NCBI GenBank assembly: GCA_964428435.1
Contig: CAYRYA010000004.1
Span: 8,116-72,115 of the forward strand
Origin: an uncultured Candidatus Saccharibacteria bacterium
Lineage (GTDB): Bacteria; Patescibacteriota; Minisyncoccia; Phycocordibacterales; DATDWN01
Direction of reading: 5' to 3'
Length of the DNA stretch: 64,000 nt
Shown: positions 1 through 64,000 of the stretch, one piece after another
Position numbering within the stretch: position 1 is the first letter of the stretch
Layout of the letters: each line of letters starts with the position of its first letter
The notes under the pieces: model-generated
Told to the model about the DNA's origin: nothing
Seen by the model: the letters and a program-made list of their open reading frames with translations, nothing else
The model's database searches: none
Program-made: the position numbers and the translations under genes

Positions 1-1
1 A

Positions 2-301
2 CGCATAAGTATTCCTGTTTCAACAAATACTGGAGGTGGAGTAAATCGTTATTATTTCGGAAACAAAGCAATTATAAAAAGTATCCCTTTCATTATTTTA
101 TTTATGCTTTTTGTTTATTTAATAGTAATATCTCGCGGAATATACATATATAATAATGAAAATATTCAGACTTTAGAAGCAGTGTATATTTTATGTGGAA
201 TAATCATTGGAACCACCCTTGGAAGTTACTACAACAAAACAAGTGATCTGGAGTGGCATATAGATACATATGGAAATAAATATCGGCGGAAACAGTAAAA
301 T
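2..301 (+). CDS. 3' end of a membrane-protein gene entering from upstream (partial)
   Basis: Reading frame open from window start to TAA at 299-301; hydrophobic segments (LFVYLIVIS..., ILCGIIIGTTLG); no start codon inside window. Confidence 0.3.
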
Positions 302-309
302 ATAATATA

Positions 310-336
310 AAAAAACCGGATTACTCCGGTTTTTTT
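310..336. terminator. bidirectional rho-independent terminator hairpin
   Basis: AAAAACCGGA-TTAC-TCCGGTTTTTTT palindrome with A/T tracts on both sides, between convergent genes. Confidence 0.6.
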
Positions 337-338
337 GA

Positions 339-2279
339 TTACACTTGGTGTTCGATATCCATCTTCTTTTTAACAGTTACTCCATGAGCTTTAAGCATTG
401 TTTCAAACTCTTCCCTCTCCATCGTCTCTGTTTCCATCAATCGCTTTGCAATTGCATCAAGAAGTTTTTTATTTGCCTCAATCGTAGTTTTTGCCTTCTC
501 TTCTGCCTCTTTCATAATTTTTGAAATCTCTGCATCTACTTCTGCGGCAACCTTTTCAGAATATCCTTCTGACTCTACTCCCCGACCAAACAAAACCTTT
601 CCTCCACTTCCCTCGAGAGCAATTGGTCCGAGCTTGTCTGACATTCCGTATTTAGTCACCATGTCTCGAGCAAGCGCAGTCGATACCTGCAAATCATTTG
701 ATGGGCCAGTAGTCAGATCATCAAACATCATTTTCTCGGTCACATACCCGCCAAGTGATACCGCAATATCATCGAGGAATTCTTTTCGAGACTGAAGTTT
801 TCGGTCTTCCAGTGGGAGCTTGAGTACGTAGCCTGCAGCACGTCCTCGAGAAATAATTGAAATTTTATGAACAGGATCGGCATACGAGAGGAGCGATGCG
901 AGTACCGCATGTCCAGCTTCATGATATGCAGTGATTTCTTTTTCTTTTTTTGAAAGAATATGACTTTTTCGCTCTGGACCAAGCATTACTTTTTCAATTG
1001 AACGAATCAGGTCATACTGAGAAATCTTTGTTCTGTTTTCTCGTGCTGCAAGAATCGCCCCTTCATTCATCAGTGAGTAGAGGTCTGCACCAGAAAATCC
1101 CGGTGTTCTTTCCGCAATCACTTTTATATTTACATCCTCTGCAAATGGTTTTTTAGTTGAATGCACATTCAAGATTGCTTCACGATCATCGCGGTCAGGA
1201 AGATCAAGTGTCACTCGACGATCAAAACGTCCCGGACGAAGAAGTGCAGGGTCAAGTACATCAGGACGGTTTGTTGCTGCCATAACAATAACCTTTTCAT
1301 TTGGTTCAAAACCATCCATCTCAACAAGGATTTGGTTCAATGTTTGCTCTCGCTCATCATTTCCCCCTCCCGCACCTACCCCTCGTACGCGACCCACTGC
1401 ATCAATCTCATCAACGAAAATAATCGCAGGAGAATTTTTCTTCGCAAGCATAAAAAGGTCTCGTACACGAGATGCACCCACACCTACAAACATTTCAACA
1501 AATTCAGAACCAGAAATTGAAAAGAATGCAACACCAGCTTCACCCGCTACTGCTCGTGCAAGCAAAGTTTTACCAGTACCCGGTGCACCCATAAGAAGAA
1601 TACCTTTTGGAATACGTGCACCAATTTCCAAGAACTTTTTTGGATTTTTAAGAAAGTCGACAATTTCAGATAACTCTTCCTTTGCTTCTTTTGCTCCTGC
1701 CACATCTTTAAACGTAACACGTTGTGAATGATCATTCGGATCAATCATTCGTGCTTTTGATTGTCCGAAAGTAAACGCTTGTGCTCCTGCACCTTTTACC
1801 TGTCTAGTCATATACCAAATAAATAGCAACACAAAAATAATCGGCACCAAAAGGGGTGCAAGATTCATCACCCAGTAACCGAACCCTGATTCATTTTTAA
1901 TTTCAATTTTTACTTTTCCGAGTTCTGCTGGAGTAGTACCGTAGTTTGAAAGCGTATCAGTGAGTGCTGTACCATCTTCTTTTTTTGTAAACTTTTTATC
2001 TCCGTTTACATACACCATATCCAAGGACTCCCCTTGGACAACGATTTCTGTAACCTGCCCCGCTTTAATATCAAGTGCGAGTTGTGAGAGTGGGATTTCT
2101 GTCTGAGCAGCCTGACGACCACTGATAAAAGAATACAAACCTGAAAGAAGAAGGAAAATCAAAAGTATCGTCGCAACATAGTTAAATACAGACACTTCCC
2201 GGGGACCTTTTTGTTCTGGGATTTTCTTTGACGCATTCTTTTTATCTTTGTTTTTTGATGGTTTAGTGTTTGGATTCAT
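339..2279 (-). CDS. ftsH: ATP-dependent zinc metalloprotease FtsH
   Basis: 646 aa; N-terminal TM segments, Walker [21 protein letters not shown], second region of homology, zinc-binding HEAGHA. Confidence 0.95.
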
Positions 2280-2336
2280 GGGGGTATTATAGCGTATTTA
2301 GGTGATGAAATACATCATTTCTGCTAAACTAGACTT

Positions 2337-2780
2337 ATGAGCCTGATTCATAACAAAAAAATCCACTTTAACTACGAAATCACCGAGACAATACCTGCTG
2401 GTATTGAGCTTTTTGGCTTTGAAGTGAAATCTCTCCGTAACGGACAAGGTTCCCTCGATGGCTCCTATGTGACCGTACGCGGAGGTGAAGCTTTTGTTAT
2501 TGGTATGCAAATCCCTGCATACCAAGAAGGAAATACTCCAAAAGAGTACGATCCGCTTCGCAATCGCCGTCTTCTTCTCAATAAAAATGAAATAGCTCGA
2601 CTTGGAGAAATCGAGTCGCAAAAGGGATTGACAATAGCACCTATTTCAGTGTATAATAAAGGCAAGGTTTTGAAGATAGACCTCGGTATTGCAACAGGTA
2701 AAAAGAAGTTTGATAAACGAGAAACCACTAAAAAACGTGAGGTTGACCGAAACATCAGACGAGAATTTAGTGATCGTTAA
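2337..2780 (+). CDS. smpB: SsrA-binding protein SmpB
   Basis: 147 aa; typical SmpB N-terminus (NKKIHFNYEI...ETIPAGIELFGFEVKSLRNG) and basic C-terminal tail. Confidence 0.9.
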   Translation: MSLIHNKKIHFNYEITETIPAGIELFGFEVKSLRNGQGSLDGSYVTVRGGEAFVIGMQIPAYQEGNTPKEYDPLRNRRLLLNKNEIARLGEIESQKGLTIAPISVYNKGKVLKIDLGIATGKKKFDKRETTKKREVDRNIRREFSDR

Positions 2781-2815
2781 GCTCATTGAAAAGAGAAACG
2801 TGTCCCGCCTAAAGC

Positions 2816-3082
2816 ATGGCTTACACAATTTACATCTTATATAGTCAGAAAGATAAAGGACTCTATGTTGGATGCACTTCAAATATTTCTAGTCGTATGC
2901 AGCGACATTCAAGTGGTCAGGTACCTGCTACAAAGCACAGGAGACCAATCACTTTAATTCACACAGAAACATTTGAAGATAAAGCAGAAGCATTTAACAG
3001 AGAGAGATTTTTAAAAAGTCTCTGGGGTTCAAGAGAGAAGAAGAAAATTAAAGATATATATTTAAGATCATTAGATGTGTAA
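2816..3082 (+). CDS. GIY-YIG nuclease family protein (stand-alone ~88 aa)
   Basis: TIYILYS...KGLYVGCTSNISSRMQRH matches the GIY...YIG/R..H core. Confidence 0.7.
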   Translation: MAYTIYILYSQKDKGLYVGCTSNISSRMQRHSSGQVPATKHRRPITLIHTETFEDKAEAFNRERFLKSLWGSREKKKIKDIYLRSLDV

Positions 3083-3147
3083 GTTCGGCTAAAACATTTT
3101 TGTAGCAACAAAAATGTTCGCCCGAACAAAGCAAAGCTTTGTTTTAG

Positions 3148-3556
3148 GGGGGTGCCAGGTTTTGACATAGTCTGCATCCGTTCGCGCACTACAGAGTTCG
3201 AGTTACTCTTTAAACTGCTCGAAACCATACGTGTAAACAATACTGTTGCACGAGCAAAAGCTTCTGTTTCTCCATATTTTGGAGTTAACGACTTTGCTTT
3301 CTCTTACGCACGAGCTTAATCTAAGTTTCGTCCCTAAGAGGGGGTGACACATCTGATATCTCATACGATGTCTCATTCATATAACCTTGAGATCCGGTCT
3401 CTTCCCTGTTTCAAGAAGTGACTCAAACAATGAAACTCGCCTTTTTCTTGTTTTGTATATTTTTTAGAGAAAAAGTCTAAATGTTAAAATATTCTATGTA
3501 GTGTAGACCCGTTCGTATTCTCTCTATGCACGTGGTTTCAATACCACCATCTCCAC
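3148..3556 (+). ncRNA. ssrA: tmRNA (ssrA)
   Basis: Next to smpB. 5' GGGGGUG...CCAGGUUUUGAC resembles the tmRNA 5' end/D-analog. 3' end GUGG-UUUCAAUA-CCAC T-arm then CAUCUCC-A pairs with the 5' GGGGGUG including a G3.U70 wobble. Internal tag-like frame GGA GUU AAC GAC UUU GCU UUC UCU UAC GCA CGA GCU UAA (3281-3319) resembles E. coli GCAAACGACGAAAACUACGCUUUAGCAGCUUAA. Confidence 0.65.
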
Positions 3557-3608
3557 AAAATTGTACAGAGACCGCCTTAGGGCGGTTTTTCTGTACAATT
3601 TTGTGGAA
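3557..3608. terminator. long palindromic terminator after tmRNA
   Basis: AAAATTGTACAGAGACCGCC-TTAG-GGCGGTTTTTCTGTACAATTTT nested perfect hairpin with T-tract. Confidence 0.6.
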
Positions 3609-4020
3609 GTGAGCAAAGCAGAGCTTTGCGTGTGCATCGAAGCCACCGGAGCGAGGGTGAGAGGTAGTGTTATTACCTCGCAAGACCTTGAATATTTTGT
3701 AATCAAAATGTGAAAGGCGTACCGTTCCTGTAAGGAAACCGTCAGCAGACGGGACCGCGAGGTGGTGCTCGACTTATTTTACTTCATCGTACTCGATGTT
3801 AGTAAAATAGAAGTACCCTTGTGGTATAGACTTTTCCGAGCGACGGCGAGGAAAAAGTCGAAGGTTCAATGTCACCAATAAAACATGTTTTGCGAGTGGT
3901 ATTGAAACGGCGGAACGATTCCTGATTTAGCAAAATCAGGACGTGAGCCGGTGCCCAGACCATTCTGGCGCGACGGCGACAGAATGAGTCGCGGGGCGAT
4001 GTCACCTCCTCTACTTTTTT
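3609..4020 (+). ncRNA. ORF-free, GC-enriched, hairpin-dense region; candidate structured ncRNA of unknown identity
   Basis: ~410 nt with no credible ORF on either strand between two promoter/terminator-delimited units. Contains GGGUGAGAGG..CGCAAGACC, GAGGAAAAAGUC and GACAGAAUGAGUCGC motifs that are reminiscent of, but not sufficient for, RNase P RNA conserved regions. An 85-nt core (3658-3742) is duplicated at 31084-31172. Confidence 0.3.
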
Positions 4021-4028
4021 ACCAGCAC

Positions 4029-4057
4029 TTGACAAAGTATATAAATATATTTATTAT
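4029..4057 (+). promoter_or_regulatory. sigma70-like promoter
   Basis: TTGACA-17 bp-TATTAT, followed by AAGGAG RBS 7 nt before ATG 4077. Confidence 0.5.
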
Positions 4058-4076
4058 AATATAAGGAGAACACCTG

Positions 4077-4421
4077 ATGTTAACTATACTGTTCAGAGCC
4101 TTGTTTGTAGGCATCATTGCGATGATTGCTTGCGAATTAGGATACAGGGCAAATAAATGTGAGGAACCAACCAAAAAAGATGTCGAATTCCCCTCTAAAA
4201 TGTCGGGAGTCATCATCTCCGACCAAAAGGATCGGTCGGATGATGACATGCTTCCATCGGCAATAAGGGTAATGGTGTCGAGTGGACACGAGTTCGGCGC
4301 CCTCTACAACAATACTGGTTTCAAGAAAAAGTGCCCGTCCTTCAAGAAAGGATGGAAAGTGGACATCGTTAGATGGAATGGGAGGTACTATGTACCCTAT
4401 GACTGTCCGACAACACCATAA
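4077..4421 (+). CDS. small secreted protein or lipoprotein, hypothetical
   Basis: 114 aa; N-terminal hydrophobic signal with IAMIAC lipobox-like motif; own promoter, RBS and terminator. Confidence 0.5.
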   Translation: MLTILFRALFVGIIAMIACELGYRANKCEEPTKKDVEFPSKMSGVIISDQKDRSDDDMLPSAIRVMVSSGHEFGALYNNTGFKKKCPSFKKGWKVDIVRWNGRYYVPYDCPTTP

Positions 4422-4440
4422 GCACAACCGCACCCCGCCG

Positions 4441-4474
4441 AAAGCCGCCGCGCTTCCGGCGGCTTTCTTTTTTC
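4441..4474 (+). terminator. rho-independent terminator
   Basis: AAAGCCGCCG-CGCTT-CCGGCGGCTTTC followed by TTTTTT. Confidence 0.7.
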
Positions 4475-4537
4475 CCACACTTGACTCAGTTATTAATATA
4501 CTATAATATAGTACTATATCTTAGTAATACAAAAACC

Positions 4538-4756
4538 ATGACAACAATCACTGTCCCCCTCAGCACAGAACTTAATGAGTTTATCAACGAGCAAGTAAAA
4601 CTTGGGAAAATGCCAAACAAAGCCGAACTTGTTCGTGCTGCAATTATTAGATATAAGGAGGATGCACTCATTACTGAGCTTCTCAAGGCAAAACAAGAGG
4701 CAAAAGAAGGTAAGCTTTTTACCGGAGATTTAGATGCGCTTGCAAAGCGCTTTTAA
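4538..4756 (+). CDS. type II antitoxin, ribbon-helix-helix (ParD/CopG-like)
   Basis: 72 aa from ATG 4538 (MTTITVPLSTELNEFINEQVKLGKMPNKAELVRAAIIRYKED...); 10 bp upstream of a RelE/ParE-like gene; TTGACT/TATAAT-like promoter at 4481-4507. Confidence 0.65.
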   Translation: MTTITVPLSTELNEFINEQVKLGKMPNKAELVRAAIIRYKEDALITELLKAKQEAKEGKLFTGDLDALAKRF

Positions 4757-4765
4757 CAAACCTCC

Positions 4766-5032
4766 ATGCTTACTATTTTTTACACTCCTAATTTTATCCG
4801 CAGATACAGACATCTTGATCCTGTCTTACAGGGCGAGGTTAAAGATAAGATTGATTCATTTCGAACTATCAAGAATCATTTAAAACTCAAGGTACACAAG
4901 CTAAAAGGATCACTTGATAATACGTATGCTTTTTCCGTGAACTTTAAAGTGCGCATCATTTTTGAATACCAAAAAAATAAGAAAAACGTAAACTTATTGT
5001 ATGTCGGTAGTCATGATGAATTATATTCTTAA
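4766..5032 (+). CDS. type II toxin, RelE/ParE superfamily
   Basis: 88 aa; ...LKVHKLKGSLDNTYAFSVNFKVRIIFEYQKNKKNVNLLYVGSHDELY matches the RelE/ParE fold signature (HKLKG..Y..R....RIIF......I.LL.IG.H). Confidence 0.7.
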   Translation: MLTIFYTPNFIRRYRHLDPVLQGEVKDKIDSFRTIKNHLKLKVHKLKGSLDNTYAFSVNFKVRIIFEYQKNKKNVNLLYVGSHDELYS

Positions 5033-5050
5033 GAGCTGTATAATTATTGT

Positions 5051-6160
5051 ATGCTCAACACGATTTTAAACTACTTTTTACTCAGGAAAGCAACCCCTTC
5101 CCTCATCGAGAATATTTTAAAAAAAGAAAAGTTTACCTATACAAAAAACGACATCAACACTCTACTGAAAGGCAATCAAAAAGGTACTCGATACGGAAAC
5201 ATTATTCTTGAAAGAAACGAGAATGGTCAAACAGTTAAACGATTCTTAAAAGTCGTACTCGATGGCACATGGCGTACATTTACCCTTTTTGAAAGACAGG
5301 TGAAGATTTCAGAGATGCTCTATCGTGACCCTACCTACATAGCGCCTACATTAAACGTACTTCACTCTCACCTATCACACCCTGTTGCTTACGCTATTTT
5401 CGAAACACGAGAATCAGGAAATGATTTTGGTTTTATGGATGACAGAAAAGAGTCGTACGAACAATTCACAACTAAAGAAATAGAAAAACTTGTCGAAGCA
5501 TTGTTTTCATTTCACCAGATCGGCGACCATGTTGATCCGACAATTTGGAAATACACTCGAGCATTAGATTTTTCAAAAGAATACTACGTTAAAAAAATAC
5601 ACAACCTTTTTGCAATCCGTATTACTCACAAAAAAGAAAATGGAGATATAGTTTTTGATACCGTAGAGAACATCATTAAAACATACACAAACATCAAAGA
5701 CCCACTGAAGCAAACGCTTTCAGTATTTACAGAAAATTGGAAAGAGTCAGCTCGCAACAAAACCTATCTTGTCCACGGCGACATGTCACTCGACAACATC
5801 TACAAACATCCACATGGTGAAATTGAGCTTCTCGATTTCGAATGGGTAAGCCATACAAAAAATCCACTCATCGCACTTATGTACGACTATGGAAATGTGC
5901 GTGCACGAGCATGGTCTTCCCCGTCATTTCAAACCGCTCTTGATTCGCGCATGCTGTCTATTGGGAAAAAATACACAGATGAAGCGACGCTCCAGAGAGG
6001 CATGACCCTAGGGAAACTTTACTACTCGCTTACTATGTGCCGGTTCCATCTAGATTTCACCAATACCGTCAAAAAAGACAAACGGATGGAAGTGGAATAT
6101 TTTTTAATGTTCCCATCTTCGTTACACACACTTATAGATGTGATTATGCACGGCAAATAA
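5051..6160 (+). CDS. APH/choline-kinase-like phosphotransferase family protein
   Basis: 369 aa; catalytic-loop-like LVHGDMSLDNIY (HGDxxxxN) and ELLDFEW (D[FW]E metal-binding motif) in the expected order. Confidence 0.5.
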   Translation: MLNTILNYFLLRKATPSLIENILKKEKFTYTKNDINTLLKGNQKGTRYGNIILERNENGQTVKRFLKVVLDGTWRTFTLFERQVKISEMLYRDPTYIAPTLNVLHSHLSHPVAYAIFETRESGNDFGFMDDRKESYEQFTTKEIEKLVEALFSFHQIGDHVDPTIWKYTRALDFSKEYYVKKIHNLFAIRITHKKENGDIVFDTVENIIKTYTNIKDPLKQTLSVFTENWKESARNKTYLVHGDMSLDNIYKHPHGEIELLDFEWVSHTKNPLIALMYDYGNVRARAWSSPSFQTALDSRMLSIGKKYTDEATLQRGMTLGKLYYSLTMCRFHLDFTNTVKKDKRMEVEYFLMFPSSLHTLIDVIMHGK

Positions 6161-6200
6161 TCACAATACTTTTTTTCTTTGAACCGTGTAAAATGAATAC

Positions 6201-6863
6201 ATGGAACATCTCAAACGAAACATCGCTATTACTATTTTTATTATGTTCGCAGGAGTTTTAGTTTTTATACTTTTTTACAATAAACCGCCTTTACCAGAGC
6301 CACAAGGCATCCTTCCTGGCGAACCACTTCACTACACTCACACTTCCGAGGAGATGACATTTACCTACCCTGCCTTTTTGTACAAAGAAACAAAAGAAGG
6401 GATTGTTTCACTTCACCACGATATCCCTTACAAAAACACCGGTGCATGTGACATGATTGGTGATGAAAAAACATACGACACACTCACTGATTTTCATGTC
6501 ACTCTTCGCATAGCATCAACCTCACTTGTGAAAACCGTGAGACAAATGAGCTCATACATACCCGAAGAGAATTTTGATGGGGATGTACTTAAAGTAAATC
6601 CAGGCTTCATCGATTCATTTGAAGCAGGATCTCTTAACGGGTTTGCTATTTATGAAGGGGCGGAAGGGTGTGGCATGACAACTCATTACTTTCCCCTTCC
6701 AGGAAACCGAACTCTCATTATTCAAAAAGAATCAATCCAAGCTCTCTCGGGCGTACGAGGAGAAACATTAATCAAAGAAATACTTGCCGTCCCTGGAGCA
6801 ATATCAAAAGAAGAATCAGAGATGATGTTTATGAGCATAGTTAATTCACTTACAATCAAATGA
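6201..6863 (+). CDS. membrane-anchored hypothetical protein
   Basis: 220 aa; single N-terminal TM (IAITIFIMFAGVLVFILF) then soluble domain; same strand and tightly spaced with neighbours. Confidence 0.45.
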   Translation: MEHLKRNIAITIFIMFAGVLVFILFYNKPPLPEPQGILPGEPLHYTHTSEEMTFTYPAFLYKETKEGIVSLHHDIPYKNTGACDMIGDEKTYDTLTDFHVTLRIASTSLVKTVRQMSSYIPEENFDGDVLKVNPGFIDSFEAGSLNGFAIYEGAEGCGMTTHYFPLPGNRTLIIQKESIQALSGVRGETLIKEILAVPGAISKEESEMMFMSIVNSLTIK

Positions 6864-7282
6864 CTCCTATCTTTTTTCAAGCACTTATATTTATTTCTTG
6901 CATTATCGGCTATGGCGCAGTGGTAACCATAGACACTGCGGGACTTTTTTGGATTCTGAAGAAACGTTCAATGGATTTTGTGTACAGCATGACCGGAATC
7001 ACCCAACCGTTGATCTGGCTCGGATGGAGTGGCATTGTCGTAGGTCTTCTTGGTACCCTCTCCTTTTCACCCCTCACACCCATAATCACCTACCAGTTCA
7101 TCCTCCTCGGTATCCTTGGTCTTAATGGCATATATCTACAGAACATCAAAAAGAAGCTCAATCTAACCGATCGTAACCAAAAAATCCCTATTTTCTCCAT
7201 ATTTCTCGCTACTCTTATCTCTCAAACATGCTGGCTTACCTTCCTCACACTGGAGTTCGTAAAAACTTGTGTTTTTCTTTAA
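6860..7282 (+). CDS. polytopic membrane protein, hypothetical
   Basis: 140 aa, about 4 hydrophobic helices; 4-bp overlap with preceding gene (operon). Confidence 0.45.
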   Translation: MTPIFFQALIFISCIIGYGAVVTIDTAGLFWILKKRSMDFVYSMTGITQPLIWLGWSGIVVGLLGTLSFSPLTPIITYQFILLGILGLNGIYLQNIKKKLNLTDRNQKIPIFSIFLATLISQTCWLTFLTLEFVKTCVFL

Positions 7283-7328
7283 AAATGGTATTCTTAGACG
7301 ATAATTTTAGTAATTTAAATTTGAACAT

Positions 7329-7838
7329 TTGAGCACAAACGTACGTATAAATCATCAAATCCAAGCCGCTGAACTCCGAGTTCTCCTCGACAACGGCGAC
7401 AACCTCGGGGTCTTGAGTCGAGCAGATGCTCTCGACAAAGCCCGGGAGCTTGGACTGGACCTTATTGAAATATCCCCAAAAGCCATTCCACCGGTTGCAA
7501 AAATCATGGATTATGGTAAATTTCAATACACTGAAAACAAAAAGCTAAAGGTTACCAAAGCCAAGGCTCACACTGTTGAAGTAAAGAACATTCAGGTCAA
7601 AATAGGTACAGGAGACCACGATTTGGAGCTCAAAGCTAAAAAGGCTTCAGAATGGCTCGCCGAAGGTAACCGAATTAAGGTTGACCTTTTCCTGCCAGGA
7701 CGCTCAAAGTACATGGACATCAAGTTTCTTGAGGAGCGAATGGACCGAGTGCTCAAGCTCATAACAGTAGAATTCAAGATTGCTGATCCTGCTAAAAAAA
7801 GCCCTAAAGGACTCAGTCTCATCATCGAGAAAGCATAA
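7329..7838 (+). CDS. infC: translation initiation factor IF-3
   Basis: 169 aa; IF-3 N- and C-domain sequence (RINHQIQAAELRVL...GVLSRADALDKARELGLDLIEISP...); non-ATG (TTG) start, which is typical for infC. Confidence 0.9.
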   Translation: MSTNVRINHQIQAAELRVLLDNGDNLGVLSRADALDKARELGLDLIEISPKAIPPVAKIMDYGKFQYTENKKLKVTKAKAHTVEVKNIQVKIGTGDHDLELKAKKASEWLAEGNRIKVDLFLPGRSKYMDIKFLEERMDRVLKLITVEFKIADPAKKSPKGLSLIIEKA

Positions 7839-7971
7839 ATAAAACATCCAAATTATGAACAATCCCATCGTCTAAAATTTAAAAATATTTCGCACCTTAC
7901 ACGTGTAAGGTTTGTCATATTTTGAAATTTTATACGCGGCCTAGTTCAAATTTGAATGTTTAACAAAAAAC

Positions 7972-8157
7972 ATGAAAACAAACAAATCATACACAAAACG
8001 ATTGAAGGTAACCAAAACTGGTAAGATTTTGGCGCGAGCAAAGGGTCAAAACCACTTCAATGCAAAAGTATCTGGGCGAGGAAACCTTGCAAAGAAAGGC
8101 TCACAGAACTTCCCAATGAGTAACAAGGAGATTACCCGTTTCCTACCAAACGCATAA
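7972..8157 (+). CDS. rpmI: 50S ribosomal protein L35
   Basis: 61 aa, basic; MKTNKSYTKRLKVTKTGKILARAKGQNHF...; conserved infC-rpmI-rplT order. Confidence 0.85.
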   Translation: MKTNKSYTKRLKVTKTGKILARAKGQNHFNAKVSGRGNLAKKGSQNFPMSNKEITRFLPNA

Positions 8158-8270
8158 TAAACACTGATTCAGGAAACATGATTAAGGATTAAAGAATAAA
8201 AGAACATTCAAAAACTCTTAAATCCCATTCATTAATCCAAAATCATTAATCAATAATCAATTTTAATAAC

Positions 8271-8657
8271 ATGACACGAGTAAAGAAAGGCGTAAACGCG
8301 CTTAAATCACGAAAAAATACCCTCCGGATGGTAAAAGGTTACCGAAACGGACGAGGATCAAAACAACGCCAAGCGTTTGAGGCTATTTCTCATGCAGGTA
8401 CATATGCCTTTGCACACCGACGAGACAAAAAAGGTGATGCTCGAAGACTCTGGAATGTAAAAATTTCATACGCCGCAAAAGAACTCGGTACTTCATACAG
8501 TAAACTCATGGGAGGTTTGATCAAGAAAAACATCCTCCTCGACCGAAAGATTCTCTCTACGCTCGCTCTCGAAGCACCTGAAACTTTCAAAAAAATCGTA
8601 GCGATGGCAGATATGTCAGAAGCTCCAAAAGCAACAAAAACAAAAGTTGCAGCATAA
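8271..8657 (+). CDS. rplT: 50S ribosomal protein L20
   Basis: 128 aa; MTRVKKGVNALKSRKNTLRMVKGYRNGRGSKQRQAFEAI...RRDKKGDARRLWNVKI matches L20. Confidence 0.9.
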   Translation: MTRVKKGVNALKSRKNTLRMVKGYRNGRGSKQRQAFEAISHAGTYAFAHRRDKKGDARRLWNVKISYAAKELGTSYSKLMGGLIKKNILLDRKILSTLALEAPETFKKIVAMADMSEAPKATKTKVAA

Positions 8658-8659
8658 CA

Positions 8660-8685
8660 AAAAAGACCCTGACGGGTCTTTTTTG
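8660..8685. terminator. bidirectional terminator
   Basis: AAAAAGACCC-TGAC-GGGTCTTTTTTG between convergent rplT and MBL hydrolase gene. Confidence 0.7.
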
Positions 8686-10053
8686 TTAACAATCCAGAAT
8701 ATAAGGTTTACCTCTTTTTGGATACAAAGCATCTACATCAAGATAGTCCCTCAAACGCTGCACAAGAAAAAGCGACGCTTTTGGCTCCCCCATCACTACA
8801 AATACCTTCTTTACCGTCTCTGCAGTATCAGCAATCATATCAAGTAAATGTTCTCCATCTTTATGAGATGAGTACCCGGTAATCATTTCAATACGCGCAC
8901 GGACAGGAATTTTTACATTTTGAATCATGAGTTCTTTTGGAGCTTCTTGAATGCTTCGTCCGAGCGTGCCCACTGCCTGATACCCCATGAGGAGGATTGT
9001 ACTTTTTGGATCTGGCAAATAATTCATTTCATGGTATACAACCCTGCCTCCCGATGACATCCCTGAACCTGCAATAATAATTTTCGGACTTGGTTCTTCA
9101 AGTAAAGATTTCGATTCTTTTCCATCCCGCACAATACGCAGTTTTGGAAAATTAAAAATATCATCTCCACCTTTAATTTCTTTTTGTACTCCTTGATTAA
9201 AATATTTAACCGTATGTTTATATATATCAGTTACTTTAAGTGCAAGTGGAGAATCCAAGAAAACTGGCACTGAAGGAATCTGTTTTTCTTCTACTAAGTT
9301 GTTGATTTCATACAAAATAACCTGAGTACGCTCAAGTGAAAACGCAGGTATAACAATCGTTCCGCCACGAGCAACACCTTCTATAAGAACACGTTTAAAC
9401 TTTGCATCACGTTCCTCTTTTGATTCATGATTTCTATCACCATACACACTATCCATAATAACGTAATCAGCATCTGTAATTTTTTCTGTATCTCGCAAAA
9501 TTGGTGTTGGAGAATTACCTGAATCTCCTGTAAAGACAATTTTTTTAGTACCATATGTAAATTCAAACATCGAAGATCCTAAAATATGTCCTGCATCTTT
9601 CAGGAATACAGAAAATTCATCATTTATTTTTGTATGAGTATGATACGGAATGGTGCGCCAATGAGAGAGTGCTTTATCTAGATCATCTTGTTCATAAAGT
9701 GGAGCAATCTGTTTTTCCCGTTTATTTTGCTCCATAATCTTCAACGCATCAGTGAGCATTACTCGAGCAATTTCTTTAGTTTCTGGTGTAGAAAACAATG
9801 AACCAGTAAACCCGTCACGAAAAAGTTTAGGTATTTTACCGATATGGTCCATATGTGCATGTGTAATAAAACCATAATCTATCTCCCCAAGATTATATGG
9901 AAAGTCAGCTGTATTCTCCTGATCTGCTTCGGGCACACCCTGAAGAAGACCGCAGTCAACAATGAATGCAGAATACTCACCTCTTACCAAGAAGTTTGCA
10001 CCTGTAACCGCACCAACGCCTCCCCAAAATGTAATTTCAAGTTTCTTAGACAT
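8686..10053 (-). CDS. MBL-fold metallo-hydrolase, RNA-metabolising beta-CASP / RNase J-like
   Basis: 455 aa; HAHMDH zinc motif, later D/H motifs (GDSG, SSHKDGEHL) in beta-CASP order. Confidence 0.7.
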   Translation of the reverse strand: MSKKLEITFWGGVGAVTGANFLVRGEYSAFIVDCGLLQGVPEADQENTADFPYNLGEIDYGFITHAHMDHIGKIPKLFRDGFTGSLFSTPETKEIARVMLTDALKIMEQNKREKQIAPLYEQDDLDKALSHWRTIPYHTHTKINDEFSVFLKDAGHILGSSMFEFTYGTKKIVFTGDSGNSPTPILRDTEKITDADYVIMDSVYGDRNHESKEERDAKFKRVLIEGVARGGTIVIPAFSLERTQVILYEINNLVEEKQIPSVPVFLDSPLALKVTDIYKHTVKYFNQGVQKEIKGGDDIFNFPKLRIVRDGKESKSLLEEPSPKIIIAGSGMSSGGRVVYHEMNYLPDPKSTILLMGYQAVGTLGRSIQEAPKELMIQNVKIPVRARIEMITGYSSHKDGEHLLDMIADTAETVKKVFVVMGEPKASLFLVQRLRDYLDVDALYPKRGKPYILDC

Positions 10054-10531
10054 TCTTCTTCTCTATTTTATGTACATACACAATACCAAGCACTGCACCA
10101 AGTGTATCCATAACAATATCCATGCCTGTATCCCCCCAATATTCGAACGATGCAAGATTGGTCACTCCAATAATTAATTCAAAATATTCCCATACGAGAC
10201 CAACAAGTACGGTAAACACAACTCCGAGCATAAGTTTTTCTATGTATGACAGTGTTGATTTAAAGAGTGATAATACCCAAAAGAAAAAGAGTACTACAAA
10301 TAGTCCTCCAAGAAAATGCATTACCATATCAAACCAAATCACAGTCCAAAAGAGATAGAGCTTGTACGCAATCGCATTCAACGCTCCAACAATAAAAAGA
10401 ACCCAAAACATCGCTCGAAAGAGTGTACTTTTTTGCATATCAATAATAATACCGCGACAGCCGACAAATTCAAAACACCAATACCTTTTTGCAATCCAAC
10501 ACAAAAGCAACCCTATAAAAAAATCCCACAC
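10046..10531 (-). CDS. VanZ-like membrane protein (hypothetical); true start possibly at internal ATG near 10438
   Basis: Four hydrophobic helices; EYFELIIGVTN...DTGMDIVMDTLGAVLGIV resembles the VanZ E..(Q)...D...N..G...G pattern; preceded by a ~200-nt structured leader with TTGTCA/TATAAT promoter. Confidence 0.4.
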   Translation of the reverse strand: MWDFFIGLLLCWIAKRYWCFEFVGCRGIIIDMQKSTLFRAMFWVLFIVGALNAIAYKLYLFWTVIWFDMVMHFLGGLFVVLFFFWVLSLFKSTLSYIEKLMLGVVFTVLVGLVWEYFELIIGVTNLASFEYWGDTGMDIVMDTLGAVLGIVYVHKIEKKNV

Positions 10532-10728
10532 AGCAGCGTGAGATTTTTTATAGGGTCGCGGTATACTTCCTAAGTTAAAAACTTAGGTGGGTGCCCGCAC
10601 AATGAAACGTTGCGACTTGCGTCCCGTGGTCACATTAAATATAAGGCTCCCTGAAAAATGGTTAGCTAGAAAATATACAGCAACCCTATACGCATTATAC
10701 TCTTCTCAAAAACTCTGACAACTTGCAT

Positions 10729-11334
10729 TTATTCCAGAATACCGTCTAAGTTTACGTCGTACAAAATCTCGTCCTGAACCAATCTATATGAGAGTATTTC
10801 TTCCGGTTTAAACCATAGTGCGATCTCCTTCTCTGCTTCATCCACTGTTCCTGATGCATGCACCAAGTTTCGCACTGAGCGACTGTCGGTGTCTGAAAGC
10901 TCATATGAGTCGAGGACAAAGTCTCCTCGAATCGTTCCAATATCAGAAGAAAGTGGCTCTGTCCCTCCGGTAATCTTTCGCACAATAGCTACTGCATGTG
11001 CTCCTTGCCATACGAGAGCTACTACAGGACCTGATGACATGTACTCCTTGAGTCTTCCGAGAATCTTTTGACTTGCTTCAATAGGATCTTCTGTTGGTGG
11101 AGTCAGTCCTTTACTGTGATAACTTTTAATCGTTTTCTCTCCCGCTTTTCGTTTCCATTCTGGATCAACAGTATAATGCTTTTCAACCATCTCTTCAGTT
11201 GGAATGAGCATTTTTGAACCTACCAGCTTCAGTCCGATTCGCTCGTACCGCTTGATAAGCTCCCCTATCAAACTTCGCTGTACTCCATCGGGTTTTATTA
11301 TCACCAACGTCTTCTCTTGTTTTGGATGTATCAT
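10729..11334 (-). CDS. ndk: nucleoside diphosphate kinase
   Basis: 201 aa; EKTLVIIKPDGVQRSLIGELIKRYERIGLKLVGSKM N-terminus typical of NDK, with an internal insertion. Confidence 0.8.
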   Translation of the reverse strand: MIHPKQEKTLVIIKPDGVQRSLIGELIKRYERIGLKLVGSKMLIPTEEMVEKHYTVDPEWKRKAGEKTIKSYHSKGLTPPTEDPIEASQKILGRLKEYMSSGPVVALVWQGAHAVAIVRKITGGTEPLSSDIGTIRGDFVLDSYELSDTDSRSVRNLVHASGTVDEAEKEIALWFKPEEILSYRLVQDEILYDVNLDGILE

Positions 11335-11381
11335 ATAGATTAAGGATTAGGGATTAATGATAAAGGAATAATGCGAGAAAA

Positions 11382-12149
11382 CTAACAAGTGAGAATTATC
11401 GGATCACCTTCGGTGATGGCGACTGTATGCTCCGCATGAGCCGCGATAGACTTATCTTTTGTTTTGTAAGTGTACCCGTCTTTTGCAAGCACTATTTTGT
11501 CCCCTCCGAGGGTAAGCATAGGCTCGATTGCTATTACCATACCAGGCACCAACTTCTCGCCCTGTCCTTTGTATCCTTCATTGGGCACATATGGATCTTC
11601 GTGTACCGCATAGCCCACCCCGTGGCCTGCCAGGCTCTCTGGAAGACCATACCCGAGTGAACGTGCAAATGAACCGATTGCATAGCTTATATCGCCAATA
11701 TGAGCCCCTCCGCGAGCCTCTTTGATACCTCGAGCAAGTGCCTCCTCTGTGTGAGCAATAAGCTTACGCTCTCGATCACCCGCTTCTCCCACGGCTACTG
11801 TGATAGCACTGTCAGTAATGAGACCTTTATGCGTGAGCCCGAGATCAAGTGTAACCACATCACCTTCCTTCAGAGTTTGTACATCTTCATTAGGAATACC
11901 GTGCACAATCTCATCATTAATAGATACACAGAGTGCTGCAGGATATGCCCGCTTAGCACCTCGTGGAGTATAGTGCAAAAATGCCCCTTTGTCTCCCCCT
12001 TCTTCGATGAGCTCTCGAGCCTTATCTTCGAGCTCTTGAGTACTTACCCCAGGTGCAACCATTTTTTTGAGTTCACGCAAAATATATGCATGGCGTGCAC
12101 CACCCTCTTTCATAATCTCTATTTCTTCTGGTTTTTTGATTCGAATCAT
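11382..12149 (-). CDS. map: methionine aminopeptidase type I
   Basis: MetAP-I motifs (DVVTLDLG, HGIPN, metal-binding D/H/E pattern); start set at MIRIKKPEE because the longer ORF N-terminus is a translation of the upstream repeat. Confidence 0.9.
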   Translation of the reverse strand: MIRIKKPEEIEIMKEGGARHAYILRELKKMVAPGVSTQELEDKARELIEEGGDKGAFLHYTPRGAKRAYPAALCVSINDEIVHGIPNEDVQTLKEGDVVTLDLGLTHKGLITDSAITVAVGEAGDRERKLIAHTEEALARGIKEARGGAHIGDISYAIGSFARSLGYGLPESLAGHGVGYAVHEDPYVPNEGYKGQGEKLVPGMVIAIEPMLTLGGDKIVLAKDGYTYKTKDKSIAAHAEHTVAITEGDPIILTC

Positions 12150-12248
12150 ATATTCATATACGAATATACGAATTGGATACTTACGAATGGATGCGAATGA
12201 ATTTATTCGTAACAATTCGTAGATGTGTATTATTCGTTAATTCGTATG
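12150..12248. repeat. TACGAAT/ATTCGTA palindromic intergenic element, copy 1 of 3
   Basis: Imperfect ~100-bp inverted repeat built from ACGAAT units on the left arm and ATTCG units on the right; near-identical copies at 14339-14462 and 18193-18325. Confidence 0.7.
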
Positions 12249-12832
12249 TTTAATTTATCCATTATCTCCTTATTCACCTCTTCAATCGTCTGCTCTCCGT
12301 TAATATCAAGCACTGTGTATCCCGGATTATCTCTAAAATACTCGATTGCTGAAACCACTTCTGTATCAAACCACTCTAACCTTTTTTTGATTTCTGACAA
12401 CTCATCATCAGACCGTCCTCGCTCAAGAGCTCGCGCCATGGACCACTCATTTGATGTGTTAATAATAATCACCACAACATTTTTTCGTTTGTAAAACTGT
12501 AATGCAGTATCGAGAATTGGTGATTCGTACCGACGACGACAGAGGCCGTCAAACACCAAATGCTCATCTCCTGTAAAATTCTCTACAAGAAAGCTCGTCC
12601 AGAGCCATACAGGCATAAACGGAGGCATCAGTCCTCCTGTCTCCATCACTTCTTTTGTGAGTCGAGCTGAATGGTTATCTTGGACAATAAAATCACGAAG
12701 CTTTTGCCCAGTCTCAAGATAGAGGCATTTACGACCCTCATCGTGAGTTTTTAAATACTCCATAAGAAGCTGTGCTTGTGTACCCTTTCCTGAACCCGCT
12801 CTTCCAAACAATACTATGGTTTGTGGTGTCAT
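12230..12832 (-). CDS. adk: adenylate kinase
   Basis: 200 aa; Walker A GRAGSGKGTQAQLL, NMP/LID regions; C-terminal codons overlap the repeat element. Confidence 0.9.
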   Translation of the reverse strand: MTPQTIVLFGRAGSGKGTQAQLLMEYLKTHDEGRKCLYLETGQKLRDFIVQDNHSARLTKEVMETGGLMPPFMPVWLWTSFLVENFTGDEHLVFDGLCRRRYESPILDTALQFYKRKNVVVIIINTSNEWSMARALERGRSDDELSEIKKRLEWFDTEVVSAIEYFRDNPGYTVLDINGEQTIEEVNKEIMDKLNIRINE

Positions 12833-12843
12833 GGCTATAGTAT

Positions 12844-12878
12844 AGTCGAAAGTCCATAAAGTCGAAAGCCCATAAAGC
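12844..12878. repeat. 9-bp-periodic GACTT/AAGTC array upstream of adk
   Basis: agtcgaaagtccataaagtcgaaagcccataaagc; member of a dispersed family (see findings). Confidence 0.55.
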
Positions 12879-13066
12879 TAAATACACAAAATCCCCTATT
12901 TCTAGGGGATTTTGTGTTTTGAGAAACTTTATTTAACCACGGACTTGAGTCGTTCAGATTTGAGGGTAGTTCTAGGCGGAAAGTGAAAAATATTTGTAGA
13001 CGTACTCGTTGTACGATGGAAAATATTTTTTGCTTTCCAACAACGAAATACCCCAAATGTGGACGA

Positions 13067-14338
13067 CTAGTACTCGCGAATAGAGACTTGGGCGTCGATT
13101 TTTTTGATCAGATCGATAACTACAGAAACCGCAATCAAGAGTGCCGTACCCCCCACTGAAATAGCAGTGATACCAGTCACACCTCGAATAATAAGCGGAA
13201 GAACTGCGATCACCCCGAGGAAGAGCGCACCGACAAGAGTCAGTCGTGTGAGTGTTTTTGCAATATGATCAGAGGTAGGGCTACCTGGACGTACACCGGG
13301 AATAAATGCTCCGTTTTTCTGAAGATTTTTTGAGATCTGATCTGGATCAAAGGTTACTGCTGTATAGAAGTATGTGAAGATAAACACAAGGAAGAAATAT
13401 GCGATTGCATACACCCATGAGTTTGAGATAAATGTATTCATTGCAGTTGCTACATTTTTAATTGCAGGATAATCAACATTTGCAAGGAATTGAGATATGA
13501 TTTGCGGGAACAACAATATTGCTGATCCGAAGATAATTGGCATAACACCAGCCTGGTTCATACGTAATGGAAGATAGGTAGATGTACCACCGTACACTTT
13601 CATGCCTCGTACTTGTTTTGCATATGTCACAGGAATTGGTCGTTCTGCCTCAGTGACCACTACAACAAGAACCACTACAACAAGAGCGATAATTGCAAAG
13701 AGTGCGTAGAGTGGAAGTTGCGCTGGATCAAATACGTATATAAGTTGAGAGAGAGCCATTGGAAGCTGAGATACGATACCTGCAAAAATAATCAATGACA
13801 CACCATTTCCAATACCATATTCAGTGATCAATTCACCAATCCACATCAACAACATTGAACCTGCAGTAATAACCGCAAGATTAACCATCAAGTCAAATGA
13901 TAACATTGATGCAATAACATTTTGAGACTCAAGAAGTTTAATCAAACTAAATCCTTGGATAAGTGCAAAAGGTATTGCAAGCATACGTCCATACTGAGCA
14001 AACTTTCGACGACCAGCATCCCCTTCTTCCTGATACATTTCTTTCAGACGTGAAGACATAACTGTGAGCAACTGCATAATAATAGATCCTGTGATATATG
14101 GACCAACACCAAGCATTACAATAGAAAGCTGTGAAAGACCACCTCCAGAGAACAAGTTAAGGAGTCCGAGAAATTCACTATTTGCAAACAAAGAAGCAAG
14201 TGCAGATTCATCTACACCAGGAATAGGGATGATAGCAAGAAAACGAAACACAACAAGTGCCCCAAGTGTAAACAAAATTCGTGTACGAAGTGCCTTGTCT
14301 TGTAATACGAGCCCGAATTTATAGAAAAAGTTTTTCAT
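13067..14338 (-). CDS. secY: preprotein translocase subunit SecY
   Basis: 423 aa, 10 TM helices, conserved SecY N-terminus and plug region. Confidence 0.95.
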   Translation of the reverse strand: MKNFFYKFGLVLQDKALRTRILFTLGALVVFRFLAIIPIPGVDESALASLFANSEFLGLLNLFSGGGLSQLSIVMLGVGPYITGSIIMQLLTVMSSRLKEMYQEEGDAGRRKFAQYGRMLAIPFALIQGFSLIKLLESQNVIASMLSFDLMVNLAVITAGSMLLMWIGELITEYGIGNGVSLIIFAGIVSQLPMALSQLIYVFDPAQLPLYALFAIIALVVVVLVVVVTEAERPIPVTYAKQVRGMKVYGGTSTYLPLRMNQAGVMPIIFGSAILLFPQIISQFLANVDYPAIKNVATAMNTFISNSWVYAIAYFFLVFIFTYFYTAVTFDPDQISKNLQKNGAFIPGVRPGSPTSDHIAKTLTRLTLVGALFLGVIAVLPLIIRGVTGITAISVGGTALLIAVSVVIDLIKKIDAQVSIREY

Positions 14339-14462
14339 GAAATTAATATACGAATATGCGAATATGCGAATTATGCGAATCTACGAATTAATACGAATGA
14401 ATGCTTTTGAATTTGTCTTATTCGTGGCAATTCGTAAGTTTTTCATTCGTATATTCGTATGT
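14339..14462. repeat. TACGAAT/ATTCGTA palindromic intergenic element, copy 2
   Basis: atacgaatatgcgaatatgcgaatt...attcgtggcaattcgtaag...attcgtatattcgtatg between secY and rplO. Confidence 0.7.
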
Positions 14463-14903
14463 CTATACTACCACTTTACCACCAATTGCCTCAATTTTGG
14501 CCTTAGCAGAAAGAGAGAGTGCGCATCCAGACACAGTAACTTTTTTAGTTATCTCACCAGTTGAAAGAATTTTTACCAAAGGTTTTTTACCGTACACTGT
14601 TGTAATTACCCCTTTTGCAACGAGAGTTGCTGGAGTTACTTTATCTCCATTTGAAAATGCATTAGAAATAGAACCAAGTGTAACTGGAACATATGCGTTC
14701 TGGATTGATGTGTTGATATTTACACCTCGTCCTCGAAGTTTAGGAACTCGTTTAATAAAATCTCGAAGTTCTGGTCTCTTTTTGTGACCTGCTCGAGCAT
14801 TCTGTCCTTTTGTTCCACGACCAGCCGTTTTAGCCTTCACCCCTCCTCGGCCGATTTGTCGTGACTTCTTATTTTTATGTGTTCGTTTAAGTGTATGTAA
14901 CAT
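14463..14903 (-). CDS. rplO: 50S ribosomal protein L15
   Basis: 146 aa; MLHTLKRTHKNKKSRQIGRGGVKAKTAGRGTKGQ typical L15 N-terminus. Confidence 0.9.
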   Translation of the reverse strand: MLHTLKRTHKNKKSRQIGRGGVKAKTAGRGTKGQNARAGHKKRPELRDFIKRVPKLRGRGVNINTSIQNAYVPVTLGSISNAFSNGDKVTPATLVAKGVITTVYGKKPLVKILSTGEITKKVTVSGCALSLSAKAKIEAIGGKVVV

Positions 14904-14912
14904 GGTAGTGTA

Positions 14913-15464
14913 TTATTTTGCTCGAAGTTGTGACAATGCCTTAATCGCAGCCTTTGCATTGTTTACTTTATTTTTACTTCGTGAAAAAAGTTTTGAACCA
15001 ACTTCTTTTACTCCCGCAAGCTCAAGTACTGTACGTACAGATGAACCTGCAAGAATTCCCTTTCCCGGTGCTCGCATGATAGACACCTGTGATCCAGAAA
15101 ACTTTGCAAACACCTCATGAGGAATTGAGTGATTCTTTGTAAGAGGAATCTTGATCATATTTTTCTTTGCATCACGTGCAGCTTTGTCGATTGCAAGTGG
15201 AGTATCAGTTGCTTTTCCTTGTCCTACTCCTACCTTACCTTTTCGATCACCTACAACAACAGCAACAGAAAAACTGAAACGTCGTCCTCCAGTTACCACT
15301 CGAGTTACACGTCGAATACTGATGATTTTTTGATCAAATTCTGGTTTTACCCGAGGCTCTCGAGAATCTCTTCGATCACGATTTGGTTTTCGTGCGCCTC
15401 GCTTATCTTTTGATGCATCAGCTACTGGAGCAGTCTGCGTATGTGATTTAATTTCTTCTGTCAT
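14913..15464 (-). CDS. rpsE: 30S ribosomal protein S5
   Basis: 183 aa; S5 dsRBD and C-terminal domain (RVTRVVTGGRRFSFSVAVVVGD...); immediately followed by rplO with no room for rpmD (L30). Confidence 0.9.
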   Translation of the reverse strand: MTEEIKSHTQTAPVADASKDKRGARKPNRDRRDSREPRVKPEFDQKIISIRRVTRVVTGGRRFSFSVAVVVGDRKGKVGVGQGKATDTPLAIDKAARDAKKNMIKIPLTKNHSIPHEVFAKFSGSQVSIMRAPGKGILAGSSVRTVLELAGVKEVGSKLFSRSKNKVNNAKAAIKALSQLRAK

Positions 15465-15475
15465 ACAAATGTATA

Positions 15476-15826
15476 TTAAAATATTAGTCCACCTTCACGA
15501 GCACCTTCTGCAACAGCTTTAATATTTCCTGTGTAGATAAAACCTCCTCGGTCAAACACAACAGTCTCAATATTTTTTGCTTTTGCTTTTGTAGCAATCT
15601 CACGACCAATAGCAAACGCCTTCTCAGAAAGAGTTTTACCTTTTACTGTTTTTGTGTGTGCAGAAACAAGCGTCATTCCTTTTGAATCGTCAATAAGCTG
15701 TGCTGTCACATGCTGATTTGACTTAAATACTGCCAATCGAGGACGAGCTTCTGTACCAGAAACTTTCGCTCTGATTCTGAGCTTTCGTCTGATTCGCTGT
15801 GTAGTTTTTGAAATATTTTTATTCAT
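15476..15826 (-). CDS. rplR: 50S ribosomal protein L18
   Basis: 116 aa; [29 protein letters not shown] typical L18. Confidence 0.9.
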
Positions 15827-15831
15827 AAAAA

Positions 15832-15922
15832 TTTTTAGATTAATGATTTTGGATTTTTGATTAATGAATGGGATTTTTCTTATTCTTTAATCTTTAATCT
15901 TTAATCTTGCTTCCTTAATCTT
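15832..15922. repeat. GATTAATGA...TTAATC 5'-UTR element (family 2), full copy
   Basis: gattaatgattttggatttttgattaatgaatgggatttttcttattctttaatctttaatctttaatctt between rplF and rplR. Confidence 0.7.
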
Positions 15923-15927
15923 GACCT

Positions 15928-16461
15928 TTACGCGGATTTCTTACCTTGCTTACGCTTGATCACTTCACCTTCATATCGAAGACCTTTACCTTTGTATGGC
16001 TCTGGTTTTTTCCAATCTCGAACCATTGCAGCAAATGCTCCCACCTCTTCTGTGTTTATTCCAGAAATAGTAATAACATTTTTCTCAGCTGTCACTTTTA
16101 GAGACGCAGGAATATCAATATGTACTGGATGTGAAAACCCAAGAGCAAGTACAAGCTGTGTACCTTTTACTTCAGATTTGTATCCGATACCTTCTAGAAT
16201 AAGTTTTTTAACAAATGGTGTATGCACACCTTTGATCATATTGGTAATATGTGACCCATATGTTCCCCACAATGCTCTATTTGCAATTGTTTCTTTTAAT
16301 GGTGCAAGAGTGATTGTTTCTGGAGTAATAGTAAGTGCAACCTGATCAGAAAAGTGTTTTGACAATGTACCCTGAGGACCTTTTACAGTGAAAAGACCTG
16401 AAGTAAATGTAACTTCTGTTCCCTTCGGTATGGTAATTATTTTTTTTCCTATACGTGACAT
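15928..16461 (-). CDS. rplF: 50S ribosomal protein L6
   Basis: 177 aa; MSRIGKKIITIPKGTEVTF typical L6. Confidence 0.9.
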   Translation of the reverse strand: MSRIGKKIITIPKGTEVTFTSGLFTVKGPQGTLSKHFSDQVALTITPETITLAPLKETIANRALWGTYGSHITNMIKGVHTPFVKKLILEGIGYKSEVKGTQLVLALGFSHPVHIDIPASLKVTAEKNVITISGINTEEVGAFAAMVRDWKKPEPYKGKGLRYEGEVIKRKQGKKSA

Positions 16462-16467
16462 GTTTTT

Positions 16468-16545
16468 TTGGATTAATGATTTTGGATTCTTGATTAATGA
16501 ATGGGATTTCTCTTATTCTTTAATCTTTAATCCTTAATCTTGTTT
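16468..16545. repeat. family 2 5'-UTR element, full copy
   Basis: ggattaatgattttggattcttgattaatgaatgggatttctcttattctttaatctttaatccttaatcttg between rpsH and rplF. Confidence 0.7.
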
Positions 16546-16551
16546 CTTACT

Positions 16552-16983
16552 CTACCAGAGTGTACATAACGCTTCTCCTCCGACCTTTTCTTTTCGAGCA
16601 ACCTCATCAGAAATCACTCCTTTTGGAGTTGATATAACCATAATACCGTAACCATTTTTTACTGGTCTGATTTCAGTTGCTTTGATATATACTCGCTTTG
16701 AACTTTTTGAAACTCGCTTTACTCCTCGAATCTTTGGTGATCCGTCTGATTCGTATGCAAGTGTTACCTCAATATACTTAATTACTTTTTTTCCTTTCTT
16801 TGTGGCACCTTTAATGAACCCTGCTTTTGCAAGTACATCAAGAATTGCCATCTTAAGTTTAGAGTACGACAACACAACAGTTTCCTTGCGGACCTGTCCT
16901 GCGTTGTATATCTCATTAATCATTGCTGCAATTGGATCTGTCATATTATTTCGTTGGGAGTATTTCAGGCCAAGAGGGCCCAA
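16552..16983 (-). CDS. rpsH: 30S ribosomal protein S8
   Basis: S8 signature (TDPIAAMINEIYNAGQVRKETV...). Confidence 0.9.
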   Translation of the reverse strand: MGPLGLKYSQRNNMTDPIAAMINEIYNAGQVRKETVVLSYSKLKMAILDVLAKAGFIKGATKKGKKVIKYIEVTLAYESDGSPKIRGVKRVSKSSKRVYIKATEIRPVKNGYGIMVISTPKGVISDEVARKEKVGGEALCTLW

Positions 16984-16986
16984 AAC

Positions 16987-17172
16987 TTACCACGATGATT
17001 TTTTAATTCCAGGGATTTTCCCTTCGTTGGCAAGTTCGCGGAAGCAGATACGGCAGAGATCAAAATCTCTCATATATCCATGCTTTCGACCACATCGAAA
17101 ACATCGGTTTACCTTCTTTGTAGTAAACTTAGCTTTCTTTAATGATCGTGCGATTACTGATGTTTTTGCCAT
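16987..17172 (-). CDS. rpsZ: 30S ribosomal protein S14 type Z (zinc-binding)
   Basis: 61 aa; [23 protein letters not shown] with CxxC...CxxC. Confidence 0.9.
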
Positions 17173-17226
17173 TGTTATTAATTTATACGAGCCTCATCCT
17201 AACAGGAAGTGCGGCCCAAGTCAAAC

Positions 17227-17799
17227 TTATTTTCTTTTAATTACCTTCACTTTTGGATACCCCTCATCCTTCTTAAATGGGAAACCAAGATGAGTAAGGA
17301 ACGCTTTTGTCTCAAGTGGGTTTGAAATATTTGTACCTACGGTTACCGCAAGTCCAAATACATCTTTAAGTTCCTCGTCTGCTGACTCAGGAAAAATAGT
17401 GTTTTCTTTAATCCCAAGAGTATAGTTACCCATTTCATCGATACCTTTTGCAGAGATACCACGGAAGTCTTTTGTTCGAGGAAGTGCAATATTTACAAGT
17501 CGTTCAAGGAAATCATACATTCGCTTCCCTCGGAGAGTAATCTGAATACCTACAGTGTCTCCTTGTCGAACCTTAAACGCAGCAACTGACTGTTTTGCGC
17601 CCTTTTTTACAGGTTTCTGTCCAGTAATATCAGCAAGTCTACTGTATGCATGCTCTATTTTTTTCTTATCTTTAAAAGATCCCACTCCAGCAGAAACAAC
17701 CACCTTTAAAATTTTTGGTGCCTGCATAGCATTTTTATACCCAAACTCCCCTTTGAGAGCTCCGTATGCTTTTTCTACTTTGTCTTTAATGTGTTCCAT
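17227..17799 (-). CDS. rplE: 50S ribosomal protein L5
   Basis: 190 aa; L5 conserved core (GDTVGIQITLRGKRMYDFLERLVNIALPR). Confidence 0.9.
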   Translation of the reverse strand: MEHIKDKVEKAYGALKGEFGYKNAMQAPKILKVVVSAGVGSFKDKKKIEHAYSRLADITGQKPVKKGAKQSVAAFKVRQGDTVGIQITLRGKRMYDFLERLVNIALPRTKDFRGISAKGIDEMGNYTLGIKENTIFPESADEELKDVFGLAVTVGTNISNPLETKAFLTHLGFPFKKDEGYPKVKVIKRK

Positions 17800-17808
17800 G
17801 TTATTTTT

Positions 17809-17886
17809 TTGGATTAATGATTTAAGATTTTGGATTAATGAATGGGATTTTTCTTATTCTTTAATCTTTAATCCTGATTCTTTAAT
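17809..17886. repeat. family 2 5'-UTR element, full copy
   Basis: ggattaatgatttaagattttggattaatgaatgggatttttcttattctttaatctttaatcctgattctttaatc between rplX and rplE. Confidence 0.7.
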
Positions 17887-18192
17887 CTATACTGTGTTTC
17901 CTGATTTCTGTGCCACTCGAACCTTTTTTCCGTCTATCACTTTCTTTGAGATTCGTGTACCTTTACCTGTCTTCGGATCTACAAGAAGGACGTTTGAGGC
18001 ATGTATAGGGAGATTTTTTTCAATAATCTGACCTTTTTCACCACCACGACGCGCTCGAACATGAGCTTTAACCACATTTACACCTGACACAAGCACTTTT
18101 CCTTCACGAGGAAGCACCCGAGCAATTGTACCTGTTTTGCCCTTATCTTTTCCTGTAATCACTATTACTTTGTCGTCTTTCTTAAGTTTCAT
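17887..18192 (-). CDS. rplX: 50S ribosomal protein L24
   Basis: 101 aa; KOW motif MKLKKDDKVIVITGKDKGKTG. Confidence 0.9.
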   Translation of the reverse strand: MKLKKDDKVIVITGKDKGKTGTIARVLPREGKVLVSGVNVVKAHVRARRGGEKGQIIEKNLPIHASNVLLVDPKTGKGTRISKKVIDGKKVRVAQKSGNTV

Positions 18193-18325
18193 TTGTTTTT
18201 ATATGATTTATGCTTTGATACGAATATACGAATTGGAAACTTACGAATAGATTCGAATGAATGCTTTTAATTTCTTATTCGTAACCATTCGCATCATTCG
18301 TACATTCGCATATTCGTATGTTCAT
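18193..18325. repeat. TACGAAT/ATTCGTA palindromic intergenic element, copy 3
   Basis: gatacgaatatacgaattggaaacttacgaatagattcgaatgaatg...attcgtaaccattcgcatcattcgtacattcgcatattcgtatg between rplN and rplX. Confidence 0.7.
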
Positions 18326-18697
18326 CTATACCACCTCTGGGGCGAGTGAGATAATCTTCTGATACCCCGCTTCTCCGATCTCTCGGGGGATTGGTCCAAA
18401 CACACGACCAGCTACTGGTTCCTTCTTTTCTTTTGAAACAATAACTACTGCATTCTCATCAAATCGAATATATGAACCATCCTTTCTTCGAAATGGAGCC
18501 TTTTGTCGAACCACTACAGCATAGAGCACGTCTTTCTTTTTTGCTCCTTTTCGTGGTTCTGCTTTTTGAACAGAAAGAACAACCATCTCTCCCAATCGTG
18601 CATATCGCTTCTTTGAACTTCCAAGTACTTTGAAAATTCGTCCGATTTTTGCTCCGGTGTTATCTGCGATTTTAACAATTGATTGTGGCTGGATCAT
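18326..18697 (-). CDS. rplN: 50S ribosomal protein L14
   Basis: 123 aa; MIQPQSIVKIADNTGAK typical L14. Confidence 0.9.
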   Translation of the reverse strand: MIQPQSIVKIADNTGAKIGRIFKVLGSSKKRYARLGEMVVLSVQKAEPRKGAKKKDVLYAVVVRQKAPFRRKDGSYIRFDENAVVIVSKEKKEPVAGRVFGPIPREIGEAGYQKIISLAPEVV

Positions 18698-18703
18698 ATA
18701 ATT

Positions 18704-18973
18704 TTATTTAGTTACAACAACAAAATGCTTATCTTTTGAAATTGGTCGAGTTTCTTTAATCTCTACTTTATCCCCTACTTTATGAGCATTTCCTACATCA
18801 TGAGCTTTGAAACGCTTACTGATTTGCATGAATTTACCATACTTTGGATGCTTTACAAATCGGTTTACGAGTACTACCACAGTATCTTTCATTTTGTCAG
18901 ATACAACAATACCAGTAAGGATTCGTCCTTGTTCTGATTTCTCTGTATGTGGTTGTATTTTTTTTGTTGCCAT
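18704..18973 (-). CDS. rpsQ: 30S ribosomal protein S17
   Basis: 89 aa; GIVVSDKMKDTVVVLVNRFVKHPKYGKF typical S17. Confidence 0.9.
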   Translation of the reverse strand: MATKKIQPHTEKSEQGRILTGIVVSDKMKDTVVVLVNRFVKHPKYGKFMQISKRFKAHDVGNAHKVGDKVEIKETRPISKDKHFVVVTK

Positions 18974-18975
18974 AC

Positions 18976-19159
18976 TATTTATTTTACGTTAATTGCAGTC
19001 AAAATTCGTGCGATATCCTTTCGGATTGCATATCCTTCTTTTATATTTTTAACCTTACTACCAGCAACAGAAAAACGAAAATTTCGAAGTGCCACTCGTT
19101 TTTCACCGAGAAGAGCTTTAAGTTCTTTTTCTGTTTTATTTTTAAAATCTTTCATAACT
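18976..19159 (-). CDS. rpmC: 50S ribosomal protein L29 (not in supplied ORF track because <60 aa)
   Basis: Own translation of minus strand: MKDFKNKTEKELKALLGEKRVALRNFRFSVAGSKVKNIKEGYAIRKDIARILTAINVK, 59 aa, in the expected rplP-rpmC-rpsQ position. Confidence 0.75.
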
Positions 19160-19164
19160 CTATA

Positions 19165-19581
19165 TTATCGTGCTACTACTTTAGATTTAATAGGAAGTTT
19201 TGTTCCCGCCTTTCGAAGTGCCTCTTTTGCAATCGCTTCAGTAACACCATCAATTTCAAAAATGATTCGTCCTGGGAGCACTGGAGCAACATATGCAAAC
19301 AAATCTCCTTTTCCTTTACCGAGTTTTACTTCGGCTGGTTTTCGAGTAATTGGCATATCAGGGAAAATTCGAATCCACACTTTTCCAGTTTTACCCATTG
19401 CTCGTGAAAGCACCTTTCGAGCAGCTTCAATCTGATTTGATCGAATACGTGCATCAGTAGTTGCTTTAAGCCCAAATGAACCAAACGCAAGTGTTGCGCC
19501 ACGTGTCGCTGTACCAATACGAGACGTATTTCGTCTCATGGTATGCCATTTTCTGTATTTTACTTTTTTAGGTAGCAACAT
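19165..19581 (-). CDS. rplP: 50S ribosomal protein L16
   Basis: 138 aa; MLLPKKVKYRKWHTMRRNTSRIGTATRG typical L16. Confidence 0.9.
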   Translation of the reverse strand: MLLPKKVKYRKWHTMRRNTSRIGTATRGATLAFGSFGLKATTDARIRSNQIEAARKVLSRAMGKTGKVWIRIFPDMPITRKPAEVKLGKGKGDLFAYVAPVLPGRIIFEIDGVTEAIAKEALRKAGTKLPIKSKVVAR

Positions 19582-19591
19582 ATACGTTTAG

Positions 19592-20248
19592 TTATTTAGC
19601 AAAGATTTCTCCCTTGTAAATCCACACTTTGATACCGATCGCTCCGTATGGAAGACGTGCAGGATATGCTGCATAATCTACATCAGCTCGAAGAGTTTGA
19701 AGTGGAATTCGACCTTTTTTCATTTTTTCCTGTCGCGCCATTGACGCACCTCCTAGACGACCTGAGAGTTCAATTTTCACTCCGAGTACATCTCGGTTCG
19801 CCATTACTTTTTCAATAATCTGCTTCCCTACTCGTCGGAAAGGCATACGTTTTTCAAGACCTTCTGCAATCATGTGTGCCACAATTGTTGCATTTGTTTC
19901 TGGAGATTTTACCTCTTTGATGTCGATTTTTACTTCACCACCTGACACAAGATTTTTCTTAGCCATGAATGCCAAAATTTCATCTCGAAGTTTTGTTGCA
20001 CCTTCACCTGATCGTCCGATGATAGCACCTGGTCGTGAAGTTTCGATAATAATTCGAAGCGCTTTTTCACTTCGTTCCATTTGGATGTCAGCTACATACT
20101 GACCTCGCATTTTTTTCTCAAGAAATTCACGAATCAACACATCACTCTTCAAGAATTCTTTGAATTTAGTTTTCACGCCAAACCATCGAGATTTCCAATC
20201 TCTAATGATTCCAAGTCTATGTGAATATGGGTGTACTGTGTGTGACAT
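19592..20248 (-). CDS. rpsC: 30S ribosomal protein S3
   Basis: 218 aa; KH domain and S3 C-terminal domain. Confidence 0.9.
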   Translation of the reverse strand: MSHTVHPYSHRLGIIRDWKSRWFGVKTKFKEFLKSDVLIREFLEKKMRGQYVADIQMERSEKALRIIIETSRPGAIIGRSGEGATKLRDEILAFMAKKNLVSGGEVKIDIKEVKSPETNATIVAHMIAEGLEKRMPFRRVGKQIIEKVMANRDVLGVKIELSGRLGGASMARQEKMKKGRIPLQTLRADVDYAAYPARLPYGAIGIKVWIYKGEIFAK

Positions 20249-20333
20249 GTTTGTTAATTGAAAGTTTAAAAATCAAAATTTAAAATATTTTCTCCTACTG
20301 TATTCTTAATTTTTAAATTTTGATTTGTCATTT

Positions 20334-20750
20334 TTATTTTTGCTTTTTTACTTTTGATTTAACTTCTTTTGCCTCTGCTTTTTCCTCCATTACTACCTTA
20401 GTCTTCTTTGCTTTTGGAAGTACTTCCTCGAGAGTAACAGAGATCATACTTGTTCGCTTTCGGATAGGGTGAGCTGATCCTCGAGCTGCAGGCATTCGTC
20501 GGTACAGAGTTTTGCCACTGTTTACTTCCACAGTTTTTACAACCAAGTTTTCTGTAGGCATTGATTGTGCTTTTGCGTTTGCAAGAGCTGATTCGATGAG
20601 CTTTCGGATCGGAGCTGAAGCTCGTTTCTCAGTAAACTGCATTGAAAGAATAGCGTCAGTTACCTTTTTACCACGCACAAGGTCAGCAACTACACGAACT
20701 TTTCGTGGAGACTGTCGAAGATTTGAAAGTGTAGCGGATGCTTTTGCCAT
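20334..20750 (-). CDS. rplV: 50S ribosomal protein L22
   Basis: 138 aa; L22 core plus K/E-rich C-terminal tail. Confidence 0.9.
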   Translation of the reverse strand: MAKASATLSNLRQSPRKVRVVADLVRGKKVTDAILSMQFTEKRASAPIRKLIESALANAKAQSMPTENLVVKTVEVNSGKTLYRRMPAARGSAHPIRKRTSMISVTLEEVLPKAKKTKVVMEEKAEAKEVKSKVKKQK

Positions 20751-20759
20751 GGTATTAGA

Positions 20760-21104
20760 TTATTTTTTCTTAGCGTCAGGAGCTGCTTTAGATGCTTTTG
20801 CAGCAGCAATTTCAGACTCTTTCTTTTTAATTTCGAGCTCTTTCTGCATTTTACCTCCGTGTTTAAGGAATTTCTTTGTAGGAGAAAATTCGCCCAATCG
20901 GTGACCTACCATATCTTCAGTTACGAGAACTTCAATATGAGTCTTGCCGTTATGTACACCAAAGTTGAATCCTACCATTTCAGGCGAGATTACACATGCT
21001 CGTGACCATGTTTTAATAACCCCAGTTTCAATAGGTTTTTTACCCTCAATCTTTTTGAGAACTCGTGGGTCTACATATGGTCCTTTGTGTGATGATCGTG
21101 TCAT
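20760..21104 (-). CDS. rpsS: 30S ribosomal protein S19
   Basis: 114 aa; [19 protein letters not shown]...NGKTHIEV typical S19, with K/A-rich C-terminal extension. Confidence 0.9.
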
Positions 21105-21234
21105 GAAAAATTGATGAAAAATACTCTTTATTTTGCAAGAGTGTTAAATACCCTAAACAAAAACGAGATGCAAGAGGAAAACTCTTACGTGCGCTCTATA
21201 CTATACAAAATGCGACGATATGTCAAACGGATTA

Positions 21235-21275
21235 GAGTCCATCAAGTCAAAAGTCCTTAAAGTCTGTAAAGTCGG
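21235..21275. repeat. 9-bp-periodic GACTT/AAGTC array immediately upstream of rpsS promoter
   Basis: gagtccatcaagtcaaaagtccttaaagtctgtaaagtcgg; on the minus strand followed by TTGACA-N15-TATAGTATA. Confidence 0.55.
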
Positions 21276-21362
21276 ATATTTAAGGGTAATTTTGGGCAAA
21301 ATTAAAGAGCGACCCATCCCCGCAATGGAGACTGTCGCTCTTACAGAAAACTGATTTTTCAT

Positions 21363-21713
21363 CTAGTGATAGTGAGTTACCCCTGGAAAATTCCCAGTAT
21401 TTACCCTTCTCCATTCCGAGAACCCCATCAACCAGCTTCCGTCAGGTTCACAATCCTTATAAACCTGTTCCATCTCACAGAGCTTACAGTACCTGAAATG
21501 TTGGAGGATGGGAGCACCACCGTATTCATTCCGATGTTTTTCAGTACAATACCTGAGACTGAACCTCTTGCAGTCGAGACAGAAGTACCTGCTAGACCCA
21601 AAAATAACACCAATCACAGAATAAGTTATGTACCCCCCTAAGCTCATTGATACAAGGAACCCAAACAGTACATACACTAAAAGCGCTAACTTAACTACAA
21701 AACCTTTCAACAT
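21363..21713 (-). CDS. small membrane-anchored Cys-rich protein, hypothetical (inserted between rplB and rpsS)
   Basis: 116 aa; two N-terminal hydrophobic helices then CLDC...C...CKLC...C; own TTGACA-like promoter after the rplB terminator and its own downstream hairpin. Confidence 0.45.
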   Translation of the reverse strand: MLKGFVVKLALLVYVLFGFLVSMSLGGYITYSVIGVIFGSSRYFCLDCKRFSLRYCTEKHRNEYGGAPILQHFRYCKLCEMEQVYKDCEPDGSWLMGFSEWRRVNTGNFPGVTHYH

Positions 21714-21756
21714 GTCACTCTCCTGGTGATTAAGCTACCACACAAAGTATTATTGT

Positions 21757-21797
21757 CAAAAAACACCCCTATCTTTTTATAAGGGGTGCTTTTTGTT
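21757..21797 (-). terminator. terminator immediately after rplB
   Basis: GCACCCCTTATAAAAAGATAGGGGTGTTTTTTG on minus strand, 1 nt after rplB stop. Confidence 0.6.
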
Positions 21798-22640
21798 TTA
21801 CTTTCTCTTTCCAACTTTTCGTCGAGAGACGATGTGTTTATTAGAATATTTCTTAGGAGTTCGAGTCTTCTGTCCCTTACCTGTCGGTCGTCCGTATACA
21901 GACACTGCTCGACGTCGTCCTCGGCCTTGTCGGCCTTCTCCACCTCCGTATGGGTGGTCAACTGGGTTCTGAGCAGTACCTCGCACTGTAGGGCGGATAC
22001 CGAGCCAGCGTGAGCGTCCTGCTTTACCGAGGTTTACGAGTCGGTTTTCATCGTTTGCTACTTCACCAACTGTTGCAAATGCAGTATCTTTCACCTTTCG
22101 CACTTCAGATGAAGGCATTTTGAGGTCAACGTATCCTGCGTCTTTCGCAATGAGCTCAATGTAACTTCCACCAGATCGAGCAAGCTTTGCTCCTCCTTGT
22201 GGTTTCACCTCTACGTTGTAGATAAATGTACCAATAGTAATATTTTTGAGTGGGAGTCGATTTCCTGTTTTTACTTCTGCATTTTCTGCAGTGATATATG
22301 TATCACCTACTTTAGCTCCTTTAGGAAGAAGGATGTATCGCTTCTCACCATCTTTGTATACTGCAAGACCGATAAATCCCGATCGGTTTGGATCGTATTC
22401 AACAGTTTTAACTGTGTAAGGAATATTGATTTTGTTGTATACGAAATCAATTTCTCGGAAAAGTCGTTTATGTCCTGCCCCTTTATGTCGAGTAGTAATC
22501 ACACCCTGGTTATTTCGTCCAACTGATCGTTTAAAACCTCGTGTGAGTGACTTTACAGGCTTTGCGGTAGTCAAAACTGCACCGTAGTTGATCGATGTCA
22601 TGTTTCGACGTGATGGGGTTGTTGGTTGGTATCTCTTCAT
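21798..22640 (-). CDS. rplB: 50S ribosomal protein L2
   Basis: 280 aa; L2 conserved core and GGGEGR motif. Confidence 0.95.
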   Translation of the reverse strand: MKRYQPTTPSRRNMTSINYGAVLTTAKPVKSLTRGFKRSVGRNNQGVITTRHKGAGHKRLFREIDFVYNKINIPYTVKTVEYDPNRSGFIGLAVYKDGEKRYILLPKGAKVGDTYITAENAEVKTGNRLPLKNITIGTFIYNVEVKPQGGAKLARSGGSYIELIAKDAGYVDLKMPSSEVRKVKDTAFATVGEVANDENRLVNLGKAGRSRWLGIRPTVRGTAQNPVDHPYGGGEGRQGRGRRRAVSVYGRPTGKGQKTRTPKKYSNKHIVSRRKVGKRK

Positions 22641-22736
22641 AAATGTAAAATTGAAATCTCAAAAATAAAAATGTTGTATGCTTAATTTTTTAACTCTGCT
22701 TTGTCATTTTTCATTTTCATTTTTGATTTTTGATTT

Positions 22737-23018
22737 TTAAATGACTTCTATCGTCTCACCTTTCTTAAGGTATACATATGCTTTCTTAAGACCTTTTTTG
22801 AAACCAACTTTTCCTCGTACAAATACTTTTTTCTGAGGGTTAGTCACCGTAGTCACCTTTACAGGAGATACTTTGTAGATTTCTTTTACTGCTTTGATCA
22901 CATCTGTCTTTGTTGCGTGTTTTGGAATCTCAAATGTATACACTGAAGACTCTGACTTAAGCGCAGCTTTTTCTGTGATTCGTGGTCGCAATAATACTGT
23001 TTTAAGGTCTGCTTTCAT
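22737..23018 (-). CDS. rplW: 50S ribosomal protein L23
   Basis: 93 aa; L23 pattern. Confidence 0.85.
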   Translation of the reverse strand: MKADLKTVLLRPRITEKAALKSESSVYTFEIPKHATKTDVIKAVKEIYKVSPVKVTTVTNPQKKVFVRGKVGFKKGLKKAYVYLKKGETIEVI

Positions 23019-23027
23019 ATTATTTTA

Positions 23028-23690
23028 TTATGCAAGTTTAGAGCTAACTGTTGCGAGAGACTCTGCTGGATTCTCGATCACAATGTATTTATATTTCATC
23101 AAATCAACAGGGTTGATATTTCGGATTTCATCTACTTCAACATTACTGAAGTTACCAAAACTCTTCTTTGTAGTTACACTGTCTTTTGAAAGCGCAATCC
23201 ATGCCGAATTTTTCTTTTTAGAAAGAATGTCTGTAAAACCACCAATTTTTGAGAATGATGCAAGTGTTCCTTTTGCATCTTTTGCTTTTGGAGCAGAGAA
23301 ATTCAAAGAGTCTACAAAAAGGATTTGTCCTTTCTTAAATTTAGCTGAAAGGATAGTATACAAAGCTTTTGCCTTCATTTTCTTGTTTACCTTTCGAGTA
23401 TAGTCTTTTTCGTTTCGAGGACCATGAGTTACACCTCCACCTACCCAGATAGGAGATCGAGTAGAACCGTGTCGAGCGCGACCTGTTCCCTTTTGTTTCC
23501 AAGGTTTCTTTCCACCTCCAGATACTTCCCCTCGGTTTTTAGTGTGAGCTACTGGTGTTCGAGCACTTGATTCCATAGATACAACAACCTGGTGAACCAA
23601 GTCAGCATTCCACTTAAGACCAAACACGCTCTCTGGGAGAGTTATTGTTCCTGCTGTTTTACCTGTTTGTGTGTAAATATTTGCTTCCAT
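23028..23690 (-). CDS. rplD: 50S ribosomal protein L4
   Basis: Start set at MEANIYTQTGK; the longer ORF N-terminus (MPNATDFTDLKDW...) is a translation of the GACTT repeat array. Confidence 0.85.
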   Translation of the reverse strand: MEANIYTQTGKTAGTITLPESVFGLKWNADLVHQVVVSMESSARTPVAHTKNRGEVSGGGKKPWKQKGTGRARHGSTRSPIWVGGGVTHGPRNEKDYTRKVNKKMKAKALYTILSAKFKKGQILFVDSLNFSAPKAKDAKGTLASFSKIGGFTDILSKKKNSAWIALSKDSVTTKKSFGNFSNVEVDEIRNINPVDLMKYKYIVIENPAESLATVSSKLA

Positions 23691-23702
23691 GATTTTAAAA
23701 TT

Positions 23703-23797
23703 AGTCATAAAGTCTATCCAGTCCTTCAAGTCCGTAAAGTCGGTTGCGTTTGGCATCTGACTTGATGGACTTTCAACTTTATGAACTTTTGACTTCT
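23703..23797. repeat. inverted pair of 9-bp-periodic GACTT/AAGTC arrays between rplC and rplD
   Basis: cataaagtctatccagtccttcaagtccgtaaagtcgg ... ctgacttgatggactttcaactttatgaacttttgacttc; the two halves are mutual reverse complements. Confidence 0.6.
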
Positions 23798-24465
23798 ACT
23801 AGTGTCCCTCGGCGTCCTGCGACAGCACCTCGAATAAAGATTTCTCCTGCTTCCGCATCGATACCTGCAATAGTAAGACCGCCTGTAGTGATGCGATCAC
23901 CACCTGTTCGTCCTGCCATTCGCTTTCCTTTTGCTACACGTCCTCCGTCTCTTCCTCCACCTCCAAGAGATCCTGGTTCTCGCTCTGAGTGTTTCTGTCC
24001 GTGTGATCGAGGTCCTCCGTGGAAACCATGTCGCTTAACACCCCCCTGGAAACCTTTTCCTTTTGAGATAGAAGATACAGTAACTCCGTCTCCTGCAGCA
24101 AATGTAGAGATATCGATAATATCACCTACTTTGTATTCACCCCCTTCAATTCGGAATTCTTTGATATGAGCAAATGAACCGAGTTCTTTTACATGACCTT
24201 TTACAGCCTTTGAGATATTTTTTGGATTTCGAGAACCAAAACCTACCTGCACAGCAGTATAACCATCCTTTGAGAGGTTCTTAACTTGAGTGATTACATT
24301 AGGACTTGTTTTGATAACAGTCACTGGATGCACAATACCCTGCTCATCGAAGATCTGGGTCATATTCTGTTTTGTTCCAAGGATGAATTTCATATGATTG
24401 TATTGATTTTGAAGACATTTTTCGGACAGTAATGAGAAAAGTTTTTTCTCAACATTGCCCATCAC
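23779..24465 (-). CDS. rplC: 50S ribosomal protein L3
   Basis: 228 aa; L3 conserved core. Confidence 0.9.
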   Translation of the reverse strand: MMGNVEKKLFSLLSEKCLQNQYNHMKFILGTKQNMTQIFDEQGIVHPVTVIKTSPNVITQVKNLSKDGYTAVQVGFGSRNPKNISKAVKGHVKELGSFAHIKEFRIEGGEYKVGDIIDISTFAAGDGVTVSSISKGKGFQGGVKRHGFHGGPRSHGQKHSEREPGSLGGGGRDGGRVAKGKRMAGRTGGDRITTGGLTIAGIDAEAGEIFIRGAVAGRRGTLVEVKSS

Positions 24466-24612
24466 TAGTCCTCATAAAAAATAGCCTAAATGGCGATTTG
24501 GCAATACTAGCAGATAATGATTTTTATTTCAAGAGGGCTCAAAGAAATTACCAAGTCTGTACTCAGACGACTATAATTTCTGAGTGCCGTCAGCCTGTAC
24601 CCATCTCCCGTT

Positions 24613-24660
24613 GACGGCTATAAACAAAAAGAGGCTTGCAGATGCAAGCCTCTTCGAAAC
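24613..24660 (-). terminator. terminator after small inserted gene
   Basis: AAGAGGCTTGCATCTGCAAGCCTCTTTTTGTTT on minus strand. Confidence 0.6.
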
Positions 24661-24671
24661 AACACTTTCAC

Positions 24672-24914
24672 TTATACGGGACACTTCTGCCCCGTCAAAT
24701 ACCCTCCTCCGAGAGCCCAGCCAGCAGGGGTGAGCTGGACAATACCTCTACACTTGCAACCAGGTTTTTGACACACCCCCATATGGCTGTTTACCCCAGG
24801 TCTGAATTCATTTGGGACAGTTTTCCAGTCACCAATCTGGTGACCCAACCCGGCAGACAACTCTTCAACTTTCTTGCGCCGCCTTATTTCATTTTCGTTC
24901 AAGGGTTTTTCCAT
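24672..24914 (-). CDS. small Cys-containing hypothetical protein inserted between rpsJ and rplC
   Basis: 80 aa from MEKPLNENEIRRRKK...; GGTAGGAGG RBS 5 nt upstream; TTCAAA-16-TATATA promoter; follows rpsJ terminator; C-x4-C-x-C...C cluster. Confidence 0.4.
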   Translation of the reverse strand: MEKPLNENEIRRRKKVEELSAGLGHQIGDWKTVPNEFRPGVNSHMGVCQKPGCKCRGIVQLTPAGWALGGGYLTGQKCPV

Positions 24915-24960
24915 ATCGCCTCCTACCACCTATATAAGCACATATTTCTTTATTTGAAAA

Positions 24961-24993
24961 CAAAAACCACCCTTTCGGGCGGTTTTTGTTTAC
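24961..24993 (-). terminator. terminator immediately after rpsJ
   Basis: AAACAAAAACCGCCCGAAAGGGTGGTTTTTGTTTT on minus strand. Confidence 0.6.
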
Positions 24994-25015
24994 TTTTGAC
25001 TTTACGGACTTTTGA

Positions 25016-25381
25016 CTAAATTATCTTTACATCGATATTAACACCAGATGGAAGAGAGAGATTTGTGAGTGATTCCATAATCTTTGGAGTCGGGTTCAAA
25101 ATATCAATCAATCGCTTATGAGTTCTCATTTCAAACTGCTCTCGAGCGTTTTTATACACAAACGAAGCTCGGTTTACTGTGTATTTCTTGATCTCAGTTG
25201 GAAGCGGGATTGGACCCAAAACCTTTGCATCGTATCGAAGAGCAGTATCCATGATCTGTCGTACTGAGATATCGAGTACTTTGTACTCATATGCTCGTAC
25301 TCGGATTCGCAATTTAGAAATCGCGTCCTCTTTTGCAGCTTTTTTAGGAGCTTTTTTTGTTGTTGTTTCTTTCGTTGCCAT
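25016..25381 (-). CDS. rpsJ: 30S ribosomal protein S10
   Basis: S10 core (KLRIRVRAYEYKVLD...) with short K/A-rich N-terminal extension; start at MATKETTTKK. Confidence 0.9.
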   Translation of the reverse strand: MATKETTTKKAPKKAAKEDAISKLRIRVRAYEYKVLDISVRQIMDTALRYDAKVLGPIPLPTEIKKYTVNRASFVYKNAREQFEMRTHKRLIDILNPTPKIMESLTNLSLPSGVNIDVKII

Positions 25382-25468
25382 TACGGAGTAGCTTACCAAA
25401 CATTTAATAATATGGCAAGTGAAACGAGAAACCCGCGGGAAGCATTTGGCTTCCTGCGGGTCTGCATC

Positions 25469-25672
25469 CTATCTTTGTTTTGGTATTCGTTTCCGATATT
25501 GCTGGATCACCTTATCGGCAATCATTACAGCACCGGAGACAGTTTGTGTGCTGATTGTTTGAGACATCTCTCTGGGCGAGATATTACTTCCCTGTAAGAT
25601 AGCGCACACTGTTCTAAGCCAAATCTCACCTTCTCTATCCACATTCCAAAACTCAAACTGGTCTTCATTCAT
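25469..25672 (-). CDS. possible small protein between tuf terminator and rpsJ (hypothetical)
   Basis: 67 aa; preceded by TTGACA-16-TATTTT and AAGGA; followed by 12-bp-stem hairpin CCCGCGGGAAGC/GCTTCCTGCGGG; no homology recognised. Confidence 0.3.
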   Translation of the reverse strand: MNEDQFEFWNVDREGEIWLRTVCAILQGSNISPREMSQTISTQTVSGAVMIADKVIQQYRKRIPKQR

Positions 25673-25728
25673 ATTCGCTTAAGGTCCTTTCCAAAATACA
25701 AAATACTACCTTTATAAACTTTGTCAAT

Positions 25729-25757
25729 CAAAAAACCACCCGAAGGTGGTTTTCTGT
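25729..25757. terminator. tuf terminator (bidirectional hairpin)
   Basis: AAAAACCACC-CGAA-GGTGGTTTT with T-tracts on both strands. Confidence 0.65.
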
Positions 25758-25836
25758 ATTTGAGTTTACTTTAGACAATCACACTCTGAGGATTTTTCGC
25801 TCAGGTCGCGGATAAAATTGGAAAAAGGATCGGAGA

Positions 25837-25890
25837 TGTACTTAATGGTACATTGAGAACCTTTTTTCAATTTTAAACGATGAGATGAGT
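25837..25890 (+). repeat. conserved ~55-70-nt motif, copy 1 (second copy in clpP 5'-UTR)
   Basis: gtacttaatggtacattgagaaccttttttcaattttaaacgatgagatgagtg versus 59411-59464; conserved GUAC-loop-GUAC hairpin with different loops. Confidence 0.5.
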
Positions 25891-25914
25891 GAAAAAGACC
25901 AGAGCAGACTTACT

Positions 25915-27111
25915 TTAGGCAACAATTTTTGTAACGACACCTGCGCCAACAGTCTTGCCTCCCTCTCGGATCGCAAAACGTGTATTGTCTTCAAGCGCAA
26001 CTGGAGCAATCAATTTAACTTTGAATGTTGCTGTGTCTCCTGGCATAACCATTTCAACACCTTCTTTCAAAGTCACGTCTCCTGTTACGTCTGTAGTTCG
26101 GATGTAGAACTGTGGCTTGTAACCTGAGAAGAATGGAGTATGTCGTCCACCTTCTTCTTTCTTAAGAACGTATACTTCTGCTTCAAATTCTGTGTGTGGA
26201 TTTACAGATTTTGGCTTAGCAAGAACCTGTCCTCGAGAAATGTCTTCTTTCTTAGCACCTCGGAGGAGGATACCTGCGTTGTCTCCTGCTTGTCCTGATT
26301 CAAGAGATTTGTTGAACATTTCGATACCAGTCACTGTAAACTTAGTGATATCCTTGAGACCAACGATCTCGATTTCTTCACCTACCTTTACAACACCTCG
26401 TTCAATACGTCCTGTTACCACTGTTCCTCGTCCTTCAATAGAGAAGATATCCTCTACTGGCATAAGGAATGGTTTATCCAAATCTCGCTCTGGCATTGGA
26501 ATATATGTATCGAGTGCGTTTGCAAGCTCCAATACTTTCTTTGACCATTCATCGTTGTTGTCCGCTGCTTCAAGAGCTTTGAGTGCTGATCCTCGGATAA
26601 CTGGTGCATTATCACCATCAAATCCGTTCTTTGAAAGGAGTTCTCGAACTTCAGCTTCCACAAGGTCAATAAGATCATTATCTGGAACCATGTCGCATTT
26701 GTTCAAAAATACGATAATTTTTGGCACACCAACTTGTTTTGCCAAAAGCACATGTTCTCGAGTCTGAGGCATCGCACCGTCAGTAGCCGCTACCACAAGC
26801 ACTGCACCGTCCATCTGAGCAGCACCAGTAATCATGTTTTTGATGTAGTCAGCGTGACCTGGCGCGTCGATGTGAGCGTAGTGTCGAGTTGGTGTTGAGT
26901 ACTCGTTGTGAGAAAGCGCAATAGTAATTCCTCGTGCTTTTTCCTCTGGAGCTGAGTCGATTTCACCTACTCCTTTGATTTTAGATGAATATCCTTCTCC
27001 TGCTCGACCAAGTACGGTCAAGATAGCTGCTGTTAATGTTGTCTTACCATGGTCAACGTGTCCAATAGTACCTACGTTGAGGTGTGGTTTTGATCGATCA
27101 AAATCTGCCAT
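25915..27111 (-). CDS. tuf: elongation factor Tu
   Basis: [20 protein letters not shown]-domain motifs; start at [25 protein letters not shown]. Confidence 0.95.
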
Positions 27112-27282
27112 ATTTTTATATAAATTATGCGTATAAATTACTAATAATTGCCATTTTGGAAACTCCAAAAACTTGATGTTCGAGAAAAACCAAATTTTGT
27201 GAACTTCTACAGCTTAAAATCGCGTACAAGCGATGCCACTAAATATAAACGAAAGAGACCCTAGAGTCAACAAGAAAAAAAC

Positions 27283-27570
27283 CTATATGAGAATATCCGC
27301 TTTCAATTTTGCAATCTCTTCTTTAAGCAGGAGTGTGAACGTTGGAATTTTGCGTTCAAGAAAAAGTACAACGTCTTCAGGAGTTGTTGCATCTTCATTG
27401 AGAAGAAGATCGAACTCATCTTGCTCAACCTCCGAGAGAATATCAAGTGAACGCACTAAAATCGCCTGGTATATCAAGCGTCCAATACGATCAACCATGT
27501 CTATTTGCTCCTCCTGAGGCAGATCCCCTAGCCCCCATTCAGATACTATGTCTTTTGATATAGGGTTCAT
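27283..27570 (-). CDS. small strongly acidic protein, hypothetical; translationally coupled to upstream giant gene
   Basis: 95 aa, rich in D/E (…EEQIDMVDRIGRLIYQ…EVEQDEFDLLLNEDATTPEDVVLF…); starts 3 nt after stop of 27574..30909 gene. Confidence 0.5.
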   Translation of the reverse strand: MNPISKDIVSEWGLGDLPQEEQIDMVDRIGRLIYQAILVRSLDILSEVEQDEFDLLLNEDATTPEDVVLFLERKIPTFTLLLKEEIAKLKADILI

Positions 27571-27573
27571 ATG

Positions 27574-30500
27574 TTATTTTTTCAATTTAAAGAACATTTT
27601 GTTTTTTTCCACTGCTTTTCGAGCAAAATCAAATGCTTGTTCAAAATCACTCTTTACACCAAACATACCAGTACCAAGTGAACGGTCATACTGCAAACCG
27701 ACACCCTCATCAATGACACTACCTGTACCAATCTTCTGCCCATTGAGTAATATTGTAAGCTCTGAGCCTTTCTGAAACACATTGATTCGTCCTCCGTTAT
27801 ACTCGATTGGGTACCGTAAGTCAATCATATCTGCAGGTAAATCCATAAGTCTTTTTTCGAGTTCAATATTGTATGCAGTACGAATATTTTTGAATTTTGG
27901 ATCAAATTGATACTCAGGTTTAAGTGGTAATTTTCCTGAAATAATATCTGAAGGTCGTATTTGTTCAGTATTCACTGAGACAATATCTTTAAAATTAACA
28001 GAACGAGCTGGGATATTCTCTATCGATGAAGACGCTACGATAGTTGCTGCATCAGCAGCTATAGATTCTCCTGGTGTAGCTGATACTTTCAATTCTGGTG
28101 TACTTTCAAGAACTGAAGGGTGTGTAGCAGGTGCAACCTGAGGAGGTTGTGTTTTAACAACATGATCTTCGACAGGAGTCGGATCAGTTGAAGTTGACAG
28201 ACCGTCCGCGTCAAACATTTTTCCTGTATAAGGATGTATTGCGCCATCACTTTCCATAAGTATCTCCGTTGCACCACTTCCATCACGCACCAAGGAAAGA
28301 TTTCCTTCTGCATCGATAGCAAGTTTTTCTCCTTTGAACCCGAATGCACTTTCTGCAGCTTGTCCTGGTTTAAAGAGACCTAAATCGAGAGCAATCTTTT
28401 GTGGAGACTGAGCAAATAGTTTTTCAAATGCAGGTGTAAGCGACTGACCTTGAGTCGCTTTTTTAAGTTGATCTATTGTGTCAATAAAACCTTTACTTGA
28501 AAGCCCTACTTCAACTGGTTGCATTGTTACAGGAATACTCTGCTCCACAACAGAGGCGGTAGGTTTTTCAATAATGGCTGTCTTTTGTGTAGGAGCATCT
28601 TCCTTAATGAGTTTATTCCACCATGAAGATTTTGTTGGAGCAGGAACATCAACAACAGAATGTGCTGTTGTAAGTGCATCATGTGCAGCATTTATTCCTG
28701 CGCCAGTACCCACGGACGTAGCTCCTCCCACTGCCATCATAAGCGCAGCTTTTTTTATACGATCACGTTTTGCCTGAACTTCTGCTTCTGACTCATATGC
28801 CTCAAAATCTCCAATTTTTTCATCCTGTTGCCCACCGTCAATTGTCGCGAAATTTTTCAAAGCTTTTTCTTTTTCAGCGAGCATCTTTTCTTGTTGTTGT
28901 TTACCTACCACAGACCCAGCATACTTTGCTCCCATTGCACCAGCGAAACCTCGCGCTGCTCGCATTGATGCAGTTGCAGCAAAACCTCCTACACCACCCG
29001 AAACGAGAGAAAAGAATGCTGATGATAGTGCAACACGAGCAAGGACAGGTAACTGTGCCCATTTATCCATAGACCTTGCCATAATACCTCTTTCTTTTTC
29101 AGGAAGAGCTTCTGCAATAAGCGTATTGAGCGTGTCTCGCTCCTTCTTAAACTGTTCCATTACTCCAATATCAAGATGTTTCGTTGTTTTTTTCTCAATA
29201 ATAGAAAAATCATGCGGCCGAGAAATTGTTTCCTCTACCTCAACATGACGTCGTGCAATAAAATTTCTCAATGCACGACCAGCCTCCATGTATTCTTTTT
29301 TAGCATCGAGATAGGCCTGATCTATATCTCCTTCAGCATCAGGACGCTGTTTAGACGGAACACCAAGTTCAGTCATAATCTTCTCATACACTTTCTTGCT
29401 TGAACGAATCTTTTCTTTACGAAGCGCTTCTTGTGCTGCAAAATGCTTAAGTGACTCCTCCAATTTAGACGAGAGTTCTTTTTCTATTTTTTCTGATTGA
29501 TCTTGCGTCATTGGTCCTGCTGGCTCAGGATATGCTGCTCCAATGAACTGATGCACAGCATTTGGAGAAATCTCAATTCGCTGAGCCTTGAGTGCGGCGT
29601 CACTGACACGCTCATCAAGACTTCTTTCAGATAAAGGTTTTTCAGTATATACCGGCGGTGGAGGTGCTACACCTCGTTCAGCAACATCTTTTACTGTAAT
29701 CACAGGGTGAGATACCACCTGAGTAGGTCTTATGGTGGTGACAGGGGGTATGATTTTCTTTGGACTCTGCAGAGGGATACTTGATCCCACAACCGGTGGT
29801 GGCTCTGGCGTCAACCAATCAGGGTAAGTTGTTTCTGTATCTTTCCCTTGCGCAATCTGTACCAAACTTTCATATTCACTTGGTAATAGTACAGCTTTAA
29901 CATCAGCTAAATTTTTAATGATATCTTCAATTTTTTCACCATCTACTTTGAATCTAAAAAATGTTTTTAGTGCTGTTTTTATGTTCTTATTTTCAATATC
30001 ATATTTTTTTATCAATCCGTTGAACGTATCCACTATTTTCTTATACGTAGGATTTTGAGGTTTTTCAACCATATCAGGACGCATCATAAATGCATTATGT
30101 ACTTTTGCCTCAGTAGTGTTGTATCCAGACGCATCATCAGTCATACCAGGACGCATCATAAATGCGTTGCGTACCTTTGCTTCAGTATTATATCGCGAAG
30201 CATCATCAGCCATCTTTTCTGGTTGAGGTGTTGACGTATCGAAACCTGATTGACCCAAAAAACCTTCGCCTGAAGGATCTATCCCCTCAATATTTCCTTG
30301 GTTTAATATATCCTCAACCCACACCGCACCATCTACAAGAGTACTCTTTACTTTATCTACCTGTGAAAGTTCTTGTGAACGATCAGATCCCCCCGCAAAG
30401 CCAAAGGTTGGTCTAAATGTTCCATCAACACCACCCTTCAAAAGATTTCTATCTAAGAGACTCTCTAATGCCCTACTAATACGTAGACGAAGATTTGATC

Positions 30501-30909
30501 CTCTTCCAGATCGAGGATCACCTTCACCTTTGTTTCGTAGAATTGCGTTAACAATCTGATCCGGTGTGAGCGGAGTTTCTTTTGTAACACTTATAACATC
30601 TTTCTCTATATCAGAAATTGGAAATTGTCCTGCAGTAATTTCTACTGGCTTTAACTCATTTTTTTGTAGAGGTGGTATGGAAACACGTATTGGTACTATT
30701 TTTTTAGAAACAGTAGATATTCTGTTTTTCAAAATTTTTCCAGATTCTTTTGCCGCCTGCTGAATACCTTCTTCAATCTCTTGTTCTTCTAACACACCGA
30801 AAGGATTTTTAACCCCTGTGTCTTCAAGCATTTCTGCTAACTCCTTAAGATATTTTTCGCGGTCTGGATTAAGTGGTTCTTTTTCGTATATTTTCTGAGA
30901 ATCTTCCAT
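27574..30909 (-). CDS. large (~1112 aa) hypothetical protein with two Gly/Ala-rich hydrophobic segments, inserted between fusA and tuf
   Basis: Continuous ORF. Start set at MEDSQKIYEKE (TACAAT 6 nt upstream, leaderless-like). The annotated TTG start at 30978 lies inside the fusA terminator hairpin. Tandem 22-aa repeat, Pro-rich linker, GxxxG-rich hydrophobic segments; no catalytic motif recognised. Confidence 0.7.
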   Translation of the reverse strand: MEDSQKIYEKEPLNPDREKYLKELAEMLEDTGVKNPFGVLEEQEIEEGIQQAAKESGKILKNRISTVSKKIVPIRVSIPPLQKNELKPVEITAGQFPISDIEKDVISVTKETPLTPDQIVNAILRNKGEGDPRSGRGSNLRLRISRALESLLDRNLLKGGVDGTFRPTFGFAGGSDRSQELSQVDKVKSTLVDGAVWVEDILNQGNIEGIDPSGEGFLGQSGFDTSTPQPEKMADDASRYNTEAKVRNAFMMRPGMTDDASGYNTTEAKVHNAFMMRPDMVEKPQNPTYKKIVDTFNGLIKKYDIENKNIKTALKTFFRFKVDGEKIEDIIKNLADVKAVLLPSEYESLVQIAQGKDTETTYPDWLTPEPPPVVGSSIPLQSPKKIIPPVTTIRPTQVVSHPVITVKDVAERGVAPPPPVYTEKPLSERSLDERVSDAALKAQRIEISPNAVHQFIGAAYPEPAGPMTQDQSEKIEKELSSKLEESLKHFAAQEALRKEKIRSSKKVYEKIMTELGVPSKQRPDAEGDIDQAYLDAKKEYMEAGRALRNFIARRHVEVEETISRPHDFSIIEKKTTKHLDIGVMEQFKKERDTLNTLIAEALPEKERGIMARSMDKWAQLPVLARVALSSAFFSLVSGGVGGFAATASMRAARGFAGAMGAKYAGSVVGKQQQEKMLAEKEKALKNFATIDGGQQDEKIGDFEAYESEAEVQAKRDRIKKAALMMAVGGATSVGTGAGINAAHDALTTAHSVVDVPAPTKSSWWNKLIKEDAPTQKTAIIEKPTASVVEQSIPVTMQPVEVGLSSKGFIDTIDQLKKATQGQSLTPAFEKLFAQSPQKIALDLGLFKPGQAAESAFGFKGEKLAIDAEGNLSLVRDGSGATEILMESDGAIHPYTGKMFDADGLSTSTDPTPVEDHVVKTQPPQVAPATHPSVLESTPELKVSATPGESIAADAATIVASSSIENIPARSVNFKDIVSVNTEQIRPSDIISGKLPLKPEYQFDPKFKNIRTAYNIELEKRLMDLPADMIDLRYPIEYNGGRINVFQKGSELTILLNGQKIGTGSVIDEGVGLQYDRSLGTGMFGVKSDFEQAFDFARKAVEKNKMFFKLKK

Positions 30910-30969
30910 GTGTACATTGTATCTCGGTAGTGACCACAGACGCAATGAAAAAAAATTTCGTATGTGTAT

Positions 30970-31006
30970 AAAAAACAAAACTGGTATTTCACCAGTTTTG
31001 TTTTTT
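30970..31006. terminator. fusA terminator (perfect palindrome)
   Basis: AAAACAAAACTGGT-ATTTC-ACCAGTTTTGTTTT. Confidence 0.65.
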
Positions 31007-31083
31007 CATTTTTTATGAGTTACAACTTACCTTGAGGGTTTATGCTTGAGTTCGAGGCAAGAGTCTTGAGAGAATTTGTAGAC

Positions 31084-31172
31084 GTGAGAAGTGAGTGACC
31101 TCACTTCGCAAGACCTTGCCAGAGCTTTTGTAATCAAAAGATCGACAAGGTATACAGTTCCTGTAAGGAACA
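31084..31172. repeat. second copy of the 85-nt structured core found at 3658-3742
   Basis: GTGAGA-hairpin-CGCAAGACCTTG...TTTTGTAATCAAAAG...GTA.ACAGTTCCTGTAAGGAAC shared; the two hairpins differ in sequence but keep pairing. Confidence 0.5.
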
Positions 31173-31234
31173 GTTGTACGGCGGAAAATTCTATCAGACG
31201 AGTAACGAAGAAATCGAGCAAAAGGACCAAGGTG

Positions 31235-33376
31235 TTACTTCCGAGACTCCACAATAGTTTTCTCGACGTTAGGTGGAACCACTTCATAATGATCAAACTC
31301 CATTGTTACCGATCCACGACCCTGAGTCATAGAACGAATATCTGTGGTGTATCCAAACATTTCTGATAGAGGAACTTTTGCTTTGATAACTTTCAAACCA
31401 AATCGCTCTTCCATACCTTCGATCTGACCTCGTTTTGATGAGAGTGAACCAGTCACATCTCCCATGAACTGTTCTGGCATTACCGCCTCTACTTTCATAA
31501 TCGGCTCAAGAATAACAGATTTTGCTCTCTTTGCTGCTTCCTGGAATGCCTGTGATGCAGCAATTTTGTATGCAATTTCAGATGAGTCCACGTCGTGGTA
31601 AGAACCGAATGTAAGTTCACACGATACGTTTACCATCTTGTATCCTGCCACAATACCTCGATCCATCGCCTCTTTAACACCCTTCTCTACAGCAGGAATA
31701 AATTCTTGTGGGATCACACCTCCTTTAATAGAGTCAATGAATTCAAACTCATCATATCGCTTCACGTTTTTAGCAACTTTCTCACCTTCAGCAAGTGGCT
31801 CAAGCGGCTTGATAGAGATCTTCACGTGACCGTACTGACCTTTACCTCCCGTCTGTTTGATGTATTTGTGTTCAGCTTCAGCAGAACCAAGAATAGTTTC
31901 TCGATATGCCACCTGTGGTTTACCGATATTTACTTCCACACCAAACTCTCGTTTCATACGATCAACCATGATTTCAAGGTGAAGCTCACCCATACCTGAA
32001 ATAATAGTTTCTCCTGTTTCAGTGTTTGATGAAATTCTAAATGTTGGATCTTCATCTCCAAGTTTCTTCAATGCCATACCCATTTTCTCTTGGTCAGCTT
32101 TTGTTTTAGGTTCAATTCGGAGAGATACCACTGGTTCAGCAAACTTGATTGGGTCAAGAATAATTGGTTTGTTTTCATCACAGAATGTATGCGATGTTTT
32201 CGCATTCTTGAGACCTACCGCAGCCGCGATTTCTCCTGCGTATACTTTTTTCACTTCTTCTCGGTCATTTGCCTGAAGTCGCACGATACGTCCAAGACGC
32301 TCTTTTTCACCTGTAGTTGAGTTATAGATATATGAACCTGATTCTACTGTACCTGAGTACACACGGAAGAATGTAAGCTGTCCTACGAATGGGTCTGTCT
32401 GGAGTTTGAATGCAAGTGCTGCAAATGGTTCATCGTCAGATGCCTTTCGAGAAATCTCCTCACCAGTCACTGGATCTGTACCGTGTACTGGTGGAATATC
32501 AAGTGGACATGGGAGGTAGTCTACCACTGCGTCAAGTACAAGCTGTACTCCTTTGTTTTTGAGTGCTGAACCAGTAAACACTGGGAAGAGTTTATTTGCG
32601 ATTACTGCTTTTCGAATCACTGCTTTCAATTCATCAATTGAAAATTCTTTTCCTTCGAGATATCCAGACATCATCGCATCATCAAACTCAACAGCCTTCT
32701 CTACAAGCTCTGCTCGGTACTTCACTGCATCTGCCATGTATTCTGCTGGGATTTCTTCCTCTCTGATCTTAATACCCATTTCACCTTCGAAATAATATGC
32801 TTTCATTTTCAAAAGGTCGATTACTGCTTCGAAGTTAGATTCTTCACCAATTGGAAGCTGCATTCGAACTGCATTTTTGTTGAGCCGTTCTACGATTGAC
32901 TTGAATGATCGATCAAACGATCCTCCTGTTCGGTCGAGTTTATTGATGAAACAGATTCGAGGCACATGATATTTATCTGCCTGTCGCCATACAGTTTCTG
33001 ACTGTGGTTCTACACCCGCTACACCATCAAAAACTACCACTCCACCGTCGAGCACTTTCAAGGATCGCTCTACTTCTACGGTAAAGTCTACGTGACCTGG
33101 TGTGTCGATAATATTGAATCGCAATTTCTTTGAAATATCTGTTCCCATGTATGTTGGGTTCCAGAAACAGGTAATAGCCGCAGCGGTAATAGTGATACCA
33201 CGCTCTTTTTCTTGTTCCATCCAGTCAGTGGTTGCTGCACCATCGTGCACTTCACCGATCTTGTGAGACATACCTGTGTAATACAAAATACGCTCTGATG
33301 TTGTAGTTTTACCTGCGTCAATGTGAGCAATAATACCGAAGTTTCGTACTCTCTCGAGTGGATAATCGCGATTCAT
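31235..33376 (-). CDS. fusA: elongation factor G
   Basis: [23 protein letters not shown]-motifs and full domain II-V; start at [25 protein letters not shown]. Confidence 0.95.
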
Positions 33377-33425
33377 AAAATAATGATTAAAGATTAATGA
33401 TAAAAGATTAAAGAATAATACAGAA
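33377..33425. repeat. family 2 5'-UTR element, partial, upstream of fusA
   Basis: aatgattaaagattaatgataaaagattaaagaataat; on minus strand TCATTAATC..TTAATCATTATTTT-ATG. Confidence 0.5.
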
Positions 33426-33564
33426 ATGCATACACAAATCAATACAACTCAAAAAAGCTGAGGCGACTTGAATACCCAAAACTATATACTAAAAGCGCCC
33501 TGTGGGCAACTTGGTTGACATATATTTTGTACATGTTTAAATAGTCTTCATGTCTGTTCTTTCA

Positions 33565-33795
33565 ACAACCACCCCCCCAGAGACGGCGTCTTTCGCTGCG
33601 GGCCAAGAAGCTTGGCACAATGGGAATCGCGTATTCATCGTCATGGAGGTAAATCGTCGGCTTAAACCTAACGAGCCCTCTTACAAAGTCCGCCAAGGAT
33701 TGACCGCCATCACAGTCTCGCACAGCGAGCTCTCCCTGACAAGGCGCTAGCACCTATTTCTCCAACCTCGCCTCCCCTAGTTAGGGGAGGCGTTA
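33565..33795. other. GC-rich (~55%) ORF-poor island between rpsG terminators and fusA; possible structured RNA or foreign remnant
   Basis: Local GC well above neighbourhood. Ends in perfect hairpin CGCCTCCCCTAGTTAGGGGAGGCG. Flanked by two further terminator hairpins (33808-33850, 34030-34060). Only short overlapping ORFs (63-66 aa) with no recognisable features. Confidence 0.3.
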
Positions 33796-34029
33796 ACTTA
33801 TATAAAACAATACCATTTAAAAAACATCCTTCCGGATGTTTTTTAAATTACCATGCACTGTTTTATTTCGACTAGCTTCGAGTGAAATAGAAGAGTAATC
33901 TCTTTTATTTTCGAGATGCGACGTCGAAACCAGAGGTAATCCTCTTTATTTTGCGTAGTAAAAACCTCAAAAAGTTTTTTAAATGGATGGGCCGCCAAGA
34001 GTACTCGGCGTGCTCCATTTTGCAACTGG

Positions 34030-34060
34030 AAATTAAAACCACCCTTTCGGATGGTTTTAA
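34030..34060 (-). terminator. terminator after rpsG
   Basis: AAAACCATCCGAAAGGGTGGTTTTAATTT on minus strand, right after rpsG stop. Confidence 0.6.
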
Positions 34061-34061
34061 T

Positions 34062-34532
34062 TTACCAGGCAAAATGGGCAAACGCTTTGTTGGCTTCAGC
34101 CATTTTATGAGTGTTTTCTCGTTTCTTCACTGCTTCACCCTCATTTTTAGCTGCAAGCATGATTTCTTCTGCAAGCTTTTCTGCCATCGGAGAGCCTTTT
34201 TTAGATCGAGCTGCTTCTACAATCCATTTCATTGAAAGATAGTTTCGTCGCTCTGGTCGAACTTCTCGAGGAATCTGGTAGTTTGCACCTCCCACTCGTC
34301 GTGATCGTACCTCCATCAAAGGTCCTGTGTTCTTGAGTGCTGTATCGAAAACCTCCATAGGATCTTCAACCTTTGCCTTTTCTTTAATAGTCTCGAGTGC
34401 ACCATATACAATACCTCGTGCAGTCTCTTTCTGTCCTCGTTCCATAACATAGTTAATAAACTTAGAGATTTTCTCTGAGTTGTATACGTGGTCCGCAGAC
34501 ACCATATTTCGATTTGTTACTTTTCGTCGCAT
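34062..34532 (-). CDS. rpsG: 30S ribosomal protein S7
   Basis: 156 aa; S7 conserved core. Confidence 0.9.
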   Translation of the reverse strand: MRRKVTNRNMVSADHVYNSEKISKFINYVMERGQKETARGIVYGALETIKEKAKVEDPMEVFDTALKNTGPLMEVRSRRVGGANYQIPREVRPERRNYLSMKWIVEAARSKKGSPMAEKLAEEIMLAAKNEGEAVKKRENTHKMAEANKAFAHFAW

Positions 34533-34540
34533 GTTTTGTT

Positions 34541-34617
34541 TGGATTGATGATTATAGATTAAGGATTAATGAAAGGGATTTCTCTGATTCTTTAATCTTT
34601 AATCCTGTATCTTTAAT
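34541..34617. repeat. family 2 5'-UTR element, full copy
   Basis: ggattgatgattatagattaaggattaatgaaagggatttctctgattctttaatctttaatcctgtatctttaatc between rpsL and rpsG. Confidence 0.7.
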
Positions 34618-35043
34618 CTATTTCTTAGTTGCACCACCTTTACCTTTCTTTGCACCATATCGACTTCGAGATTTACCTCGTTTGTCTACACCTGTCGCAT
34701 CGAGTACACCTCGAACGATCTGATATCGGAGTCCTACGTCTTTTACCTTTCCACCTCGGAGCATTACCACTGAGTGTTCCTGGAGTGTATGACCCATACC
34801 TGGGATGTATGCAGTAACTTCCATACCGTTTGAAAGTCGAACTCGGGCAATTTTTCGAATCGCTGAGTTAGGTTTCTTTGGAGTCTTTGTAGTTACTTTT
34901 GTACACACCCCTCGTTTAAATGGTGATGAATAAAAAATAGGGCGGTTCTTAAGTACGTTAAAACCACGAGTAAGCGCAACTGATCGCACTTTTCGCTTTA
35001 CGCTTGAACGGCTTTTCTTTACTAATTGATTTATCGTTGACAT
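34618..35043 (-). CDS. rpsL: 30S ribosomal protein S12
   Basis: 141 aa; [12 protein letters not shown]...PKKPNSA(I)RK typical S12. Confidence 0.95.
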
Positions 35044-35139
35044 TGGCTACTACTCTAATACATATCAGGTAAAAATGCAACAGCTCTTTAAAGTATTTTA
35101 CCTGTCCTCTAAATAAACATCTTTTTCTTGCTTCCTTCA

Positions 35140-35235
35140 AGCCTCCGGCGAGGCTCTCAGCCGTCCTCAGCCCAAACCTGTCAAGAACGGGGTGCCTTGA
35201 CAGGTCCATGCTTTGGGCCTGCGGGGGCGCGAAAA
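35140..35235. other. GC-rich multi-hairpin element between rpsL and divergent gene
   Basis: GCCUC-CGGC-GAGGC; 9-bp perfect stem CCUGUCAAG/CUUGACAGG nested in GCCCAAA/UUUGGGC; strand not determined. Confidence 0.3.
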
Positions 35236-35356
35236 AGACATTTATTCAGGGGACTTTCCGAGTATTACGGAACCATTGACACACTTGTTTTTTAATGTGA
35301 AGTGTGATATATTTTTTTCGAACAGTAGTACAATCAACAAACAGGAGTTCTCCTTC

Positions 35357-35890
35357 ATGATCATTCCAGTTGTATCCCGAAAGACCCGACAGGCTGTGAT
35401 GGCGGAGTTTTATTCTTACGAGCACGCCTCAAAATACTGCAGTGCTATGTGCACGAGGTTAGAACAGATTGAGGAGGGTGGGGAAGGACTTAATCCTGTT
35501 ATATCCAAACTTCTCTTCAAAATTCTTACTGTCTACAAAGACAAGAGAATGGCAGGACATATGGTTACATTTGGCTTCATGGTCTATCAAGCAATCGAGA
35601 TGACTATAGGAACTGAAAACATGCCGAGGCTCGATGACCATATTGGTGCTCCTATTCAACAAGAGTACTTGAGAGACCCAAAGGGTTGTTCTCAAAGTCT
35701 TTCAAGTCGTGTTGCACAGGAAAATACTCAGATTTCGATGCTTTGTGTCGACCTTTGCGGTCTTCTTGTGATGTCTGACGATCCGAAAGAAAAGAAAATT
35801 CCATCCATGGCAATGGCCGCAGGCATGATGGTTTATCGTTTCCTAGAGAGTCAGATGGAAGCCGATCGAATGAAGAAAAGTTTCCTATAG
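35357..35890 (+). CDS. hypothetical protein (GC higher than surroundings)
   Basis: 177 aa from ATG 35357 with AGGAG 8 nt upstream; followed by terminator 35893-35935; no motifs recognised. Confidence 0.45.
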   Translation: MIIPVVSRKTRQAVMAEFYSYEHASKYCSAMCTRLEQIEEGGEGLNPVISKLLFKILTVYKDKRMAGHMVTFGFMVYQAIEMTIGTENMPRLDDHIGAPIQQEYLRDPKGCSQSLSSRVAQENTQISMLCVDLCGLLVMSDDPKEKKIPSMAMAAGMMVYRFLESQMEADRMKKSFL

Positions 35891-35892
35891 TT

Positions 35893-35935
35893 TCGCCAAC
35901 CGCCCTCACGGACAAGATCCGTTGGAGGGCGGATT
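35893..35935 (+). terminator. rho-independent terminator
   Basis: CCGCCCTC...GAGGGCGG stem then ATTTTGTT. Confidence 0.6.
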
Positions 35936-35938
35936 TTG

Positions 35939-36559
35939 TTACATCCCCACCCCAGTAATCACCTGGAAAAGAAAGCTCACTACCGGAGAGAGAAACTGTG
36001 ACAAGAAAAATACGAAGAAAATAAGGATTGTTGTGCCGTAGGCTTCCATGGTAGCCCGTAGGTGAGCCATATTGTAGGGTAAAAAGGCAAAGAGGATCTT
36101 TGATCCATCAAGAGGTGGGATGGGTACAAGGTTAAAGCATGCAAGAACAAGGTTAATTATGGTAATAGTTGCTGATATGTGCAGAAAATCCGTAGATACA
36201 GAAAACACACCTATTGTTGCAAAGCGTATAATGAGTCCGAAAAACACTGCAATACATATATTAATGAATGGTCCAGCAAAAGCCACTATTGCTTCACCCC
36301 ATTTTTGATTCTTGAGATTATACGGGTTAAAAGGTACTGGTTTTGCCCAACCAATAATAAAACCACCAAGCTGGTATGCTAAAAATGGCAGAATAACTGA
36401 ACCAAACCACTCTAAATGCTTGAGTGGATTAAGCGTGAGTCGACCCTGGAACCGTGCAGTGTTATCCCCCTGGAGATACGCAGCATACCCATGGGCAACC
36501 TCGTGAGCAACCACTGAAAACATAAGGATAAGTAATGAAAAGATAAAATCGATTTGCAT
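35939..36559 (-). CDS. site-2 protease family (peptidase M50) zinc metalloprotease
   Basis: 206 aa polytopic; HEVAHG (HExxH) in first TM region and NLVPIPPLDGS (LDG motif). Confidence 0.8.
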   Translation of the reverse strand: MQIDFIFSLLILMFSVVAHEVAHGYAAYLQGDNTARFQGRLTLNPLKHLEWFGSVILPFLAYQLGGFIIGWAKPVPFNPYNLKNQKWGEAIVAFAGPFINICIAVFFGLIIRFATIGVFSVSTDFLHISATITIINLVLACFNLVPIPPLDGSKILFAFLPYNMAHLRATMEAYGTTILIFFVFFLSQFLSPVVSFLFQVITGVGM

Positions 36560-36599
36560 ATTGGTAAAATTATGCTACCATATTCCCACATACAAATAT

Positions 36600-36842
36600 A
36601 TGGCAAAAGCATGTCCAATAACTAAAAAGAGTTCTCAACTCCAGGGCGGATACTCAAACCGAACTCGTGCAACCAAGTTCAACCCAACTGGTATCGTACG
36701 AAAATACGCAAACCTTCAGAAAAAGAAGATTTATATTCCTGAACTCAAAAAGAGTATTACTATGGAGCTCTCTACTCGAGCAATCAAAACTATGCAGAAA
36801 AATGGAGTGTATGCTACTTTGAGAAAAGCTAAGTTAGTCTAA
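36600..36842 (+). CDS. rpmB: 50S ribosomal protein L28
   Basis: MAKACPITKKSSQLQGGYSNRTRATKFNPTGIVRKYANL... matches bL28 (C.ITGK...G..VS.S...T.R...PNL). Confidence 0.75.
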   Translation: MAKACPITKKSSQLQGGYSNRTRATKFNPTGIVRKYANLQKKKIYIPELKKSITMELSTRAIKTMQKNGVYATLRKAKLV

Positions 36843-36934
36843 GTTCTTTGGTCTTTTTCACTTATTTCATAAGCGACCTAAGCGAAAAATCCTCAAAGAT
36901 TCTTTACATAACTCTCATCTCATGCAAGAAAATA

Positions 36935-36968
36935 AAAACCTCCAGAGATGGAGGTTTTTATTTTCTTC
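36935..36968. terminator. bidirectional terminator
   Basis: AAAAACCTCCAGAGATGGAGGTTTTTATTTT between convergent genes. Confidence 0.65.
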
Positions 36969-37860
36969 TTTTAAACACTTTACCGTCCGACTCAAATACA
37001 ATAGTCCCCTCGTCCATCGTTACCAACGTCTCTACGTTGTTTTTATGAAGTGTATCGAGTGTGGCTTGTTTTGGATGCCCGTACGAATTATCTTTTCCTG
37101 CAGAAATAATTGCAACCTCTGGACTAACCGCTTTTACAAATTCATCTCCTGTTGATGTATCTGAGCCATGATGTGCAACTTTGAGTATGTCAGCGTCCAG
37201 ATATTCTTTATATTGGTTTACAATATATTGCTCTATATTTTTTGTAGTATCACCAGTGAGCATAATAGACGTATCTTTATACACCAGTCGTGCAACCAGT
37301 GAACCTTCATTATGCGAAACATCTTCCACATCTCTATCTGGAAAAATAATATCAATATAGGCACCGCCTCCAAGCAAAATCTTTTGTCCTGTGCGTGCAA
37401 CCAACACGGGAACCTCTTGTTCCATAAGAATACGTTTAAATTCTTGATATATTGGATTATTATCAGCTTTTACACCAGGTTCAAGCACAGCTTCAACATC
37501 ATACCGTGACAAAAGTGGTATAAAACCTTCGAAATGATCTCGATCAGGATTGGTTACAATAATCATATCGATACTTCTATCAATAAGAGGCATTTGCGCA
37601 GCAACCTTAGAAACAAGAGCACTACCTGGTCCACCATCAATCACAACCTGATTACCTGTTGGTGATTCAATGAAAATTGCATCACCTTGTCCCACATCAA
37701 GGAATGCGACTCGAAGTGGACGTTCATGTGTTTGAAAAACAAAAAATAATACTGCGATCACACACACAAACAGCGTAAAGAGTGTATATATTTTCCAGTA
37801 CGTATGGATATTTTCTTTAATCCAGTTTTTATTCATAGCTATGCTATAGTATAACAACAA
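36958..37860 (-). CDS. ComEC/Rec2-related MBL-fold (beta-lactamase-like) domain protein, membrane-anchored
   Basis: N-terminal TM then FLDVGQGDAIFIE...VTNPDRDH...KVAHHGS motifs typical of the ComEC C-terminal lactamase domain. Confidence 0.75.
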   Translation of the reverse strand: MLLYYSIAMNKNWIKENIHTYWKIYTLFTLFVCVIAVLFFVFQTHERPLRVAFLDVGQGDAIFIESPTGNQVVIDGGPGSALVSKVAAQMPLIDRSIDMIIVTNPDRDHFEGFIPLLSRYDVEAVLEPGVKADNNPIYQEFKRILMEQEVPVLVARTGQKILLGGGAYIDIIFPDRDVEDVSHNEGSLVARLVYKDTSIMLTGDTTKNIEQYIVNQYKEYLDADILKVAHHGSDTSTGDEFVKAVSPEVAIISAGKDNSYGHPKQATLDTLHKNNVETLVTMDEGTIVFESDGKVFKRRK

Positions 37861-37882
37861 TTAGACATCAATTAATACACAT

Positions 37883-38479
37883 ATGAAAACATTCGAGGAA
37901 ATGAAATTTAATATCGGCGAGCTTATTGGTATTTCTGCCGACTCAATCACCGAACACCTTAAACTGTATGCTGGGTATGTTAAACACGCCAACCTTATTA
38001 TTTCTAAAATTGAAGAAATGAGTAAAGATTCAGAAGCTCATGCGTATGCATTAGGTGAACTTCAACGACGTTTTGGGTTTGAATTCGATGGTATGAGAAA
38101 CCATGAATACTATTTCAAGTCGCTTGAAGGTGGTGCACACGCACCGTCACCAGAAAGTGCCCTTTATACTGCTATCACTGAAGAGTTTGGATCATTTGAT
38201 GCATGGCTTGCACGTTTCAAAGCAGTCGCACTCACTCGAGGTATTGGCTGGGCAATCCTCTACTATGATAAAACCACTGGACGCCTCTTGAACTCTTGGG
38301 TAGACGAACAACACTTGGGACACCTTACCGGACTTTCTCCTATTCTCACACTCGATGTATGGGAACATGCATTTGTACCAGACTACAAAGCATCTGGGAA
38401 GAAAACATACATCGAAGATTTCTTCAAAAACCTTAACTGGTCTGTAATCGAAGAAAACTTTTTACACGCAGTAAACTAG
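37883..38479 (+). CDS. Fe/Mn superoxide dismutase family protein
   Basis: 198 aa; C-terminal DVWEHAF(V) motif and WAILYYDK region characteristic of Fe/Mn-SOD. Confidence 0.75.
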   Translation: MKTFEEMKFNIGELIGISADSITEHLKLYAGYVKHANLIISKIEEMSKDSEAHAYALGELQRRFGFEFDGMRNHEYYFKSLEGGAHAPSPESALYTAITEEFGSFDAWLARFKAVALTRGIGWAILYYDKTTGRLLNSWVDEQHLGHLTGLSPILTLDVWEHAFVPDYKASGKKTYIEDFFKNLNWSVIEENFLHAVN

Positions 38480-38520
38480 TTGACTCATGGTGTATTTATA
38501 GATAGTCTGTATTACAGACT

Positions 38521-38769
38521 ATGCGAGACTTTCGTTTTTACCTCTCACCAGGTGAAATTATTGATCTTATACTTGGAGGATCTGTAAATGTTGCATCACC
38601 TGGTCCTGTAGTAGTTGACCCATATTCAACAATTCTCGATGATGCGGTTTCCGCAATGAAGAATATGTGTTGCATCAACGATACCCCTTCCCCAAAACCA
38701 AAACAGCGATATACATCCCGGCGACGAGCATTACGCGAAAGTCGCGGGAGGGTCTATCGAAAACTCTGA
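38521..38769 (+). CDS. hypothetical small protein
   Basis: 82 aa ORF, basic C-terminus; no motif recognised. Confidence 0.3.
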   Translation: MRDFRFYLSPGEIIDLILGGSVNVASPGPVVVDPYSTILDDAVSAMKNMCCINDTPSPKPKQRYTSRRRALRESRGRVYRKL

Positions 38770-38838
38770 CATACGATGTGTTGGAGTTTTTTCTTGCGAG
38801 TTTAAGACGGTGTGATAGTGTACTAATAGGAGACAGTT

Positions 38839-39069
38839 ATGACAAACTTGGTAGGAGACTTAGTCGTGGAGGAACTAGCACGACTAACTGAAGAAGATAG
38901 ACTTGTCCTTATCGGGTATCTCGTCAATACCTGTTCAGCAAGAAAACGCAAAAACTTAACTTTCCAACTCATCCAACTTGGTCTGAACGCAGATTTTGTA
39001 TCCGGACTACTACAAGAAAGCAACAAAGCATTCAAAAAACGGAGACATGAAAGTTCCATCAAAAGCTAA
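38839..39069 (+). CDS. hypothetical small protein
   Basis: 76 aa; AGGAGACA RBS upstream of ATG. Confidence 0.35.
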   Translation: MTNLVGDLVVEELARLTEEDRLVLIGYLVNTCSARKRKNLTFQLIQLGLNADFVSGLLQESNKAFKKRRHESSIKS

Positions 39070-40573
39070 CAACCGAATCATCCCCCGAGTGCGACTCTGT
39101 TGCACTCGGGTTTTGTTTTGTATGAAAACGGCACAAGAAGAAAGCAAAAACCACATAACAACTCATCAAACAAAACACAGGGATATACGGTATATGAATA
39201 GTTCCAAATGGAAGCTTTGAAACAATCTCTGCAATAAACAAATCCCACGAAAGAAAAAGATAAGTTGGAATTCCTGGAAGCAGTCCTATAAAACGAGAAA
39301 CAAATCCCAAAAGTGCAGTCAAAAATCCAAGAAGCATCGTGAGTGGTACAAACGGCAATACAATAAAGTTTGCGGGAAACGCATACACAGAAAAATTACC
39401 TGACATATATATGATATATGGCAATACAGAAATCTGTGCACCAAGTGTTGTTGCAGATAATTCCCTTAAACCAAATCGCTCTGTTATATACGAGAGGTGT
39501 GTTCCAACAATCGGCGCAACATACATCACACCAACAGTTGCCAACACAGACAAATGAAATGATGGATCATAAAAGAGTACAAACGGATTCCACATAACCA
39601 TTCCCCACACTGCAAGTAGTAATGCACGTGACGCATCATACGTCTTATGAAATTGTTTTCCTAACAATGCAATACTTGCCATGATACCTGCTCGTACAGC
39701 AGACGCCCCACTACCAGCCATTAAAATAAAAAATAAGATACCTAACAGTGATGAACCGAATGCAAACCGATTGGAAATAAATTTTGTAATTACCAATATA
39801 CTTTCTGCAACAACGGTAATATTGTATCCAGACAACACTACAATATGTGAAAGCCCTGCAACACGAAACTGTTCTTTAACTTGTTTTGGAACTGCATCAA
39901 CCCCCAACAGAATACCCCCCAATAACCCTGCATGTGGTTCTGGTATAACACTTCGTATGGAATGCAAAAAATGTTTTTTTATACTCAATATGTACCGCAA
40001 TAGATGATTACCTTCATGTCTGTGTACAGAGACTGATGCAAATGAAAGTGTATGCGTAATAGAATCTTTAAACAAATACATTTGATAATCAAATACTCTC
40101 CCATCATCTGCCTCAATACGCCCCGGTACACGAAGTGTCCCTGTGGCTACCACATAATCACCGTATGAAAATTCTGGAAATGCATGCGTATCGATGCGTA
40201 TATATGTATCTACTTTTTTTGTGGTTGTTCCAAATGATACACGCTCACTCCGTATATCTATACGCTGTTTTTCACCATCTGACACAGGTTCACGAACAAC
40301 AACACCTTGTACAGTAATCTTTTTTGACTCTAGTGTACGTAAGTCTTGTATATCAGGATACGACACACCCATAACCCGAAGTTGACCACACAAGATTCCA
40401 ATAAAAAATATAAGCAGTACACGAGCACCTTTTTGTATATCAGTATTATGCACGTATTGTTGATATACAAAACAAAAACATATAAAAATCACACTGACGA
40501 TACAGAGTGCATACGAAACACTTATAAATGAAACTCCTACTCCACACAAACTTGCGATAAAAAACAGTAACAT
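39059..40573 (-). CDS. comEC: ComEC/Rec2 DNA-uptake channel domain protein (without lactamase domain)
   Basis: 504 aa polytopic membrane protein; VAGLSHIVVLSGYNITVV competence-domain motif and N-terminal OB-like (DUF4131-like) region. Confidence 0.75.
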   Translation of the reverse strand: MLLFFIASLCGVGVSFISVSYALCIVSVIFICFCFVYQQYVHNTDIQKGARVLLIFFIGILCGQLRVMGVSYPDIQDLRTLESKKITVQGVVVREPVSDGEKQRIDIRSERVSFGTTTKKVDTYIRIDTHAFPEFSYGDYVVATGTLRVPGRIEADDGRVFDYQMYLFKDSITHTLSFASVSVHRHEGNHLLRYILSIKKHFLHSIRSVIPEPHAGLLGGILLGVDAVPKQVKEQFRVAGLSHIVVLSGYNITVVAESILVITKFISNRFAFGSSLLGILFFILMAGSGASAVRAGIMASIALLGKQFHKTYDASRALLLAVWGMVMWNPFVLFYDPSFHLSVLATVGVMYVAPIVGTHLSYITERFGLRELSATTLGAQISVLPYIIYMSGNFSVYAFPANFIVLPFVPLTMLLGFLTALLGFVSRFIGLLPGIPTYLFLSWDLFIAEIVSKLPFGTIHIPYIPVFCLMSCYVVFAFFLCRFHTKQNPSATESHSGDDSVVSF

Positions 40574-40576
40574 AGG

Positions 40577-41269
40577 TTACTGTTTTTTAAACTCACTGAT
40601 AATATGCATCTCATCTTCTGCATTCTGAGATTTTTTAAACAATGCTCCTGATACACCATGCACTCGTGCTTTACACTCATCCCACGTTCTGTGTACCATC
40701 ACCACTCCATCCACACAACTGATATATGAATACGCAGGGTATGAATTTTTTGACACACTCTTTTTCTTTTCTGTACCAACTGAGTTTTCAATTTGTTCGA
40801 CATCAACACCATACTGATCAAGACTTCCCACAAAAAGCTCGACGGGATTGTTATCTGCGTAAGAAGTAGCGATCACATCACATCGTTCATTTGCGGGCAC
40901 ACCTGCATGACCTGAAACTTTTCGAAACAACACCTCACGAGAAGTGATCACCTCATCGAGCGCTTCCCAAAGATCTCTATTGAGCACATCATCTTTTGTT
41001 TTTGTTTTCCAATTATTTCTCTTCCATCCTTCGATCCATTGTGTAATACCAGAGATGAGATAACTTGAGTCGGTGTGCACGATTACCTCATCAGCTTTTG
41101 TATACATGAGCGCTTCAAGTACAGCAGTGAGCTCCATTCGATTATTGGTCGTATTCCCTTCACGACCACCGAGCTCGGTTACACGATCACCTTCCACAAC
41201 AACTGCACCCCAACCTCCTGGCCCCGGATTTCCTCGCGACGATCCATCAGTAAATATAATTGATTTCAT
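40577..41269 (-). CDS. rnhA: ribonuclease HI with C-terminal hybrid-binding (HBD/caulimovirus VI-like) domain
   Basis: MKSIIFTDGSSRGNPGPGGWGAVV...TNNRMELTAVLEAL...HTDSSY...HAGVPANERCD RNase H core; C-terminal YSYISCVDGVVMVHRTWDECKARVHGVSGALFKKSQNAEDEM fits the HBD pattern. Confidence 0.8.
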   Translation of the reverse strand: MKSIIFTDGSSRGNPGPGGWGAVVVEGDRVTELGGREGNTTNNRMELTAVLEALMYTKADEVIVHTDSSYLISGITQWIEGWKRNNWKTKTKDDVLNRDLWEALDEVITSREVLFRKVSGHAGVPANERCDVIATSYADNNPVELFVGSLDQYGVDVEQIENSVGTEKKKSVSKNSYPAYSYISCVDGVVMVHRTWDECKARVHGVSGALFKKSQNAEDEMHIISEFKKQ

Positions 41270-41344
41270 ACAGATAGTGTAAACTGTAAATACCAAAATT
41301 CAAAATACATAAACATTGCAATCTTTGATTATTAATTTTTGAAT

Positions 41345-43087
41345 TTATAGCACATCCACAATCCTCAACCGTAACTCCGGAAAATTGCGAAACATTGATT
41401 TTTCTATATGCGCTACGAGATTAATTTTTTGTCCTGATTCTAGTGTAACCTTGTATTTACTTGGATCAGAGAAGAATCCGATAGCTTGCACACTCCTTCC
41501 ATTCTTCTTGTGAAACGTAAGCTCAAGATGATTCTTTTCTTTTCCAAATTGTTTCAAACTGCTGATTACCACATCAGAAATAAGAAAAAGTGGCTTTGGG
41601 TTATCGGTGCCAAAAGGCGCGAGCTTTTCTACATGACTATACAAGCTCCACTCAACATCATCGATGGAAATTTCCTTATCAAGCACGCACGCTTCAGGCT
41701 CAGTCAACTCATTACGAAGCTCCTTAAATGCATCATTTAATTTTTTCTCTAAATCATGCACCATAGACATAGACACCGAAAACCCACCCGCACCTGCATG
41801 TCCACCAAAATCAAGAAATGCATCTTTTGCATGTTCCATAAGTGTCATGATATTTGTATCCCCACCAGCCCGACATGAACCTTTAAGGATCACATGACCA
41901 TCTTCGTCTTTCATTTCTTCTCCTGATCTTCCCCAAAGAAACACAGGGCGATTATGTTCGTCTCCAAATGAGTTTGCGACCAGTCCAAGAAGTGAGGGTT
42001 TCCATTTTGGGTTTCCTAATACAATCACATCACCGAGCACATCTTCTCGCTCAGAAATTAGTTTTTTAATTTCTTTCACCATACTTGCAACCACTCCCTT
42101 ACGTTCATCATTGATTACGTTTAAATGTTCTGCCATCACACTTGCTTGTACCGGATCAGTTTCCCCAAGCATTAGAAATGCATCACGAGGCACACCCATC
42201 CGAGACGCAGCATTGATACGAGGAGTAATCATGAAGCCAATATCCTCTTCAGTAAGATGCGTTTGATTTATTTTTAATATCTGACAAAGTTTTTGAAGTC
42301 CTGGTCGTGGAGATTTTCGCAACACAACCAATCCATATGATGCGAGTACGCGGTTTTCTCCACGGAGTGGAACCATATCAGATAACGTTGCGAGTCCCAC
42401 CATATCCAAAAGCCATTTCTCCCACCCTTCTGTGACAGAATATTTCTTTTTGAATTCGTCGTGTTGCAACAGCGCACATACAACTTTCCATATTACTCCA
42501 GACCCGCACAGCATTTTTTCTGGATATTCACAACCAGGTTGTTTTGGATTAATAATCGCAAAAGCTTCTGGTAGCACTTCATGCGGAAGATGATGATCTG
42601 TAACGATCACATCGAGTCCAAGTGAATGCGCATACTCAACTTCAGCAACATCTGCAATCCCACAATCAATCGTGATCATGAGTGTCACTCCATTTTTCTT
42701 AAAAAGATCTGTTGCATCGTGACTCATCCCATACCCTTCATCATTTCGATGTGGAATATATACCTCATAATTTTCGTACGAAATTTTTTTAAAGAAATCA
42801 GATATCACCACTGCACCAGGTATACCATCTGCATCATAATCAGAAAAGATTCCGATACGCTCCCCCACTTCAAGTGCGTTTAAAATTCTCTCCACTGCTT
42901 TTGTCATATCTTTCAAAAGATATGGATCATGAATATCACGAGCGAAATCCGGTGCGATAAAAAGCTCTGCATCAGATTGTTCAATGATTCCTCGCGCAAA
43001 CAAAAGTTCTTGGAGAATTGGATGGTGAGTTTTTAGACTTTCTCTTACTATATCTGTTGGTTGCTCCCGGACAACATATTTTTTCAT
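41345..43087 (-). CDS. recJ: single-stranded-DNA-specific exonuclease RecJ
   Basis: 580 aa; DHH motifs (DYDADG, TDHH) and DHHA1 GGHAGAGG region. Confidence 0.85.
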   Translation of the reverse strand: MKKYVVREQPTDIVRESLKTHHPILQELLFARGIIEQSDAELFIAPDFARDIHDPYLLKDMTKAVERILNALEVGERIGIFSDYDADGIPGAVVISDFFKKISYENYEVYIPHRNDEGYGMSHDATDLFKKNGVTLMITIDCGIADVAEVEYAHSLGLDVIVTDHHLPHEVLPEAFAIINPKQPGCEYPEKMLCGSGVIWKVVCALLQHDEFKKKYSVTEGWEKWLLDMVGLATLSDMVPLRGENRVLASYGLVVLRKSPRPGLQKLCQILKINQTHLTEEDIGFMITPRINAASRMGVPRDAFLMLGETDPVQASVMAEHLNVINDERKGVVASMVKEIKKLISEREDVLGDVIVLGNPKWKPSLLGLVANSFGDEHNRPVFLWGRSGEEMKDEDGHVILKGSCRAGGDTNIMTLMEHAKDAFLDFGGHAGAGGFSVSMSMVHDLEKKLNDAFKELRNELTEPEACVLDKEISIDDVEWSLYSHVEKLAPFGTDNPKPLFLISDVVISSLKQFGKEKNHLELTFHKKNGRSVQAIGFFSDPSKYKVTLESGQKINLVAHIEKSMFRNFPELRLRIVDVL

Positions 43088-43155
43088 GAGGTAATTGTAA
43101 CATGCTCAAAAAAACCAACTGATTGACAGATGCACTAGAAAACGTAAAGTAGGAG

Positions 43156-43494
43156 GTGGAGAAAAATATGCCCAATACTCATCAGTTTAAACTAATGAAT
43201 CATGATTTTAACCTGATTAAGAAAGGACGAAAGTCTATTGAAGTCAGGGTGGCGGATGAAAAAAGAAAAAAGGTTAAGAAAGGAGACCTCATCATCTTTA
43301 ACCGCAAAACCACCAAAAAAGTAGTAAGGGTTTGTGGTTACCTCTCATTTGAAGAAATGCTCGAACATGAGGATCCTGAAAAAATTATGCCTAAGTGGAA
43401 CAAGGAGCGCATTATCAACAGGTTGCGCGAAATATACAACGAGACCCAAGAAAACCAGGGCGTCCTCGTCTTCGAATTGCAGGTCGATCCATGA
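43156..43494 (+). CDS. ASCH domain (PUA-like) protein
   Basis: 112 aa; [13 protein letters not shown]...KKGDLIIF... pattern of the ASCH fold. Confidence 0.6.
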
Positions 43495-43535
43495 TCGACC
43501 TGTTTTACTACACAAAAGTTCGATATACTACATAT

Positions 43536-43898
43536 ATGAATGACTGTATATTTTGCAAAATTATAAACGGAGAGATTCCTTCGTATAAAGTATACGAGGA
43601 TGACAATTTTTTCGCCTTTTTGGATATTCACCCTCAGTCCCCGGGGCATGTACAGGTGATACCAAAAAAGCATCATCGGTGGGTGTGGCAGGTACCAAAT
43701 GTCGGCGAATACTTTGAAGTTGTGCGGAAAATCGCCCTCGCTCAACAAAGAGCATTTGACACCGAATGGATACTTTCAAAAATTGTTGGTGACGAAGTAG
43801 AACATGCCCACATCTGGGTATTTCCAAACAAAGAAGTTTCTGGGAATCCAAAGGATTTTGAAGGAAATTTAAAAAAAGTTAAAGAAAATATACTTTAG
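43536..43898 (+). CDS. HIT family (histidine triad) hydrolase
   Basis: [43 protein letters not shown] and histidine triad [10 protein letters not shown]; start at MNDCIFCKI. Confidence 0.8.
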
Positions 43899-43940
43899 TC
43901 TATAAAGTCCTTAAAGTCGAAAGTCCATCAAGTCAAATAC
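43899..43940. repeat. 9-bp-periodic AAGTC array
   Basis: ctataaagtccttaaagtcgaaagtccatcaagtcaaatac. Confidence 0.55.
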
Positions 43941-43944
43941 AAAT

Positions 43945-44292
43945 TTATTCAAGGGATTTAATGAGACCTGACAATATTCTTAATATCTCCACTGATTCTT
44001 TATAGAGAGGTTCGAAGTTATTTTTAGAGATATATTTTAATTCAAAAGCAAGATCAAGCATTGACCTCACCTCACCCACTGAACCTTTAGTTATAAACAG
44101 AAACTTCTTAAACTCCTTATCTCCTCTTCTCTCGTATCCTTCTGCAATATTATTCATTACTGAAACAGATGCTCTTTGAATTTGATCTTTAAATCCATAA
44201 TCCTTTAGAAGTCTGAAGCTTGTGTAGACGCCTATACTCAGAGCTTTTGCCTTCTGCCATCCTATAATATCTTCGAACTTTTCAATCTTCAT
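43945..44292 (-). CDS. four-helix-bundle protein (23S rRNA intervening-sequence protein family)
   Basis: 115 aa; ...NNIAEGYERRGDKEFKKFLFITKGSVGEVRSMLDLA... matches the four-helix-bundle family. Confidence 0.65.
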   Translation of the reverse strand: MKIEKFEDIIGWQKAKALSIGVYTSFRLLKDYGFKDQIQRASVSVMNNIAEGYERRGDKEFKKFLFITKGSVGEVRSMLDLAFELKYISKNNFEPLYKESVEILRILSGLIKSLE

Positions 44293-44301
44293 ATTTTTGA
44301 A

Positions 44302-44346
44302 TTGACTTGATGGACTTTACAGACTTGATGGACTTTTGACTTTGAC
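44302..44346. repeat. 9-bp-periodic GACTT array (inverted relative to 43899-43940)
   Basis: ttgacttgatggactttacagacttgatggacttttgactttgac; read-through gives pgk an artificial C-terminal tail. Confidence 0.55.
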
Positions 44347-45465
44347 AGCCTCAATCCCCGGCAATGTCTCGTTCACTAAAAAGTCGAGCATTGCTCCTCC
44401 TGCAGTCGAGACAAAAGTAAACTTGTTCATGAGTCCGAGCTTTTCGATAGACGCCAATGTATCTCCTCCTCCTACAATACTTGTTGCTTTAGAATCTGCG
44501 ATAATCTGTGCGAGCTGTTCCGTTTTATCAAAAAATCCTGCCTCATAGTTACCCAGTGGACCATTCCATACAATCAAAGACGACTTCTTCACCAACTCTT
44601 CAATATGAGCAATTGTTTCTGGTCCCACATCACCAATGTACTCATCGGCTTCTACCTGGTTTGCTTTTTTTAAAGAAAGTGCGCCGTTTGTTTTTTTAAC
44701 CGTCACATCTGTAGGGGCAACAAATTTAGGGTTTTCAAGCATATGATTAATTCCAAACTCACCTTCTGATACCAACGAGGTTCCTATTTCAAATCCCTGT
44801 GTCTTATACACATTGTTTGCAAGTGCACCAGCAACAACTACATGATCTGCTTTATCCAAATACTTTTGAATCAATGGTAACTTTGTATCAAACTTTGCTC
44901 CACCTAAGATAAAAAGAAATGGATGTGTTGGTGTAAATGCTTTTGAAAGATTCTCAACTTCATGAACAAATAAAGGTCCAAGATATGAGGGAAGTAAGGC
45001 AGGAATACCCACAACAGATGCGTGTTTACGATGAGACACAGAGAATGCATCGTTTACATATATATCACCATAATGAGCAAGCTTCTTTGCAAACTCTGGA
45101 TCATTTGCTTTTTCTCCATCATCTGACCGAAGGTTTTCAAGCATTACCACATCACCCTCTTCCATGTCAGCAATCATTTTTATAGTCTCAGCAGAAAAGA
45201 GTTTTTGTGCAAACTGTACTTTCACAAAACCATTTAAATAATCAAACATCGGATGAAGACTTGTATTTCCTTTTGCTTCTGTATGGGCGAGGATAATAAT
45301 TTTTGCTTTTTTAAGACGAAGTAAATCTATAGTAGGAATCGCCTGATCAATACGATATGGATCAGCAACCTTTCCATCAACGATTGGTGTATTTAAATCC
45401 AAACGAAGCAATACATGCTTTCCTGCAATATCCCCTGCATTTTCAATAGTAGGTAAGTGTTTCAT
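44317..45465 (-). CDS. pgk: phosphoglycerate kinase
   Basis: PGK N- and C-domain motifs (RLDLNTPI, GGGDT...); start at MKHLPTIENAGD; last ~10 codons derive from the GACTT repeat. Confidence 0.9.
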   Translation of the reverse strand: MKHLPTIENAGDIAGKHVLLRLDLNTPIVDGKVADPYRIDQAIPTIDLLRLKKAKIIILAHTEAKGNTSLHPMFDYLNGFVKVQFAQKLFSAETIKMIADMEEGDVVMLENLRSDDGEKANDPEFAKKLAHYGDIYVNDAFSVSHRKHASVVGIPALLPSYLGPLFVHEVENLSKAFTPTHPFLFILGGAKFDTKLPLIQKYLDKADHVVVAGALANNVYKTQGFEIGTSLVSEGEFGINHMLENPKFVAPTDVTVKKTNGALSLKKANQVEADEYIGDVGPETIAHIEELVKKSSLIVWNGPLGNYEAGFFDKTEQLAQIIADSKATSIVGGGDTLASIEKLGLMNKFTFVSTAGGAMLDFLVNETLPGIEAVKVKSPSSL

Positions 45466-45555
45466 ATCAATGTAAAATGTAAATATCAAAAATCAAAATA
45501 ATGGGATGCTAACTTTTTAATTTGCCCCTCATTTTCCATTTTGATTTTTAAATTT

Positions 45556-46320
45556 TTATTTTATTAAGTCCACATTAGTGATAATCCCTACAAAATTTTC
45601 TACCTTAAGAGATTCTCGTCCCACTAACAAACCATCAACAAAACCCCTTTCTACAATTTCTCGTGCATTATCGGCTGTTACTGCACCACCATAGAGCACT
45701 CTTGGTAATGGAGCCATTGTGCCATACATTTCCTTAATACATTTTTGAATATATAACGACATTTCATGTACCTGATGTGAACTCATCGCTTCTTTAGCAC
45801 CAATAGCCCATACAGGTTCGTATGCGATCACTACATCAGAAATAACAGCTTTTGACACTCCAGCAAGACCAGATGCGAGCTGACTTTTAATCAACCCAAG
45901 ATACTCACCATGTTCATCTCGAGCTGACTCACCAATACAAAGCACAGGAATGAGTTTATTTTCAAGCGCCCGACTTACTCTTTTAGATACAGATGTATCA
46001 CTTTCCCCACGAACTCGTCTTTCAGAATGCCCGATAATAACATAGGTGACTTTAAACTGCGGAAGGTGTTGTGCCGAAACTTCACCTGTATATGAGCCAG
46101 ATGTTTCTTCATATATATTTTGCACACCCAGAGCAACCTTTTTCGAAACCAAACCTTTCAAATCAGAAACATATACAAAAGGTGGACAAACAACAACATC
46201 AGTATTTTTAGCTTTTAAACTACCTTTTTTAATACCCTCAACTAACTTTTTAGCTTCTGTAAGCTTAAAAATATTCATTTTCCAATTACCGATAACAAGT
46301 TTTTTCTTTTTTAGTGCCAT
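45556..46320 (-). CDS. tpiA: triosephosphate isomerase
   Basis: LVIGNWKMN, GHSERR, IAYEPVWAIG motifs; start at MALKKKKLVIGNWKMN. Confidence 0.9.
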   Translation of the reverse strand: MALKKKKLVIGNWKMNIFKLTEAKKLVEGIKKGSLKAKNTDVVVCPPFVYVSDLKGLVSKKVALGVQNIYEETSGSYTGEVSAQHLPQFKVTYVIIGHSERRVRGESDTSVSKRVSRALENKLIPVLCIGESARDEHGEYLGLIKSQLASGLAGVSKAVISDVVIAYEPVWAIGAKEAMSSHQVHEMSLYIQKCIKEMYGTMAPLPRVLYGGAVTADNAREIVERGFVDGLLVGRESLKVENFVGIITNVDLIK

Positions 46321-46348
46321 GCAAATATAGTAACATAAAGCCACCCGA

Positions 46349-46402
46349 CCAGATAATCAAAAAAACACTTGTATATACAAGTGTTTTTTTGATTATCTGG
46401 TC
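46349..46402. terminator. long perfect palindrome/terminator
   Basis: ACCAGATAATCAAAAAAACACTTGTATATACAAGTGTTTTTTTGATTATCTGGT. Confidence 0.6.
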
Positions 46403-47871
46403 TCCTCCCATGAAATTATTTGGTATTGATCCGAAGTCAACGGAAAACTTGGTGGTGGTCCATACAAAAGGTTTGCATCATAAATAATATCTCGACTGTC
46501 ATAACCTGTACCATCTGTGTATGCAAAACCGTATCGCAAACTACTTGCAATCATTCCATATAACGTGAGAGAAGTTTTACTGTCATCTGAACATGATGTT
46601 TGATAGTAATACCTTCCCGCACGACCATTTTGTGCTACTAATGCCGCATCGATACGTAAGTTATTTGCTGAGTATTGTCCTACATTAACATTCCCTTGTG
46701 ATATAAGAGAGATAACATCTTGTCCATCGTAGTTGGTATAGAGCAAGTTTGCATTAATGGTAATACTTGGTCGTGTCGCAGGGTTATCTGGAAAACGTCC
46801 CACTGCAAGAGTGACACGAGCGGTATTAATCTGACCATCTACCCACACATTATCTTCAAGAAAAATAAGTCCATTTGAAGGAATCGCATAGTTACCGAGT
46901 AATGTCTGACCCCCTCCTCCAGAAGTACGGATGCTCCATGAACCCCACCCTGATTGATTTTGCGCATTAGAACAGTTGTTCCCTACTGCCTGAAGAGCTG
47001 TCACACGGTAAAGATCAAATGTATCATTTGTTTTAAATACAACACGATATCCCTGATATCCCGATGCGGCAAAATATCTTCCTGATGTTTGTGCACCAGA
47101 TTTAATTGATGCGAGATCAGTAGTTAAGCCCACAAAATCAACCGCCGGAATTGGAAATTGTCTTCCAGACTCGAACACGTCTGGACGAGCTGGGACACTG
47201 TTTGGTGGCGCCTCGGCAGAACGAAATGTGTCATTTACGCTACCGCTCGGTAATGTTACATGGGTATGTACCCCAAACTCATTGTTTCCTGAGTGATCTG
47301 GGTCATCATATACATCTCGTGACGACGAAATCACATTATGAGCAAGACCATCAAACCGAATCCCTCCGTTTGAATGAATTGGACCGTACACCTCTGTACC
47401 CTCTCCAAAACGAAGACTGTCATTACTTACTACGGCATATTTTGCAAGAGAAGGGATTGCGAAACGAGCGGTAATTGAACGTGCAACAGAAGGATCATCT
47501 GTGATACGACCTGTTGATTTCACAGTCACAATAGTAAACCCTGGCTGTGGTGGTGTAATCGTTAATGTAAATGTTCCGATTTGATTTCCATCTTTATCAT
47601 AAAATGGACGAATAGATGGTGTGCTCGTACCTGTGCCGTCTTGATAGTCAGTTGGTGCATGTGCAAGATGCCATCGATAATAATCGATTCCAGATTCTGC
47701 AATCTGGAGAGCTTGTTCGCGATACAATGCAAGACGCGATGCTTTGATATTTAATCCAGCCCATGAGACAAGACCTCCAATAATAACTACCGCAATACTT
47801 CCAAACACAAGTGCTTGAACAAGAAGAGAACCTTTTTGTGGGTGGTACCCAGTGATGTATATCTTTTTCAT
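46393..47871 (-). CDS. PilX-like type IV pilus minor pilin/assembly protein
   Basis: 492 aa; N-terminus QKGSLLVQALVFGSIAVVIIGGLV...YREQALQIAESG resembles PilX N-terminal domain; large beta-rich C-terminal region. Confidence 0.55.
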   Translation of the reverse strand: MKKIYITGYHPQKGSLLVQALVFGSIAVVIIGGLVSWAGLNIKASRLALYREQALQIAESGIDYYRWHLAHAPTDYQDGTGTSTPSIRPFYDKDGNQIGTFTLTITPPQPGFTIVTVKSTGRITDDPSVARSITARFAIPSLAKYAVVSNDSLRFGEGTEVYGPIHSNGGIRFDGLAHNVISSSRDVYDDPDHSGNNEFGVHTHVTLPSGSVNDTFRSAEAPPNSVPARPDVFESGRQFPIPAVDFVGLTTDLASIKSGAQTSGRYFAASGYQGYRVVFKTNDTFDLYRVTALQAVGNNCSNAQNQSGWGSWSIRTSGGGGQTLLGNYAIPSNGLIFLEDNVWVDGQINTARVTLAVGRFPDNPATRPSITINANLLYTNYDGQDVISLISQGNVNVGQYSANNLRIDAALVAQNGRAGRYYYQTSCSDDSKTSLTLYGMIASSLRYGFAYTDGTGYDSRDIIYDANLLYGPPPSFPLTSDQYQIISWEETR

Positions 47872-48482
47872 AAGTTATCTTTAAGATTACGGAGTGTTGC
47901 TGTAGTGGTCACTATAAGCGGTATTGGTGTTTTATTTGGATCTTTCTCAATAACCAACGTAATCTTTATCATTCGAATATTTGAAATCACTACTGGCTGG
48001 CTCAGTGGCGATGTGGTGCCGGCAAATGTACTCGGGTAATACGTAAACAAAGTTGTTGTTGCACTGTTTGCGATATGTGAGACAACCGAAGAAACTTTTT
48101 CATTTGCCTCTACATATGCAAGCGGACTACCGGTTGGAGACAGCTCCCCTCGACGAAGCGTTGTACCAGACATAAAATATCGTATTCTCTCTTTATTCCC
48201 ATCATTATTGATATCACTATAAAACGTCAGCGCAGATGAACTTGCGACAGTTATAGGATAACCTCCGAGAGAAGATGGTGATGCTTCTCGTAACTCAGCG
48301 ACTATTTTCTTAATCACATGACGAGCATCAAGTTGCGCCGAGAGACTATTTTGTGCGGAAAAATTTAAGGTAAAAATATCACGCTGAAATGTTCCTACTG
48401 CAAGCGCAAGTAGGCCGATAATTGCAGAACTCACAACTATTTCAACAAGAGTGACACCTTGTGTATATTTCATATTATTCAC
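47868..48482 (-). CDS. type IV minor pilin with prepilin-type N-terminal cleavage/methylation domain
   Basis: QGVTLVEIVVSSAIIGLLA class III signal (G|VTLVE). Confidence 0.7.
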   Translation of the reverse strand: MNNMKYTQGVTLVEIVVSSAIIGLLALAVGTFQRDIFTLNFSAQNSLSAQLDARHVIKKIVAELREASPSSLGGYPITVASSSALTFYSDINNDGNKERIRYFMSGTTLRRGELSPTGSPLAYVEANEKVSSVVSHIANSATTTLFTYYPSTFAGTTSPLSQPVVISNIRMIKITLVIEKDPNKTPIPLIVTTTATLRNLKDNL

Positions 48483-50274
48483 TCACTAGTATAACATCTT
48501 GTAACTTCCAACTACTATCAATTGTTAGTGGAATTGTCTGTGTCTCGTAATTTGTTTTAGTCACTCGAAGACTGTAGGTACCATTTGAAAGCCCTGTAAA
48601 CACCACTTGACCTGGCGGAGTACATGAAGCAGTAAATGTAAAAGCAATATCAGAAATATTTGGGGAACGACTTGTGTCATCTGTATGAAGATAAAGTTTG
48701 TATCTTAAATAACGTTTTCCACTCGCTGAGGAATGTATTGTGCGATTTGCGGTTGTAAAGTACGTTGCATTTGTACCATCTGGTCCAACATAATCCCATG
48801 TACCTCCATCATCATTTGTTGCAATCTGAAAACGCACTGCGTTTGCACCCGTGCTTGTCGCCTGATCCATTGGAGACCATACAATTTCTTGAAAATTTGA
48901 GACTCCACCGGTATCAAAAGAAGATGATGTGAGTGTCCCATCTGTTTGATATTGCCCAAGAATATATTTTAACGTTAAATCACCCGCGGGATTATTGATT
49001 TCTATATTTCCATCACTACTTAAATATTGTGACATATTTGTTGATGTTGCCTGACCTCCCCCTCCAGACCAATTTGTTTGTACCAATGAACCTTTACCTG
49101 TCACACGTGTCGCCAACACGGCACCACCCGAAGAAAGAAGTTCAACCGTAGCATCAGCAAGTGGAAGCGATGAGGCACTATCACGTACCGCCACAAGTAC
49201 TGTTTGAGGATCTTTTGGTGCAACAACGAGATCTACTTGTTGTGATGAATCAGGGGAAAGCAAAAAAGAAATGAGAGGGTTTGCTCCAATCAAATCATAT
49301 GTACCTGACGTCATTGCGAGTGCATAGGTGTCCCACTCCATATTTGATAAAGAAAGCGCTCCAGAGCCACCAGTTGAGTGATCTTGATCATATTTGAGAA
49401 TTACCGGATTCGTACCTACTGTTTTTGTACCCGTGAGTGTGAGTGGAATATTGGTCACTGTTCCACAGTTTGATGCAAAGCTATTTACGGATAACGTACT
49501 TAGTTCATCGATAATAAAACTTTGTGCTGTTACTTGTTGCAACACCACAGTCGCATGAGGTTTGGTAGGATTTGGATTCGCTACTGTAATCGAATACGTA
49601 CGCTCTGTAGAATATCCCGATTTGGTTACTGTAATTTCATACGCATTGATGCCTGGAGGTGCATCGACAATTGCGAGTAGTCCGTCGTTGTTGGTTACAT
49701 CATCAATCGAGATAGTGCTTGTTGCAAGATTATTTTCAATATGCACATTTGCTTGTGGTACCGGATTACCATTTGCATCAAACACTCGAATAAACAAAGC
49801 GCCGTTTGTTGAAGCTGTCTCAAGACTTTTTGGAGCGACACGTGAAGTCACACTTACTGGTTTAAAATTACGACATAACACACATCCGATTTCTATTTCA
49901 ACAACCTTAGAATCTGCAGGCGAAAGATCGTTGGGACTACCTCCCAGCGTTCCATCAAACGGATCGTCAAAGTTTCTTACTGTGGTAGTTGCAATAAATG
50001 TTGTTCCGTCTCGAACCAACGTCTGCACATGAGTCAACAATCCATCAGGAATACCTCCGTCAATACCCACACTTGCGTATGGTAGATTTTTTACAATTTC
50101 AAGTTGTTCATTGGCAAGGTCAATTGCTGCAATTTTTTGTCGCGATACAGATACTGCCTGGTAAATAGATGTATATGCATTGTATACTCCAACAATAATA
50201 ACCGTAAACACAGAAACTCCAACCAGAAGCTCAATAAGTGTAAACCCTTTTTTGTTTTTGAATAGATTTTTCAT
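48475..50274 (-). CDS. large (~600 aa) pilin-like protein with prepilin N-terminus
   Basis: Start at MKNLFKNKKGFTLIELLVGVSVFTVIIVG (G|FTLIE); long Thr/Ser/Gly-rich beta-domain region. Confidence 0.65.
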   Translation of the reverse strand: MKNLFKNKKGFTLIELLVGVSVFTVIIVGVYNAYTSIYQAVSVSRQKIAAIDLANEQLEIVKNLPYASVGIDGGIPDGLLTHVQTLVRDGTTFIATTTVRNFDDPFDGTLGGSPNDLSPADSKVVEIEIGCVLCRNFKPVSVTSRVAPKSLETASTNGALFIRVFDANGNPVPQANVHIENNLATSTISIDDVTNNDGLLAIVDAPPGINAYEITVTKSGYSTERTYSITVANPNPTKPHATVVLQQVTAQSFIIDELSTLSVNSFASNCGTVTNIPLTLTGTKTVGTNPVILKYDQDHSTGGSGALSLSNMEWDTYALAMTSGTYDLIGANPLISFLLSPDSSQQVDLVVAPKDPQTVLVAVRDSASSLPLADATVELLSSGGAVLATRVTGKGSLVQTNWSGGGGQATSTNMSQYLSSDGNIEINNPAGDLTLKYILGQYQTDGTLTSSSFDTGGVSNFQEIVWSPMDQATSTGANAVRFQIATNDDGGTWDYVGPDGTNATYFTTANRTIHSSASGKRYLRYKLYLHTDDTSRSPNISDIAFTFTASCTPPGQVVFTGLSNGTYSLRVTKTNYETQTIPLTIDSSWKLQDVILVSE

Positions 50275-50407
50275 TCTTTCTCTTAACAAGCAACTATGAA
50301 CCAATAAAATTGCTTTAGATGCGAGACGCAAGAAGGTTTTGGAGTGAGCCGTAAGCAACAAAACCTGAATTGCAACAAAGCAGATGAAGTGATTTTATTG
50401 TGTACTG

Positions 50408-51622
50408 TTATATAGCATCCGCCAAACTGTAAGTCGGAGCCAACATTGAAATCGCAAATATTCCCACTGCTGCACCGATCACAATCATCAATACAGGTTC
50501 AATTACAGAAGACATATCTTTTGTTTTCTGATCTACTTCGTCTTCATAAAACTGTGCGACTCCAACCAACATATCCCCTATTTTTCCTGTTTCCTCACCA
50601 ACCGACACCATTTCTCCCACGAAGATAGGATATAGATCCTCATGTTTCAAAAAGATCGCAGACATTAATTCTCCTTTCTGGATCACTTGCTCAATATTAT
50701 CGAGCACAGCTTTATAGTATGTATTTTGAATAACCTCTTTTGTGACGGAAATAGCAACGACAATATCAACACCTGAACTAATCAGTGATGAGAGTGTACG
50801 TGCAGTACGTGCTGAATTCACTTGTTTAACAATATCTCCAATCACTGGAGTATGGATCGCAACATAATCAGACAATCGCTTTCCTTTTTCTGTTTTTAAT
50901 CCATAGTACACACCAGCACACAATGCGATAACTCCACCAATCATTACGAGAAAATAGTTTTTCATGATATCACTGATACCAATAATGATTCGTGTAGATA
51001 ACGGAAGTTTGATACCGAGCCCTTTGAACGTTTCTGTAAGTGTCGGAACCATATATACCATCATCAATACTCCGATCACAGCCATGAGAGAAAAAATAAC
51101 CGCAGGATACATCATTGCTCCTTTGATTTTCTTGTTCAACTGATATGTCTTTTCCATCTGGTTTGAAATATTCTTGAGTGCAAGAATGAGGTTCCCAGAC
51201 TCTTCACCTGCGCGCACCATTGAAACAAAAAGCATTGAAAACACTTCTGGATATGCTTTCATTGCTTCAGAGAGAGTAACTCCTTTACTAATTTCCTCTT
51301 CAAGAGAGGTGAGGATTTTTTTAAACTGACCTTTTGACTGTCGACCCATAATAGATATTGCTCGGGTAATCGGAAGTCCTGCCTCAATCATAGAAGAAAG
51401 GTTTCGTGCAAATACAATCTTGTCATGGGTTTTTACCTTTCCTGAAAATGGCATCGAAAAAGACGCTGAGAAAAACTTTTGAGTGTGCACCTCAGATGAT
51501 GAGAGAACCTGTCCCCCTTCTTTTTTTATATCTCGATATAACGAAAATTTATCAGGAGCCTCTTTTACCCCCTCATATTCTTTACCTTCTGCATTTATTG
51601 CTTTGTATGTAAATGTTGTCAT
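50408..51622 (-). CDS. pilC: type IV pilus inner-membrane platform protein PilC (GspF family)
   Basis: 404 aa; duplicated T2SS-F domains with 3 TM segments. Confidence 0.85.
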   Translation of the reverse strand: MTTFTYKAINAEGKEYEGVKEAPDKFSLYRDIKKEGGQVLSSSEVHTQKFFSASFSMPFSGKVKTHDKIVFARNLSSMIEAGLPITRAISIMGRQSKGQFKKILTSLEEEISKGVTLSEAMKAYPEVFSMLFVSMVRAGEESGNLILALKNISNQMEKTYQLNKKIKGAMMYPAVIFSLMAVIGVLMMVYMVPTLTETFKGLGIKLPLSTRIIIGISDIMKNYFLVMIGGVIALCAGVYYGLKTEKGKRLSDYVAIHTPVIGDIVKQVNSARTARTLSSLISSGVDIVVAISVTKEVIQNTYYKAVLDNIEQVIQKGELMSAIFLKHEDLYPIFVGEMVSVGEETGKIGDMLVGVAQFYEDEVDQKTKDMSSVIEPVLMIVIGAAVGIFAISMLAPTYSLADAI

Positions 51623-51623
51623 A

Positions 51624-53375
51624 TTATTCTGAAATTACACGAAGCACCTCTTCAATTGTGGTTGTACCTTGCACCGCTTGGAAAATACCGTCTTCGATCA
51701 TAGTGAGCATACCTTCTTTTTCTGCCTGCTTTTGTATCTCATCTGCAGTACCCCCTTTCATAATAATCTCTTTAATCGCTGGTGACACTTTTAGGATCTC
51801 GTGAATACCTGCTCGCCCACCATATCCATCAGCATCAGCAGTACCTTTTTTAGGTCTAAAGAAAGGTATTTTTTCCCAATTATCACTCTTACCGATTATT
51901 TTTTCAGCACGAAGAGCTTCGGCAATCTTATCAAGATTTACCGATTTGCCGAGAGTTTCAATCTCTGATTTTGTCAGGAAATATTTTTCTTTTGATTCTT
52001 CAGTGAGACGACGCACCAAACGCTGCGCAATAATAATATTAATTGTTGATACCAATAGGAATGGTTCTACTTTCATATCAATCAATCGAGGAATCGCTCC
52101 GGCCGCACTGTTGGTGTGCAGTGTTGAAAGCACAACGTGTCCCGTAAGTGATGCGTTGATAGCGAGAGATGCTGTTTCATTGTCTCGAATCTCCCCCACC
52201 ATAATAATGTCAGGATCCTGTCGAACAAGCGTACGAAGTCCCGATGAGAATGTAAAACCTATCTCTGGGCGTACCTGTGTTTGATTAATACGTTTCATCT
52301 GATACTCAACAGGATCTTCGATCGTTGAAATATTCACATCAGGAGTATTGAGCATATCGAGGATCGTATACAATGTTGTTGTTTTACCTGAACCTGTCGG
52401 ACCTGTAGTGAGGATCATCCCTGTTGTTGATTTGATTGCTTTATGAATACGTTCAAGACCTTCTCCATGGAAGTGAAGTTTTTCAAGTGTAAAACCTGAT
52501 ACAGTTTCTCGGAGCAAACGCATTACCGTCTTTTCTCCGTAGTATGTTGGAAGTGTTGATACACGAAACGATACTTTTTCACCGTTCATGTCAATCTTGA
52601 AACGACCGTCTTGTGGAAGACGTTTTTCATCAAGCTTGAGACTTGCAAGCACTTTTATACGAGCACTAATCGATGGGGCAACATTTTTAGGCAACACCAT
52701 CGCATCGTGAAGCAGACCATCAATACGGTATCGTACCAATAGTTCTGTTTCCATTGGTTCAATGTGAATATCGGATGCGTCTTGTAAGATGGCATGTTTT
52801 AAAAGCGTATCAACAATACGCACCACCGGTACATCATCTGCCAATTTTTTCAGATCACTTTCTGAAACATCTTCTTCCAGATCTTCAACTTTCTTCAAAG
52901 AAAGAGCGTCTTTTTGAATAAGATCACCAAATTCAGCCTTCAAACTTTTTTGATACTGCAACAACGCTGACTTCATAGATTCCCCATCAGTAAGACGTGG
53001 AAGAATTTTGAGACCCACCTTCTTTTTAACGAAATCAATCGCTGTCAAATCTTCAGTATCAAGCATCGCTACTTCAAGTGCAGTATCTGTTTTTTTGAAT
53101 GCGACAATATTATGGTTACGTGCAATAGGTTCTGGGATCATTGAAAGAACTTCAAAGTCCAGTTTTTCACCTTTTAAATCTACGAAAGGAATGCCGAGAA
53201 TATACGCCTGCATCCGACGAAGGTCATCTTCGGTTAGTTTTCCTTTACTTACCAATATCTTCCCTAATCCTTCACCTGACTCTTCGCCTTCTTTGGCGGC
53301 AGCAGTAACCTCAGCACGAGATACAAGACCTGAGTCAATAATGAAATCTTTAAGTTGTGTTTCTTCAATGTGCAT
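51624..53375 (-). CDS. pilB: type IV pilus assembly ATPase PilB (GspE family)
   Basis: 583 aa; N-terminal GSPII_E_N region, Walker A GPTGSGKTTTLY, Asp and His boxes. Confidence 0.9.
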   Translation of the reverse strand: MHIEETQLKDFIIDSGLVSRAEVTAAAKEGEESGEGLGKILVSKGKLTEDDLRRMQAYILGIPFVDLKGEKLDFEVLSMIPEPIARNHNIVAFKKTDTALEVAMLDTEDLTAIDFVKKKVGLKILPRLTDGESMKSALLQYQKSLKAEFGDLIQKDALSLKKVEDLEEDVSESDLKKLADDVPVVRIVDTLLKHAILQDASDIHIEPMETELLVRYRIDGLLHDAMVLPKNVAPSISARIKVLASLKLDEKRLPQDGRFKIDMNGEKVSFRVSTLPTYYGEKTVMRLLRETVSGFTLEKLHFHGEGLERIHKAIKSTTGMILTTGPTGSGKTTTLYTILDMLNTPDVNISTIEDPVEYQMKRINQTQVRPEIGFTFSSGLRTLVRQDPDIIMVGEIRDNETASLAINASLTGHVVLSTLHTNSAAGAIPRLIDMKVEPFLLVSTINIIIAQRLVRRLTEESKEKYFLTKSEIETLGKSVNLDKIAEALRAEKIIGKSDNWEKIPFFRPKKGTADADGYGGRAGIHEILKVSPAIKEIIMKGGTADEIQKQAEKEGMLTMIEDGIFQAVQGTTTIEEVLRVISE

Positions 53376-53377
53376 AC

Positions 53378-53425
53378 GAAAGTAAAAAGTCTTAAAGTCG
53401 AAAGTCTACCGAGTCGACTTTGCAC
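53378..53425. repeat. 9-bp-periodic GACTT/AAGTC array immediately upstream of pilB start
   Basis: gaaagtaaaaagtcttaaagtcgaaagtctaccgagtcgactttgcac. Confidence 0.55.
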
Positions 53426-53527
53426 TTTAATTATATAGTTTCAGTATATCAAAAAAGTAATATTCTCTAGTATAAAAATGTGTACAAGAAAGGCCGGTCA
53501 ACACTATGTGCAAACCGACCTTTGTAA

Positions 53528-53824
53528 TCATCCCCATCCGAAACCCTTTTGCACCATCAAGGTAGTCCCGATGCCGATGAAAAGTGCTAAATTTAAAAGC
53601 TTAAACCCTTTAGGGACTGTCGAGCCCATTTGCCACGCCATGACAGCAAACCAGAGTATAAACGCCAACCGGAAGCCCAAAAAGTGGTCAACATAAGAGG
53701 CGGAAAGTATTGCTACCACCCCTAAAATAGCCGCGATTTTGTCGTAGACAGTGGCATTTACCCCAAACAAAAACCATGCTTGCAATAACACTGCAAACAA
53801 GATGGTAATCTCTACCATACGCAC
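53528..53824 (-). CDS. small membrane protein, hypothetical
   Basis: 98 aa, 3 hydrophobic helices. Confidence 0.4.
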   Translation of the reverse strand: MRMVEITILFAVLLQAWFLFGVNATVYDKIAAILGVVAILSASYVDHFLGFRLAFILWFAVMAWQMGSTVPKGFKLLNLALFIGIGTTLMVQKGFGWG

Positions 53825-53861
53825 CTCCTTCTATATACCACTATACATACATCACCTATGT

Positions 53862-53890
53862 TTGACAACATTTTTCTCTTGCGGTATTAT
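53862..53890 (+). promoter_or_regulatory. sigma70-like promoter of nusA
   Basis: TTGACA-17 bp-TATTAT. Confidence 0.55.
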
Positions 53891-53906
53891 ACATGTATCT
53901 GACAAG

Positions 53907-53933
53907 TCCGCCCGAAAGGCGGATCAATTTTTT
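53907..53933 (+). terminator. leader hairpin plus U-tract (putative attenuator) in nusA 5'-UTR
   Basis: TCCGCC-CGAAA-GGCGGA followed by TCAATTTTTT, between promoter and nusA ATG at 53956. Confidence 0.45.
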
Positions 53934-53955
53934 ACCCAAAATAACAAAAAGTAAC

Positions 53956-55167
53956 ATGTTTGATCTTAAAGTAATACATTCTGTGCTCACTCAGCTCGAA
54001 GAAGAGCGAGGCATTCCTCAAGCAAAAATCATTGAGGCTATTGAGCTTGCCCTCGCCACTGCGTACAAGAAAGAATATGGCAAAAAAGGCCAGATTGTTC
54101 GGGCTAAATTTGACCTCAACTCAGGTGCAGTTGAAATGTACCAAGTAAAAATTGTTGTTGATGAGTCAACAGTGGTTATGGAACTGGCAGATGATGTAGA
54201 TCTTCCAGAAGGTATGGAGCTCTACAACCCAGAACATCATATGTTACTTGCTGACGCCAAACTTATCAAAAAAGATGCTGTACTTGGTGAAGAAATAGTC
54301 TTCCCCCTCGAAGATAAGGCTGACTATAGCCGTATTGCAGCGCAGACCGCAAAACAGGTAATCATGCAAAAAATCCGTGAAGCTGAGAAAGTTTCAGTAC
54401 TTGGTGAATACGGTAAACGAGAGGGTGAAATCGTCAGTGGTACTGTACAACGTATCGAACGAGGCAATATCTTTGTAGATATGGGCCGAGCAACAGGTCT
54501 CCTTGCGTACGAAGAGCAGATTCCAGGAGAACGGTACGGTCAAGGTGAGCGAGTACGAGCATATATGTACCGCGTAGAAGACTCAGGAAAAGGTGTATTC
54601 TTGCGACTTTCTCGATCACATCCAAAATTCCTTGAAAAACTTTTTGAAGCTGAAGCCCCAGAGCTTGCAACAGGTGCAGTGGTAGTAAAATCTATCGCTC
54701 GAGAAGCAGGTTCACGCACAAAGATCGCTGTGGCTTCAACCGATGATCATATTGACCCAGTCGGTTCAATGGTTGGTCAGCGAGGAGTGCGAGTAGCTAC
54801 TGTAATGTCTGAGCTTGGTGGTGAAAAAATTGACATTATCGAATGGAATGCAGATCCGAAGAAATTCATCGAAGAAGCTCTCTCTCCTGCAAAAATCCTC
54901 TCGATTGATATCAATGAAGCTGATAAATCAGCTAAAGTGGCAGTGTCTTCTGACCAGCAATCATTGGCAATCGGAAAAGGTGGACAAAATGTACGCCTCG
55001 CAGCAAAACTCACTGGTTGGAGAATCGATATCCAGTCAGACGGCTCTACAGAGCCACTTGCAACTGCAAGTGCAGAAGCTCCAGAATCAACCATTGATTC
55101 TGATGAAGGTTTTGCAGATATCTCAAGCCTCAAGGCTGAAGCCTCTGAGACAGAGAAACAAGACTAA
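53956..55167 (+). CDS. nusA: transcription termination/antitermination factor NusA
   Basis: N-terminal domain, S1 and two KH domains (…GEIVSGTVQRIERGNIFVDMG…, …GQRGVRVATVMSELGGEKIDII…); start at MFDLKVIHSVL. Confidence 0.85.
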   Translation: MFDLKVIHSVLTQLEEERGIPQAKIIEAIELALATAYKKEYGKKGQIVRAKFDLNSGAVEMYQVKIVVDESTVVMELADDVDLPEGMELYNPEHHMLLADAKLIKKDAVLGEEIVFPLEDKADYSRIAAQTAKQVIMQKIREAEKVSVLGEYGKREGEIVSGTVQRIERGNIFVDMGRATGLLAYEEQIPGERYGQGERVRAYMYRVEDSGKGVFLRLSRSHPKFLEKLFEAEAPELATGAVVVKSIAREAGSRTKIAVASTDDHIDPVGSMVGQRGVRVATVMSELGGEKIDIIEWNADPKKFIEEALSPAKILSIDINEADKSAKVAVSSDQQSLAIGKGGQNVRLAAKLTGWRIDIQSDGSTEPLATASAEAPESTIDSDEGFADISSLKAEASETEKQD

Positions 55168-55186
55168 AGATTAAAAGATAATGTAA

Positions 55187-55222
55187 GAAAACTTCCCCTA
55201 GGCCAGGCCTAGGGGAAGTTTT
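55187..55222 (+). terminator. terminator after nusA
   Basis: AAACTTCCCCTAGGCC/AGGCCTAGGGGAAGTTT. Confidence 0.6.
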
Positions 55223-55286
55223 TGCATATGCTGCTTTTTTCCTGTATTATTCTTTAATCCTTAATCATTAATCTAATATCTATCCC

Positions 55287-55796
55287 ATGAATTTAATCAA
55301 AGAAATCAGTGCAGGGACACCTGAAGAGATGAATGTAATCGTCGAAATTCCAAAAGGCTCTAAGAATAAGTACGAAATCGACAAAGAAACAGGCCTTATT
55401 GCTCTCGATCGAGTAATGCACACCTCTCAGGACATGCCATTTGACTACGGTTTTGTTCCTCAGACTCTCTGGGAAGATGGTGACCCGCTTGATGTTGTGA
55501 TCCTCACTACATACCCACTTCACCCTGGTATTTTGGCTAAAGTTCGTCCTGTAGGCATGATGGATATGGTGGATGATGGTGAAAGTGATGTAAAAATCAT
55601 CGCTGTACCAGTCAAAGATCCTCGTTTTGCAGAAATCAAAGACCTTTCTGATGTAAACAAACACACACTCAAAGAAATGGAGCATTACTTTACTACCTAC
55701 AAGAAACTTCAGAATAAAGAAGTGATAATCAAAGGTTTTGGTGACAAACAAGCAGCAATGGATGCATTCAACAAAGCAATCCTCGCTTTCAAATAA
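55287..55796 (+). CDS. ppa: inorganic pyrophosphatase (family I)
   Basis: 169 aa; DPLDVVIL, DDGESDVKIIAV motifs. Confidence 0.9.
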   Translation: MNLIKEISAGTPEEMNVIVEIPKGSKNKYEIDKETGLIALDRVMHTSQDMPFDYGFVPQTLWEDGDPLDVVILTTYPLHPGILAKVRPVGMMDMVDDGESDVKIIAVPVKDPRFAEIKDLSDVNKHTLKEMEHYFTTYKKLQNKEVIIKGFGDKQAAMDAFNKAILAFK

Positions 55797-55819
55797 CTGC
55801 TTAAAAACTAATCCCCAGA

Positions 55820-55857
55820 AAGACCTGTCTGTAAATATACAGACGGGTCTTTTACTT
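55820..55857 (+). terminator. terminator after ppa
   Basis: AAAGACCTGTCTGTA-AATA-TACAGACGGGTCTTTTACTT. Confidence 0.6.
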
Positions 55858-55913
55858 ATATAATATAAGGATAGGTATATGTCGCATATATCTATCTAAT
55901 CGTAAATATACTA

Positions 55914-56675
55914 ATGAAAAAATACTTATATACATCAATCATAGCTTGTGCTCTTTTGTGTACACCATATGTGTACGCAGAAGATGGTACAACAGGAACA
56001 GCAGAGACAACTTCTGCTACCACACCAACAAGTGCGCCAAAACCAAGACCACTTGCTCCAATACGAGAAGTTCGAAAAGAAATTCGAGAAGATCGTAAGG
56101 AGATGAATGAAGGAATCCGAGAAGAGAAAAAAGAATTTAACCAGCAAGTACGTGAAGACCGAAAAGCACTCGCTTCAAGTACTGCCTCTACTACACCAGC
56201 AATGCGAAAAGAATTTCGAGAGGGTGTAAAGGAAGATCGCAAAGAGCTTCGTGAGGAAAATAAAGAAAAACGAGAAGAGTTTCGTGAAGAATCAAAAGAT
56301 AAACGTAAAAATGCTCGAATCGAGGCTATGGTAACTATTGTAGTCAATCGACTCAATGCAACCATCACCCGCCTTGAGAAACTTATTGAAAAACTTGATG
56401 CACGTATCGCTAAATTCAAAGAAAAAGGTGCTGATGTAACTGTTGCAACAGCAGCTTCAGCAGAAGCAAAAAGTGCAATCGCGAGTGCTAAAAGTAAAGT
56501 AAGTAGTATCACAGTACCAACAGGTTCAACCACCGCATCAAGTACAGCTGAAACAATCAAATCATCTGTTAAACTTGTAGAGCAGGATCTGAAAGTAGCT
56601 CGAAGCGCTTTAGAGAAAGCATTAAAAAGTTTTAAAGGTTTGAGCTCTCAAGCAACAACCACACCAACTAATTAA
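55914..56675 (+). CDS. secreted E/K/R-rich repeat protein (predicted coiled coil), hypothetical
   Basis: Signal peptide ending VYAEDG; repeated REDRKE/EFRE units; Thr/Ser-rich segments. Confidence 0.55.
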   Translation: MKKYLYTSIIACALLCTPYVYAEDGTTGTAETTSATTPTSAPKPRPLAPIREVRKEIREDRKEMNEGIREEKKEFNQQVREDRKALASSTASTTPAMRKEFREGVKEDRKELREENKEKREEFREESKDKRKNARIEAMVTIVVNRLNATITRLEKLIEKLDARIAKFKEKGADVTVATAASAEAKSAIASAKSKVSSITVPTGSTTASSTAETIKSSVKLVEQDLKVARSALEKALKSFKGLSSQATTTPTN

Positions 56676-56683
56676 TAGTCTAT

Positions 56684-57007
56684 ATGGAAAACGAAACAAC
56701 AAACCAATTTCAAGCTCCACAAACACCTGTTGAACAAGCTCCTGTGTCAATGACACCTGAAAAATCTTCAACAAGTGGTATCATCGGTACAATTATCATC
56801 ATCGCCCTTATCATCCTCGGTGGATTATATTTCTGGGGCAAACGTATTAGTACACAGCAAGAAACAGCATCCCTTATCAACCAGGAACAGGCTGCCGCTC
56901 AAGAAGCAGCAGCAATCCAGGCGGTAAGCACCAGTGATGAAGTAGATACATTGCAAGCAGAACTTAATGCAACGATCACCTCTGACCTTGGGGCAGAACT
57001 TGAGTAA
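56684..57007 (+). CDS. small single-pass membrane protein, hypothetical
   Basis: 107 aa; one TM (IIGTIIIIALIILGGLYFW); terminator 57020-57055. Confidence 0.45.
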   Translation: MENETTNQFQAPQTPVEQAPVSMTPEKSSTSGIIGTIIIIALIILGGLYFWGKRISTQQETASLINQEQAAAQEAAAIQAVSTSDEVDTLQAELNATITSDLGAELE

Positions 57008-57120
57008 AAGACACCAACTCGAAAATGAGCAAAAACCCTTCTTATGAAGGGTTTTTGCTTGCTTTATCTTGAAAAATTCGTATCATTCGTATATTAAAAC
57101 TAACCGTAATACTCACCAGT

Positions 57121-58191
57121 ATGGCAAAAAAAGATTATGCAAATATAACAATAACAAAACTTCCCCAACAAGAAGTTGAAATTATTGGTGAAATCACAAC
57201 AGAAAAAATGGACTCGATGCGTAAAAAAGCGATCGACTCTCTAAAGAAAGAAGTTACTCTTCCTGGATTTCGAAAAGGTACTGCACCTGAAAACCTTGTA
57301 GTACAGCAGATTGGTGAAGTAAAAATACTTGAGGAAGCAGGAGAACTTGCGCTTGGTGAGGTGTACCCGGATATTCTTGCCGATGAAAAACTAGACCCTC
57401 TCGGTAAACCCGAAGTAACAATTACTAAAATCGGTGTTGGTAGTCCACTCGGTTTTAAAATTAAAACAGCCCTTATGCCAGCTGTGACTATTGGTGATTA
57501 CAAAAAAATTGCTAAAAAAATCTACTCAACAGAGTCTGCTGTCGAAGTTACAGAAAAAGATATTGAGGATGTTATCCAAAATCTTCGTAAAAACGTTGCC
57601 CATGCAAAGATGCATGAAGAAGGAGGTCACGACGAACACGACCATTCTCATGGAGAAGTCAAAGATGAAGATTTACCTGAGGTAAACGATGAATTCCTAA
57701 AGCAAATCGGTGAGTTTGCATCTGTTGAAGACCTTAAAGAGAAAATTAAAGATAATCTTCTCAAAGAAAAAACATTTAAAGCGAAAGATAAAAAACGCAC
57801 AGAAGCACTCGAAGAAATTATAACTGCATCGACAATTGAGATACCTCAGATTTTGATTGATGGAGAACTCGACCGAATGAAAGCACAATTTGAAGATGAT
57901 TTGTCGCGTTCAGGAATTAAACTTACAGACTACCTTTCATACACAAAAAAGACAGAAGATGATTTGAAAATAGACTGGAAAGACACAGCCCTCAAACGTG
58001 CAAAATCTCAGATTATTCTCAACACTATTGCGCGAGATGAACATATCACTCCTGAAGAAACAGAAATCAAAGCTGAGATGGAAAAAATCCTTGCTCATCA
58101 CAAAGATGCTGAACGATTCCGTGTACGAATGTATGTAGAAACTTTTCTCACTAATGATTTGGTATTTAAGTTTCTTGAGGAACAAAAATAG
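57121..58191 (+). CDS. tig: trigger factor (N- and C-terminal domains; PPIase domain apparently absent)
   Basis: TF ribosome-binding signature GFRKGTAP in N-terminal domain; middle replaced by short His-rich acidic segment HEEGGHDEHDHSHGE; 356 aa versus ~430 for canonical TF. Confidence 0.75.
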   Translation: MAKKDYANITITKLPQQEVEIIGEITTEKMDSMRKKAIDSLKKEVTLPGFRKGTAPENLVVQQIGEVKILEEAGELALGEVYPDILADEKLDPLGKPEVTITKIGVGSPLGFKIKTALMPAVTIGDYKKIAKKIYSTESAVEVTEKDIEDVIQNLRKNVAHAKMHEEGGHDEHDHSHGEVKDEDLPEVNDEFLKQIGEFASVEDLKEKIKDNLLKEKTFKAKDKKRTEALEEIITASTIEIPQILIDGELDRMKAQFEDDLSRSGIKLTDYLSYTKKTEDDLKIDWKDTALKRAKSQIILNTIARDEHITPEETEIKAEMEKILAHHKDAERFRVRMYVETFLTNDLVFKFLEEQK

Positions 58192-58346
58192 TTGACGAAA
58201 AAACCATATTACCATTCGCTTTTTTTAATTGACATACACACTGTATTCATATACTCTCTACACAGACCCTTCCCTGAAGGGCATCTTGTAGAAAGGAATC
58301 AGGACGACATCGAAGAAAAAGCCGGGCCTCCTGCCCGGCTTTTGTA

Positions 58347-59072
58347 TTACATTCCTAAAACCACCGCACCCATGATTGCCGCAGTCTCTGCACGCAATAT
58401 TCTTGATCCAAGTGAAAACCCGGCAACATTGTATTGTTTAAAAAGTTTAATTTCTTCTTCACTCAATCCTCCTTCTGGCCCAATAAAGTACGCAAAAGAA
58501 TACTGTTCTACATGTGCCGCAATATACTGTTGTACTGGTGGATATTCTGGATGGAAAAATATTTTTTCTTGAGGAAGGATTCCGCTTTCAAAAAGTTTTG
58601 GAAGTGTTGTAAGCTCATGCACCTTAAGTAATTCTCCTCTTCCCGACTGCTCTGTTGCCTCTTGTACTATTTTTTGTAATCGCTCCATATTAAGCTTTTT
58701 CTTTTCACTTCGTTCTCCCAGAATAGGTACAATATGACTGACCCCAAGCTCAACTGCTTTTTGCACTACCAATTCAAAATTATCTTTTTTAATGAGCGAA
58801 AGGCAAAGCCAAATGTTTTTTGTAGGAGTGCTAATTTCTTTTGTTTCAAGTATTGAAAGCTCTGCGTCAGAAGGAGAAATTTTTGCAATTACTGCTCGAC
58901 ACTCAATCCCAGAACCATCAAATACAATCACCTGACTTCCCACATTATACCGAAACACTTTCCGCCACTGATGAATCAGGTCTCTGTTAGAAATCTGTAT
59001 ACTTTTCTCTTTTTCACCTATTTTTTCAGCAATATAAAATCGATGGAGTCTCATAAGATAATCATACAACAT
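58347..59072 (-). CDS. rsmE: 16S rRNA (uracil1498-N3)-methyltransferase RsmE family
   Basis: 241 aa; PUA-like N-terminus, IGPEGGLSEEEI and LGSRILRAETAAI motifs. Confidence 0.8.
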   Translation of the reverse strand: MLYDYLMRLHRFYIAEKIGEKEKSIQISNRDLIHQWRKVFRYNVGSQVIVFDGSGIECRAVIAKISPSDAELSILETKEISTPTKNIWLCLSLIKKDNFELVVQKAVELGVSHIVPILGERSEKKKLNMERLQKIVQEATEQSGRGELLKVHELTTLPKLFESGILPQEKIFFHPEYPPVQQYIAAHVEQYSFAYFIGPEGGLSEEEIKLFKQYNVAGFSLGSRILRAETAAIMGAVVLGM

Positions 59073-59109
59073 AAAAGCCTAGTACCAAAAGGTAACTAGG
59101 CTTCTCGAA

Positions 59110-59268
59110 CTACTTTGCCGGTGGAACTCTCAATCCGATCGGCATACCAATCCCATCAACTGGTGCAATCGATCTATACACAGCGAAACCAGAGAAAAGC
59201 ATGAACAGCGCCATCAGTATGACAATCACTGGCCATGCCGGATCCTTCTTGATGTTATTTGTATCCAT
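59110..59268 (-). CDS. very small membrane protein, hypothetical
   Basis: about 52 aa from MDTNNIKKDPAWPVIVILMALFMLFSGFAVY; single TM. Confidence 0.3.
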   Translation of the reverse strand: MDTNNIKKDPAWPVIVILMALFMLFSGFAVYRSIAPVDGIGMPIGLRVPPAK

Positions 59269-59410
59269 CGAACCTCCTTCTTTAACAAGACTAGCATATT
59301 TTTTTTCTTTTGTTATAGTTAACATATTAACAATCAAATTGTATTCATTTAATCACGAACTTTCACAATTTCTCCAAGGTTGCGTATAAAACTTAAAAAG
59401 GCTCGGAGGC

Positions 59411-59464
59411 GTACTTACCAGTACGATGAGAACCTTTTTCAAATTTTAGACGATGAGATTGGTG
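59411..59464 (+). repeat. conserved ~55-70-nt motif, copy 2, in clpP 5'-UTR
   Basis: gtacttaccagtacgatgagaacctttttcaaattttagacgatgagattggtg; about 85% identical to 25837-25890, similarity extends ~15 nt further upstream. Confidence 0.5.
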
Positions 59465-59492
59465 AAATTTGGAAGTTCCAAACAACAAAACC

Positions 59493-60068
59493 ATGTCCTA
59501 TCTAGTACCAACTGTGATTGAGAAGACCAATATGGGTGAGCGAGCATATGATATTTACTCTCGCCTTCTAAAAGACAATATCATCTTCTTAGGTGGACCA
59601 ATTGATGACACTGTCGCAAACCTCGTGATTGCCCAACTTCTCTTCCTCCAATCTGAGGATCCTAAGAAGGATATTTCTATTTACATCAACTCTCCAGGAG
59701 GGTCAGCTTCTGCAACTCTCGCTATGATTGACACGATGAATCATATTAAAAACGATGTTTCTACTGTATGTATCGGTATGGCAGCATCAGGTGGTGCATG
59801 GATGCTCTCTGCAGGAACAAAAGGTAAGCGTTTCGCTCTCCCAAACGCTGAGATTATGATCCACCAACCACTCGGAGGTGCAGAAGGGCAAGCAACTGAT
59901 ATTGAGATCAGAGCAAAACAAATCCTCAAACTCCGCGAAAACCTCACAAAAATCATGGCTAAAAACACTGGTCAGACTGTAGCGAAGGTAGCTCAAGACA
60001 TTGATCGTGACTTCTGGATGAATTCAGAAGAAGCCAAGAAATATGGAATTATAGACAAAGTACTCTAA
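59493..60068 (+). CDS. clpP: ATP-dependent Clp protease proteolytic subunit
   Basis: Catalytic Ser in GMAASGG, His in MIHQP, Asp downstream; start at [12 protein letters not shown]. Confidence 0.9.
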
Positions 60069-60107
60069 AAGTAAGAAAAAACTGCACACTGTGCAGTTTT
60101 TTCTTAC
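60066..60107 (+). terminator. terminator after clpP
   Basis: GTAAGAAAAAACTGCACA/CTGTGCAGTTTTTTCTTAC. Confidence 0.6.
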
Positions 60108-60276
60108 CAATTCGACAAAGTTAACTAATTAATGTATCGTGTAGATATTACCCATTTAAATTGTGTAACCGACTGCTTTCCAACTCCCGCCTTGACCGAA
60201 TATCTGCACTCCCCTTGTACTGACACCATAAAAACTTTTTAGGCTTCCGTGTAAGGCAGTAGGTTACTGTACGTAT

Positions 60277-61806
60277 ATGTCATTAAAAATAGTAGCAGCC
60301 CTTTTGGCTGGAGCATCCGTCATCGGACTTGCTTTAGGTTACTACCTACGACTGATCATTTCCCTCGGAAAACGTGGCTCTATGGAGCTTGAGCTCAAAC
60401 AAATGGAGCTTGCTGCAAAGGACCGTGAGAAAGAAATCATTGAAGGAGCAGAACAGAAAGCAGAGAAGATCCTTGAAGAGGCTCGAAGTGAAATAAAAGA
60501 AAAGGAAGAAAAAGCAAAAAAAACAGAAGAACGTCTCATCAAAAAAGAAGAGATGCTTGATAAACGTCAGATCGATATTGATTCTGAGGTTGATATGATT
60601 AAGGAAAAAATCGCTGAAATCAAAGAGATCCGCGAAAAGGCGGACAAACTTAAAGAAGAACGCCAAGCAGAACTTGAGCGAGTCGGACGCCTCTCTCCAG
60701 AAGAAGCAAAGAAAGAGATACTCACCAATACCGAACGTACATACGAAGCAGATATTTTGGCGCGTATGCAAAAACTTGAACGAAACGGTGAGGAACAGCT
60801 TTTGAAAAAAGCACAAGATATTCTTGCAACATCGATTCAACGTCTTGCAAACTCAGTGACTGCAGACATGCTCACTACCAACGTACCTATCCCCTCTGAT
60901 GAAATCAAGGGTAAGATTATTGGTAAAGAAGGGCGAAATATTAAAGCATTTGAGCGAATGAGTGGTGTTGAAATTATCGTAGACGACACACCAGGCTCTA
61001 TCACCATCTCATCATTCGACCCAGTCCGCCGACAAGTGGCAAAAGTAGCTCTCGAAAAACTCATCGCTGATGGACGTATTCAGCCTGCAAAAATCGAAGA
61101 AATGATCCAAAAAGCTCAGGAAGATATCAACAAAATGATAAAGGAGAAAGGAGAAGAAGCAGTCTATGAATGTGGAATCTTAAACCTTGACCCAAAAGTA
61201 GTTGCTATCCTTGGACGTCTTCACTACCGTACAAGTTACGGACAAAATGTCCTCGCCCACTCAGTTGAAATGGCTCATATTGCGGGAATGCTTGCAGAAG
61301 AACTTGGTGCAAATGTCCAAGTAGCAAAAGCTGGTGCACTCCTCCACGACCTCGGAAAAGCCCTCGACCATGAAGTTGCTGGTACGCATGTTGAAATCGG
61401 TCGTCGTATCTTGCAAAAATTTAACGTCGATGAAGCGGTAATCAAAGCAATGCAGGCACATCACGAAGAATACCCATATGAAACGATAGAATCCATCATT
61501 GTGCAGTGTGCCGATGCTATCTCAGGAAGTCGCCCTGGTGCTCGCCGTGACTCAGTAGAAAACTACTTGAAACGACTTGCAGACCTCGAAGGTGTGGCAA
61601 CATCATTTAAAGGTGTTGAGAAAGCATATGCCTTGCAGGCTGGCCGTGAAATCAGAATTTTTGTGACTCCACAAGAAGTAACTGATCTCGAAGCAAAAAA
61701 AATGGCACGAGATATCGCAACTCGAATCGAAGGTGAGTTGAAATATCCGGGAGAAATTAAGGTGAATGTGATTCGTGAAAGTAGAACGATCGAATACGCG
61801 AGATAG
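60277..61806 (+). CDS. rny: ribonuclease Y
   Basis: N-terminal TM, coiled coil, KH domain (GKIIGKEGRNIKAFE) and HD domain (HSVEMAHIAG...LLHDLGKA). Confidence 0.9.
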   Translation: MSLKIVAALLAGASVIGLALGYYLRLIISLGKRGSMELELKQMELAAKDREKEIIEGAEQKAEKILEEARSEIKEKEEKAKKTEERLIKKEEMLDKRQIDIDSEVDMIKEKIAEIKEIREKADKLKEERQAELERVGRLSPEEAKKEILTNTERTYEADILARMQKLERNGEEQLLKKAQDILATSIQRLANSVTADMLTTNVPIPSDEIKGKIIGKEGRNIKAFERMSGVEIIVDDTPGSITISSFDPVRRQVAKVALEKLIADGRIQPAKIEEMIQKAQEDINKMIKEKGEEAVYECGILNLDPKVVAILGRLHYRTSYGQNVLAHSVEMAHIAGMLAEELGANVQVAKAGALLHDLGKALDHEVAGTHVEIGRRILQKFNVDEAVIKAMQAHHEEYPYETIESIIVQCADAISGSRPGARRDSVENYLKRLADLEGVATSFKGVEKAYALQAGREIRIFVTPQEVTDLEAKKMARDIATRIEGELKYPGEIKVNVIRESRTIEYAR

Positions 61807-61880
61807 TCGAAAGTAAATACGAATACTAATTGGATTTTGACTTGATGGACTTGTGACTTTACGGACTTTCGACTTACTCG
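61805..61880. repeat. 9-bp-periodic GACTT array between rny and hup
   Basis: agtcgaaagtaaatacgaatactaattggattttgacttgatggacttgtgactttacggactttcgacttactcg. Confidence 0.55.
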
Positions 61881-61974
61881 TCAACCCCTTGCGCTCGAAA
61901 AGCCTTGGTATATAATAACTCTATAGTAGATAGGGTGAATCTTGAAAGATTACAAATTTAGTTTTACAACATCC

Positions 61975-62247
61975 ATGAATAAAGCATCATTGGTAGACGC
62001 AGTATATGCAGAGCTCGGTGGTACAAAAGTACAGGCTGAGAAAGTAGTTGATATTATCATTGATAATATCGTAGCTACTTTGAAAAAAGGTGGTGAGGTC
62101 TCTGTAGCAGGTCTTGGTATCTTTTCTACAAAAACTCGAGCAGCACGACAGGCTCGAAACCCACGAACTGGTGAATCAATCTCAGTTCCTGCGATGAAAG
62201 TACCTAAATTTAGAGCAGCTAAGGCACTTAAGGATGCAGTGAAGTAA
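61975..62247 (+). CDS. hup: DNA-binding protein HU/IHF family
   Basis: MNKASLVDAVYAELGG...GLGIFSTKTRAARQARNPRTGESISVPAMKVPKFRAAKALKDAV; start at MNKASL. Confidence 0.85.
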   Translation: MNKASLVDAVYAELGGTKVQAEKVVDIIIDNIVATLKKGGEVSVAGLGIFSTKTRAARQARNPRTGESISVPAMKVPKFRAAKALKDAVK

Positions 62248-62264
62248 TTATATTCTCTAGAGGA

Positions 62265-62295
62265 TAGCAAAAAAGCACCATTTCTGGTGCTTTTT
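62265..62295 (+). terminator. terminator after hup
   Basis: AAAAAAGCACCA-TTTC-TGGTGCTTTTTTGC; a second hairpin GCCCGACC-ATGC-GGTCGGGC (62303-62330) serves the convergent gene. Confidence 0.65.
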
Positions 62296-62356
62296 TGCTT
62301 ACAAAAGCCCGACCATGCGGTCGGGCTTGCATATCACTCGGATATGCTCGATTTAA

Positions 62357-63961
62357 TTACAACAAAGTTTCGGTAAAAGCGACAAGTTCTTCCCAGGTTT
62401 GGAAGTTTGCTTCTCGCTTCAATTCTGTTCTGACCAAATATCGCATTTGCGCGATCCGGTCATCAAGGTATGGGATATCTGGCTCGATAGGCAATTCTTT
62501 CGCCATATCTTCCAACTCCTCCCACGTATAGCGGCTGCGATTGATCCACCATGGAATGGTAGATGTAACGTTGTACGCCCAGTGCCGTCGACACGCCTGC
62601 TCCACAATGTCGCGCATTGCATCTACTTTTGTATTTGAATGCGTAGTACTGCGGTAGCGGAATGACCGATTTGTCTGAAATGGTTTGGTATCGGGATACA
62701 ACTCCACCTGGTCCGCAAGCAGGTTCTTCTCCACTTCAGGTGCAAAGCGAGCTGGCCGCCAACGAGCCGACTTGACGGTCAAGATGTTACGACCATACTT
62801 CTTAAGAAAGCTTACCCATTTCAAACCTTCAGATAAAGATTCACTCGGTAAGCCAATCATGATAAAAACGTGCGTATGAATGCCAGCATCTCGGAAATTT
62901 TTCAAAATCCGATCATAGCTCGATGGTGTGTTCCACTGCTTATGGATTTTGAGCAACGTATCTTTCGAAAGCGTCTCAAGTCCAAACTGCACCGCACGAC
63001 ACCCCGCTTCGTAGAGATCATGAGCTACTTGCGGGTTCAGGAGATTATCGGTGACCGTCAAATAGCATTGCCAGACGGCTTCATATCCAACACTACGGAG
63101 TTCTCGCCCCAACTCGAGTTGTCTCTGAATTGAAAAGAGCTCGTCTGCAATATCAAACTTATGAGCACCAGTCGATTGCATATGTTCTGCAATACGCCGA
63201 GGTGTCATTGAGCGAGGCTTGAGCTTCTGTACAGTATCGAGTCGTCCAGGAGCAAATGTATCTGACTGGACGGCAATAGCACAAAAGTCACATGCAAGTG
63301 GACAGTGAGACTGAGTGTAGAGCGTAGGTACCATTTCCGGCGCCCACTGTGTTGCTCCACCATCAAGAGCAGGTGTTGGAAGTGAATAGAAATCGGTTGG
63401 ACTTTTAGTTCGAGGATTTTTCACAACTTCAACACCTTTTCTCCAAATCATTCCCGATGTTGTACTCACATCCAAAGTTTCCGCAATCTCCTCCAAAGGC
63501 TGAAAACCTTCGGCATAAACTACCCCATCGAGATGTTTGAAGAGCTCGATGAATTCAGGATAAAGAGTCGGATCTGGCATTCTTCCAAAGAAGTTGCCGC
63601 CAACAATAACAACGCAGTCCGGGAGTGTATCTTTAACCATGGAGGCCAAGACGAGTCCGGGGAAAAGTTGTCGCTCATCACCAATCGATATACCGTAAAC
63701 ACGCGGATCAAAGACTTGTGCCACCGGAATCTCCACTTCAGCAAAGTATTGATACCAAAGGTGGTTTTCACGATTTTCAATCGCTTTCAAAACACCACTA
63801 ATGGAACCATCATGATACTGCGATTGGTAGATGACATTGTTACGCTCGAAGCGAAACTTGTCAGGGGTATTAATCTCTGTGGAAATTCGCTCGAGAGAAT
63901 AGCGTGCTTGATAATAACCATAAGCATTACCTTGCGCTACTCTCACAGCAGAAATTGCCAT
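62357..63961 (-). CDS. B12-binding-domain radical SAM protein (may extend past window end)
   Basis: CPLACDFCA (CxxxCxxC) about 215 aa into the ORF preceded by Rossmann-like region (CVVIVGG); frame remains open upstream of Met 63961 to the window edge; GC content visibly higher than surrounding genes. Confidence 0.65.
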   Translation of the reverse strand: MAISAVRVAQGNAYGYYQARYSLERISTEINTPDKFRFERNNVIYQSQYHDGSISGVLKAIENRENHLWYQYFAEVEIPVAQVFDPRVYGISIGDERQLFPGLVLASMVKDTLPDCVVIVGGNFFGRMPDPTLYPEFIELFKHLDGVVYAEGFQPLEEIAETLDVSTTSGMIWRKGVEVVKNPRTKSPTDFYSLPTPALDGGATQWAPEMVPTLYTQSHCPLACDFCAIAVQSDTFAPGRLDTVQKLKPRSMTPRRIAEHMQSTGAHKFDIADELFSIQRQLELGRELRSVGYEAVWQCYLTVTDNLLNPQVAHDLYEAGCRAVQFGLETLSKDTLLKIHKQWNTPSSYDRILKNFRDAGIHTHVFIMIGLPSESLSEGLKWVSFLKKYGRNILTVKSARWRPARFAPEVEKNLLADQVELYPDTKPFQTNRSFRYRSTTHSNTKVDAMRDIVEQACRRHWAYNVTSTIPWWINRSRYTWEELEDMAKELPIEPDIPYLDDRIAQMRYLVRTELKREANFQTWEELVAFTETLL

Positions 63962-64000
63962 TTGAGCTACTAGACCACCGTGTTGCTTAAGCAGATACTC

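Follow-up and report, generated by a model that had tools for sequence, protein, structure and literature searches.

What is the folded DNA that separates the tmRNA gene of this genome from the next promoter-like site? The sequence concerned (positions 3609-4020, here region A) lies in a window of 64,000 nt, by which we mean the whole stretch of DNA analysed. The original prediction described region A as ORF-free, GC-enriched and rich in hairpins, with a core that recurs after fusA. Region A and its upstream neighbours are as follows.

3148-3558, + strand: tmRNA gene (Rfam RF00023, 64.7 bits, full-length model match); context, outside the element.
3552-3607, + strand: tmRNA terminator, a long inverted repeat with 18-nt arms (100% complementary), an inner CCGCC..GGCGG stem and a T-run after it.
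3603-4017, + strand: region A, a multi-domain folded backbone with closing helices 3603-3610/~4010-4017 and 3634-3639/3997-4002, and a 5' hairpin at 3613-3629.

We compared seven relatives (L118-L124) with SmpB proteins 81-99% identical to that of the window. All seven keep the tmRNA, at 84-97% identity. The 3' arm of the terminator repeat extends into the 5' closing helix of region A. A promoter-like site (TTGACA-17-TATTAT, 11/12) occupies 4029-4057 on the + strand. Between the tmRNA and this site only short ORFs of 50-78 aa are found, mostly with TTG starts. These are disrupted in close relatives through indels and module gain or loss. There is no credible ORF in the 410 nt. Region A is also strongly structured. 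The minimum free energy of the + strand (3609-4022) is -161.9 kcal/mol, compared to -121.4 +/- 6.6 for shuffled sequences (z -6.1; 0 of 100 as good). The - strand of the same interval reached just -134.9 kcal/mol. GC content is raised, but only modestly (0.46 vs 0.37-0.43 nearby). Using RNAalifold with the window, L118 and L120, 96 pairs were predicted, 19 with compensatory changes.

The core of about 85 nt, which we call M, does recur downstream of fusA. The two copies are listed below.

3653-3741, + strand: M copy A, a three-hairpin core (family covariance model, 78.2 bits, E 2.7e-20).
31080-31174, + strand: M copy B (family covariance model, 78.0 bits, E 3e-20).

The covariance model was built from family members, copies A and B among them. 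The next-best match in the 64 kb scored 12.7 bits; this candidate third copy (38454-38552, - strand) was not a member on inspection. Copy A comprises GUGAGA (3657-3662), P1 (3658-3682), P2 (3686-3717) and P3 (3725-3737, loop CCUGUAAGG). Copy B lies between fusA (31235-33442, - strand) and a 1134-aa ORF (27574-30978, - strand), antisense to both. Positions 3640-3770 and 31066-31200 share 77% column identity, with long identical blocks, and both CGCAAGACCTTG and GTTCCTGTAAGGAA occur exactly twice in the window, at copies A and B. The first hairpin was said to differ in sequence between the copies while keeping its pairing. This is correct, and extends to the whole family. Briefly, the M consensus spans ~80-105 nt and reads 5' GG-UGAGA-(P1)-UCGCAAGA-CCUU(P2)AAGG-UGUACWG-(P3, loop CCUGUAAGG).

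The core was searched for beyond this genome using a strict pattern of 24 bases. This identified at least 117 loci, nearly all in Patescibacteria/Paceibacteria MAGs, against a chance expectation of ~2 by our own estimate. Where this could be checked, M occurs several times per genome. M is dispersed across many candidate orders of Paceibacteria, and we infer tens of copies per genome. In the window and 99 loci, the model made 131 matches at E<1e-3. Pair cells held standard pairs in 98.4% of cases, compared to 84.1% in shuffles and at most 57% with slid partners. Double-sided changes were present in 16 of the 18 modelled pairs, and an independent MAFFT alignment agrees. Of 118 copies, 102 have a better fold on the forward strand than on the reverse complement, and 113 G-U pairs are predicted. 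We conclude that M is a real structured family, kept by covariation, and that the folded strand is the + strand in the window.

M is also uncatalogued. Scanning the window with Rfam 15 (4227 models) gave the tmRNA as the sole match at gathering score, and no family claims region A or copy B. Relaxed scans (E<=10) of region A (3540-4080), of copy B and of L092, a canonical L-type unit (see below), returned chance-level hairpin matches only. No description of M was found in the full-text literature, even when its conserved words were included in the search. A phage origin was considered and rejected, the M pattern having 0 matches among IMG/VR viral contigs. Hence, for the core, the original prediction of a novel RNA-like structure with covariation holds. 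For the 410 nt as one RNA gene it is not supported. The modules that make up region A are listed below.

3642-3768, + strand: Unit 1, an 'L-type' hairpin scaffold carrying M; its P0 helix covaries and the scaffold recurs elsewhere.
3739-3752, + strand: P4 hairpin, CCGUC-AGCA-GACGG, with a conserved loop and covarying stem.
3769-3826, + strand: Module 2, a long hairpin with arms 3775-3783/3801-3809 and an inner CAUCG/CGAUG stem; an extra insertion relative to relatives.
3829-3859, + strand: Y1 hairpin, GACUUUUCC-GAGCGACGGCGA-GGAAAAAGUC, a GACG-loop module resembling a minimal L-type scaffold.
3865-3953, + strand: conserved middle block with two inverted-repeat pairs; a hairpin at 3865-3906 and a CGGC...GCCG domain at 3908-3950, enclosing a second AGCA-loop hairpin (3920-3941).
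3958-3991, + strand: Y2 hairpin, GACCAUUCUG-GCGCGACGGCGA-CAGAAUGAGUC, a second GACG-loop module; an inverted repeat with stem covariation.

Unit 1 consists, in order, of the P0 5' strand GCCACC (3642-3647), GGAGCGAGG (3648-3656), M, P4, GACCGCGAG and the P0 3' strand GGUGGUGC (3761-3768). P0 pairs as CCACC/GGUGG in the window, CCAAC/GUUGG in L118 and CCGAC/GUCGG in L120. The P4 equivalents are UCCCAUC-ACCA-GAUGGGA (L118) and AGCCC-AGCA-GGGCU (L120), and a hairpin with an AGCA or AGUA loop comes after M at several other loci. The L scaffold is found elsewhere both with and without M, and its closing helices vary from locus to locus. Module 2 aligns to a gap in L118 and L120; similar sequence follows M at a distance of 120-140 nt in L068 and L069, and lies ~3 kb from it in L093. 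The sequence GCGACGGCGA, part of Y1, occurs exactly twice in the window, both times in region A. The Y1 stem covaries with L120 (CAAGUGU/CACUUGA), and the same GACG-loop hairpin lies directly 5' of M in L006, L022, L024, L095, L109 and L113. Y2 also covaries with L120 (AAAUUUUUU/AAAAAAUUU); L118 lacks the Y2 hairpin and has just ACUC there. The middle block is 98% identical to L118 and ~87% identical to L120. We considered whether the tails of the Y modules are displaced copies of the tmRNA 3' end, as att-site footprints would be. Their local alignment was no better than shuffles (p ~0.16 or worse).

The region is not kept as a unit among the relatives. L119 and L121 lack it entirely, and L122 and L123 have it in rearranged form. 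In L118 (SmpB 95% identical) the stretch that is M copy A in the window is precisely missing, while the rest is ~90% identical. The same relative has a different M copy inserted right after GAGCCG, at the equivalent of window position ~3950. There is no M in the tmRNA-downstream region of L120, L122 (SmpB 99% identical) or L123. In L124 a unit of ~203 nt contains M, has long terminal inverted repeats (AAATTCT...AGAATTT) and is bounded by TA on both sides. The site is empty in L120 and L123, which read GATAGGTA/GCACATTG, with the slash marking the position of the unit. A further comparison, at the 3' end of ftsH, was uninformative; L122 has M there, but the flanks cannot be aligned with the window. 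Sites where M alone is gained or lost have no clear target-site duplication. An orthologue of copy B occupies the corresponding position in UBA910 (L060), and its P2 shows a compensatory change. Sequence on either side of copy B (~40 nt upstream and ~25 nt downstream) is likewise kept in L103 and L091. Close relatives either have or lack M as a discrete unit. Region A is fast-changing, and its modules are gained and lost independently. Positions 3609-4020 are best explained as a zone in which small folded insertion modules accrete immediately 3' of the tmRNA, rather than as one RNA gene. The insertion-like behaviour of the core, its nesting in a second hairpin family and its spread across Paceibacteria had not been foreseen.

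Copies of M within a genome are close to identical. Mean identity is 0.81 for same-genome pairs (5 of 19 at 0.90 or above) and 0.72 for between-genome pairs (0.4% above 0.90). Among the seven same-genome pairs of highest similarity, six lose it within 1-12 nt of the ends of M; in the L007/L020 pair it continues ~44 nt beyond the 3' end. Gene conversion among paralogues could also yield high within-genome identity and sharp edges. In general, no sequence beyond M is common to all copies (k-mer and blastn comparisons), and flanks are common only within L-type and B-type subfamilies. On the 5' side only positions -1 and -2 (G/R) are conserved. Neither a closing stem nor short direct repeats were found around every copy (flank complementarity -13.9 vs -12.5 kcal/mol for controls). 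Eight copies, however, are flanked by a direct repeat of 28-66 nt. In these, the upstream repeat ends exactly at GTGAGA. The downstream repeat is the start of msrA, of a P-loop gene, of tRNA-Ser or of tRNA-Asn, or else a segment from within 5S rRNA. L074 is the 5S case, L083 a tRNA-Ser case, and L090 and L040 are msrA cases. For flanking duplications, Smith-Waterman scores reach 103, compared to a control maximum of 34. Such long duplications are limited to ~7% of copies, and could alternatively arise from template switching at a stalled fork beside a pre-existing M.

On balance, we think it probable that M is a mobile repeat, non-autonomous and dependent on structure, which is nested within other hairpin modules. 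Both M and the larger hairpin unit able to carry it would be non-autonomous mobile elements. The folded single strand of M, either an RNA transcript or an ssDNA intermediate, may be the substrate for a putative copying or insertion machinery acting in trans. Insertion would be preferred on the 3' side of ...RG, which would explain both the GG-UGAGA consensus and the head-to-tail arrays of M. It may sometimes be accompanied by duplication of 28-66 nt of adjacent sequence, leaving an intact gene copy downstream. None of the M copies examined has a transposase, a reverse transcriptase or any other partner gene beside it. Similarly, tblastn with IS200 and IS608 TnpA found no match in 0.92 Mb, a small part of each genome, using approximate queries.

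A possible but rather less likely alternative is that M serves as a functional non-coding RNA or RNA domain, present in multiple copies and selected at each locus. It might be a small RNA or a platform for a conserved Paceibacteria protein. Similarity between copies would then be due to gene conversion, and presence or absence due to recombination or deletion. The unpaired junctions (AAGA, UGWACAG and the CCUGUAAG loop) stay unchanged as the stems covary, and do so in divergent variants too (those of L096, for example), although invariance at the 24 bases fixed by the collecting pattern is partly ascertainment. Together with class-wide conservation and the compensated P2 of copy B in UBA910, this resembles purifying selection on each copy. 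It is a better fit to host function than to decaying selfish DNA. The strand-specific structure of M and its persistence in very compact genomes are also in keeping with a host RNA, as is the fact that L-type units often follow closely on a tRNA or tmRNA gene of the same strand. In addition, the short-P2 form contains UGUA three times (P2 loop, J2/3 and P3 loop). We considered on inspection whether J2/3 (UACA) and the P3 loop (UGUA) form a pseudoknot; none is claimed, the divergent UGAACAG variant lacking the covariation. Against a host RNA, M is gained and lost at different sites among relatives whose SmpB is 90-99% identical. One copy interrupts a 5S rRNA gene and others lie in tRNA or coding 5' ends, with duplications. 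Head-to-tail arrays and clusters occur in L096, L101 and L026. There is no promoter at a fixed distance from M and no positional -10 signal, though promoter rules for CPR bacteria are uncertain and units differ in their 5' extension. Terminator-like sites downstream of M are about as frequent on the opposite strand as on the same strand (15% and 16%, respectively; CPR terminator rules are likewise uncertain).

It is improbable that M sets its own 5' end as a small self-cleaving or processing ribozyme, or as an RNase substrate. Here the 5' boundary would be a putative RNA end, by analogy with the HDV-like ribozymes that head some retroelements. Each of the eight duplication cases has an exact 5' boundary, while the 3' tail ranges from 2 to 106 nt. 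The three-hairpin fold is compact and its junction nucleotides are highly conserved. The copies, as in several ribozyme classes, are dispersed and orientation-free. However, near-identical copy pairs share a sharp 3' boundary too, and the topology of the core is unlike hammerhead or HDV-like ribozymes on inspection. No Rfam 15 ribozyme family matched M, even at E<=10; the lone RAGATH-1 hammerhead match was on the opposite strand of L092 (E=1.5). Group II introns were likewise rejected. Neither Intron_gpII nor group-II-D1D4 matched at E<=10, and no domain-V-like hairpin was seen on inspection.

A role for M as a cis-regulatory element of flanking genes (riboswitch, leader, attenuator or terminator) is very doubtful, being largely refuted by orientation statistics. 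Around 15 copies are 13-60 nt upstream of a same-strand start codon, and M tends to be closer to gene 3' ends than to gene starts, as such roles might suggest. However, orientation relative to the flanking genes is random: 36 copies are in the (+,+) class, 32 in (-,-), 13 in (-,+) and 12 in (+,-). Half of the copies between co-directional genes are antisense, 13 lie between divergent genes, and copy B is antisense to both neighbours. Model scores are alike across orientation classes. The neighbouring genes have no function in common; 213 flanking proteins formed 188 clusters, all housekeeping, with no recurrent neighbour and no protein family linked to M. Finally, a degenerate housekeeping identity for region A, as RNase P RNA or some other essential RNA, is practically untenable: despite words resembling CR-I, CR-II and CR-IV (which the original prediction itself did not take as support for RNase P), a length of ~400 nt and a closed multi-domain fold, it is refuted because the region is missing in the close relatives L119 and L121 (and rearranged in L122 and L123), while the words are out of order, the core is present more than once per genome, and RNase P, SRP and 6S models have no match at E<=10 (3540-4080 and L092).

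How does a mobile M compare with known systems? Like RPE, REP/BIME, BOX, ERIC and Correia elements or MITEs, M is a short, ORF-less, hairpin-forming repeat scattered through a genome, which in the comparison with RPEs is a reduced one. RPEs are found inside RNA genes, coding regions and intergenic DNA. M is found in intergenic DNA, within the L scaffold, beside or within tRNA and 5S genes, and beside coding 5' ends. As with RPE-type repeats, M is homogeneous within a genome and present or absent between relatives. Known structured interspersed repeats typically belong to a single species or genus, and inverted repeats define them. M, in contrast, spans many candidate Paceibacteria orders, and is no simple palindrome, having three hairpins, invariant unpaired junctions and abundant covariation. 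It is multi-copy, ORF-less and shorter than 600 bp, as MITEs are. The L124 unit further resembles Tc1/IS630-type MITEs in its terminal inverted repeats and flanking TA. However, M alone has neither terminal inverted repeats nor an evident short target duplication, and no cognate transposase was seen.

The PATEs of the IS200/IS605 group are moved by a Y1 HUH transposase via folded ssDNA. M shares with them strand-specific folded ends, small non-autonomous units, sharp edges and, at M-only sites, the lack of a clear target-site duplication. It would also insert, much as PATEs do, just 3' of a short sequence resembling its own 3' end (...RGG compared to ...UAAGG). Unlike the PATE site of 4-5 nt, the target preference of M is just ~2 nt. 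Its orientation is unbiased relative to genes, flanking duplications of 28-66 nt are foreign to the PATE mechanism, and the 0.92 Mb searched contained no TnpA homologue, a weak test with approximate queries. Eukaryotic SINE-like retroposons and ribozyme-headed non-LTR elements are also small, structured, RNA-like units near or in tRNA and rRNA genes. Long flanking duplications of variable length, microhomology at the 5' junction and a variable 3' extension add to the likeness. However, M has no reverse transcriptase partner, A-rich tail or 5' truncation series, and most copies have no detectable duplications. We know of no SINE-like retroposons of this kind in bacteria. Large ornate RNAs (ROOL, GOLLD, OLE, HEARO and raiA) were considered as the identity of region A. 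Both are closed multi-domain folds of the ~400-nt type beside a tRNA-like gene, in a variable island and with covarying stems. This identity was rejected: region A has no Rfam match above chance level at E<=10, is not kept as a unit among near-identical relatives and has independent modules, while the M pattern is absent from the IMG/VR viral contigs.

More speculatively, and we regard this as unlikely, M could be a new kind of bacterial mobile element, identified by a folded single strand and not by terminal repeats or an enzyme that it encodes. It might be SINE-like and RNA-mediated, its 5' domain perhaps resembling a ribozyme, or it might be an ssDNA element recognised by structure. Either form might home into structured RNA loops, tRNA, 5S and 5' coding regions, with the 28-66-nt duplications rescuing the target gene.

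Few known genomes are as streamlined as those of CPR/Patescibacteria, and hardly any of their non-coding content has been annotated. In this setting, a widespread covarying element absent from RNA libraries adds or removes folded modules of 80-200 nt beside essential RNA genes such as tmRNA and tRNA and, at one locus, within a 5S rRNA gene. These changes separate relatives with 81-99% identity in SmpB. The M covariance model lets annotators mask or label repeats that otherwise resemble orphan 'structured RNAs' or spurious ORFs. If M is a host RNA domain, it marks an abundant and hitherto undescribed RNA-protein system specific to Paceibacteria. If it is mobile, M would offer a tractable example of mobility that depends on structure, in a lineage where few transposons are known, and would be a source of rapid variation and of gene 5'-end duplications.

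The stretch between the tmRNA gene and the next promoter-like site (region A) is structured and contains no credible ORF. The relevant features are as follows.

3148-3558, + strand, tmRNA gene (Rfam, 64.7 bits)
3552-3607, long inverted repeat with a T-run, 3' of tmRNA
3642-3768, unit of the L-type scaffold (a hairpin unit closed by helix P0) containing the core element M
3769-3826, further hairpin, absent in relatives
3829-3859 and 3958-3991, two GCGACGGCGA hairpins
4029-4057, promoter-like site TTGACA-17-TATTAT, the next good one after tmRNA, preceding a 114-aa ORF

Between the inverted repeat and the promoter-like site, ORFs encode only 50-78 aa and most have TTG starts. These ORFs are disrupted in close relatives by indels and by gain or loss of modules. 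The minimum free energy of 3609-4022 is -161.9 kcal/mol for the + strand (z -6.1), compared with just -134.9 for the - strand. Both properties agree with the original prediction, and the GC enrichment that it described is measurable as a slight rise. A minus-strand promoter-like site (TTAACA-16-TATTAT, 10/12, 4083-4056) is directed leftward into region A. Hence, antisense transcription is conceivable from the sequence. ARAGORN finds no tmRNA or tRNA in the whole 64-kb window, where Rfam identifies the full-length tmRNA at 3148-3558; ARAGORN does detect the tmRNA of L055, a contig from another genome.

M spans ~80-105 nt and has three hairpins (P1, P2 and P3). Two copies occur in the window.

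3653-3741, + strand, copy A, in region A
31080-31174, + strand, copy B, after fusA

The two stretches have long identical blocks in common. Two 12-14-nt words are confined, within the 64 kb, to these sites. A covariance model scores 78 bits for each copy and 12.7 bits for the next match. Thus, the core is indeed partially duplicated after fusA. We scanned one genome per GTDB species using the pattern GTGAGA-N10-24-CGCAAGACC-N28-56-CCTGTAAGG. This identified at least 117 loci, of which ~2 are chance matches by our own estimate. Among the loci listed, nearly all are from MAGs of Patescibacteria/Paceibacteria, and M-bearing groups include Zambryski-, Kaiser-, Nomura-, Taylor- and Vogelbacteria. 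Several genomes each contribute more than one contig with M. A viral collection contained no copies. Two M-bearing contigs (L048 and L055) belong to a MAG labelled Nitrospira sp. SF2_9. Both are probably Paceibacteria contigs that were binned in error; L055 carries a tmRNA, and the SmpB annotated to this MAG, on a contig equal in length to L055, is 71% identical to that of the window.

The consensus for M is GG-UGAGA-(P1, variable hairpin)-UCGCAAGA-CCUU(P2)AAGG-UGUACWG-(P3, NN-CCUGUAAGG-NN). P2 is variable and, in many copies, a long hairpin. When a plain MAFFT alignment is analysed with RNAalifold, each variable pair of P1 and P3 has 13-29 double-sided changes. Across 131 model matches, 98.4% of cells pair, compared with 84.1% for shuffles and at most 57% for slid partners. 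Compensatory changes occur in 16 of the 18 pairs in these matches; the alignment is model-fitted and this count is therefore biased towards structure. In divergent copies such as those at locus L096, even bases fixed by the scan pattern are altered compensatorily (UGAG/CGCA to UUGAAC/GUUCAA and CCUU/AAGG to GGUUGU/ACAACC). The unpaired AAGA, UGWACAG and CCUGUAAG are kept in such copies. The folded strand is the given one: in 102 of 118 copies its fold is the more stable of the two strands, and 113 G-U pairs are predicted. For the two copies in the window, this corresponds to the + strand. M has no counterpart in Rfam or in the literature searched. The Rfam scan proposed with the original prediction places the core in no Rfam 15 family: neither the window nor a canonical unit (L092) yields anything resembling M. 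Covariation is strong. For the core, the suggestion of a novel structured family is correct.

Using SmpB homologues, we retrieved the smpB-tmRNA locus from seven relatives. The tmRNA is kept at 84-97% identity in all seven. Region A is not conserved.

Region A at the smpB-tmRNA locus of relatives
L122, SmpB 99%: pieces reordered, without M there; M elsewhere (474-580)
L118, SmpB 95%: flanks ~90% identical; M missing at the window's site; different P4 (the hairpin after M)
L119, SmpB 93%: tmRNA alone, region A absent
L120, SmpB 92%: backbone pieces, without M
L123, SmpB 92%: backbone pieces, without M
L124, SmpB 90%: ~203-nt M-holding unit, opposite strand, between smpB and tmRNA
L121, SmpB 81%: tmRNA alone, region A absent

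Hence, the suggestion that region A is a single or housekeeping RNA was wrong; it is a mosaic. L118 has another M inserted after GAGCCG, equivalent to window ~3950. The terminal inverted repeats of the L124 unit (AAATTCT...AGAATTT) pair as its closing stem, and TA lies on either side of the unit. At this site, L120 and L123 read GATAGGTA then GCACATTG, uninterrupted. The backbone common to the window, L118 and L120 is a predicted covarying fold in itself (of 96 pairs predicted, 19 change in a compensatory way among only three sequences). Other genes also vary here. A stand-alone GIY-YIG ORF of 88 aa lies between smpB and tmRNA (2816-3082, +). Its counterpart in L119 is downstream of tmRNA (4067-4306), and L118 and L120 have none; this ORF seems to be an independently mobile gene. 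A variable island separates tmRNA from a conserved 220-aa/137-140-aa/infC gene block (window 4077-6160; L118-L123). The window's cargo is the 114-aa ORF, a toxin-antitoxin-like pair (4481-5032) and a 369-aa ORF without a Pfam match; relatives carry different cargo.

Parts of the region A backbone recur at other loci as the L-type scaffold. Briefly, it begins with the closing helix P0, (C)CGGA, a 4-bp hairpin with a GACG loop, GAG and, optionally, M. It continues with an AGCA- or AGUA-loop hairpin, a AUGCGUGC-like sequence and P0'. The scaffold occurs with M (L001, L022, L024, L092, L095, L113 and others) and without it (L043, L087, L118). The two GCGACGGCGA hairpins look like minimal versions of this module. 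Two to five M copies stand in tandem arrays or clusters at L096 (4013-4326 and 6095-6290), L101 (6399-7199) and L061 (64-2095). These loci include divergent variants and both orientations, and are further nests like region A.

M is gained and lost as a structured element, its presence differing between relatives at the smpB-tmRNA locus. Mean identity is 0.81 within genomes vs 0.72 between them, and reaches at least 0.90 in 5 of 19 same-genome pairs vs 0.4% of between-genome pairs. Of the seven same-genome pairs with the highest similarity, six lose it within 1-12 nt of the ends of M, even inside L-type scaffolds with differing stems. The exception, L007/L020, extends ~44 nt beyond the 3' end. 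At position -1, 73% of copies have G, and at position -2, 93% have a purine. Head-to-tail copies share a GG overlap (L026, L063). Direct repeats of 28-66 nt flank eight copies; the upstream repeat terminates exactly at GTGAGA and the downstream one begins 2-106 nt past M. In most cases, the latter is the first part of a genuine gene (msrA in each of two genomes, a P-loop gene, a further gene, tRNA-Ser, or tRNA-Asn in two genomes). In L074, it is a 66-nt stretch from within a 5S rRNA gene, which is thereby split. This 5S gene (870-1170) lies 3' of the 23S gene and is interrupted by M in antisense orientation, by a tail of 42 nt and by a diverged duplicate (66 nt) of the middle of the gene itself; Rfam returns two partial 5S matches flanking M (872-980 and 1064-1169). 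Duplication junctions have 1-5 nt in common with the target (..G/GT.., the slash marking the junction). Repeat alignments score up to 103, and mismatched flank pairs at most 34.

From these patterns we infer how M moves. The simplest reading is a non-autonomous element, the folded single strand of which would be recognised in trans. Sharp ends, strand-specific folding, M-only sites without short target duplication and a target resembling M's own 3' end recall the PATEs of IS200/IS605 (ssDNA 'peel-and-paste'). However, the M target is just ~2 nt and orientation is unbiased. With approximate IS200 and IS608 queries, tblastn found no TnpA in 0.92 Mb, a small part of each genome. Long variable duplications, 5' microhomology and variable 3' tails resemble target-primed retroposition, but M has no RT partner, A-tail or truncation series. 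The ~203-nt unit of L124 resembles MITEs. Alternatively, duplications could arise by template switching at a stalled fork beside a pre-existing M. The main rival is that M is a host RNA domain, selected for and homogenised by gene conversion. This account, which we consider possible but doubtful, is favoured by the invariant junctions, by a compensatory change that distinguishes orthologous B copies, and by the retention of M in compact genomes. A putative ribozyme or processing role is improbable.

Several observations speak against a role as leader, riboswitch or terminator. M is oriented at random with respect to its neighbouring genes (+,+ 36; -,- 32; -,+ 13; +,- 12), and model scores show no difference among these classes. 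The 213 flanking proteins form 188 clusters of ordinary housekeeping genes. M copies have no promoter signal at a fixed distance and no enrichment of downstream terminators. Copy B runs antisense to fusA as well as to the 1134-aa ORF. A cis role is therefore very unlikely. The 1134-aa ORF (27574-30978, -), without a Pfam match, belongs to the str operon region, with fusA on one side and tuf on the other. The start of the longest ORF is overlapped by a terminator-like hairpin on the + strand (30970-31006), and the actual start is thus probably located further downstream. Copy B with its surroundings (31040-31200) belongs, together with L060, L103 and L091, to a subtype in which flanking sequence is conserved as well (GUUCGAGGCA...AGAC upstream, CAGUUGUACGGCGGAAAAUU downstream); the downstream word CAACAACGAAAU recurs 3' of several other copies. 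RNase P identity, already judged unsupported in the original prediction, fails on model test, gene order and copy number.

Among known elements, M comes closest to the structured interspersed repeats, for example RPE, REP and MITEs. M differs in its class-wide conservation, non-palindromic three-hairpin core, nesting in other folded modules and long gene-rescuing duplications. We infer that surviving insertions are those whose duplication restores an intact gene. Essential RNA genes of the lineage also receive folded insertions, as in the tmRNA gene of L124, where a 62-nt two-hairpin insertion (3459-3520, equivalent to window ~3402) is present that the window and L118 lack.

Follow-up and report, generated by a model that had tools for sequence, protein, structure and literature searches.

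In the ribosomal-protein supercluster analysed here, the genes follow the universal order and rpmD is missing. Instead of three long operons, the cluster probably (at roughly 70% by our estimate, judged from its sequence) comprises about twelve short transcription units. The original prediction had described the cluster as broken into many units, and this reading gains support from conserved terminators and promoters and from breakpoints that coincide with insertion hot spots in related genomes.

Gene content and lineage

The str-S10-spc supercluster occupies 10.7-35.0 kb of the window (the whole 64-kb stretch of DNA that was analysed) and lies on the minus strand. As originally proposed for the S10-spc-secY-adk-map part, content and order are canonical: rpsL-rpsG-fusA-[1111-aa ORF, orf95]-tuf-rpsJ-rplCDWB-rpsS...rplO-secY-adk-map. 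NCBIfam or Pfam models matched every named gene from rpsL to map (all minus strand):

34618..35043, rpsL (S12), NCBIfam TIGR00981, 177 bits
34062..34532, rpsG (S7), TIGR01029, 192 bits
31235..33376, fusA (EF-G), TIGR00484, 1069 bits
25915..27111, tuf (EF-Tu), NF009372, 698 bits
25016-25381, rpsJ, NF001861
21798..24393, rplC-rplD-rplW-rplB, NCBIfam
17227..21104, rpsS-rplV-rpsC-rplP-rpmC-rpsQ-rplN-rplX-rplE, NCBIfam
14463..17172, rpsN (type Z)-rpsH-rplF-rplR-rpsE-rplO, NCBIfam/Pfam
13067-14338, secY, TIGR00967
12230-12832, adk, profile match under cut-off
11382-12149, map, NCBIfam/Pfam
10729-11334, ndk

Scores for rpsE and rplO fell slightly under the curated NCBIfam cut-offs, and rplW and adk matched at E 1e-19 to 1e-22, also under the cut-offs; all other cluster genes reached their own. 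The interruption of the str unit by the 1111-aa ORF and orf95, between fusA and tuf, had been overlooked. The closest homologues of L2 are 80-64% identical and all come from Patescibacteria MAGs, with a Zambryskibacteria MAG at 80%; by this marker, the genome is Patescibacteria/Paceibacteria (CPR) and Zambryskibacteria-like.

The adjacency of rpsE and rplO had been taken as a CPR hallmark, and it stands: the spacer measures 9 nt (14904-14912), so rpmD cannot fit there, and tblastn with four L30 proteins gave no hit across the 64 kb of the window (best E 0.9). With these queries, L30 was detected at 8 control loci from outside the CPR and at 0 of 55 Patescibacteria loci. Loss of L30 is already known, given that all CPR lack it (PMC5220378).

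Terminators and promoters of the proposed units

The sense strand carries at least 11 strong terminator hairpins. Counting perfect hairpins whose stems reach 10 bp or more gives 17 on this strand, compared to 4.4 +/- 2.2 (maximum 11) in 100 dinucleotide shuffles, and a tool scan returned 28 terminator-like sites, where 14.2 +/- 3.6 were expected. The hairpins are as follows (all minus strand):

34028-34061, rpsG terminator, 13-bp stem, dG -16.1, member of the terminator repeat family D6
33813-33848, second, bidirectional terminator hairpin within the rpsG|fusA spacer, 15-bp stem, dG -16.7
30966-31006, terminator downstream of fusA, 17-bp stem, dG -18.7
25725-25755, tuf terminator, dG -14.2, kept in L081 and L082
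25421-25463, terminator hairpin downstream of orf67
24956-24991, rpsJ terminator, dG -22.0, kept in 5 relatives
24620-24656, orf85 terminator
21755-21794, rplB terminator, dG -17.5, kept in L081 and L082, where the loop differs
21297-21342, terminator-like hairpin downstream of orf116, dG -22.1
12874-12918, secY terminator, dG -24.2
10512-10551, terminator after ndk

In the relatives L081, L082, L084, L085, and L087, terminators are conserved, differing in loop and stem. Five of them (rplB, rpsJ, tuf, fusA, and rpsG) had been predicted and were all recovered at the positions given. A location directly behind the stop codon is true of rpsG (0 nt) and rplB (3 nt) and approximately of rpsJ (24 nt), and not of fusA (228 nt) or of tuf (~160 nt), whose terminator lies beyond a repeat element. 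The six others (33813-33848 and those 3' of orf67, orf85, orf116, secY, and ndk) were additional to that set.

A generic promoter scan showed no enrichment (45 sites vs 45.7 in shuffles), and promoter calls therefore depend on conservation and position. The candidates are (all minus strand):

35052-35080, rpsL candidate promoter TTGCAT-N17-TAGAGT, 8 nt before the ATG
33481-33509 (region 33435..33509), fusA promoter TTGCCC-N17-TATAGT, then a leader with small hairpin and U-tract, ~100% conserved in L084, L085, and L086
27212..27270, tuf promoter TTGACT-N17-TATATT with leader hairpin (ATCGC/GCGAT) and U-rich tract, same module upstream of tuf in 6 relatives
25390-25418, rpsJ promoter TTGCCA-N17-TAAGCT, 8 nt upstream of the ATG, unchanged in L081 and L082
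24504-24532, rplC promoter TTGAAA-N17-(TGC)TAGTAT, conserved in L081, L082, L001, and L002
21198-21226, rpsS promoter TTGACA-N17-TAGTAT
17196..17224, internal promoter TTGACT-N17-(TGT)TAGGAT in the 54-nt rplE|rpsN spacer, conserved in L081 and L082
12830-12847, adk motif TATACT-ATAGCC-ATG (TATACT-N6-ATG), with GACTTT repeats also upstream

Both promoter elements named in the original prediction, the TTGACA promoter of rpsS (here with N17 spacing) and the -10-like motif of adk, were thus located. A near-consensus promoter precedes rpsS at 39 of 48 loci (the window's own, those of two close relatives, and 45 more from Patescibacteria). Of 57 genes, 7 have a strong -10 hexamer exactly 6 nt upstream of the start codon, with 0.28 expected per offset. 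These include adk and the 1111-aa ORF, which starts with a leaderless-type promoter (TACAAT-N6-ATG), and the enrichment supports the leaderless transcripts that had been suggested for both genes. TATATT-N6-ATG also stands in front of secY, where it is provided by the right arm of a repeat hairpin (FamB).

Other unit heads carry structured leaders, which had been missed before. A promoter-proximal hairpin followed by a U-tract characterizes the rpsS, tuf, rpsN, and fusA leaders throughout the lineage; a model of this leader (R1) matched 46 times (45 of them in sense orientation), in every case at the head of one of these four units or just after rplB. Covariation amounts to 0.315 vs 0.159 +/- 0.018 in the model-fitted alignment and to 0.196 vs 0.141 in the raw alignment. 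The following elements belong here (all minus strand):

33544..33791, GC-rich conserved structured block of 248 nt, conserved in L084 and L086
24400-24503 (region 24394..24532), structured rplC leader, conserved in L081, L082, L001, and L002, matched by model R2
21105..21271, rpsS control region of repeats, promoter, and leader
21234-21271, FamD-type GACTT repeats of this region
21153-21192 and 21113-21145, two hairpin and U-tract modules of the rpsS leader

The rplC leader has 29 pairs, 7 of them compensatory among 5 sequences. For the 248-nt block, 74 pairs are predicted, G.U-rich on the minus strand; an Rfam search gave no match, and the block may represent an RNA or a long leader of fusA.

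Hairpin terminators are absent between orf95 and the tuf promoter and at rplE|rpsN, and some of the apparent units may therefore be no more than internal promoters.

Exchangeable genes between the proposed units

Comparison with related genomes, as originally suggested, revealed fixed control blocks around changing cargo. Among close relatives (dS 0.16-0.6), the tuf, rpsJ, and rplB terminators and the rpsJ, rplC, and rpsS promoters are kept nearly base for base; the DNA between them is unalignable or has other gene content. Promoter blocks of rpsJ, rplC, rpsS, and fusA are ~100% conserved over this range next to unalignable cargo. Across ~45 Paceibacteria, insertions concentrate at rpsG|fusA, fusA|tuf, rplB|rpsS, and rplE|rpsN (median gaps 518, 1540, 880, and 255 nt, vs 3-16 nt elsewhere); the tuf|rpsJ and rpsJ|rplC breakpoints are genus-specific. 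Of 245 inserted ORFs, 196 are singletons, and the cargo in relatives includes DgkA, PyrD, PyrE/F, a pilin, and L10. In the window, the cargo is (all minus strand):

27574-30909 (with upstream motif 27574..30921), 1111-aa ORF, homologous to 156 cluster representatives, without a Pfam match
27283..27570, orf95, weak DUF5663 match, conserved upstream of tuf in relatives
25421..25727, orf67 cassette at tuf|rpsJ: promoter-like TTGACA-N16-TATTTT (25700-25727), orf67 (25469-25672), terminator hairpin
24672-24914 (with terminator 24620..24914), orf85 at rpsJ|rplC, GGAGG Shine-Dalgarno
21297..21759, orf116 cassette at rplB|rpsS: promoter-like TTGACA-N16-TAGCTT (21732-21759), orf116 (21363-21713) with AGGAG Shine-Dalgarno

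Extra genes had been proposed at tuf|rpsJ, rpsJ|rplC, and rplB|rpsS. ORFs are present at all three, and two are real genes, as judged from their dN/dS: orf116 (0.17) has a 79%-identical homologue at the same position in L081, and orf85 (0.40) has homologues at 80-96% identity, varies in presence among relatives, and is found between tuf and rpsJ in L085 and L089. The 1111-aa ORF likewise counts as real because it belongs to a family. The ORF at tuf|rpsJ, orf67, is doubtful as a gene: a search of 5.8 billion proteins returned zero homologues, the one similar sequence is a tblastn match in L084 with 38% identity, and L081, L091, and L092 have nothing in this slot.

Hairpin repeats within the proposed units

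Ten normally tight junctions hold hairpin repeats of 80-133 nt, which had also been overlooked. In the arms, a short core recurs every 7-8 nt; a U-tract is missing, and an A-rich tail leads up to the next ATG. Fold z-scores reach down to -7.6. These and related repeats are (all minus strand):

34533..34617, FamA, fills rpsL|rpsG, fold z = -4.2
25761..25898, FamE nested-hairpin repeat located between the stop codon of tuf and the tuf terminator, nhmmer E 3e-32
24956..25015, FamD repeats (AAAGTC units), then the rpsJ terminator
23691-23778, FamD, rplC|rplD
22641-22736, FamC, rplW|rplB
20249-20333, FamC, rplV|rpsC, polymorphic among relatives
18193-18325, FamB, rplN|rplX, polymorphic among relatives
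17800-17886, FamA, rplX|rplE, polymorphic among relatives
16462-16551, FamA, rpsH|rplF
15827-15927, FamA, rplF|rplR
14339..14462, FamB, fills rplO|secY, fold z = -4.3
12150-12229, FamB, preceding map
11335-11381, TTAATC repeats preceding ndk

Further FamE copies lie at 7844-7964 and 59335-59477, and the family also occurs in L001 and L082. Orientable families always lie in sense orientation (13/13 full FamA/FamG copies). In genomes with 96-100% identical L2, the junction repeats are absent or swapped for other families: sites are empty in L082, L085, and L087, and L084 and L086 carry a different family at a shared junction. For example, rpsL|rpsG measures 11 nt in L085 and holds the unrelated FamG in L084; rplC|rplD is 4 nt and rplW|rplB 10 nt long in L082, L085, and L087, and both hold FamA in L086; secY follows rplO after 4 nt in L082 and L085.

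We infer that the repeats are MITE/REP-like elements co-transcribed with the operon. Target-site duplications could not be defined, and no transposase was found among the scanned window proteins (~62 of some 70 genes). The same junctions are recurrently occupied (P = 5e-4), which fits a selected function and permissive sites equally well.

Discussion

Gene content, hairpins, conservation, and polymorphism are observations; where transcription starts and stops, and how the repeats behave as RNA, we read from the sequence. We propose that every unit is headed by a sigma-70-type promoter and that these promoters fall into two kinds. The leaderless kind, with the -10 box 6-8 nt before the ATG, would serve rpsL, the 1111-aa ORF, rpsJ, adk, and possibly secY; the leader kind, in which the promoter is followed by a short leader that opens with a small hairpin and U-tract, would serve fusA, tuf, rplC, and rpsS. 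Most units would end at an intrinsic terminator of A-tract, GC-stem, and U-tract. The stretch from a terminator to the next promoter behaves as a slot in which small, fast-evolving genes (orf85, orf116, the 1111-aa ORF with orf95, and perhaps orf67) are gained, lost, and exchanged. Breakpoints at the four hot spots are common to most Paceibacteria, and the other two are specific to the genus. Within units, the ten filled junctions measured 4-17 nt ancestrally. If the repeat is looped out as a stem-loop, the upstream stop and downstream start codons would remain close, which would explain why insertions are tolerated.

In model bacteria, adjacent ribosomal operons are partly connected by read-through. 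What the present locus adds is four lineage-wide hot spots, conserved control blocks with changing cargo, leader modules, junction repeats, and the enrichment of -10 elements at a fixed offset from the start codon.

Gene order and the absence of L30

Every gene of the ribosomal-protein and translation cluster (about 10.7 to 35.0 kb) lies on the minus strand, in a single orientation. Profile searches give the order of transcription as rpsL, rpsG, fusA, an ORF of 1111 aa (the giant ORF), an ORF of 95 aa with a weak DUF5663 match (orf95), tuf, rpsJ, rplC, rplD, rplW, rplB, rpsS, rplV, rpsC, rplP, rpmC, rpsQ, rplN, rplX, rplE, a type-Z rpsN, rpsH, rplF, rplR, rpsE, rplO, secY, adk, map, and ndk. 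Each of the S10-spc genes from rpsJ to secY was identified by NCBIfam, in conserved order and on the minus strand. By this profile-identified gene order, the cluster follows the universal str-S10-spc arrangement. A scan with L2, using one genome per species, recovered Patescibacteria-type MAGs at all of the best 55 loci; several among these 55 matches are labelled generically or as Saccharibacteria, and the top match, at 80% identity, comes from a Zambryskiibacteriota MAG. The relatives compared below are mostly MAG or Logan contigs, and the primary data are those of one 64-kb window.

The original prediction that L30 is missing was borne out for the window. The rpsE–rplO spacer measures 9 nt and holds no rpmD, and tblastn with four L30 proteins was negative at this canonical site and throughout the 64-kb window (best E 0.9). 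In eight non-CPR control loci, the same four queries detect L30 at its usual place between rpsE and rplO; in 55 Patescibacteria loci they gave no match. None of the Patescibacteria relatives examined has a gene between rpsE and rplO, and the median spacer in 24 relatives is 10 nt. L30 is reported to be missing from all CPR (PMC5220378), and its absence from the window agrees with this published trait and is not new.

A tRNA search found none, and the window holds no rRNA; nusA lies at 53893-55167. Three further features of the window are:

2337-2780, plus strand: smpB, adjoining the tmRNA gene (3148-3558, plus strand), which is the only Rfam match in the window
8686-10053, minus strand: beta-CASP/metallo-beta-lactamase ribonuclease, most probably a housekeeping enzyme of the RNase J/CPSF-like type rather than a Cas protein (best NCBIfam match 'type VII CRISPR Cas14', 380 bits against a cut-off of 800 bits)
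10729-11334, minus strand: ndk, in the place of infA-rpmJ-rpsM-rpsK-rpsD-rpoA-rplQ after map, with TTAATC repeats (the right arm of the repeat family FamA) immediately 5' of its ATG

Junction hot spots and their cargo

Comparison of about 45 Paceibacteria loci, with numbers varying by junction, identified four junctions that are expanded lineage-wide.

Table. Junctions expanded across Paceibacteria (junction; median gap; expanded loci)
rpsG–fusA; 518 nt; >1 kb in 1/21 loci, >300 nt in 11/21
fusA–tuf; 1540 nt; >1 kb in 18/29 loci
rplB–rpsS; 880 nt, up to 9.7 kb; >1 kb in 21/44 loci
rplE–rpsN; 255 nt; >1 kb in 11/29 loci

Median gaps elsewhere are 34 nt (tuf–rpsJ), 45 nt (rpsJ–rplC), 55 nt (adk–map), 127 nt (secY–adk), and 3-16 nt at the remaining junctions. 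Two gaps of the window are unusual by this measure: tuf–rpsJ spans 533 nt (above 300 nt in only 1 of 44 relatives) and rpsJ–rplC spans 622 nt (above 300 nt in only 6 of 45). Together, the gaps hold 245 ORFs of at least 50 aa, 196 of them without a relative in any other gap. Recognisable cargo in relatives comprises DgkA (8 loci), PyrD, a PyrE/PyrF fusion, a pilin, L10, and MscS-like and PorV-like proteins.

Close relatives were retrieved with orf116, orf85 and the exact rpsJ protein, and the L2 proteins of their contigs are 96-100% identical to that of the window. Their synonymous divergence from the window is 0.16 (L086), 0.35 (L084) or 0.5-0.6 (L081, L082, L085, and L087; L-numbers denote loci or contigs of relatives). 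L084 and L086 belong to the assemblies GCA_964426735.1 and GCA_964627615.1, which are complete or nearly so, and close relatives are present in the public runs SRR12901024, SRR26268948, SRR33557407, and SRR29729395. It had been proposed that the cluster is broken into many units, and the alignments of these relatives agree, pointing to a predicted layout that stays the same at tuf–rpsJ, rpsJ–rplC, and rplB–rpsS: first a terminator, then a slot, then a promoter. The slot flanks, i.e. the terminators and the promoter blocks of rpsJ, rplC, rpsS, and fusA, are near-identical in all close genomes, whereas slot content varies. The tuf–rpsJ slot is empty (227 nt) in L081, L091, and L092, and the rpsJ–rplC slot is empty (214-217 nt) in L085, L087, L088, and L089; in other cases the slots are occupied by small ORFs that differ between genomes, including antisense ones at tuf–rpsJ in L082 and L086.

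The extra genes expected at these three junctions of the window were located there as orf67 (tuf–rpsJ), orf85 (rpsJ–rplC), and orf116 (rplB–rpsS). It is very unlikely that the small inserted ORFs are chance ORFs and the expanded spacers repeat-rich junk. Such an origin would fit the several repeat families present in the spacers and orf67, which has no homologue in a search of 5.8 billion proteins and resembles only one sequence, a 38%-identity tblastn match in L084. The small ORFs also lack any Pfam, PADLOC or PHROGs match, and orf53 (21201-21362) was discarded as a gene candidate, since it overlaps both the conserved rpsS promoter and FamD repeats. However, homologues covering the full length of orf116 and orf85 exist at 79-96% identity, and the dN/dS values of 0.17 and 0.40 for these two ORFs (against 0.03 for rplB) argue that both are real genes. 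Both are preceded by a Shine-Dalgarno sequence (AGGAG and GGAGG, respectively), unlike their neighbours, as such sequences are absent before most genes here. In addition, the orf85 family occurs in seven genomes and two slots, and the giant ORF has 156 homologous cluster representatives. A defence or phage origin of the cargo was also considered and rejected, given that PADLOC and PHROGs gave no match.

Two cargo families are worth describing in their own right:

27574-30909, minus strand: giant ORF between fusA and tuf, without a Pfam domain; the C-terminal two thirds are conserved across the family
orf85 family: small Cys-rich proteins that always adjoin rpsJ, downstream in five genomes (rpsJ–rplC in the window, L082, L084, L086, and L092) and upstream in two (tuf–rpsJ in L085 and L089)

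The giant ORF is 36-87% identical between genomes whose L2 proteins are 97-100% identical, which indicates very fast evolution.

Predicted terminators, promoters and leaderless starts

Hairpin terminators had been predicted immediately after the stop codons of rplB, rpsJ, tuf, fusA, and rpsG. All five hairpins are present; their immediate position does not hold for tuf and fusA, where the hairpin lies about 160 nt and 228 nt downstream of the stop codon, beyond repeat elements. Six further terminator-like hairpins occur on the sense strand, at 33813-33848 and after orf67, orf85, orf116, secY, and ndk. The 11 hairpins have stems of 9-17 bp, dG values of -14 to -24 kcal/mol and an A-tract and a U-tract on their flanks, and the terminator hairpins of the window lie downstream of stop codons and are kept in relatives. 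Between 10.5 and 35.1 kb, the sense strand carries 17 perfect hairpins with stems of at least 10 bp, compared to 4.4 +/- 2.2 (maximum 11) in dinucleotide shuffles, and all 10 of those with stems of at least 12 bp are intergenic. A terminator scan returned 28 terminator-like sites, where 14.2 +/- 3.6 were expected. The terminators after rpsG, tuf, and rpsJ belong to one repeat family (AAAACCACCC-GAAA-GGGTGGTTTT) and could act as recombination substrates.

A generic promoter scan showed no enrichment (45 matches, 45.7 expected), and the promoter calls therefore rest on position and conservation. The predicted sigma-70 promoters have -35 and -10 hexamers separated by a spacer of 16-18 nt, and their position is kept among relatives. 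Upstream of rpsS, 39 of 48 loci carry a sigma-70 match scoring 9-10 of 12 (in one case 8 of 12), usually with an extended TG, and the promoter blocks of rpsJ, rplC, and fusA are conserved at about 100% in close relatives. The suggestion that -10-like elements abut start codons gained support as well: in 7 of the 57 genes of the window, exactly 6 nt separate a strong -10 hexamer from the start codon, compared to 0.28 expected per offset. These genes are the giant ORF (TACAAT-GTACAC-ATG), adk (TATACT-ATAGCC-ATG), secY, and four genes outside the cluster; rpsJ (TTGCCA-N17-TAAGCT-N8-ATG) and rpsL (TTGCAT-N17-TAGAGT-N8-ATG) have similar starts. A literature search of incomplete coverage found no paper on leaderless genes in CPR.

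Alternatively, the cluster might yield a few long polycistronic RNAs, in which the hairpins act as leaky attenuators or 3'-end stabilisers and the promoter-like motifs as internal boosters. This would resemble the 'operon concatenation' of Gammaproteobacteria and Bacilli, where ribosomal operons are concatenated and insertions fall mainly between operons (Brandis, 2021, PMC8046335; Brandis et al., 2019, PMC6735719). The one orientation kept by all genes would suit long transcripts, as would the symmetric A- and U-tracts of several hairpins, indicative of a bidirectional design, and the lack of a terminator at rplE–rpsN and orf95–tuf. Nevertheless, we consider this arrangement unlikely: the terminator stems are long (12-17 bp, dG -14 to -24) and kept beside conserved promoters, slot cargo is sometimes antisense (L082 and L086, at tuf–rpsJ), and each unit head has its own conserved leader.

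Unit leaders and candidate regulatory RNAs

In rpsS leaders, a hairpin of 5-7 bp begins about 8 nt past the -10 box and is followed by a U-tract. A covariance model of this module (R1; E-values of this and the other home-made models below are rough) was searched against 0.9 Mb and gave 46 matches, 45 of them on the sense strand. The matches lie at the heads of rpsS (32, window included), tuf (6), rpsN (4), and fusA (1), or just after rplB, and these four genes are exactly the ones downstream of the four hot spots. In the raw alignment, hairpin covariation is 0.196 (0.141 +/- 0.018 for comparison) and 78.5% of positions are paired; sliding the pairing lowers this share to 52% or less. The model-fitted alignment, which leans towards structure, raises covariation to 0.315 (compared to 0.159 +/- 0.018), with double changes in 7 of 7 pairs. 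In the window, the module is found at fusA, tuf, rplC, and rpsS.

Since the leader module is built like an intrinsic terminator, we prefer to read it as a transcription attenuator. A serious alternative, which we rate at somewhat below even odds, is that hairpin and U-tract at rpsS, tuf, rpsN, fusA, and rplC serve as a 5' mRNA stabiliser with a U-rich, S1-type landing site for ribosomes on mRNAs that lack a Shine-Dalgarno sequence. 5'-terminal stem-loops protect bacterial mRNAs, and the hairpin starts only a few nucleotides from the predicted 5' end. Moreover, the U-tract abuts the ATG in four relatives (L025, L029, L036, and L009), and a U-rich landing site would suit a genome in which most genes lack a Shine-Dalgarno sequence. 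On the other hand, the conserved features, a GC-containing stem, a freely varying loop and a run of U, are those of an intrinsic terminator; the terminator scan flags the window copy at 21170-21188, and two modules stand in tandem in the subclade of the window. These points favour attenuation.

Three further elements of the window have structured-RNA features:

24400-24503, minus strand: rplC 5' leader, three stacked helices, about 75 nt
33544-33791, minus strand: 248-nt block between a terminator and the fusA promoter, GC 55% versus about 40% in the genome
16945-16986, minus strand: rpsN–rpsH spacer with a hairpin whose stem sequence is wholly unlike that of L081 and L082

The rplC leader contains 29 pairs, 7 of them compensatory among five sequences, and is a candidate ribosomal-protein autoregulatory RNA. 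It is confined to one subclade (the window, L081-L083, L001, and L002), and its covariance model (R2) found nothing beyond this subclade except for one weak match upstream of fusA in L011. The 248-nt block is kept in L084 and L086, giving a set of three closely related sequences, and is predicted to fold into 74 pairs, many of them G.U on the minus strand. The block is a candidate structured RNA or long fusA leader, and its model (R3) matched only the three seed sequences. A coding role of the rpsG–fusA spacer was rejected, as tblastx revealed no conserved ORF and an embedded 35-aa ORF changes mostly non-synonymously. At rpsN–rpsH, the window, L081, and L082 each have a hairpin followed by a near-identical AATACTCCCA(A/T)CGAAA(T/C)AAT-ATG, which suggests a structure-conserved element before rpsH.

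Rfam searches of the window, the 10-36 kb region and the rpsG–fusA spacer brought only tmRNA to the gathering threshold. Within 10-36 kb nothing reached it even when searching to E 5-10, and no Rfam family covers the leaders. Weak Rfam matches (rimP, Leu and Phe leaders, CRISPR-DR35, and others) were dismissed as terminator-like hairpins far below threshold. A metagenome scan for the rpsS promoter-leader block gave no match.

Intercistronic hairpin repeats

A second feature, which had gone unnoticed in the original prediction, concerns ten junctions within units. These measure 80-133 nt in the window and 3-16 nt in most relatives, and in each of them a hairpin-forming repeat with complementary arms takes up the whole spacer between stop and start codons. 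The families have 2-8 copies each in 64 kb.

Table. Hairpin-repeat families of the window (family; arms where defined; junctions)
FamA; GATTAAA/TTAATC; rpsL–rpsG, rplX–rplE, rpsH–rplF, and rplF–rplR, plus rpmI–rplT (8160-8270)
FamB; ACGAAT/ATTCGT; rplN–rplX, rplO–secY, and adk–map
FamC; rplW–rplB and rplV–rpsC, plus pgk–tpiA
FamD; AAGTC/GACTT; rplC–rplD, with partial copies after rpsJ and before adk and rpsS

Fold z-scores range from -2.3 to -7.6 for FamA and from -3.5 to -4.5 for FamB, and are weaker for FamC and FamD. None of the ten junction repeats has a U-tract, and all have an A-rich tail before the ATG. Three relatives with 96-97% identical L2 proteins (L082, L085, and L087) carry none of the elements and have empty sites of 4-17 nt. 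In L084, a different family, FamG (CAGTCnn and GACTnnn arm units), occupies rpsL–rpsG, rplN–rplX, rplX–rplE, rpsH–rplF, and rplF–rplR; orthologous positions of L084 and the window are 35-48% identical, and copies within one genome are 63-96% identical. L086 carries FamA where the window has FamD and FamC. Elements are present at six junctions of L084, all of them among the eight of the window, out of 21 comparable junctions (hypergeometric P = 5e-4). Similar hairpins with periodic arms or perfect palindromes occur at various junctions in L001, L025, L037, and L054, and in 0 of 25 non-CPR loci; L025 has 20-bp perfect GC-rich palindromes at six or more junctions and L054 an AT-rich family at five or more.

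The filled and empty sites are not alignable base by base, and no target-site duplication is definable. The sole regularity at FamA and FamB sites is a change of the upstream stop codon from TAA to TAG at 5 of 7: TAG ends rpsL, rplN, rplX, rpsH, and rplO, compared to 5 of 25 other cluster genes, and the orthologous stops at empty sites of L082 are TAA where compared (rplN, rplX, rpsH, and rplO). The end of the element may thus supply or alter the upstream stop codon. No transposase was found among about 62 of the roughly 70 window genes (all but about eight at 53.5-64 kb), and no RAYT-like protein (Y1 transposase) was seen in the 64-kb window. With neither a target duplication nor a transposase found, membership of the repeats in the MITE or REPIN classes is only putative. 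A metagenome scan for the FamA core gave no match, another family, FamE, is not widespread among 80 loci, and a literature search of incomplete coverage retrieved no paper on MITE or REP elements in CPR.

Repeats also occur outside the cluster:

7329-8657, plus strand: infC-rpmI-rplT operon, also invaded
7843-7965: FamE nested hairpin between infC and rpmI (L35, 7972-8157)
8160-8270: FamA hairpin between rpmI and rplT
43945-44292: gene of a 23S-rRNA-intervening-sequence protein (PF05635), with FamD (AAGTC) repeats on both sides, within 43899-44316
45490-45555, minus strand: FamC-like hairpin filling pgk–tpiA

The last of these indicates that the repeats are not confined to ribosomal-protein operons. 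Within the cluster, the longest rplD ORF (242 aa) begins inside the FamD repeat at 23691-23756; relatives place the true start at 23690 (220 aa), and the automatic annotation of L081 is equally over-extended (243 aa).

Could the repeats be selected RNA devices, and not selfish elements, that tune how strongly neighbouring ribosomal-protein genes are expressed relative to one another, for example as processing or stability determinants or as binding arrays for a genome-specific RNA- or DNA-binding protein? All full copies of FamA and FamG are in sense orientation (13/13), and the five full FamA copies of the window all lie between ribosomal-protein genes. In addition, unrelated families share junctions between the window and L084, and their architecture (periodic arms of 7-8 nt, central loop, A-rich tail) is kept where the sequence is not. 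However, the element-free relatives manage with short spacers, the median spacer is 3-16 nt in about 45 relatives, related families sit at non-ribosomal junctions (pgk–tpiA, and upstream of pilB and ppa), and no candidate partner protein was identified. Selection for such a device is possible but doubtful.

A proposed model of the cluster

We infer that the cluster is transcribed as about a dozen units, with cargo genes residing in insulated slots that extend from a terminator to the next promoter. The repeats would be MITE- or REP-like insertions that are co-transcribed with their neighbours and fold back on themselves, leaving, according to dot-bracket predictions, stop and start codons only 11-31 single-stranded nucleotides apart. 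Such folding would keep translation coupled in a genome that lacks Shine-Dalgarno sequences, and would account for both the orientation bias and the A-rich tail.

On a more speculative reading, 'periodic-arm' hairpin elements with fixed sites and genome-specific families would coexist with a lineage-wide code of 'promoter, 5' hairpin, U-tract', a joint reading to which we assign a probability of roughly 0.25. The periodic-arm elements may constitute an undescribed intercistronic class in the ribosomal-protein operons of Paceibacteria, replaced wholesale within a dS of 0.16-0.35. Fixed sites combined with wholesale replacement of families would mean that replacement is directed to particular sites or that the elements co-evolve with a factor encoded in the genome, which may be a REPIN/RAYT-like partner or an RNA-binding regulator. 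The recurrent junctions and genome-specific families may have arisen by independent insertion at permissive or targeted sites, by replacement through conversion, or by co-evolution with a partner protein. The leader code, in turn, may co-regulate the re-partitioned pieces, replacing the classical feedback leaders of ribosomal-protein operons.

The str-S10-spc cluster has the most conserved gene order in bacteria and forms the backbone of CPR phylogenies and binning. In Paceibacteria, it appears re-partitioned at four fixed junctions into pieces with their own promoter and a shared leader, with variable genes between them; if this is real, a large radiation has rebuilt the transcription of its translation genes. 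Our literature search found neither operon re-partition nor hairpin repeats described in CPR. There are practical consequences, too: contigs often break, or bear strain-variable cargo, at these junctions; small real genes, such as the orf85 and orf116 families, hide in 'spacers'; and repeat hairpins lengthen junctions and create spurious N-terminal extensions, as in the 242-aa rplD call. The hairpin elements make repeat turnover accessible to study in very small genomes that are regarded as streamlined. As candidate cis-regulatory RNAs, the leader module, the rplC leader and the 248-nt block come from a group about whose gene regulation very little has been learned.

Comparison with known systems

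Small intergenic palindromic repeats or MITEs include REP/BIME in E. coli, Correia elements in Neisseria, RUP/BOX in Streptococcus, and RPE in Rickettsia. The window repeats share several properties with REP, Correia, RUP, and RPE elements: with a length of 80-130 nt, they are hairpin-forming, multicopy, intergenic, and putatively co-transcribed with their flanks, they are present or absent between close relatives, and their sequence families are genome-specific. In contrast to these elements, their arms consist of 7-8-nt periodic repeats of a 4-6-nt core, they are strictly sense, and they occupy complete stop-to-start spacers in ribosomal-protein operons. Families also replace each other at the same junction, and neither a target duplication nor a partner transposase was found.

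Compared to the canonical str-S10-spc(-alpha) cluster of the E. coli or B. subtilis type, the order is the same for all 27 genes from rpsL to map, with secY-adk-map after rplO and one orientation throughout. The window differs in lacking rpmD, a trait in which it matches the ribosome gene complement of CPR/Patescibacteria (PMC5220378). It also differs in having terminators and promoters inside the classical str (rpsG–fusA, fusA–tuf), S10 (rpsJ–rplC, rplB–rpsS), and spc units (rplE–rpsN, secY–adk). Foreign genes lie inside operons, with hairpins after rpsJ, rplB, and secY and with orf85 and orf116 inserted, and map is followed by ndk and not by infA-rpmJ and the alpha operon.

Insertions into this conserved operon cluster are also known from Gammaproteobacteria and Bacilli (Brandis, 2021; Brandis et al., 2019), and the likeness lies in a few unrelated genes within an otherwise syntenic translation cluster, with synteny relaxed there. 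Those insertions are rare events that mostly fall between operons, at rpoBC–str and str–S10. In Paceibacteria, by contrast, they are found within classical operons, most of the roughly 45 genomes have them at the same four junctions, and their cargo is hypervariable even at a dS of 0.16-0.6.

The predicted leaderless starts resemble the leaderless mRNAs of Actinobacteria and Deinococcus (PMC3898074, PMC4633059) in having a -10 box that keeps a constant, short spacing to the start codon and in lacking a Shine-Dalgarno sequence. Here, however, they occur in a CPR genome, and the predicted leaderless genes are mixed with leadered units in one ribosomal cluster.

The attenuator in the S10 leader of E. 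coli relies on L4/NusA-dependent termination (Fu et al., 2013; PMC3616713). As in this and other ribosomal-protein leaders, the leaders of ribosomal-protein units of the window include a hairpin with a U-tract behind it, and rplC is preceded by a separate structured leader. Unlike the S10 leader, the Paceibacteria module precedes rpsS, tuf, rpsN, and fusA rather than rpsJ; its hairpin, of only 5-7 bp, starts very close to the 5' end, and the module is common to several units.

Follow-up and report, generated by a model that had tools for sequence, protein, structure and literature searches.

Gene-less tandem-unit hairpins between ribosomal-protein genes of a Candidatus Saccharibacteria bacterium and their likeness to small-gene cassettes

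Within a stretch of 64,000 nucleotides from an uncultured Candidatus Saccharibacteria bacterium, hereafter the window, palindromes built from short tandem units stand between the cistrons of a ribosomal-protein (r-protein) operon. These palindromes probably belong, as miniature forms without a gene, to a class of selfish cassettes, here called "tandem-unit hairpins", that reside inside host operons. Cassettes of this kind are widespread and little described, and here gene-less copies are wedged into the r-protein operon of a bacterium of the Candidate Phyla Radiation, which the analysis assigned to Ca. Zambryskibacteria (Patescibacteria). The elements form hairpins, have arms in common with gene-bearing cassettes, turn over between relatives and carry no promoter or terminator signals, and the cassettes are co-directional with their neighbours. 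As judged from sequence, they are most closely related to the stems found on both sides of small GxxExxY or 23S_rRNA_IVP genes.

Palindromes and unit families in the window

An earlier note on this DNA described imperfect long inverted repeats of ACGAAT and ATTCG units at three operon junctions, and elements are indeed present at all three positions (Table 1, family A). They are imperfect palindromes of 100-130 bp made of ACGAAT/ATTCGT units, and the surrounding genes, whose identities were checked with NCBIfam, lie on the minus strand. The repeat structure was borne out in several ways: clusters of at least three ACGAAT or ATTCGT units occur in the window only at these three sites and never in shuffles, and TRF finds period-8 and period-17 arrays there, with tandem periods of 7-9 nt. 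ATTCGTA occurs 28 times in the window where 8.8 matches are expected (none of 100 shuffles reaches 28), and 20 of the 28 fall in the four reported sites. Folding of the mRNA strand gives one long hairpin for each element, as the note had supposed, with z from -4.2 to -4.9; on the opposite strand z is about -5.4, and none of 200 shuffles folds as well. The arms of each of the three family A elements form a single imperfect hairpin of 40-50 bp, and the loops of these elements, 6-25 nt long, contain no ORF.

The description of the three copies as near-identical was overstated. Their pairwise identity is 65-71%, and what they have in common is the unit, the architecture and a loop module rather than the full sequence. 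Since this non-repeat module (ACGAATAAGAAA..GCATTCATTCG) is found in family A copies at different loci, it is whole elements that are copied. At adk/map the outer 5' arm is AACATACGAATTAACGAATAA (12250-12230), and the element stops one base short of the true map ATG (12149). The rplO/secY element consists of 4-6 ACGAAT units, the loop AAGACAAATTCAAAAGCATTC and 4-6 ATTCG(T/C) units. At rplN/rplX the site was correctly placed at 18193-18325, but only part of it is hairpin, the remainder (18193-18214) being an A-rich unpaired leader ahead of the rplX ATG. The fragment noticed upstream of tig is a half-copy, ATTCGTATCATTCGTATATT, at 57076-57095, between a terminator and the tig ATG.

Are all these elements of one family? 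The family seen by the note is real, but it is not alone: the window holds at least four unit families of one architecture, ACGAAT (A), GATTAA (B), AAATCAAAA (C) and AAGTC (D), which together fill 12 of the 24 junctions from rpsJ to ndk. Family A and the family B hairpin at rplR/rplF have a loop module in common, GAATAAGAAA..CATTCATT. The family B copy at rpmI/rplT lies among plus-strand genes, and its orientation relative to transcription matches that of the minus-strand copies.

Table 1. Tandem-unit hairpins, single-arm arrays and the gene-bearing cassette in the window
Element	Site	Position	Strand	Remark
Family A element	adk/map junction	12150..12250	-	hairpin 12157-12248
Family A element	rplO/secY	14339..14462	-	occupies entire spacer
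Family A element	rplN/rplX spacer	18193..18325	-	hairpin proper 18215-18320
Family A single-arm array (ATTCGTAT x2)	tig	57075..57095	+	after intrinsic terminator, 26 nt 5' of tig ATG
Family B hairpin	rpmI/rplT	8158..8270	+	
Family B hairpin (GATTAAAG/TTAATC units)	rplR/rplF	15827..15927	-	
Family B hairpin	rplF/rpsH	16462..16551	-	
Family B hairpin	rplE/rplX	17800..17886	-	
Family B hairpin	rpsL/rpsG	34533..34617	-	
Family B single-arm array (TTAATC units)	ndk	11335..11381	-	abuts ndk ATG
Family B single-arm array	fusA	33377..33420	-	abuts true fusA ATG (33376)
Family B single-arm array	ppa	55247..55286	+	after terminator, abuts ppa ATG
Family C hairpin (AAATCAAAA/TTTTGATTT)	rpsC/rplV	20249..20333	-	
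Family C hairpin	rplB/rplW	22641..22736	-	
Family D single-arm array (GACTTTATGGACTTTC units)	adk	12833..12886	-	after secY terminator, abuts adk ATG
Family D ORF-less hairpin	rplC/rplD	23700..23796	-	
Family D cassette with 23S_rRNA_IVP gene		43897..44343	-	gene-bearing relative

The elements also distort gene calls, as had been suspected for the false N-terminus of map and the C-terminal tail of adk, and both of these hold. The map ORF is wrongly extended, its NCBIfam match beginning only at residue 23-24, and two ACGAAT units in the outer 5' arm of the element supply the final six codons of adk together with its stop (NIRINE*). Likewise, the family D hairpin at rplC/rplD creates a false N-terminal extension of rplD, and the long ORF called for fusA is wrongly extended through the family B array. 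Gene calls are thus corrupted systematically, by false N-termini (map, rplD, fusA) and by element-encoded tails such as that of adk.

Relatives in other genomes and known systems

A count of copies elsewhere found the family dispersed across many genomes. Matches to ATTCGTATATTCGTAT belong to Patescibacteria in 36 and to Bacteroidota in 22 of 80 titled loci; almost all are intergenic and tightly fitted between genes, with the consensus CTACGAATTACGAAT..TACGAATATACGAAT [loop] ATTCGTATATTCGTAT..ATTCGTAATTCGTAG. This 30-nt arm consensus recurs in different phyla, and a specific ORF goes with it. In all four loci that were fetched by protein identity alone, and therefore chosen without reference to the repeat, TACGAAT/ATTCGTA arms bracket a small PD-(D/E)XK "GxxExxY" gene. 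Such arms also flank both sides of PDDEXK_3 genes (L053, L060), a frameshifted copy of the gene (L029) and the gene in a Parcubacteria locus (L070). Within Patescibacteria, a single ACGAAT cassette with a gene was seen. The ends of family A are shared with cassettes whose product is a PD-(D/E)XK (GxxExxY) protein and not a known transposase, and no transposase was seen among the window ORFs scanned.

The window itself contains a gene-bearing relative, the family D cassette, which reads in the sense direction as five AAGTC units, 11 nt, a 23S_rRNA_IVP gene (44292-43945, 115 aa), 13 nt and 4-5 GACTT units, and which, at minimum free energy, folds with its two arms paired. Metagenomic data gave 59 distinct IVP loci; the same unit stands on both sides in 36 of them, and the flank duplex has z <= -2 in 51, while neighbouring control ORFs have a median z of 0. 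The rare cassettes with other units always have complementary arms. The unit tracks the cargo, TACGAAT going with GxxExxY and AAAGTY with the four-helix-bundle 23S rRNA IVS protein, and cassettes are co-directional with the upstream neighbour in 43 of 44 cases and with the downstream neighbour in 43 of 48 (about 95% of cases).

The most similar known system is that of the intervening sequences (IVSs) of 23S rRNA with an S23p/23S_rRNA_IVP ORF in Leptospira, Coxiella and Xanthomonas. That of Coxiella combines a stem, a variable number of tandem heptamers and an S23p ORF, and RNase III excises it; 23S rRNA IVSs are regarded as selfish elements (PMC4990558). The two have in common a long inverted-repeat stem, tandem units (in the IVSs, heptamers of variable copy number just 5' of the ORF) and sense orientation within a highly transcribed unit, and the family D cassette of the window encodes the same protein family. 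In contrast to the IVSs, the three family A elements lack an ORF, their arms consist wholly of tandem units, and the window elements lie between protein-coding genes of mRNA operons and not in an rRNA helix; moreover, the ACGAAT unit goes with another cargo, the GxxExxY proteins of nuclease fold.

Another likeness is to the TAACTGA heptamer repeats of Beggiatoaceae, Cyanobacteria and Bacteroidetes, which are intergenic and for which a role as translational leaders was proposed (MacGregor 2015, PMC4679880). Like them, the window arrays are intergenic tandem 7-nt units, often a few nt before start codons that lack a Shine-Dalgarno (SD) sequence, also within r-protein operons, with unit-number indels between strains and a patchy spread across phyla by no known vector. 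However, the TAACTGA repeats occur as 169 direct sets and one indirect set, with no link to GxxExxY or IVP genes reported (PMC4679880), whereas the units here (ACGAAT, GATTAA, AAGTC and AAATCAAAA) form inverted arrays that fold into a hairpin.

The note had also remarked on a resemblance to REP-like elements and to MITEs (miniature inverted-repeat elements), and neither comparison survives in its classical form. Correia/NEMIS elements of Neisseria, ERIC/IRU of enterobacteria and REP/BIME are inserted between operon genes, measure about 100-150 bp with inverted ends and are polymorphic in site between strains; they are transcribed as hairpins that RNase III or RNase E can cleave or that can stabilise the upstream mRNA, and they have terminal inverted repeats with target-site duplications, or a RAYT/IS parent. 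A REP palindrome would be 20-40 nt long and linked to a RAYT, while the window elements have no GTAG head and have arms of tandem ACGAAT units. An IS-derived MITE of the classical type would share the inverted arms, but neither a target-site duplication nor a transposase parent was found; what seem to be the parents are cassettes with a small gene, in which no transposase can be recognised. Neither a transposase nor an RNase III (rnc) gene was found among the 30 window ORFs scanned, most of the genome lying outside the window, and no Y1 transposase among the same ORFs of this incomplete genome.

Turnover among relatives and competing explanations

The suggestion that these elements are mobile or unstable DNA agrees with the comparison of relatives. 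In genomes with SecY identity of 83-96%, orthologous junctions are empty or occupied by unrelated hairpins. At rplO/secY an element is present in the window, in L001 and in L003, and the site is empty (4 bp) in L002, L004 and L005; rplN/rplX carries, across six genomes, four unrelated hairpin elements and one empty site. A target-site duplication, which the note had proposed to look for, did not appear when filled and empty sites were compared at these two junctions. Such turnover means that the elements change quickly and are not conserved regulators. Where orthologous copies exist, they are 85-90% identical, compared with 57-72% at flanking third codon positions. The ACGAAT cores are invariant between these copies and across phyla, which hints at sequence-specific recognition or function and not mere junk. 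A hairpin of another sort, at rplE/rpsN (17173-17226), is genuinely conserved, unlike the elements; it recurs in all four relatives in which this spacer was examined (L001, L002, L004 and L005), and there both sides of its stem show changes.

Their position at operon junctions and their significant folding might suggest that the elements regulate the r-protein operon in cis as conserved RNAs, for example as autoregulatory protein-binding sites or attenuators. Comparative data have already largely refuted this, and we regard it as very improbable: the elements are not conserved in relatives of 83-92% SecY identity, in contrast to the rplE/rpsN hairpin, and the antisense strand folds equally well or better. 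Rfam reports only tmRNA in the window at the gathering threshold and nothing relevant between 11500 and 23500 even at E<=1. Indeed, in five of six window hairpins the antisense strand folds more stably than the mRNA strand, by about 10 kcal/mol, and neither family A across genomes (12 versus 9) nor the IVP stems (32 versus 25, p=0.6) show a strand bias. Thus, no sign of selection for mRNA-strand hairpin stability was found in the sequences, and in the stems, which are almost fully Watson-Crick, G.U is no commoner than A.C on the transcribed strand. From this lack of asymmetry, pairing may be maintained at the DNA level. Are the elements, then, cruciforms or protein-binding sites for recombination, nucleoid organisation or replication, with the RNA hairpin only incidental? 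The conservation of the unit across phyla would suit such a role, but the sites are restricted to inter-cistronic spacers and the co-directionality of cassette ORFs with their neighbours speaks for a logic at the level of transcription, so that we consider it improbable. Hardly more credible is local expansion of simple sequence, in which heptamer slippage and hairpin-templated repair would act at each site independently, without mobility or any link to small genes. Unit number does differ between orthologous copies (the window has an extra ATTCGCAT at rplO/secY and, alone among the copies compared, inner units at adk/map), and heptamer repeats are known slippage products according to Mrazek 2007, as cited in PMC4679880. 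Expansion would, however, leave unexplained the non-repeat loop sequence that copies from separate loci and separate genomes have in common, the unrelated families at one junction, and the arm consensus that accompanies a specific ORF across phyla.

A more serious competitor, although in our opinion still an unlikely one, takes the unit arrays as functional leaders: the 3' arm (AUUCGUA, UUAAUC or GACUUU repeats), placed immediately before start codons in organisms without SD sequences, would attract ribosomes or else an RNA-binding protein specific to the unit, and the inverted 5' arm would mask it, making a translational switch. In the window, arrays abut the ATGs of secY and map and, as single arms, those of tig, ppa, fusA, adk and ndk; no SD sequence was seen upstream of the array-preceded genes; in other genomes many ATTCGTA..ATTCGTAG arrays stop 3-10 nt before an ATG. 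The conserved ACGAAT cores and the similar placement of the TAACTGA repeats point the same way. Against it, a gene that has an array in one genome may lack it in a close relative and show another unit in a third genome; several cognate factors would be needed to serve the four or more unit families that coexist in one genome; and across genomes the orientation of arrays to neighbouring genes is mixed, some arrays following stop codons without a downstream start.

A proposed course of events and its meaning

How can hairpins be tolerated in an operon that is essential? According to the explanation that we favour, of gene-less selfish cassettes, a full cassette would consist of tandem copies of a 7-9 nt unit, then a small ORF, then the complementary unit in an inverted array. 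It would sit where a short spacer separates two co-directional host genes and would depend on read-through transcription by the host. The three family A elements would have lost the ORF or never had it; we infer both their derivation from cassettes by ORF loss and the means of their spread. None of the three family A elements contains a terminator-like or minus-strand promoter-like site, and promoter-like matches in the region are about as frequent as chance predicts (30 found, 31.8 expected); the r-protein operon would therefore be transcribed through them as long hairpins. By analogy with the stems of 23S IVSs (PMC4990558), RNase III probably cuts these hairpins, which would leave both flanking cistrons intact, and the 3' arm with its A-rich stretch would become the leader of the downstream SD-less gene. 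The neutrality of elements cleaved in this way would explain their accumulation in an essential operon.

A wider proposal can be made only tentatively, namely that there is one unrecognised class of operon-hitchhiking mobile elements in Patescibacteria, Bacteroidota and other phyla, whose cargo protein, the GxxExxY PD-(D/E)XK nuclease or the IVS protein, would specifically recognise its own unit arrays (TACGAAT or AAAGTY), the ORF-less hairpins, among them the three of this operon, being non-autonomous copies or homing sites. The four-helix-bundle IVS protein is one that we take to be related to DGR Avd. If such a class exists, 23S rRNA IVSs, the heptamer repeats seen in several phyla and two large families of "hypothetical" proteins would all be brought together in it.

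If the favoured explanation holds, this reduced-genome bacterium tolerates selfish hairpins in half of the spacers of an essential r-protein operon. The arms of the hairpins would then identify the nature of the abundant, uncharacterised GxxExxY and "23S rRNA IVS/four-helix-bundle" genes, namely cargo that hairpin cassettes carry with them on host transcripts. It also offers testable hypotheses for the biology of rRNA intervening sequences, for the heptamer repeats that precede start codons in several phyla, and for mRNA processing and translation initiation without Shine-Dalgarno sequences.

Hairpins between the ribosomal-protein genes

The source genome of the window is Candidatus Zambryskibacteria (Patescibacteria/Parcubacteria), and relatives of its SecY (100%, 96%, 92%, 90%, 88% and 83%) come from MAGs named Zambryskibacteria or Minisyncoccota. 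Its S10-spc-alpha ribosomal-protein (r-protein) cluster consists of minus-strand genes at ~8.6 to 25.4 kb, and NCBIfam confirmed the identities of map, adk, secY, rplO, rplX, rplN, ndk and tig. Family A, palindromes of ACGAAT/ATTCGT units, takes up the adk-map, rplO-secY and rplN-rplX spacers entirely, and a half-array lies upstream of tig. The earlier note had located the three palindromes to the nucleotide. ATTCGTA occurs 28 times in the window against 8.8 expected, a count reached in none of the shuffles, and 20 of these are in the four reported sites; clusters of at least three ACGAAT or ATTCGT units are confined to the three palindromes, with zero in shuffles, and TRF detects period-8 and period-17 arrays in the elements. 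They do form one family as the earlier note said, but "near-identical" was too strong, overall identity of the three copies being just 65-71%. Its reading of the neighbouring genes was correct: at adk-map the two outermost ACGAAT units supply the final six codons of adk plus its stop, and map was called 22 codons too long.

The mRNA strand of each family A element forms a single long imperfect hairpin (dG -23 to -35 kcal/mol), and the z-scores of -4.2 to -4.9 bear out the long RNA hairpins that had been predicted; on the opposite strand z is about -5.4. A promoter or terminator role was rejected, since neither kind of signal was found within the elements. No Shine-Dalgarno sequence is visible and the leaders are A/U-rich. 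Rfam, searched at the gathering threshold and at E<=1, has no family matching the elements.

At least three further families in the window have the same architecture, namely a 5' short-unit array, a loop and a 3' array of complementary units (see the table). Between rpsJ and ndk, 12 of the 24 junctions hold a unit element, and the loop module GAATAAGAAA...CATTCATT is common to families A and B. Lone arms stand directly 5' of the tig, ppa, fusA, adk and ndk start codons, often with an intrinsic terminator just before. All five full family B hairpins are identically oriented to transcription, even the one flanked by plus-strand genes, and each folds 8-11 kcal/mol more weakly on the mRNA strand, where the mismatches are A.C, than on the antisense strand, where they are G.U. 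A second, unrelated type of long hairpin (~115 nt, near-perfect, no Rfam match) also changes r-protein junctions between relatives. The adk start lies 6 nt past a TATACT box (CGACTATACTATAGCCATG) conserved in three relatives (L001, L002 and L004), with the upstream -35 position inside a family D unit, an arrangement suggesting that adk mRNA is leaderless or near-leaderless.

Positions and make-up of unit elements, junctions and other features (window positions unless a relative's or fetched locus, L, is named)
Feature	Position	Details
Family A, stems	12157-12248; 14347-14461; 18217-18320	units ACGAAT/ATTCGT
Family B, full hairpins	8158-8270; 15827-15927; 16462-16551; 17800-17886; 34533-34617	units GATTAAAG/TTAATC
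Family C		units AAATCAAAA/TTTTGATTT
Family D, ORFs beside arrays	21363-21713; 53528-53824; 61950-62270	units AAGTC/GACTT
23S_rRNA_IVP gene	43945-44292	PF05635 four-helix-bundle protein, E 2e-31; cassette 43897-44343
~115-nt hairpin type	12948-13068; 7851-7936; 25822-25894; 59395-59470; L004 2896-3010; L005 5041-5160, 2939-3055; rplF-rplR spacers of L002, L003, L004	CTTCCAAATTT...ATCTCATCG.CTAAAATT // AATTTTAT.CGCGA.CT...AAATTTGAAAG
Small rplE-rpsN hairpin, minus strand	17173-17226	loop CCUGUUAGGAU
rplO-secY junction		family A in window, L001, L003; 4 bp only in L002, L004, L005
rplN-rplX junction		family A in window, L003; ACAGTC/GACT-unit hairpin in L001; GACCTAT-unit element in L002; 115-nt hairpin of another type in L004; 9 bp in L005
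rpsH-rplF junction		family B in window, L003; different family in L001; empty in L002
S10 operon break between rplB and rpsS, minus strand	21105-21797	strong intrinsic terminator; 116-aa ORF (no family match; variable or different in relatives); family D single arm; conserved promoter before rpsS (TTGACA-17-TAGTAT)
Strong intrinsic terminator after secY, then TATACT box and adk start, minus strand	12833-12917	
Perfect 56-bp palindrome	46347-46402	28-nt arms, no spacer; between tpiA and upstream 492-aa gene
72-nt tandem duplication (81% matches)	30070-30213	within coding sequence of 1134-aa ORF 27574-30978
tmRNA gene	3148-3558	Rfam RF00023, 64.7 bits; adjoins smpB and ftsH; several overlapping short ORF calls, spurious
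GxxExxY gene, Chryseobacterium MAG	L029 4435-4922	two overlapping reading-frame fragments
Reverse transcriptase (RVT_1) and bAvd gene, 83% relative	L005 11299-12694	directly after secY; hairpin elements at corresponding window position

Turnover at orthologous junctions

The earlier note had proposed to look for family A in relatives, and among five syntenic loci (L001-L005) copies do occur, gained, lost or replaced junction by junction. The window, L001 and L003 share the element-encoded adk tail NIRINE*, which L002 and L004 lack; inner units of the adk-map element are more numerous in the window copy. That L001 and L003 have only the 3' half there was considered and rejected, as the 5' arm sits inside the adk tail. 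Elements are gained and lost between close relatives, and junctions that are occupied, empty or swapped show the unit hairpins to be unstable, insertion-like DNA rather than conserved operon regulators. The target-site duplications that the earlier note had suggested seeking are not visible when window junctions are set against those of relatives.

Orthologous family A copies share 85-90% identity, compared with 57-72% at third codon positions of the genes on either side. Their differences fall in the spacers, the loop and the number of units, never in the ACGAAT cores. We do not accept this identity above synonymous sites as proof of selection, because unrelated family A copies already share 65-71%.

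The small rplE-rpsN hairpin shows what a conserved RNA element is like here, unlike the unit hairpins. All four relatives in which this spacer was read (L001, L002, L004 and L005) keep it, with both stem sides changed, and it is probably a true structure for r-protein regulation or binding, with no Rfam match at E<=1. As for the reverse transcriptase and bAvd genes of L005, they suggest a diversity-generating retroelement, and bAvd is homologous to the four-helix-bundle proteins of 23S rRNA intervening sequences (IVSs).

Unit arms around small genes

Where else do such arms occur? A scan for ATTCGTATATTCGTAT in one genome per species gave at least 118 loci. Chance alone would yield ~280 matches over the whole collection, so that isolated single matches mean little. 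Among the matches listed, the 80 with titles comprise 36 Patescibacteria spread over many classes, 22 Bacteroidota and a remainder that includes some Omnitrophota. Nearly all are intergenic and fit tightly between ORFs, many being single-arm copies 3-10 nt before an ATG. The recurring palindrome is CTACGAATTACGAAT-n3-TACGAATATACGAAT, a loop of 0-50 nt and ATTCGTATATTCGTAT-n3-ATTCGTAATTCGTAG, with a Zambryski/Nomura/Saccharibacteria variety ending in GTTTATCT. A phage vector was rejected: 63 viral contigs with the 16-mer held no hairpin-type copy.

At two Bacteroidota loci (L053 and L060) TACGAAT and ATTCGTA arrays lie on either side of a PF13366 PDDEXK_3 (GxxExxY) gene of 134-154 aa. When four further GxxExxY homologues were chosen by protein identity alone, blind to the repeat, all four were closely preceded by TACGAAT arrays and closely followed by ATTCGTA arrays, and they sat between co-directional housekeeping genes (atoD and atoA, secA and ychF, ffh and pyrF, and a CFA-synthase cluster). 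A local HMM search across every fetched locus brought in L070 (Parcubacteria), L098 and the frameshifted L029 copy, which still has ACGAAT/ATTCGT arrays on both sides and may be a cassette in decay, partway to an ORF-less hairpin. Family A elements are hairpins whose arms are common with gene-bearing cassettes.

Family D gives a parallel case. In the window, five AAGTC units precede the ATG of the 23S_rRNA_IVP gene by 11 nt and four to five GACTT units follow its stop by 13 nt, and these arms pair in the MFE fold; the other ORFs beside family D arrays were rejected as IVP relatives, no relationship being found. Of 59 distinct metagenomic homologues for which both flanks could be read, 36 carry two or more AAAGTY units on the upstream side and two or more RACTTT units on the downstream side, and 51 have a flank-duplex z of -2 or lower (median -4.3; median of neighbouring ORFs 0.0). 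Rare cassettes use other units (GTACCGAG, AACGTC, GTGTGAAAG...), and their flanks are complementary every time; therefore the arms co-vary. The cassettes depend on host transcription direction, with the upstream neighbour co-directional in 43 of 44 cases and the downstream one in 43 of 48. A-type arrays were seen at one of 80 IVP loci and D-type arrays at none of six GxxExxY loci; unit and cargo go together. The arms thus belong to the element rather than to the target, and move with the ORF into a wide range of genomic sites. The literature search found no paper on the arm sequences or on GxxExxY or IVP genes linked to inverted unit arrays; neither unit-array hairpins in Patescibacteria operons nor specific units linked to either cargo are described in the literature searched, though such descriptions could exist elsewhere.

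Possible origin of the elements

Could the arrays instead be functional leaders or protein-binding sites for translation without a Shine-Dalgarno sequence? Such a role was proposed for TAACTGA heptamer repeats, which likewise lie just a few nucleotides 5' of start codons and within r-protein operons, with a patchy cross-phylum spread (PMC4679880); the placement of tandem units is alike, the unit itself and its inverted arrangement are not. Lone arms right before start codons and the invariant ACGAAT core speak for this reading, the strongest of the rivals, yet array presence or absence and unit swaps at one gene among close relatives, together with several unit families in one genome, make it unlikely. 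Slippage in situ alone is quite improbable, as it explains neither the shared loops, nor the unit-cargo linkage, nor the cross-phylum consensus, and a conserved r-protein regulatory RNA, with the comparative data against it, is scarcely to be believed.

The stems provide no sequence evidence of selection on the RNA strand. The antisense strand is ~10 kcal/mol more stable in five of six window hairpins, and sense against antisense stability is without bias both in 21 family A hairpins between co-directional genes (12 to 9) and in 58 IVP stems (32 to 25, p=0.6). Therefore, a DNA-level process, or simply youth, could explain the maintained pairing.

The MITE/REP-like label of the earlier note does not fit: the elements differ from REP/REPIN in having no GTAG head and no RAYT gene among the window ORFs scanned, and from classical MITEs in that neither target-site duplication nor transposase parent was found. 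No RNase III or transposase gene is among 30 window ORFs scanned; the PD-(D/E)XK cargo is a candidate nuclease. From IVSs proper the family A elements differ in lacking an ORF and lying outside rRNA. The 23S rRNA IVS of Coxiella has parts of the same kind, a stem, strain-variable tandem heptamers and an S23p ORF, and RNase III excises it by cutting inside the stem (PMC4990558); 23S_rRNA_IVP genes are known within CPR rRNA insertions and wedged in cas operons (PMC11270868, PMC3936711). The three family A elements are probably miniature, ORF-less derivatives of a GxxExxY-type cassette, transcribed within the r-protein mRNA, whose imperfect stem of 40-50 bp RNase III probably cuts by analogy with Coxiella; in this reading they work in a manner similar to co-transcribed MITEs and rRNA IVSs.
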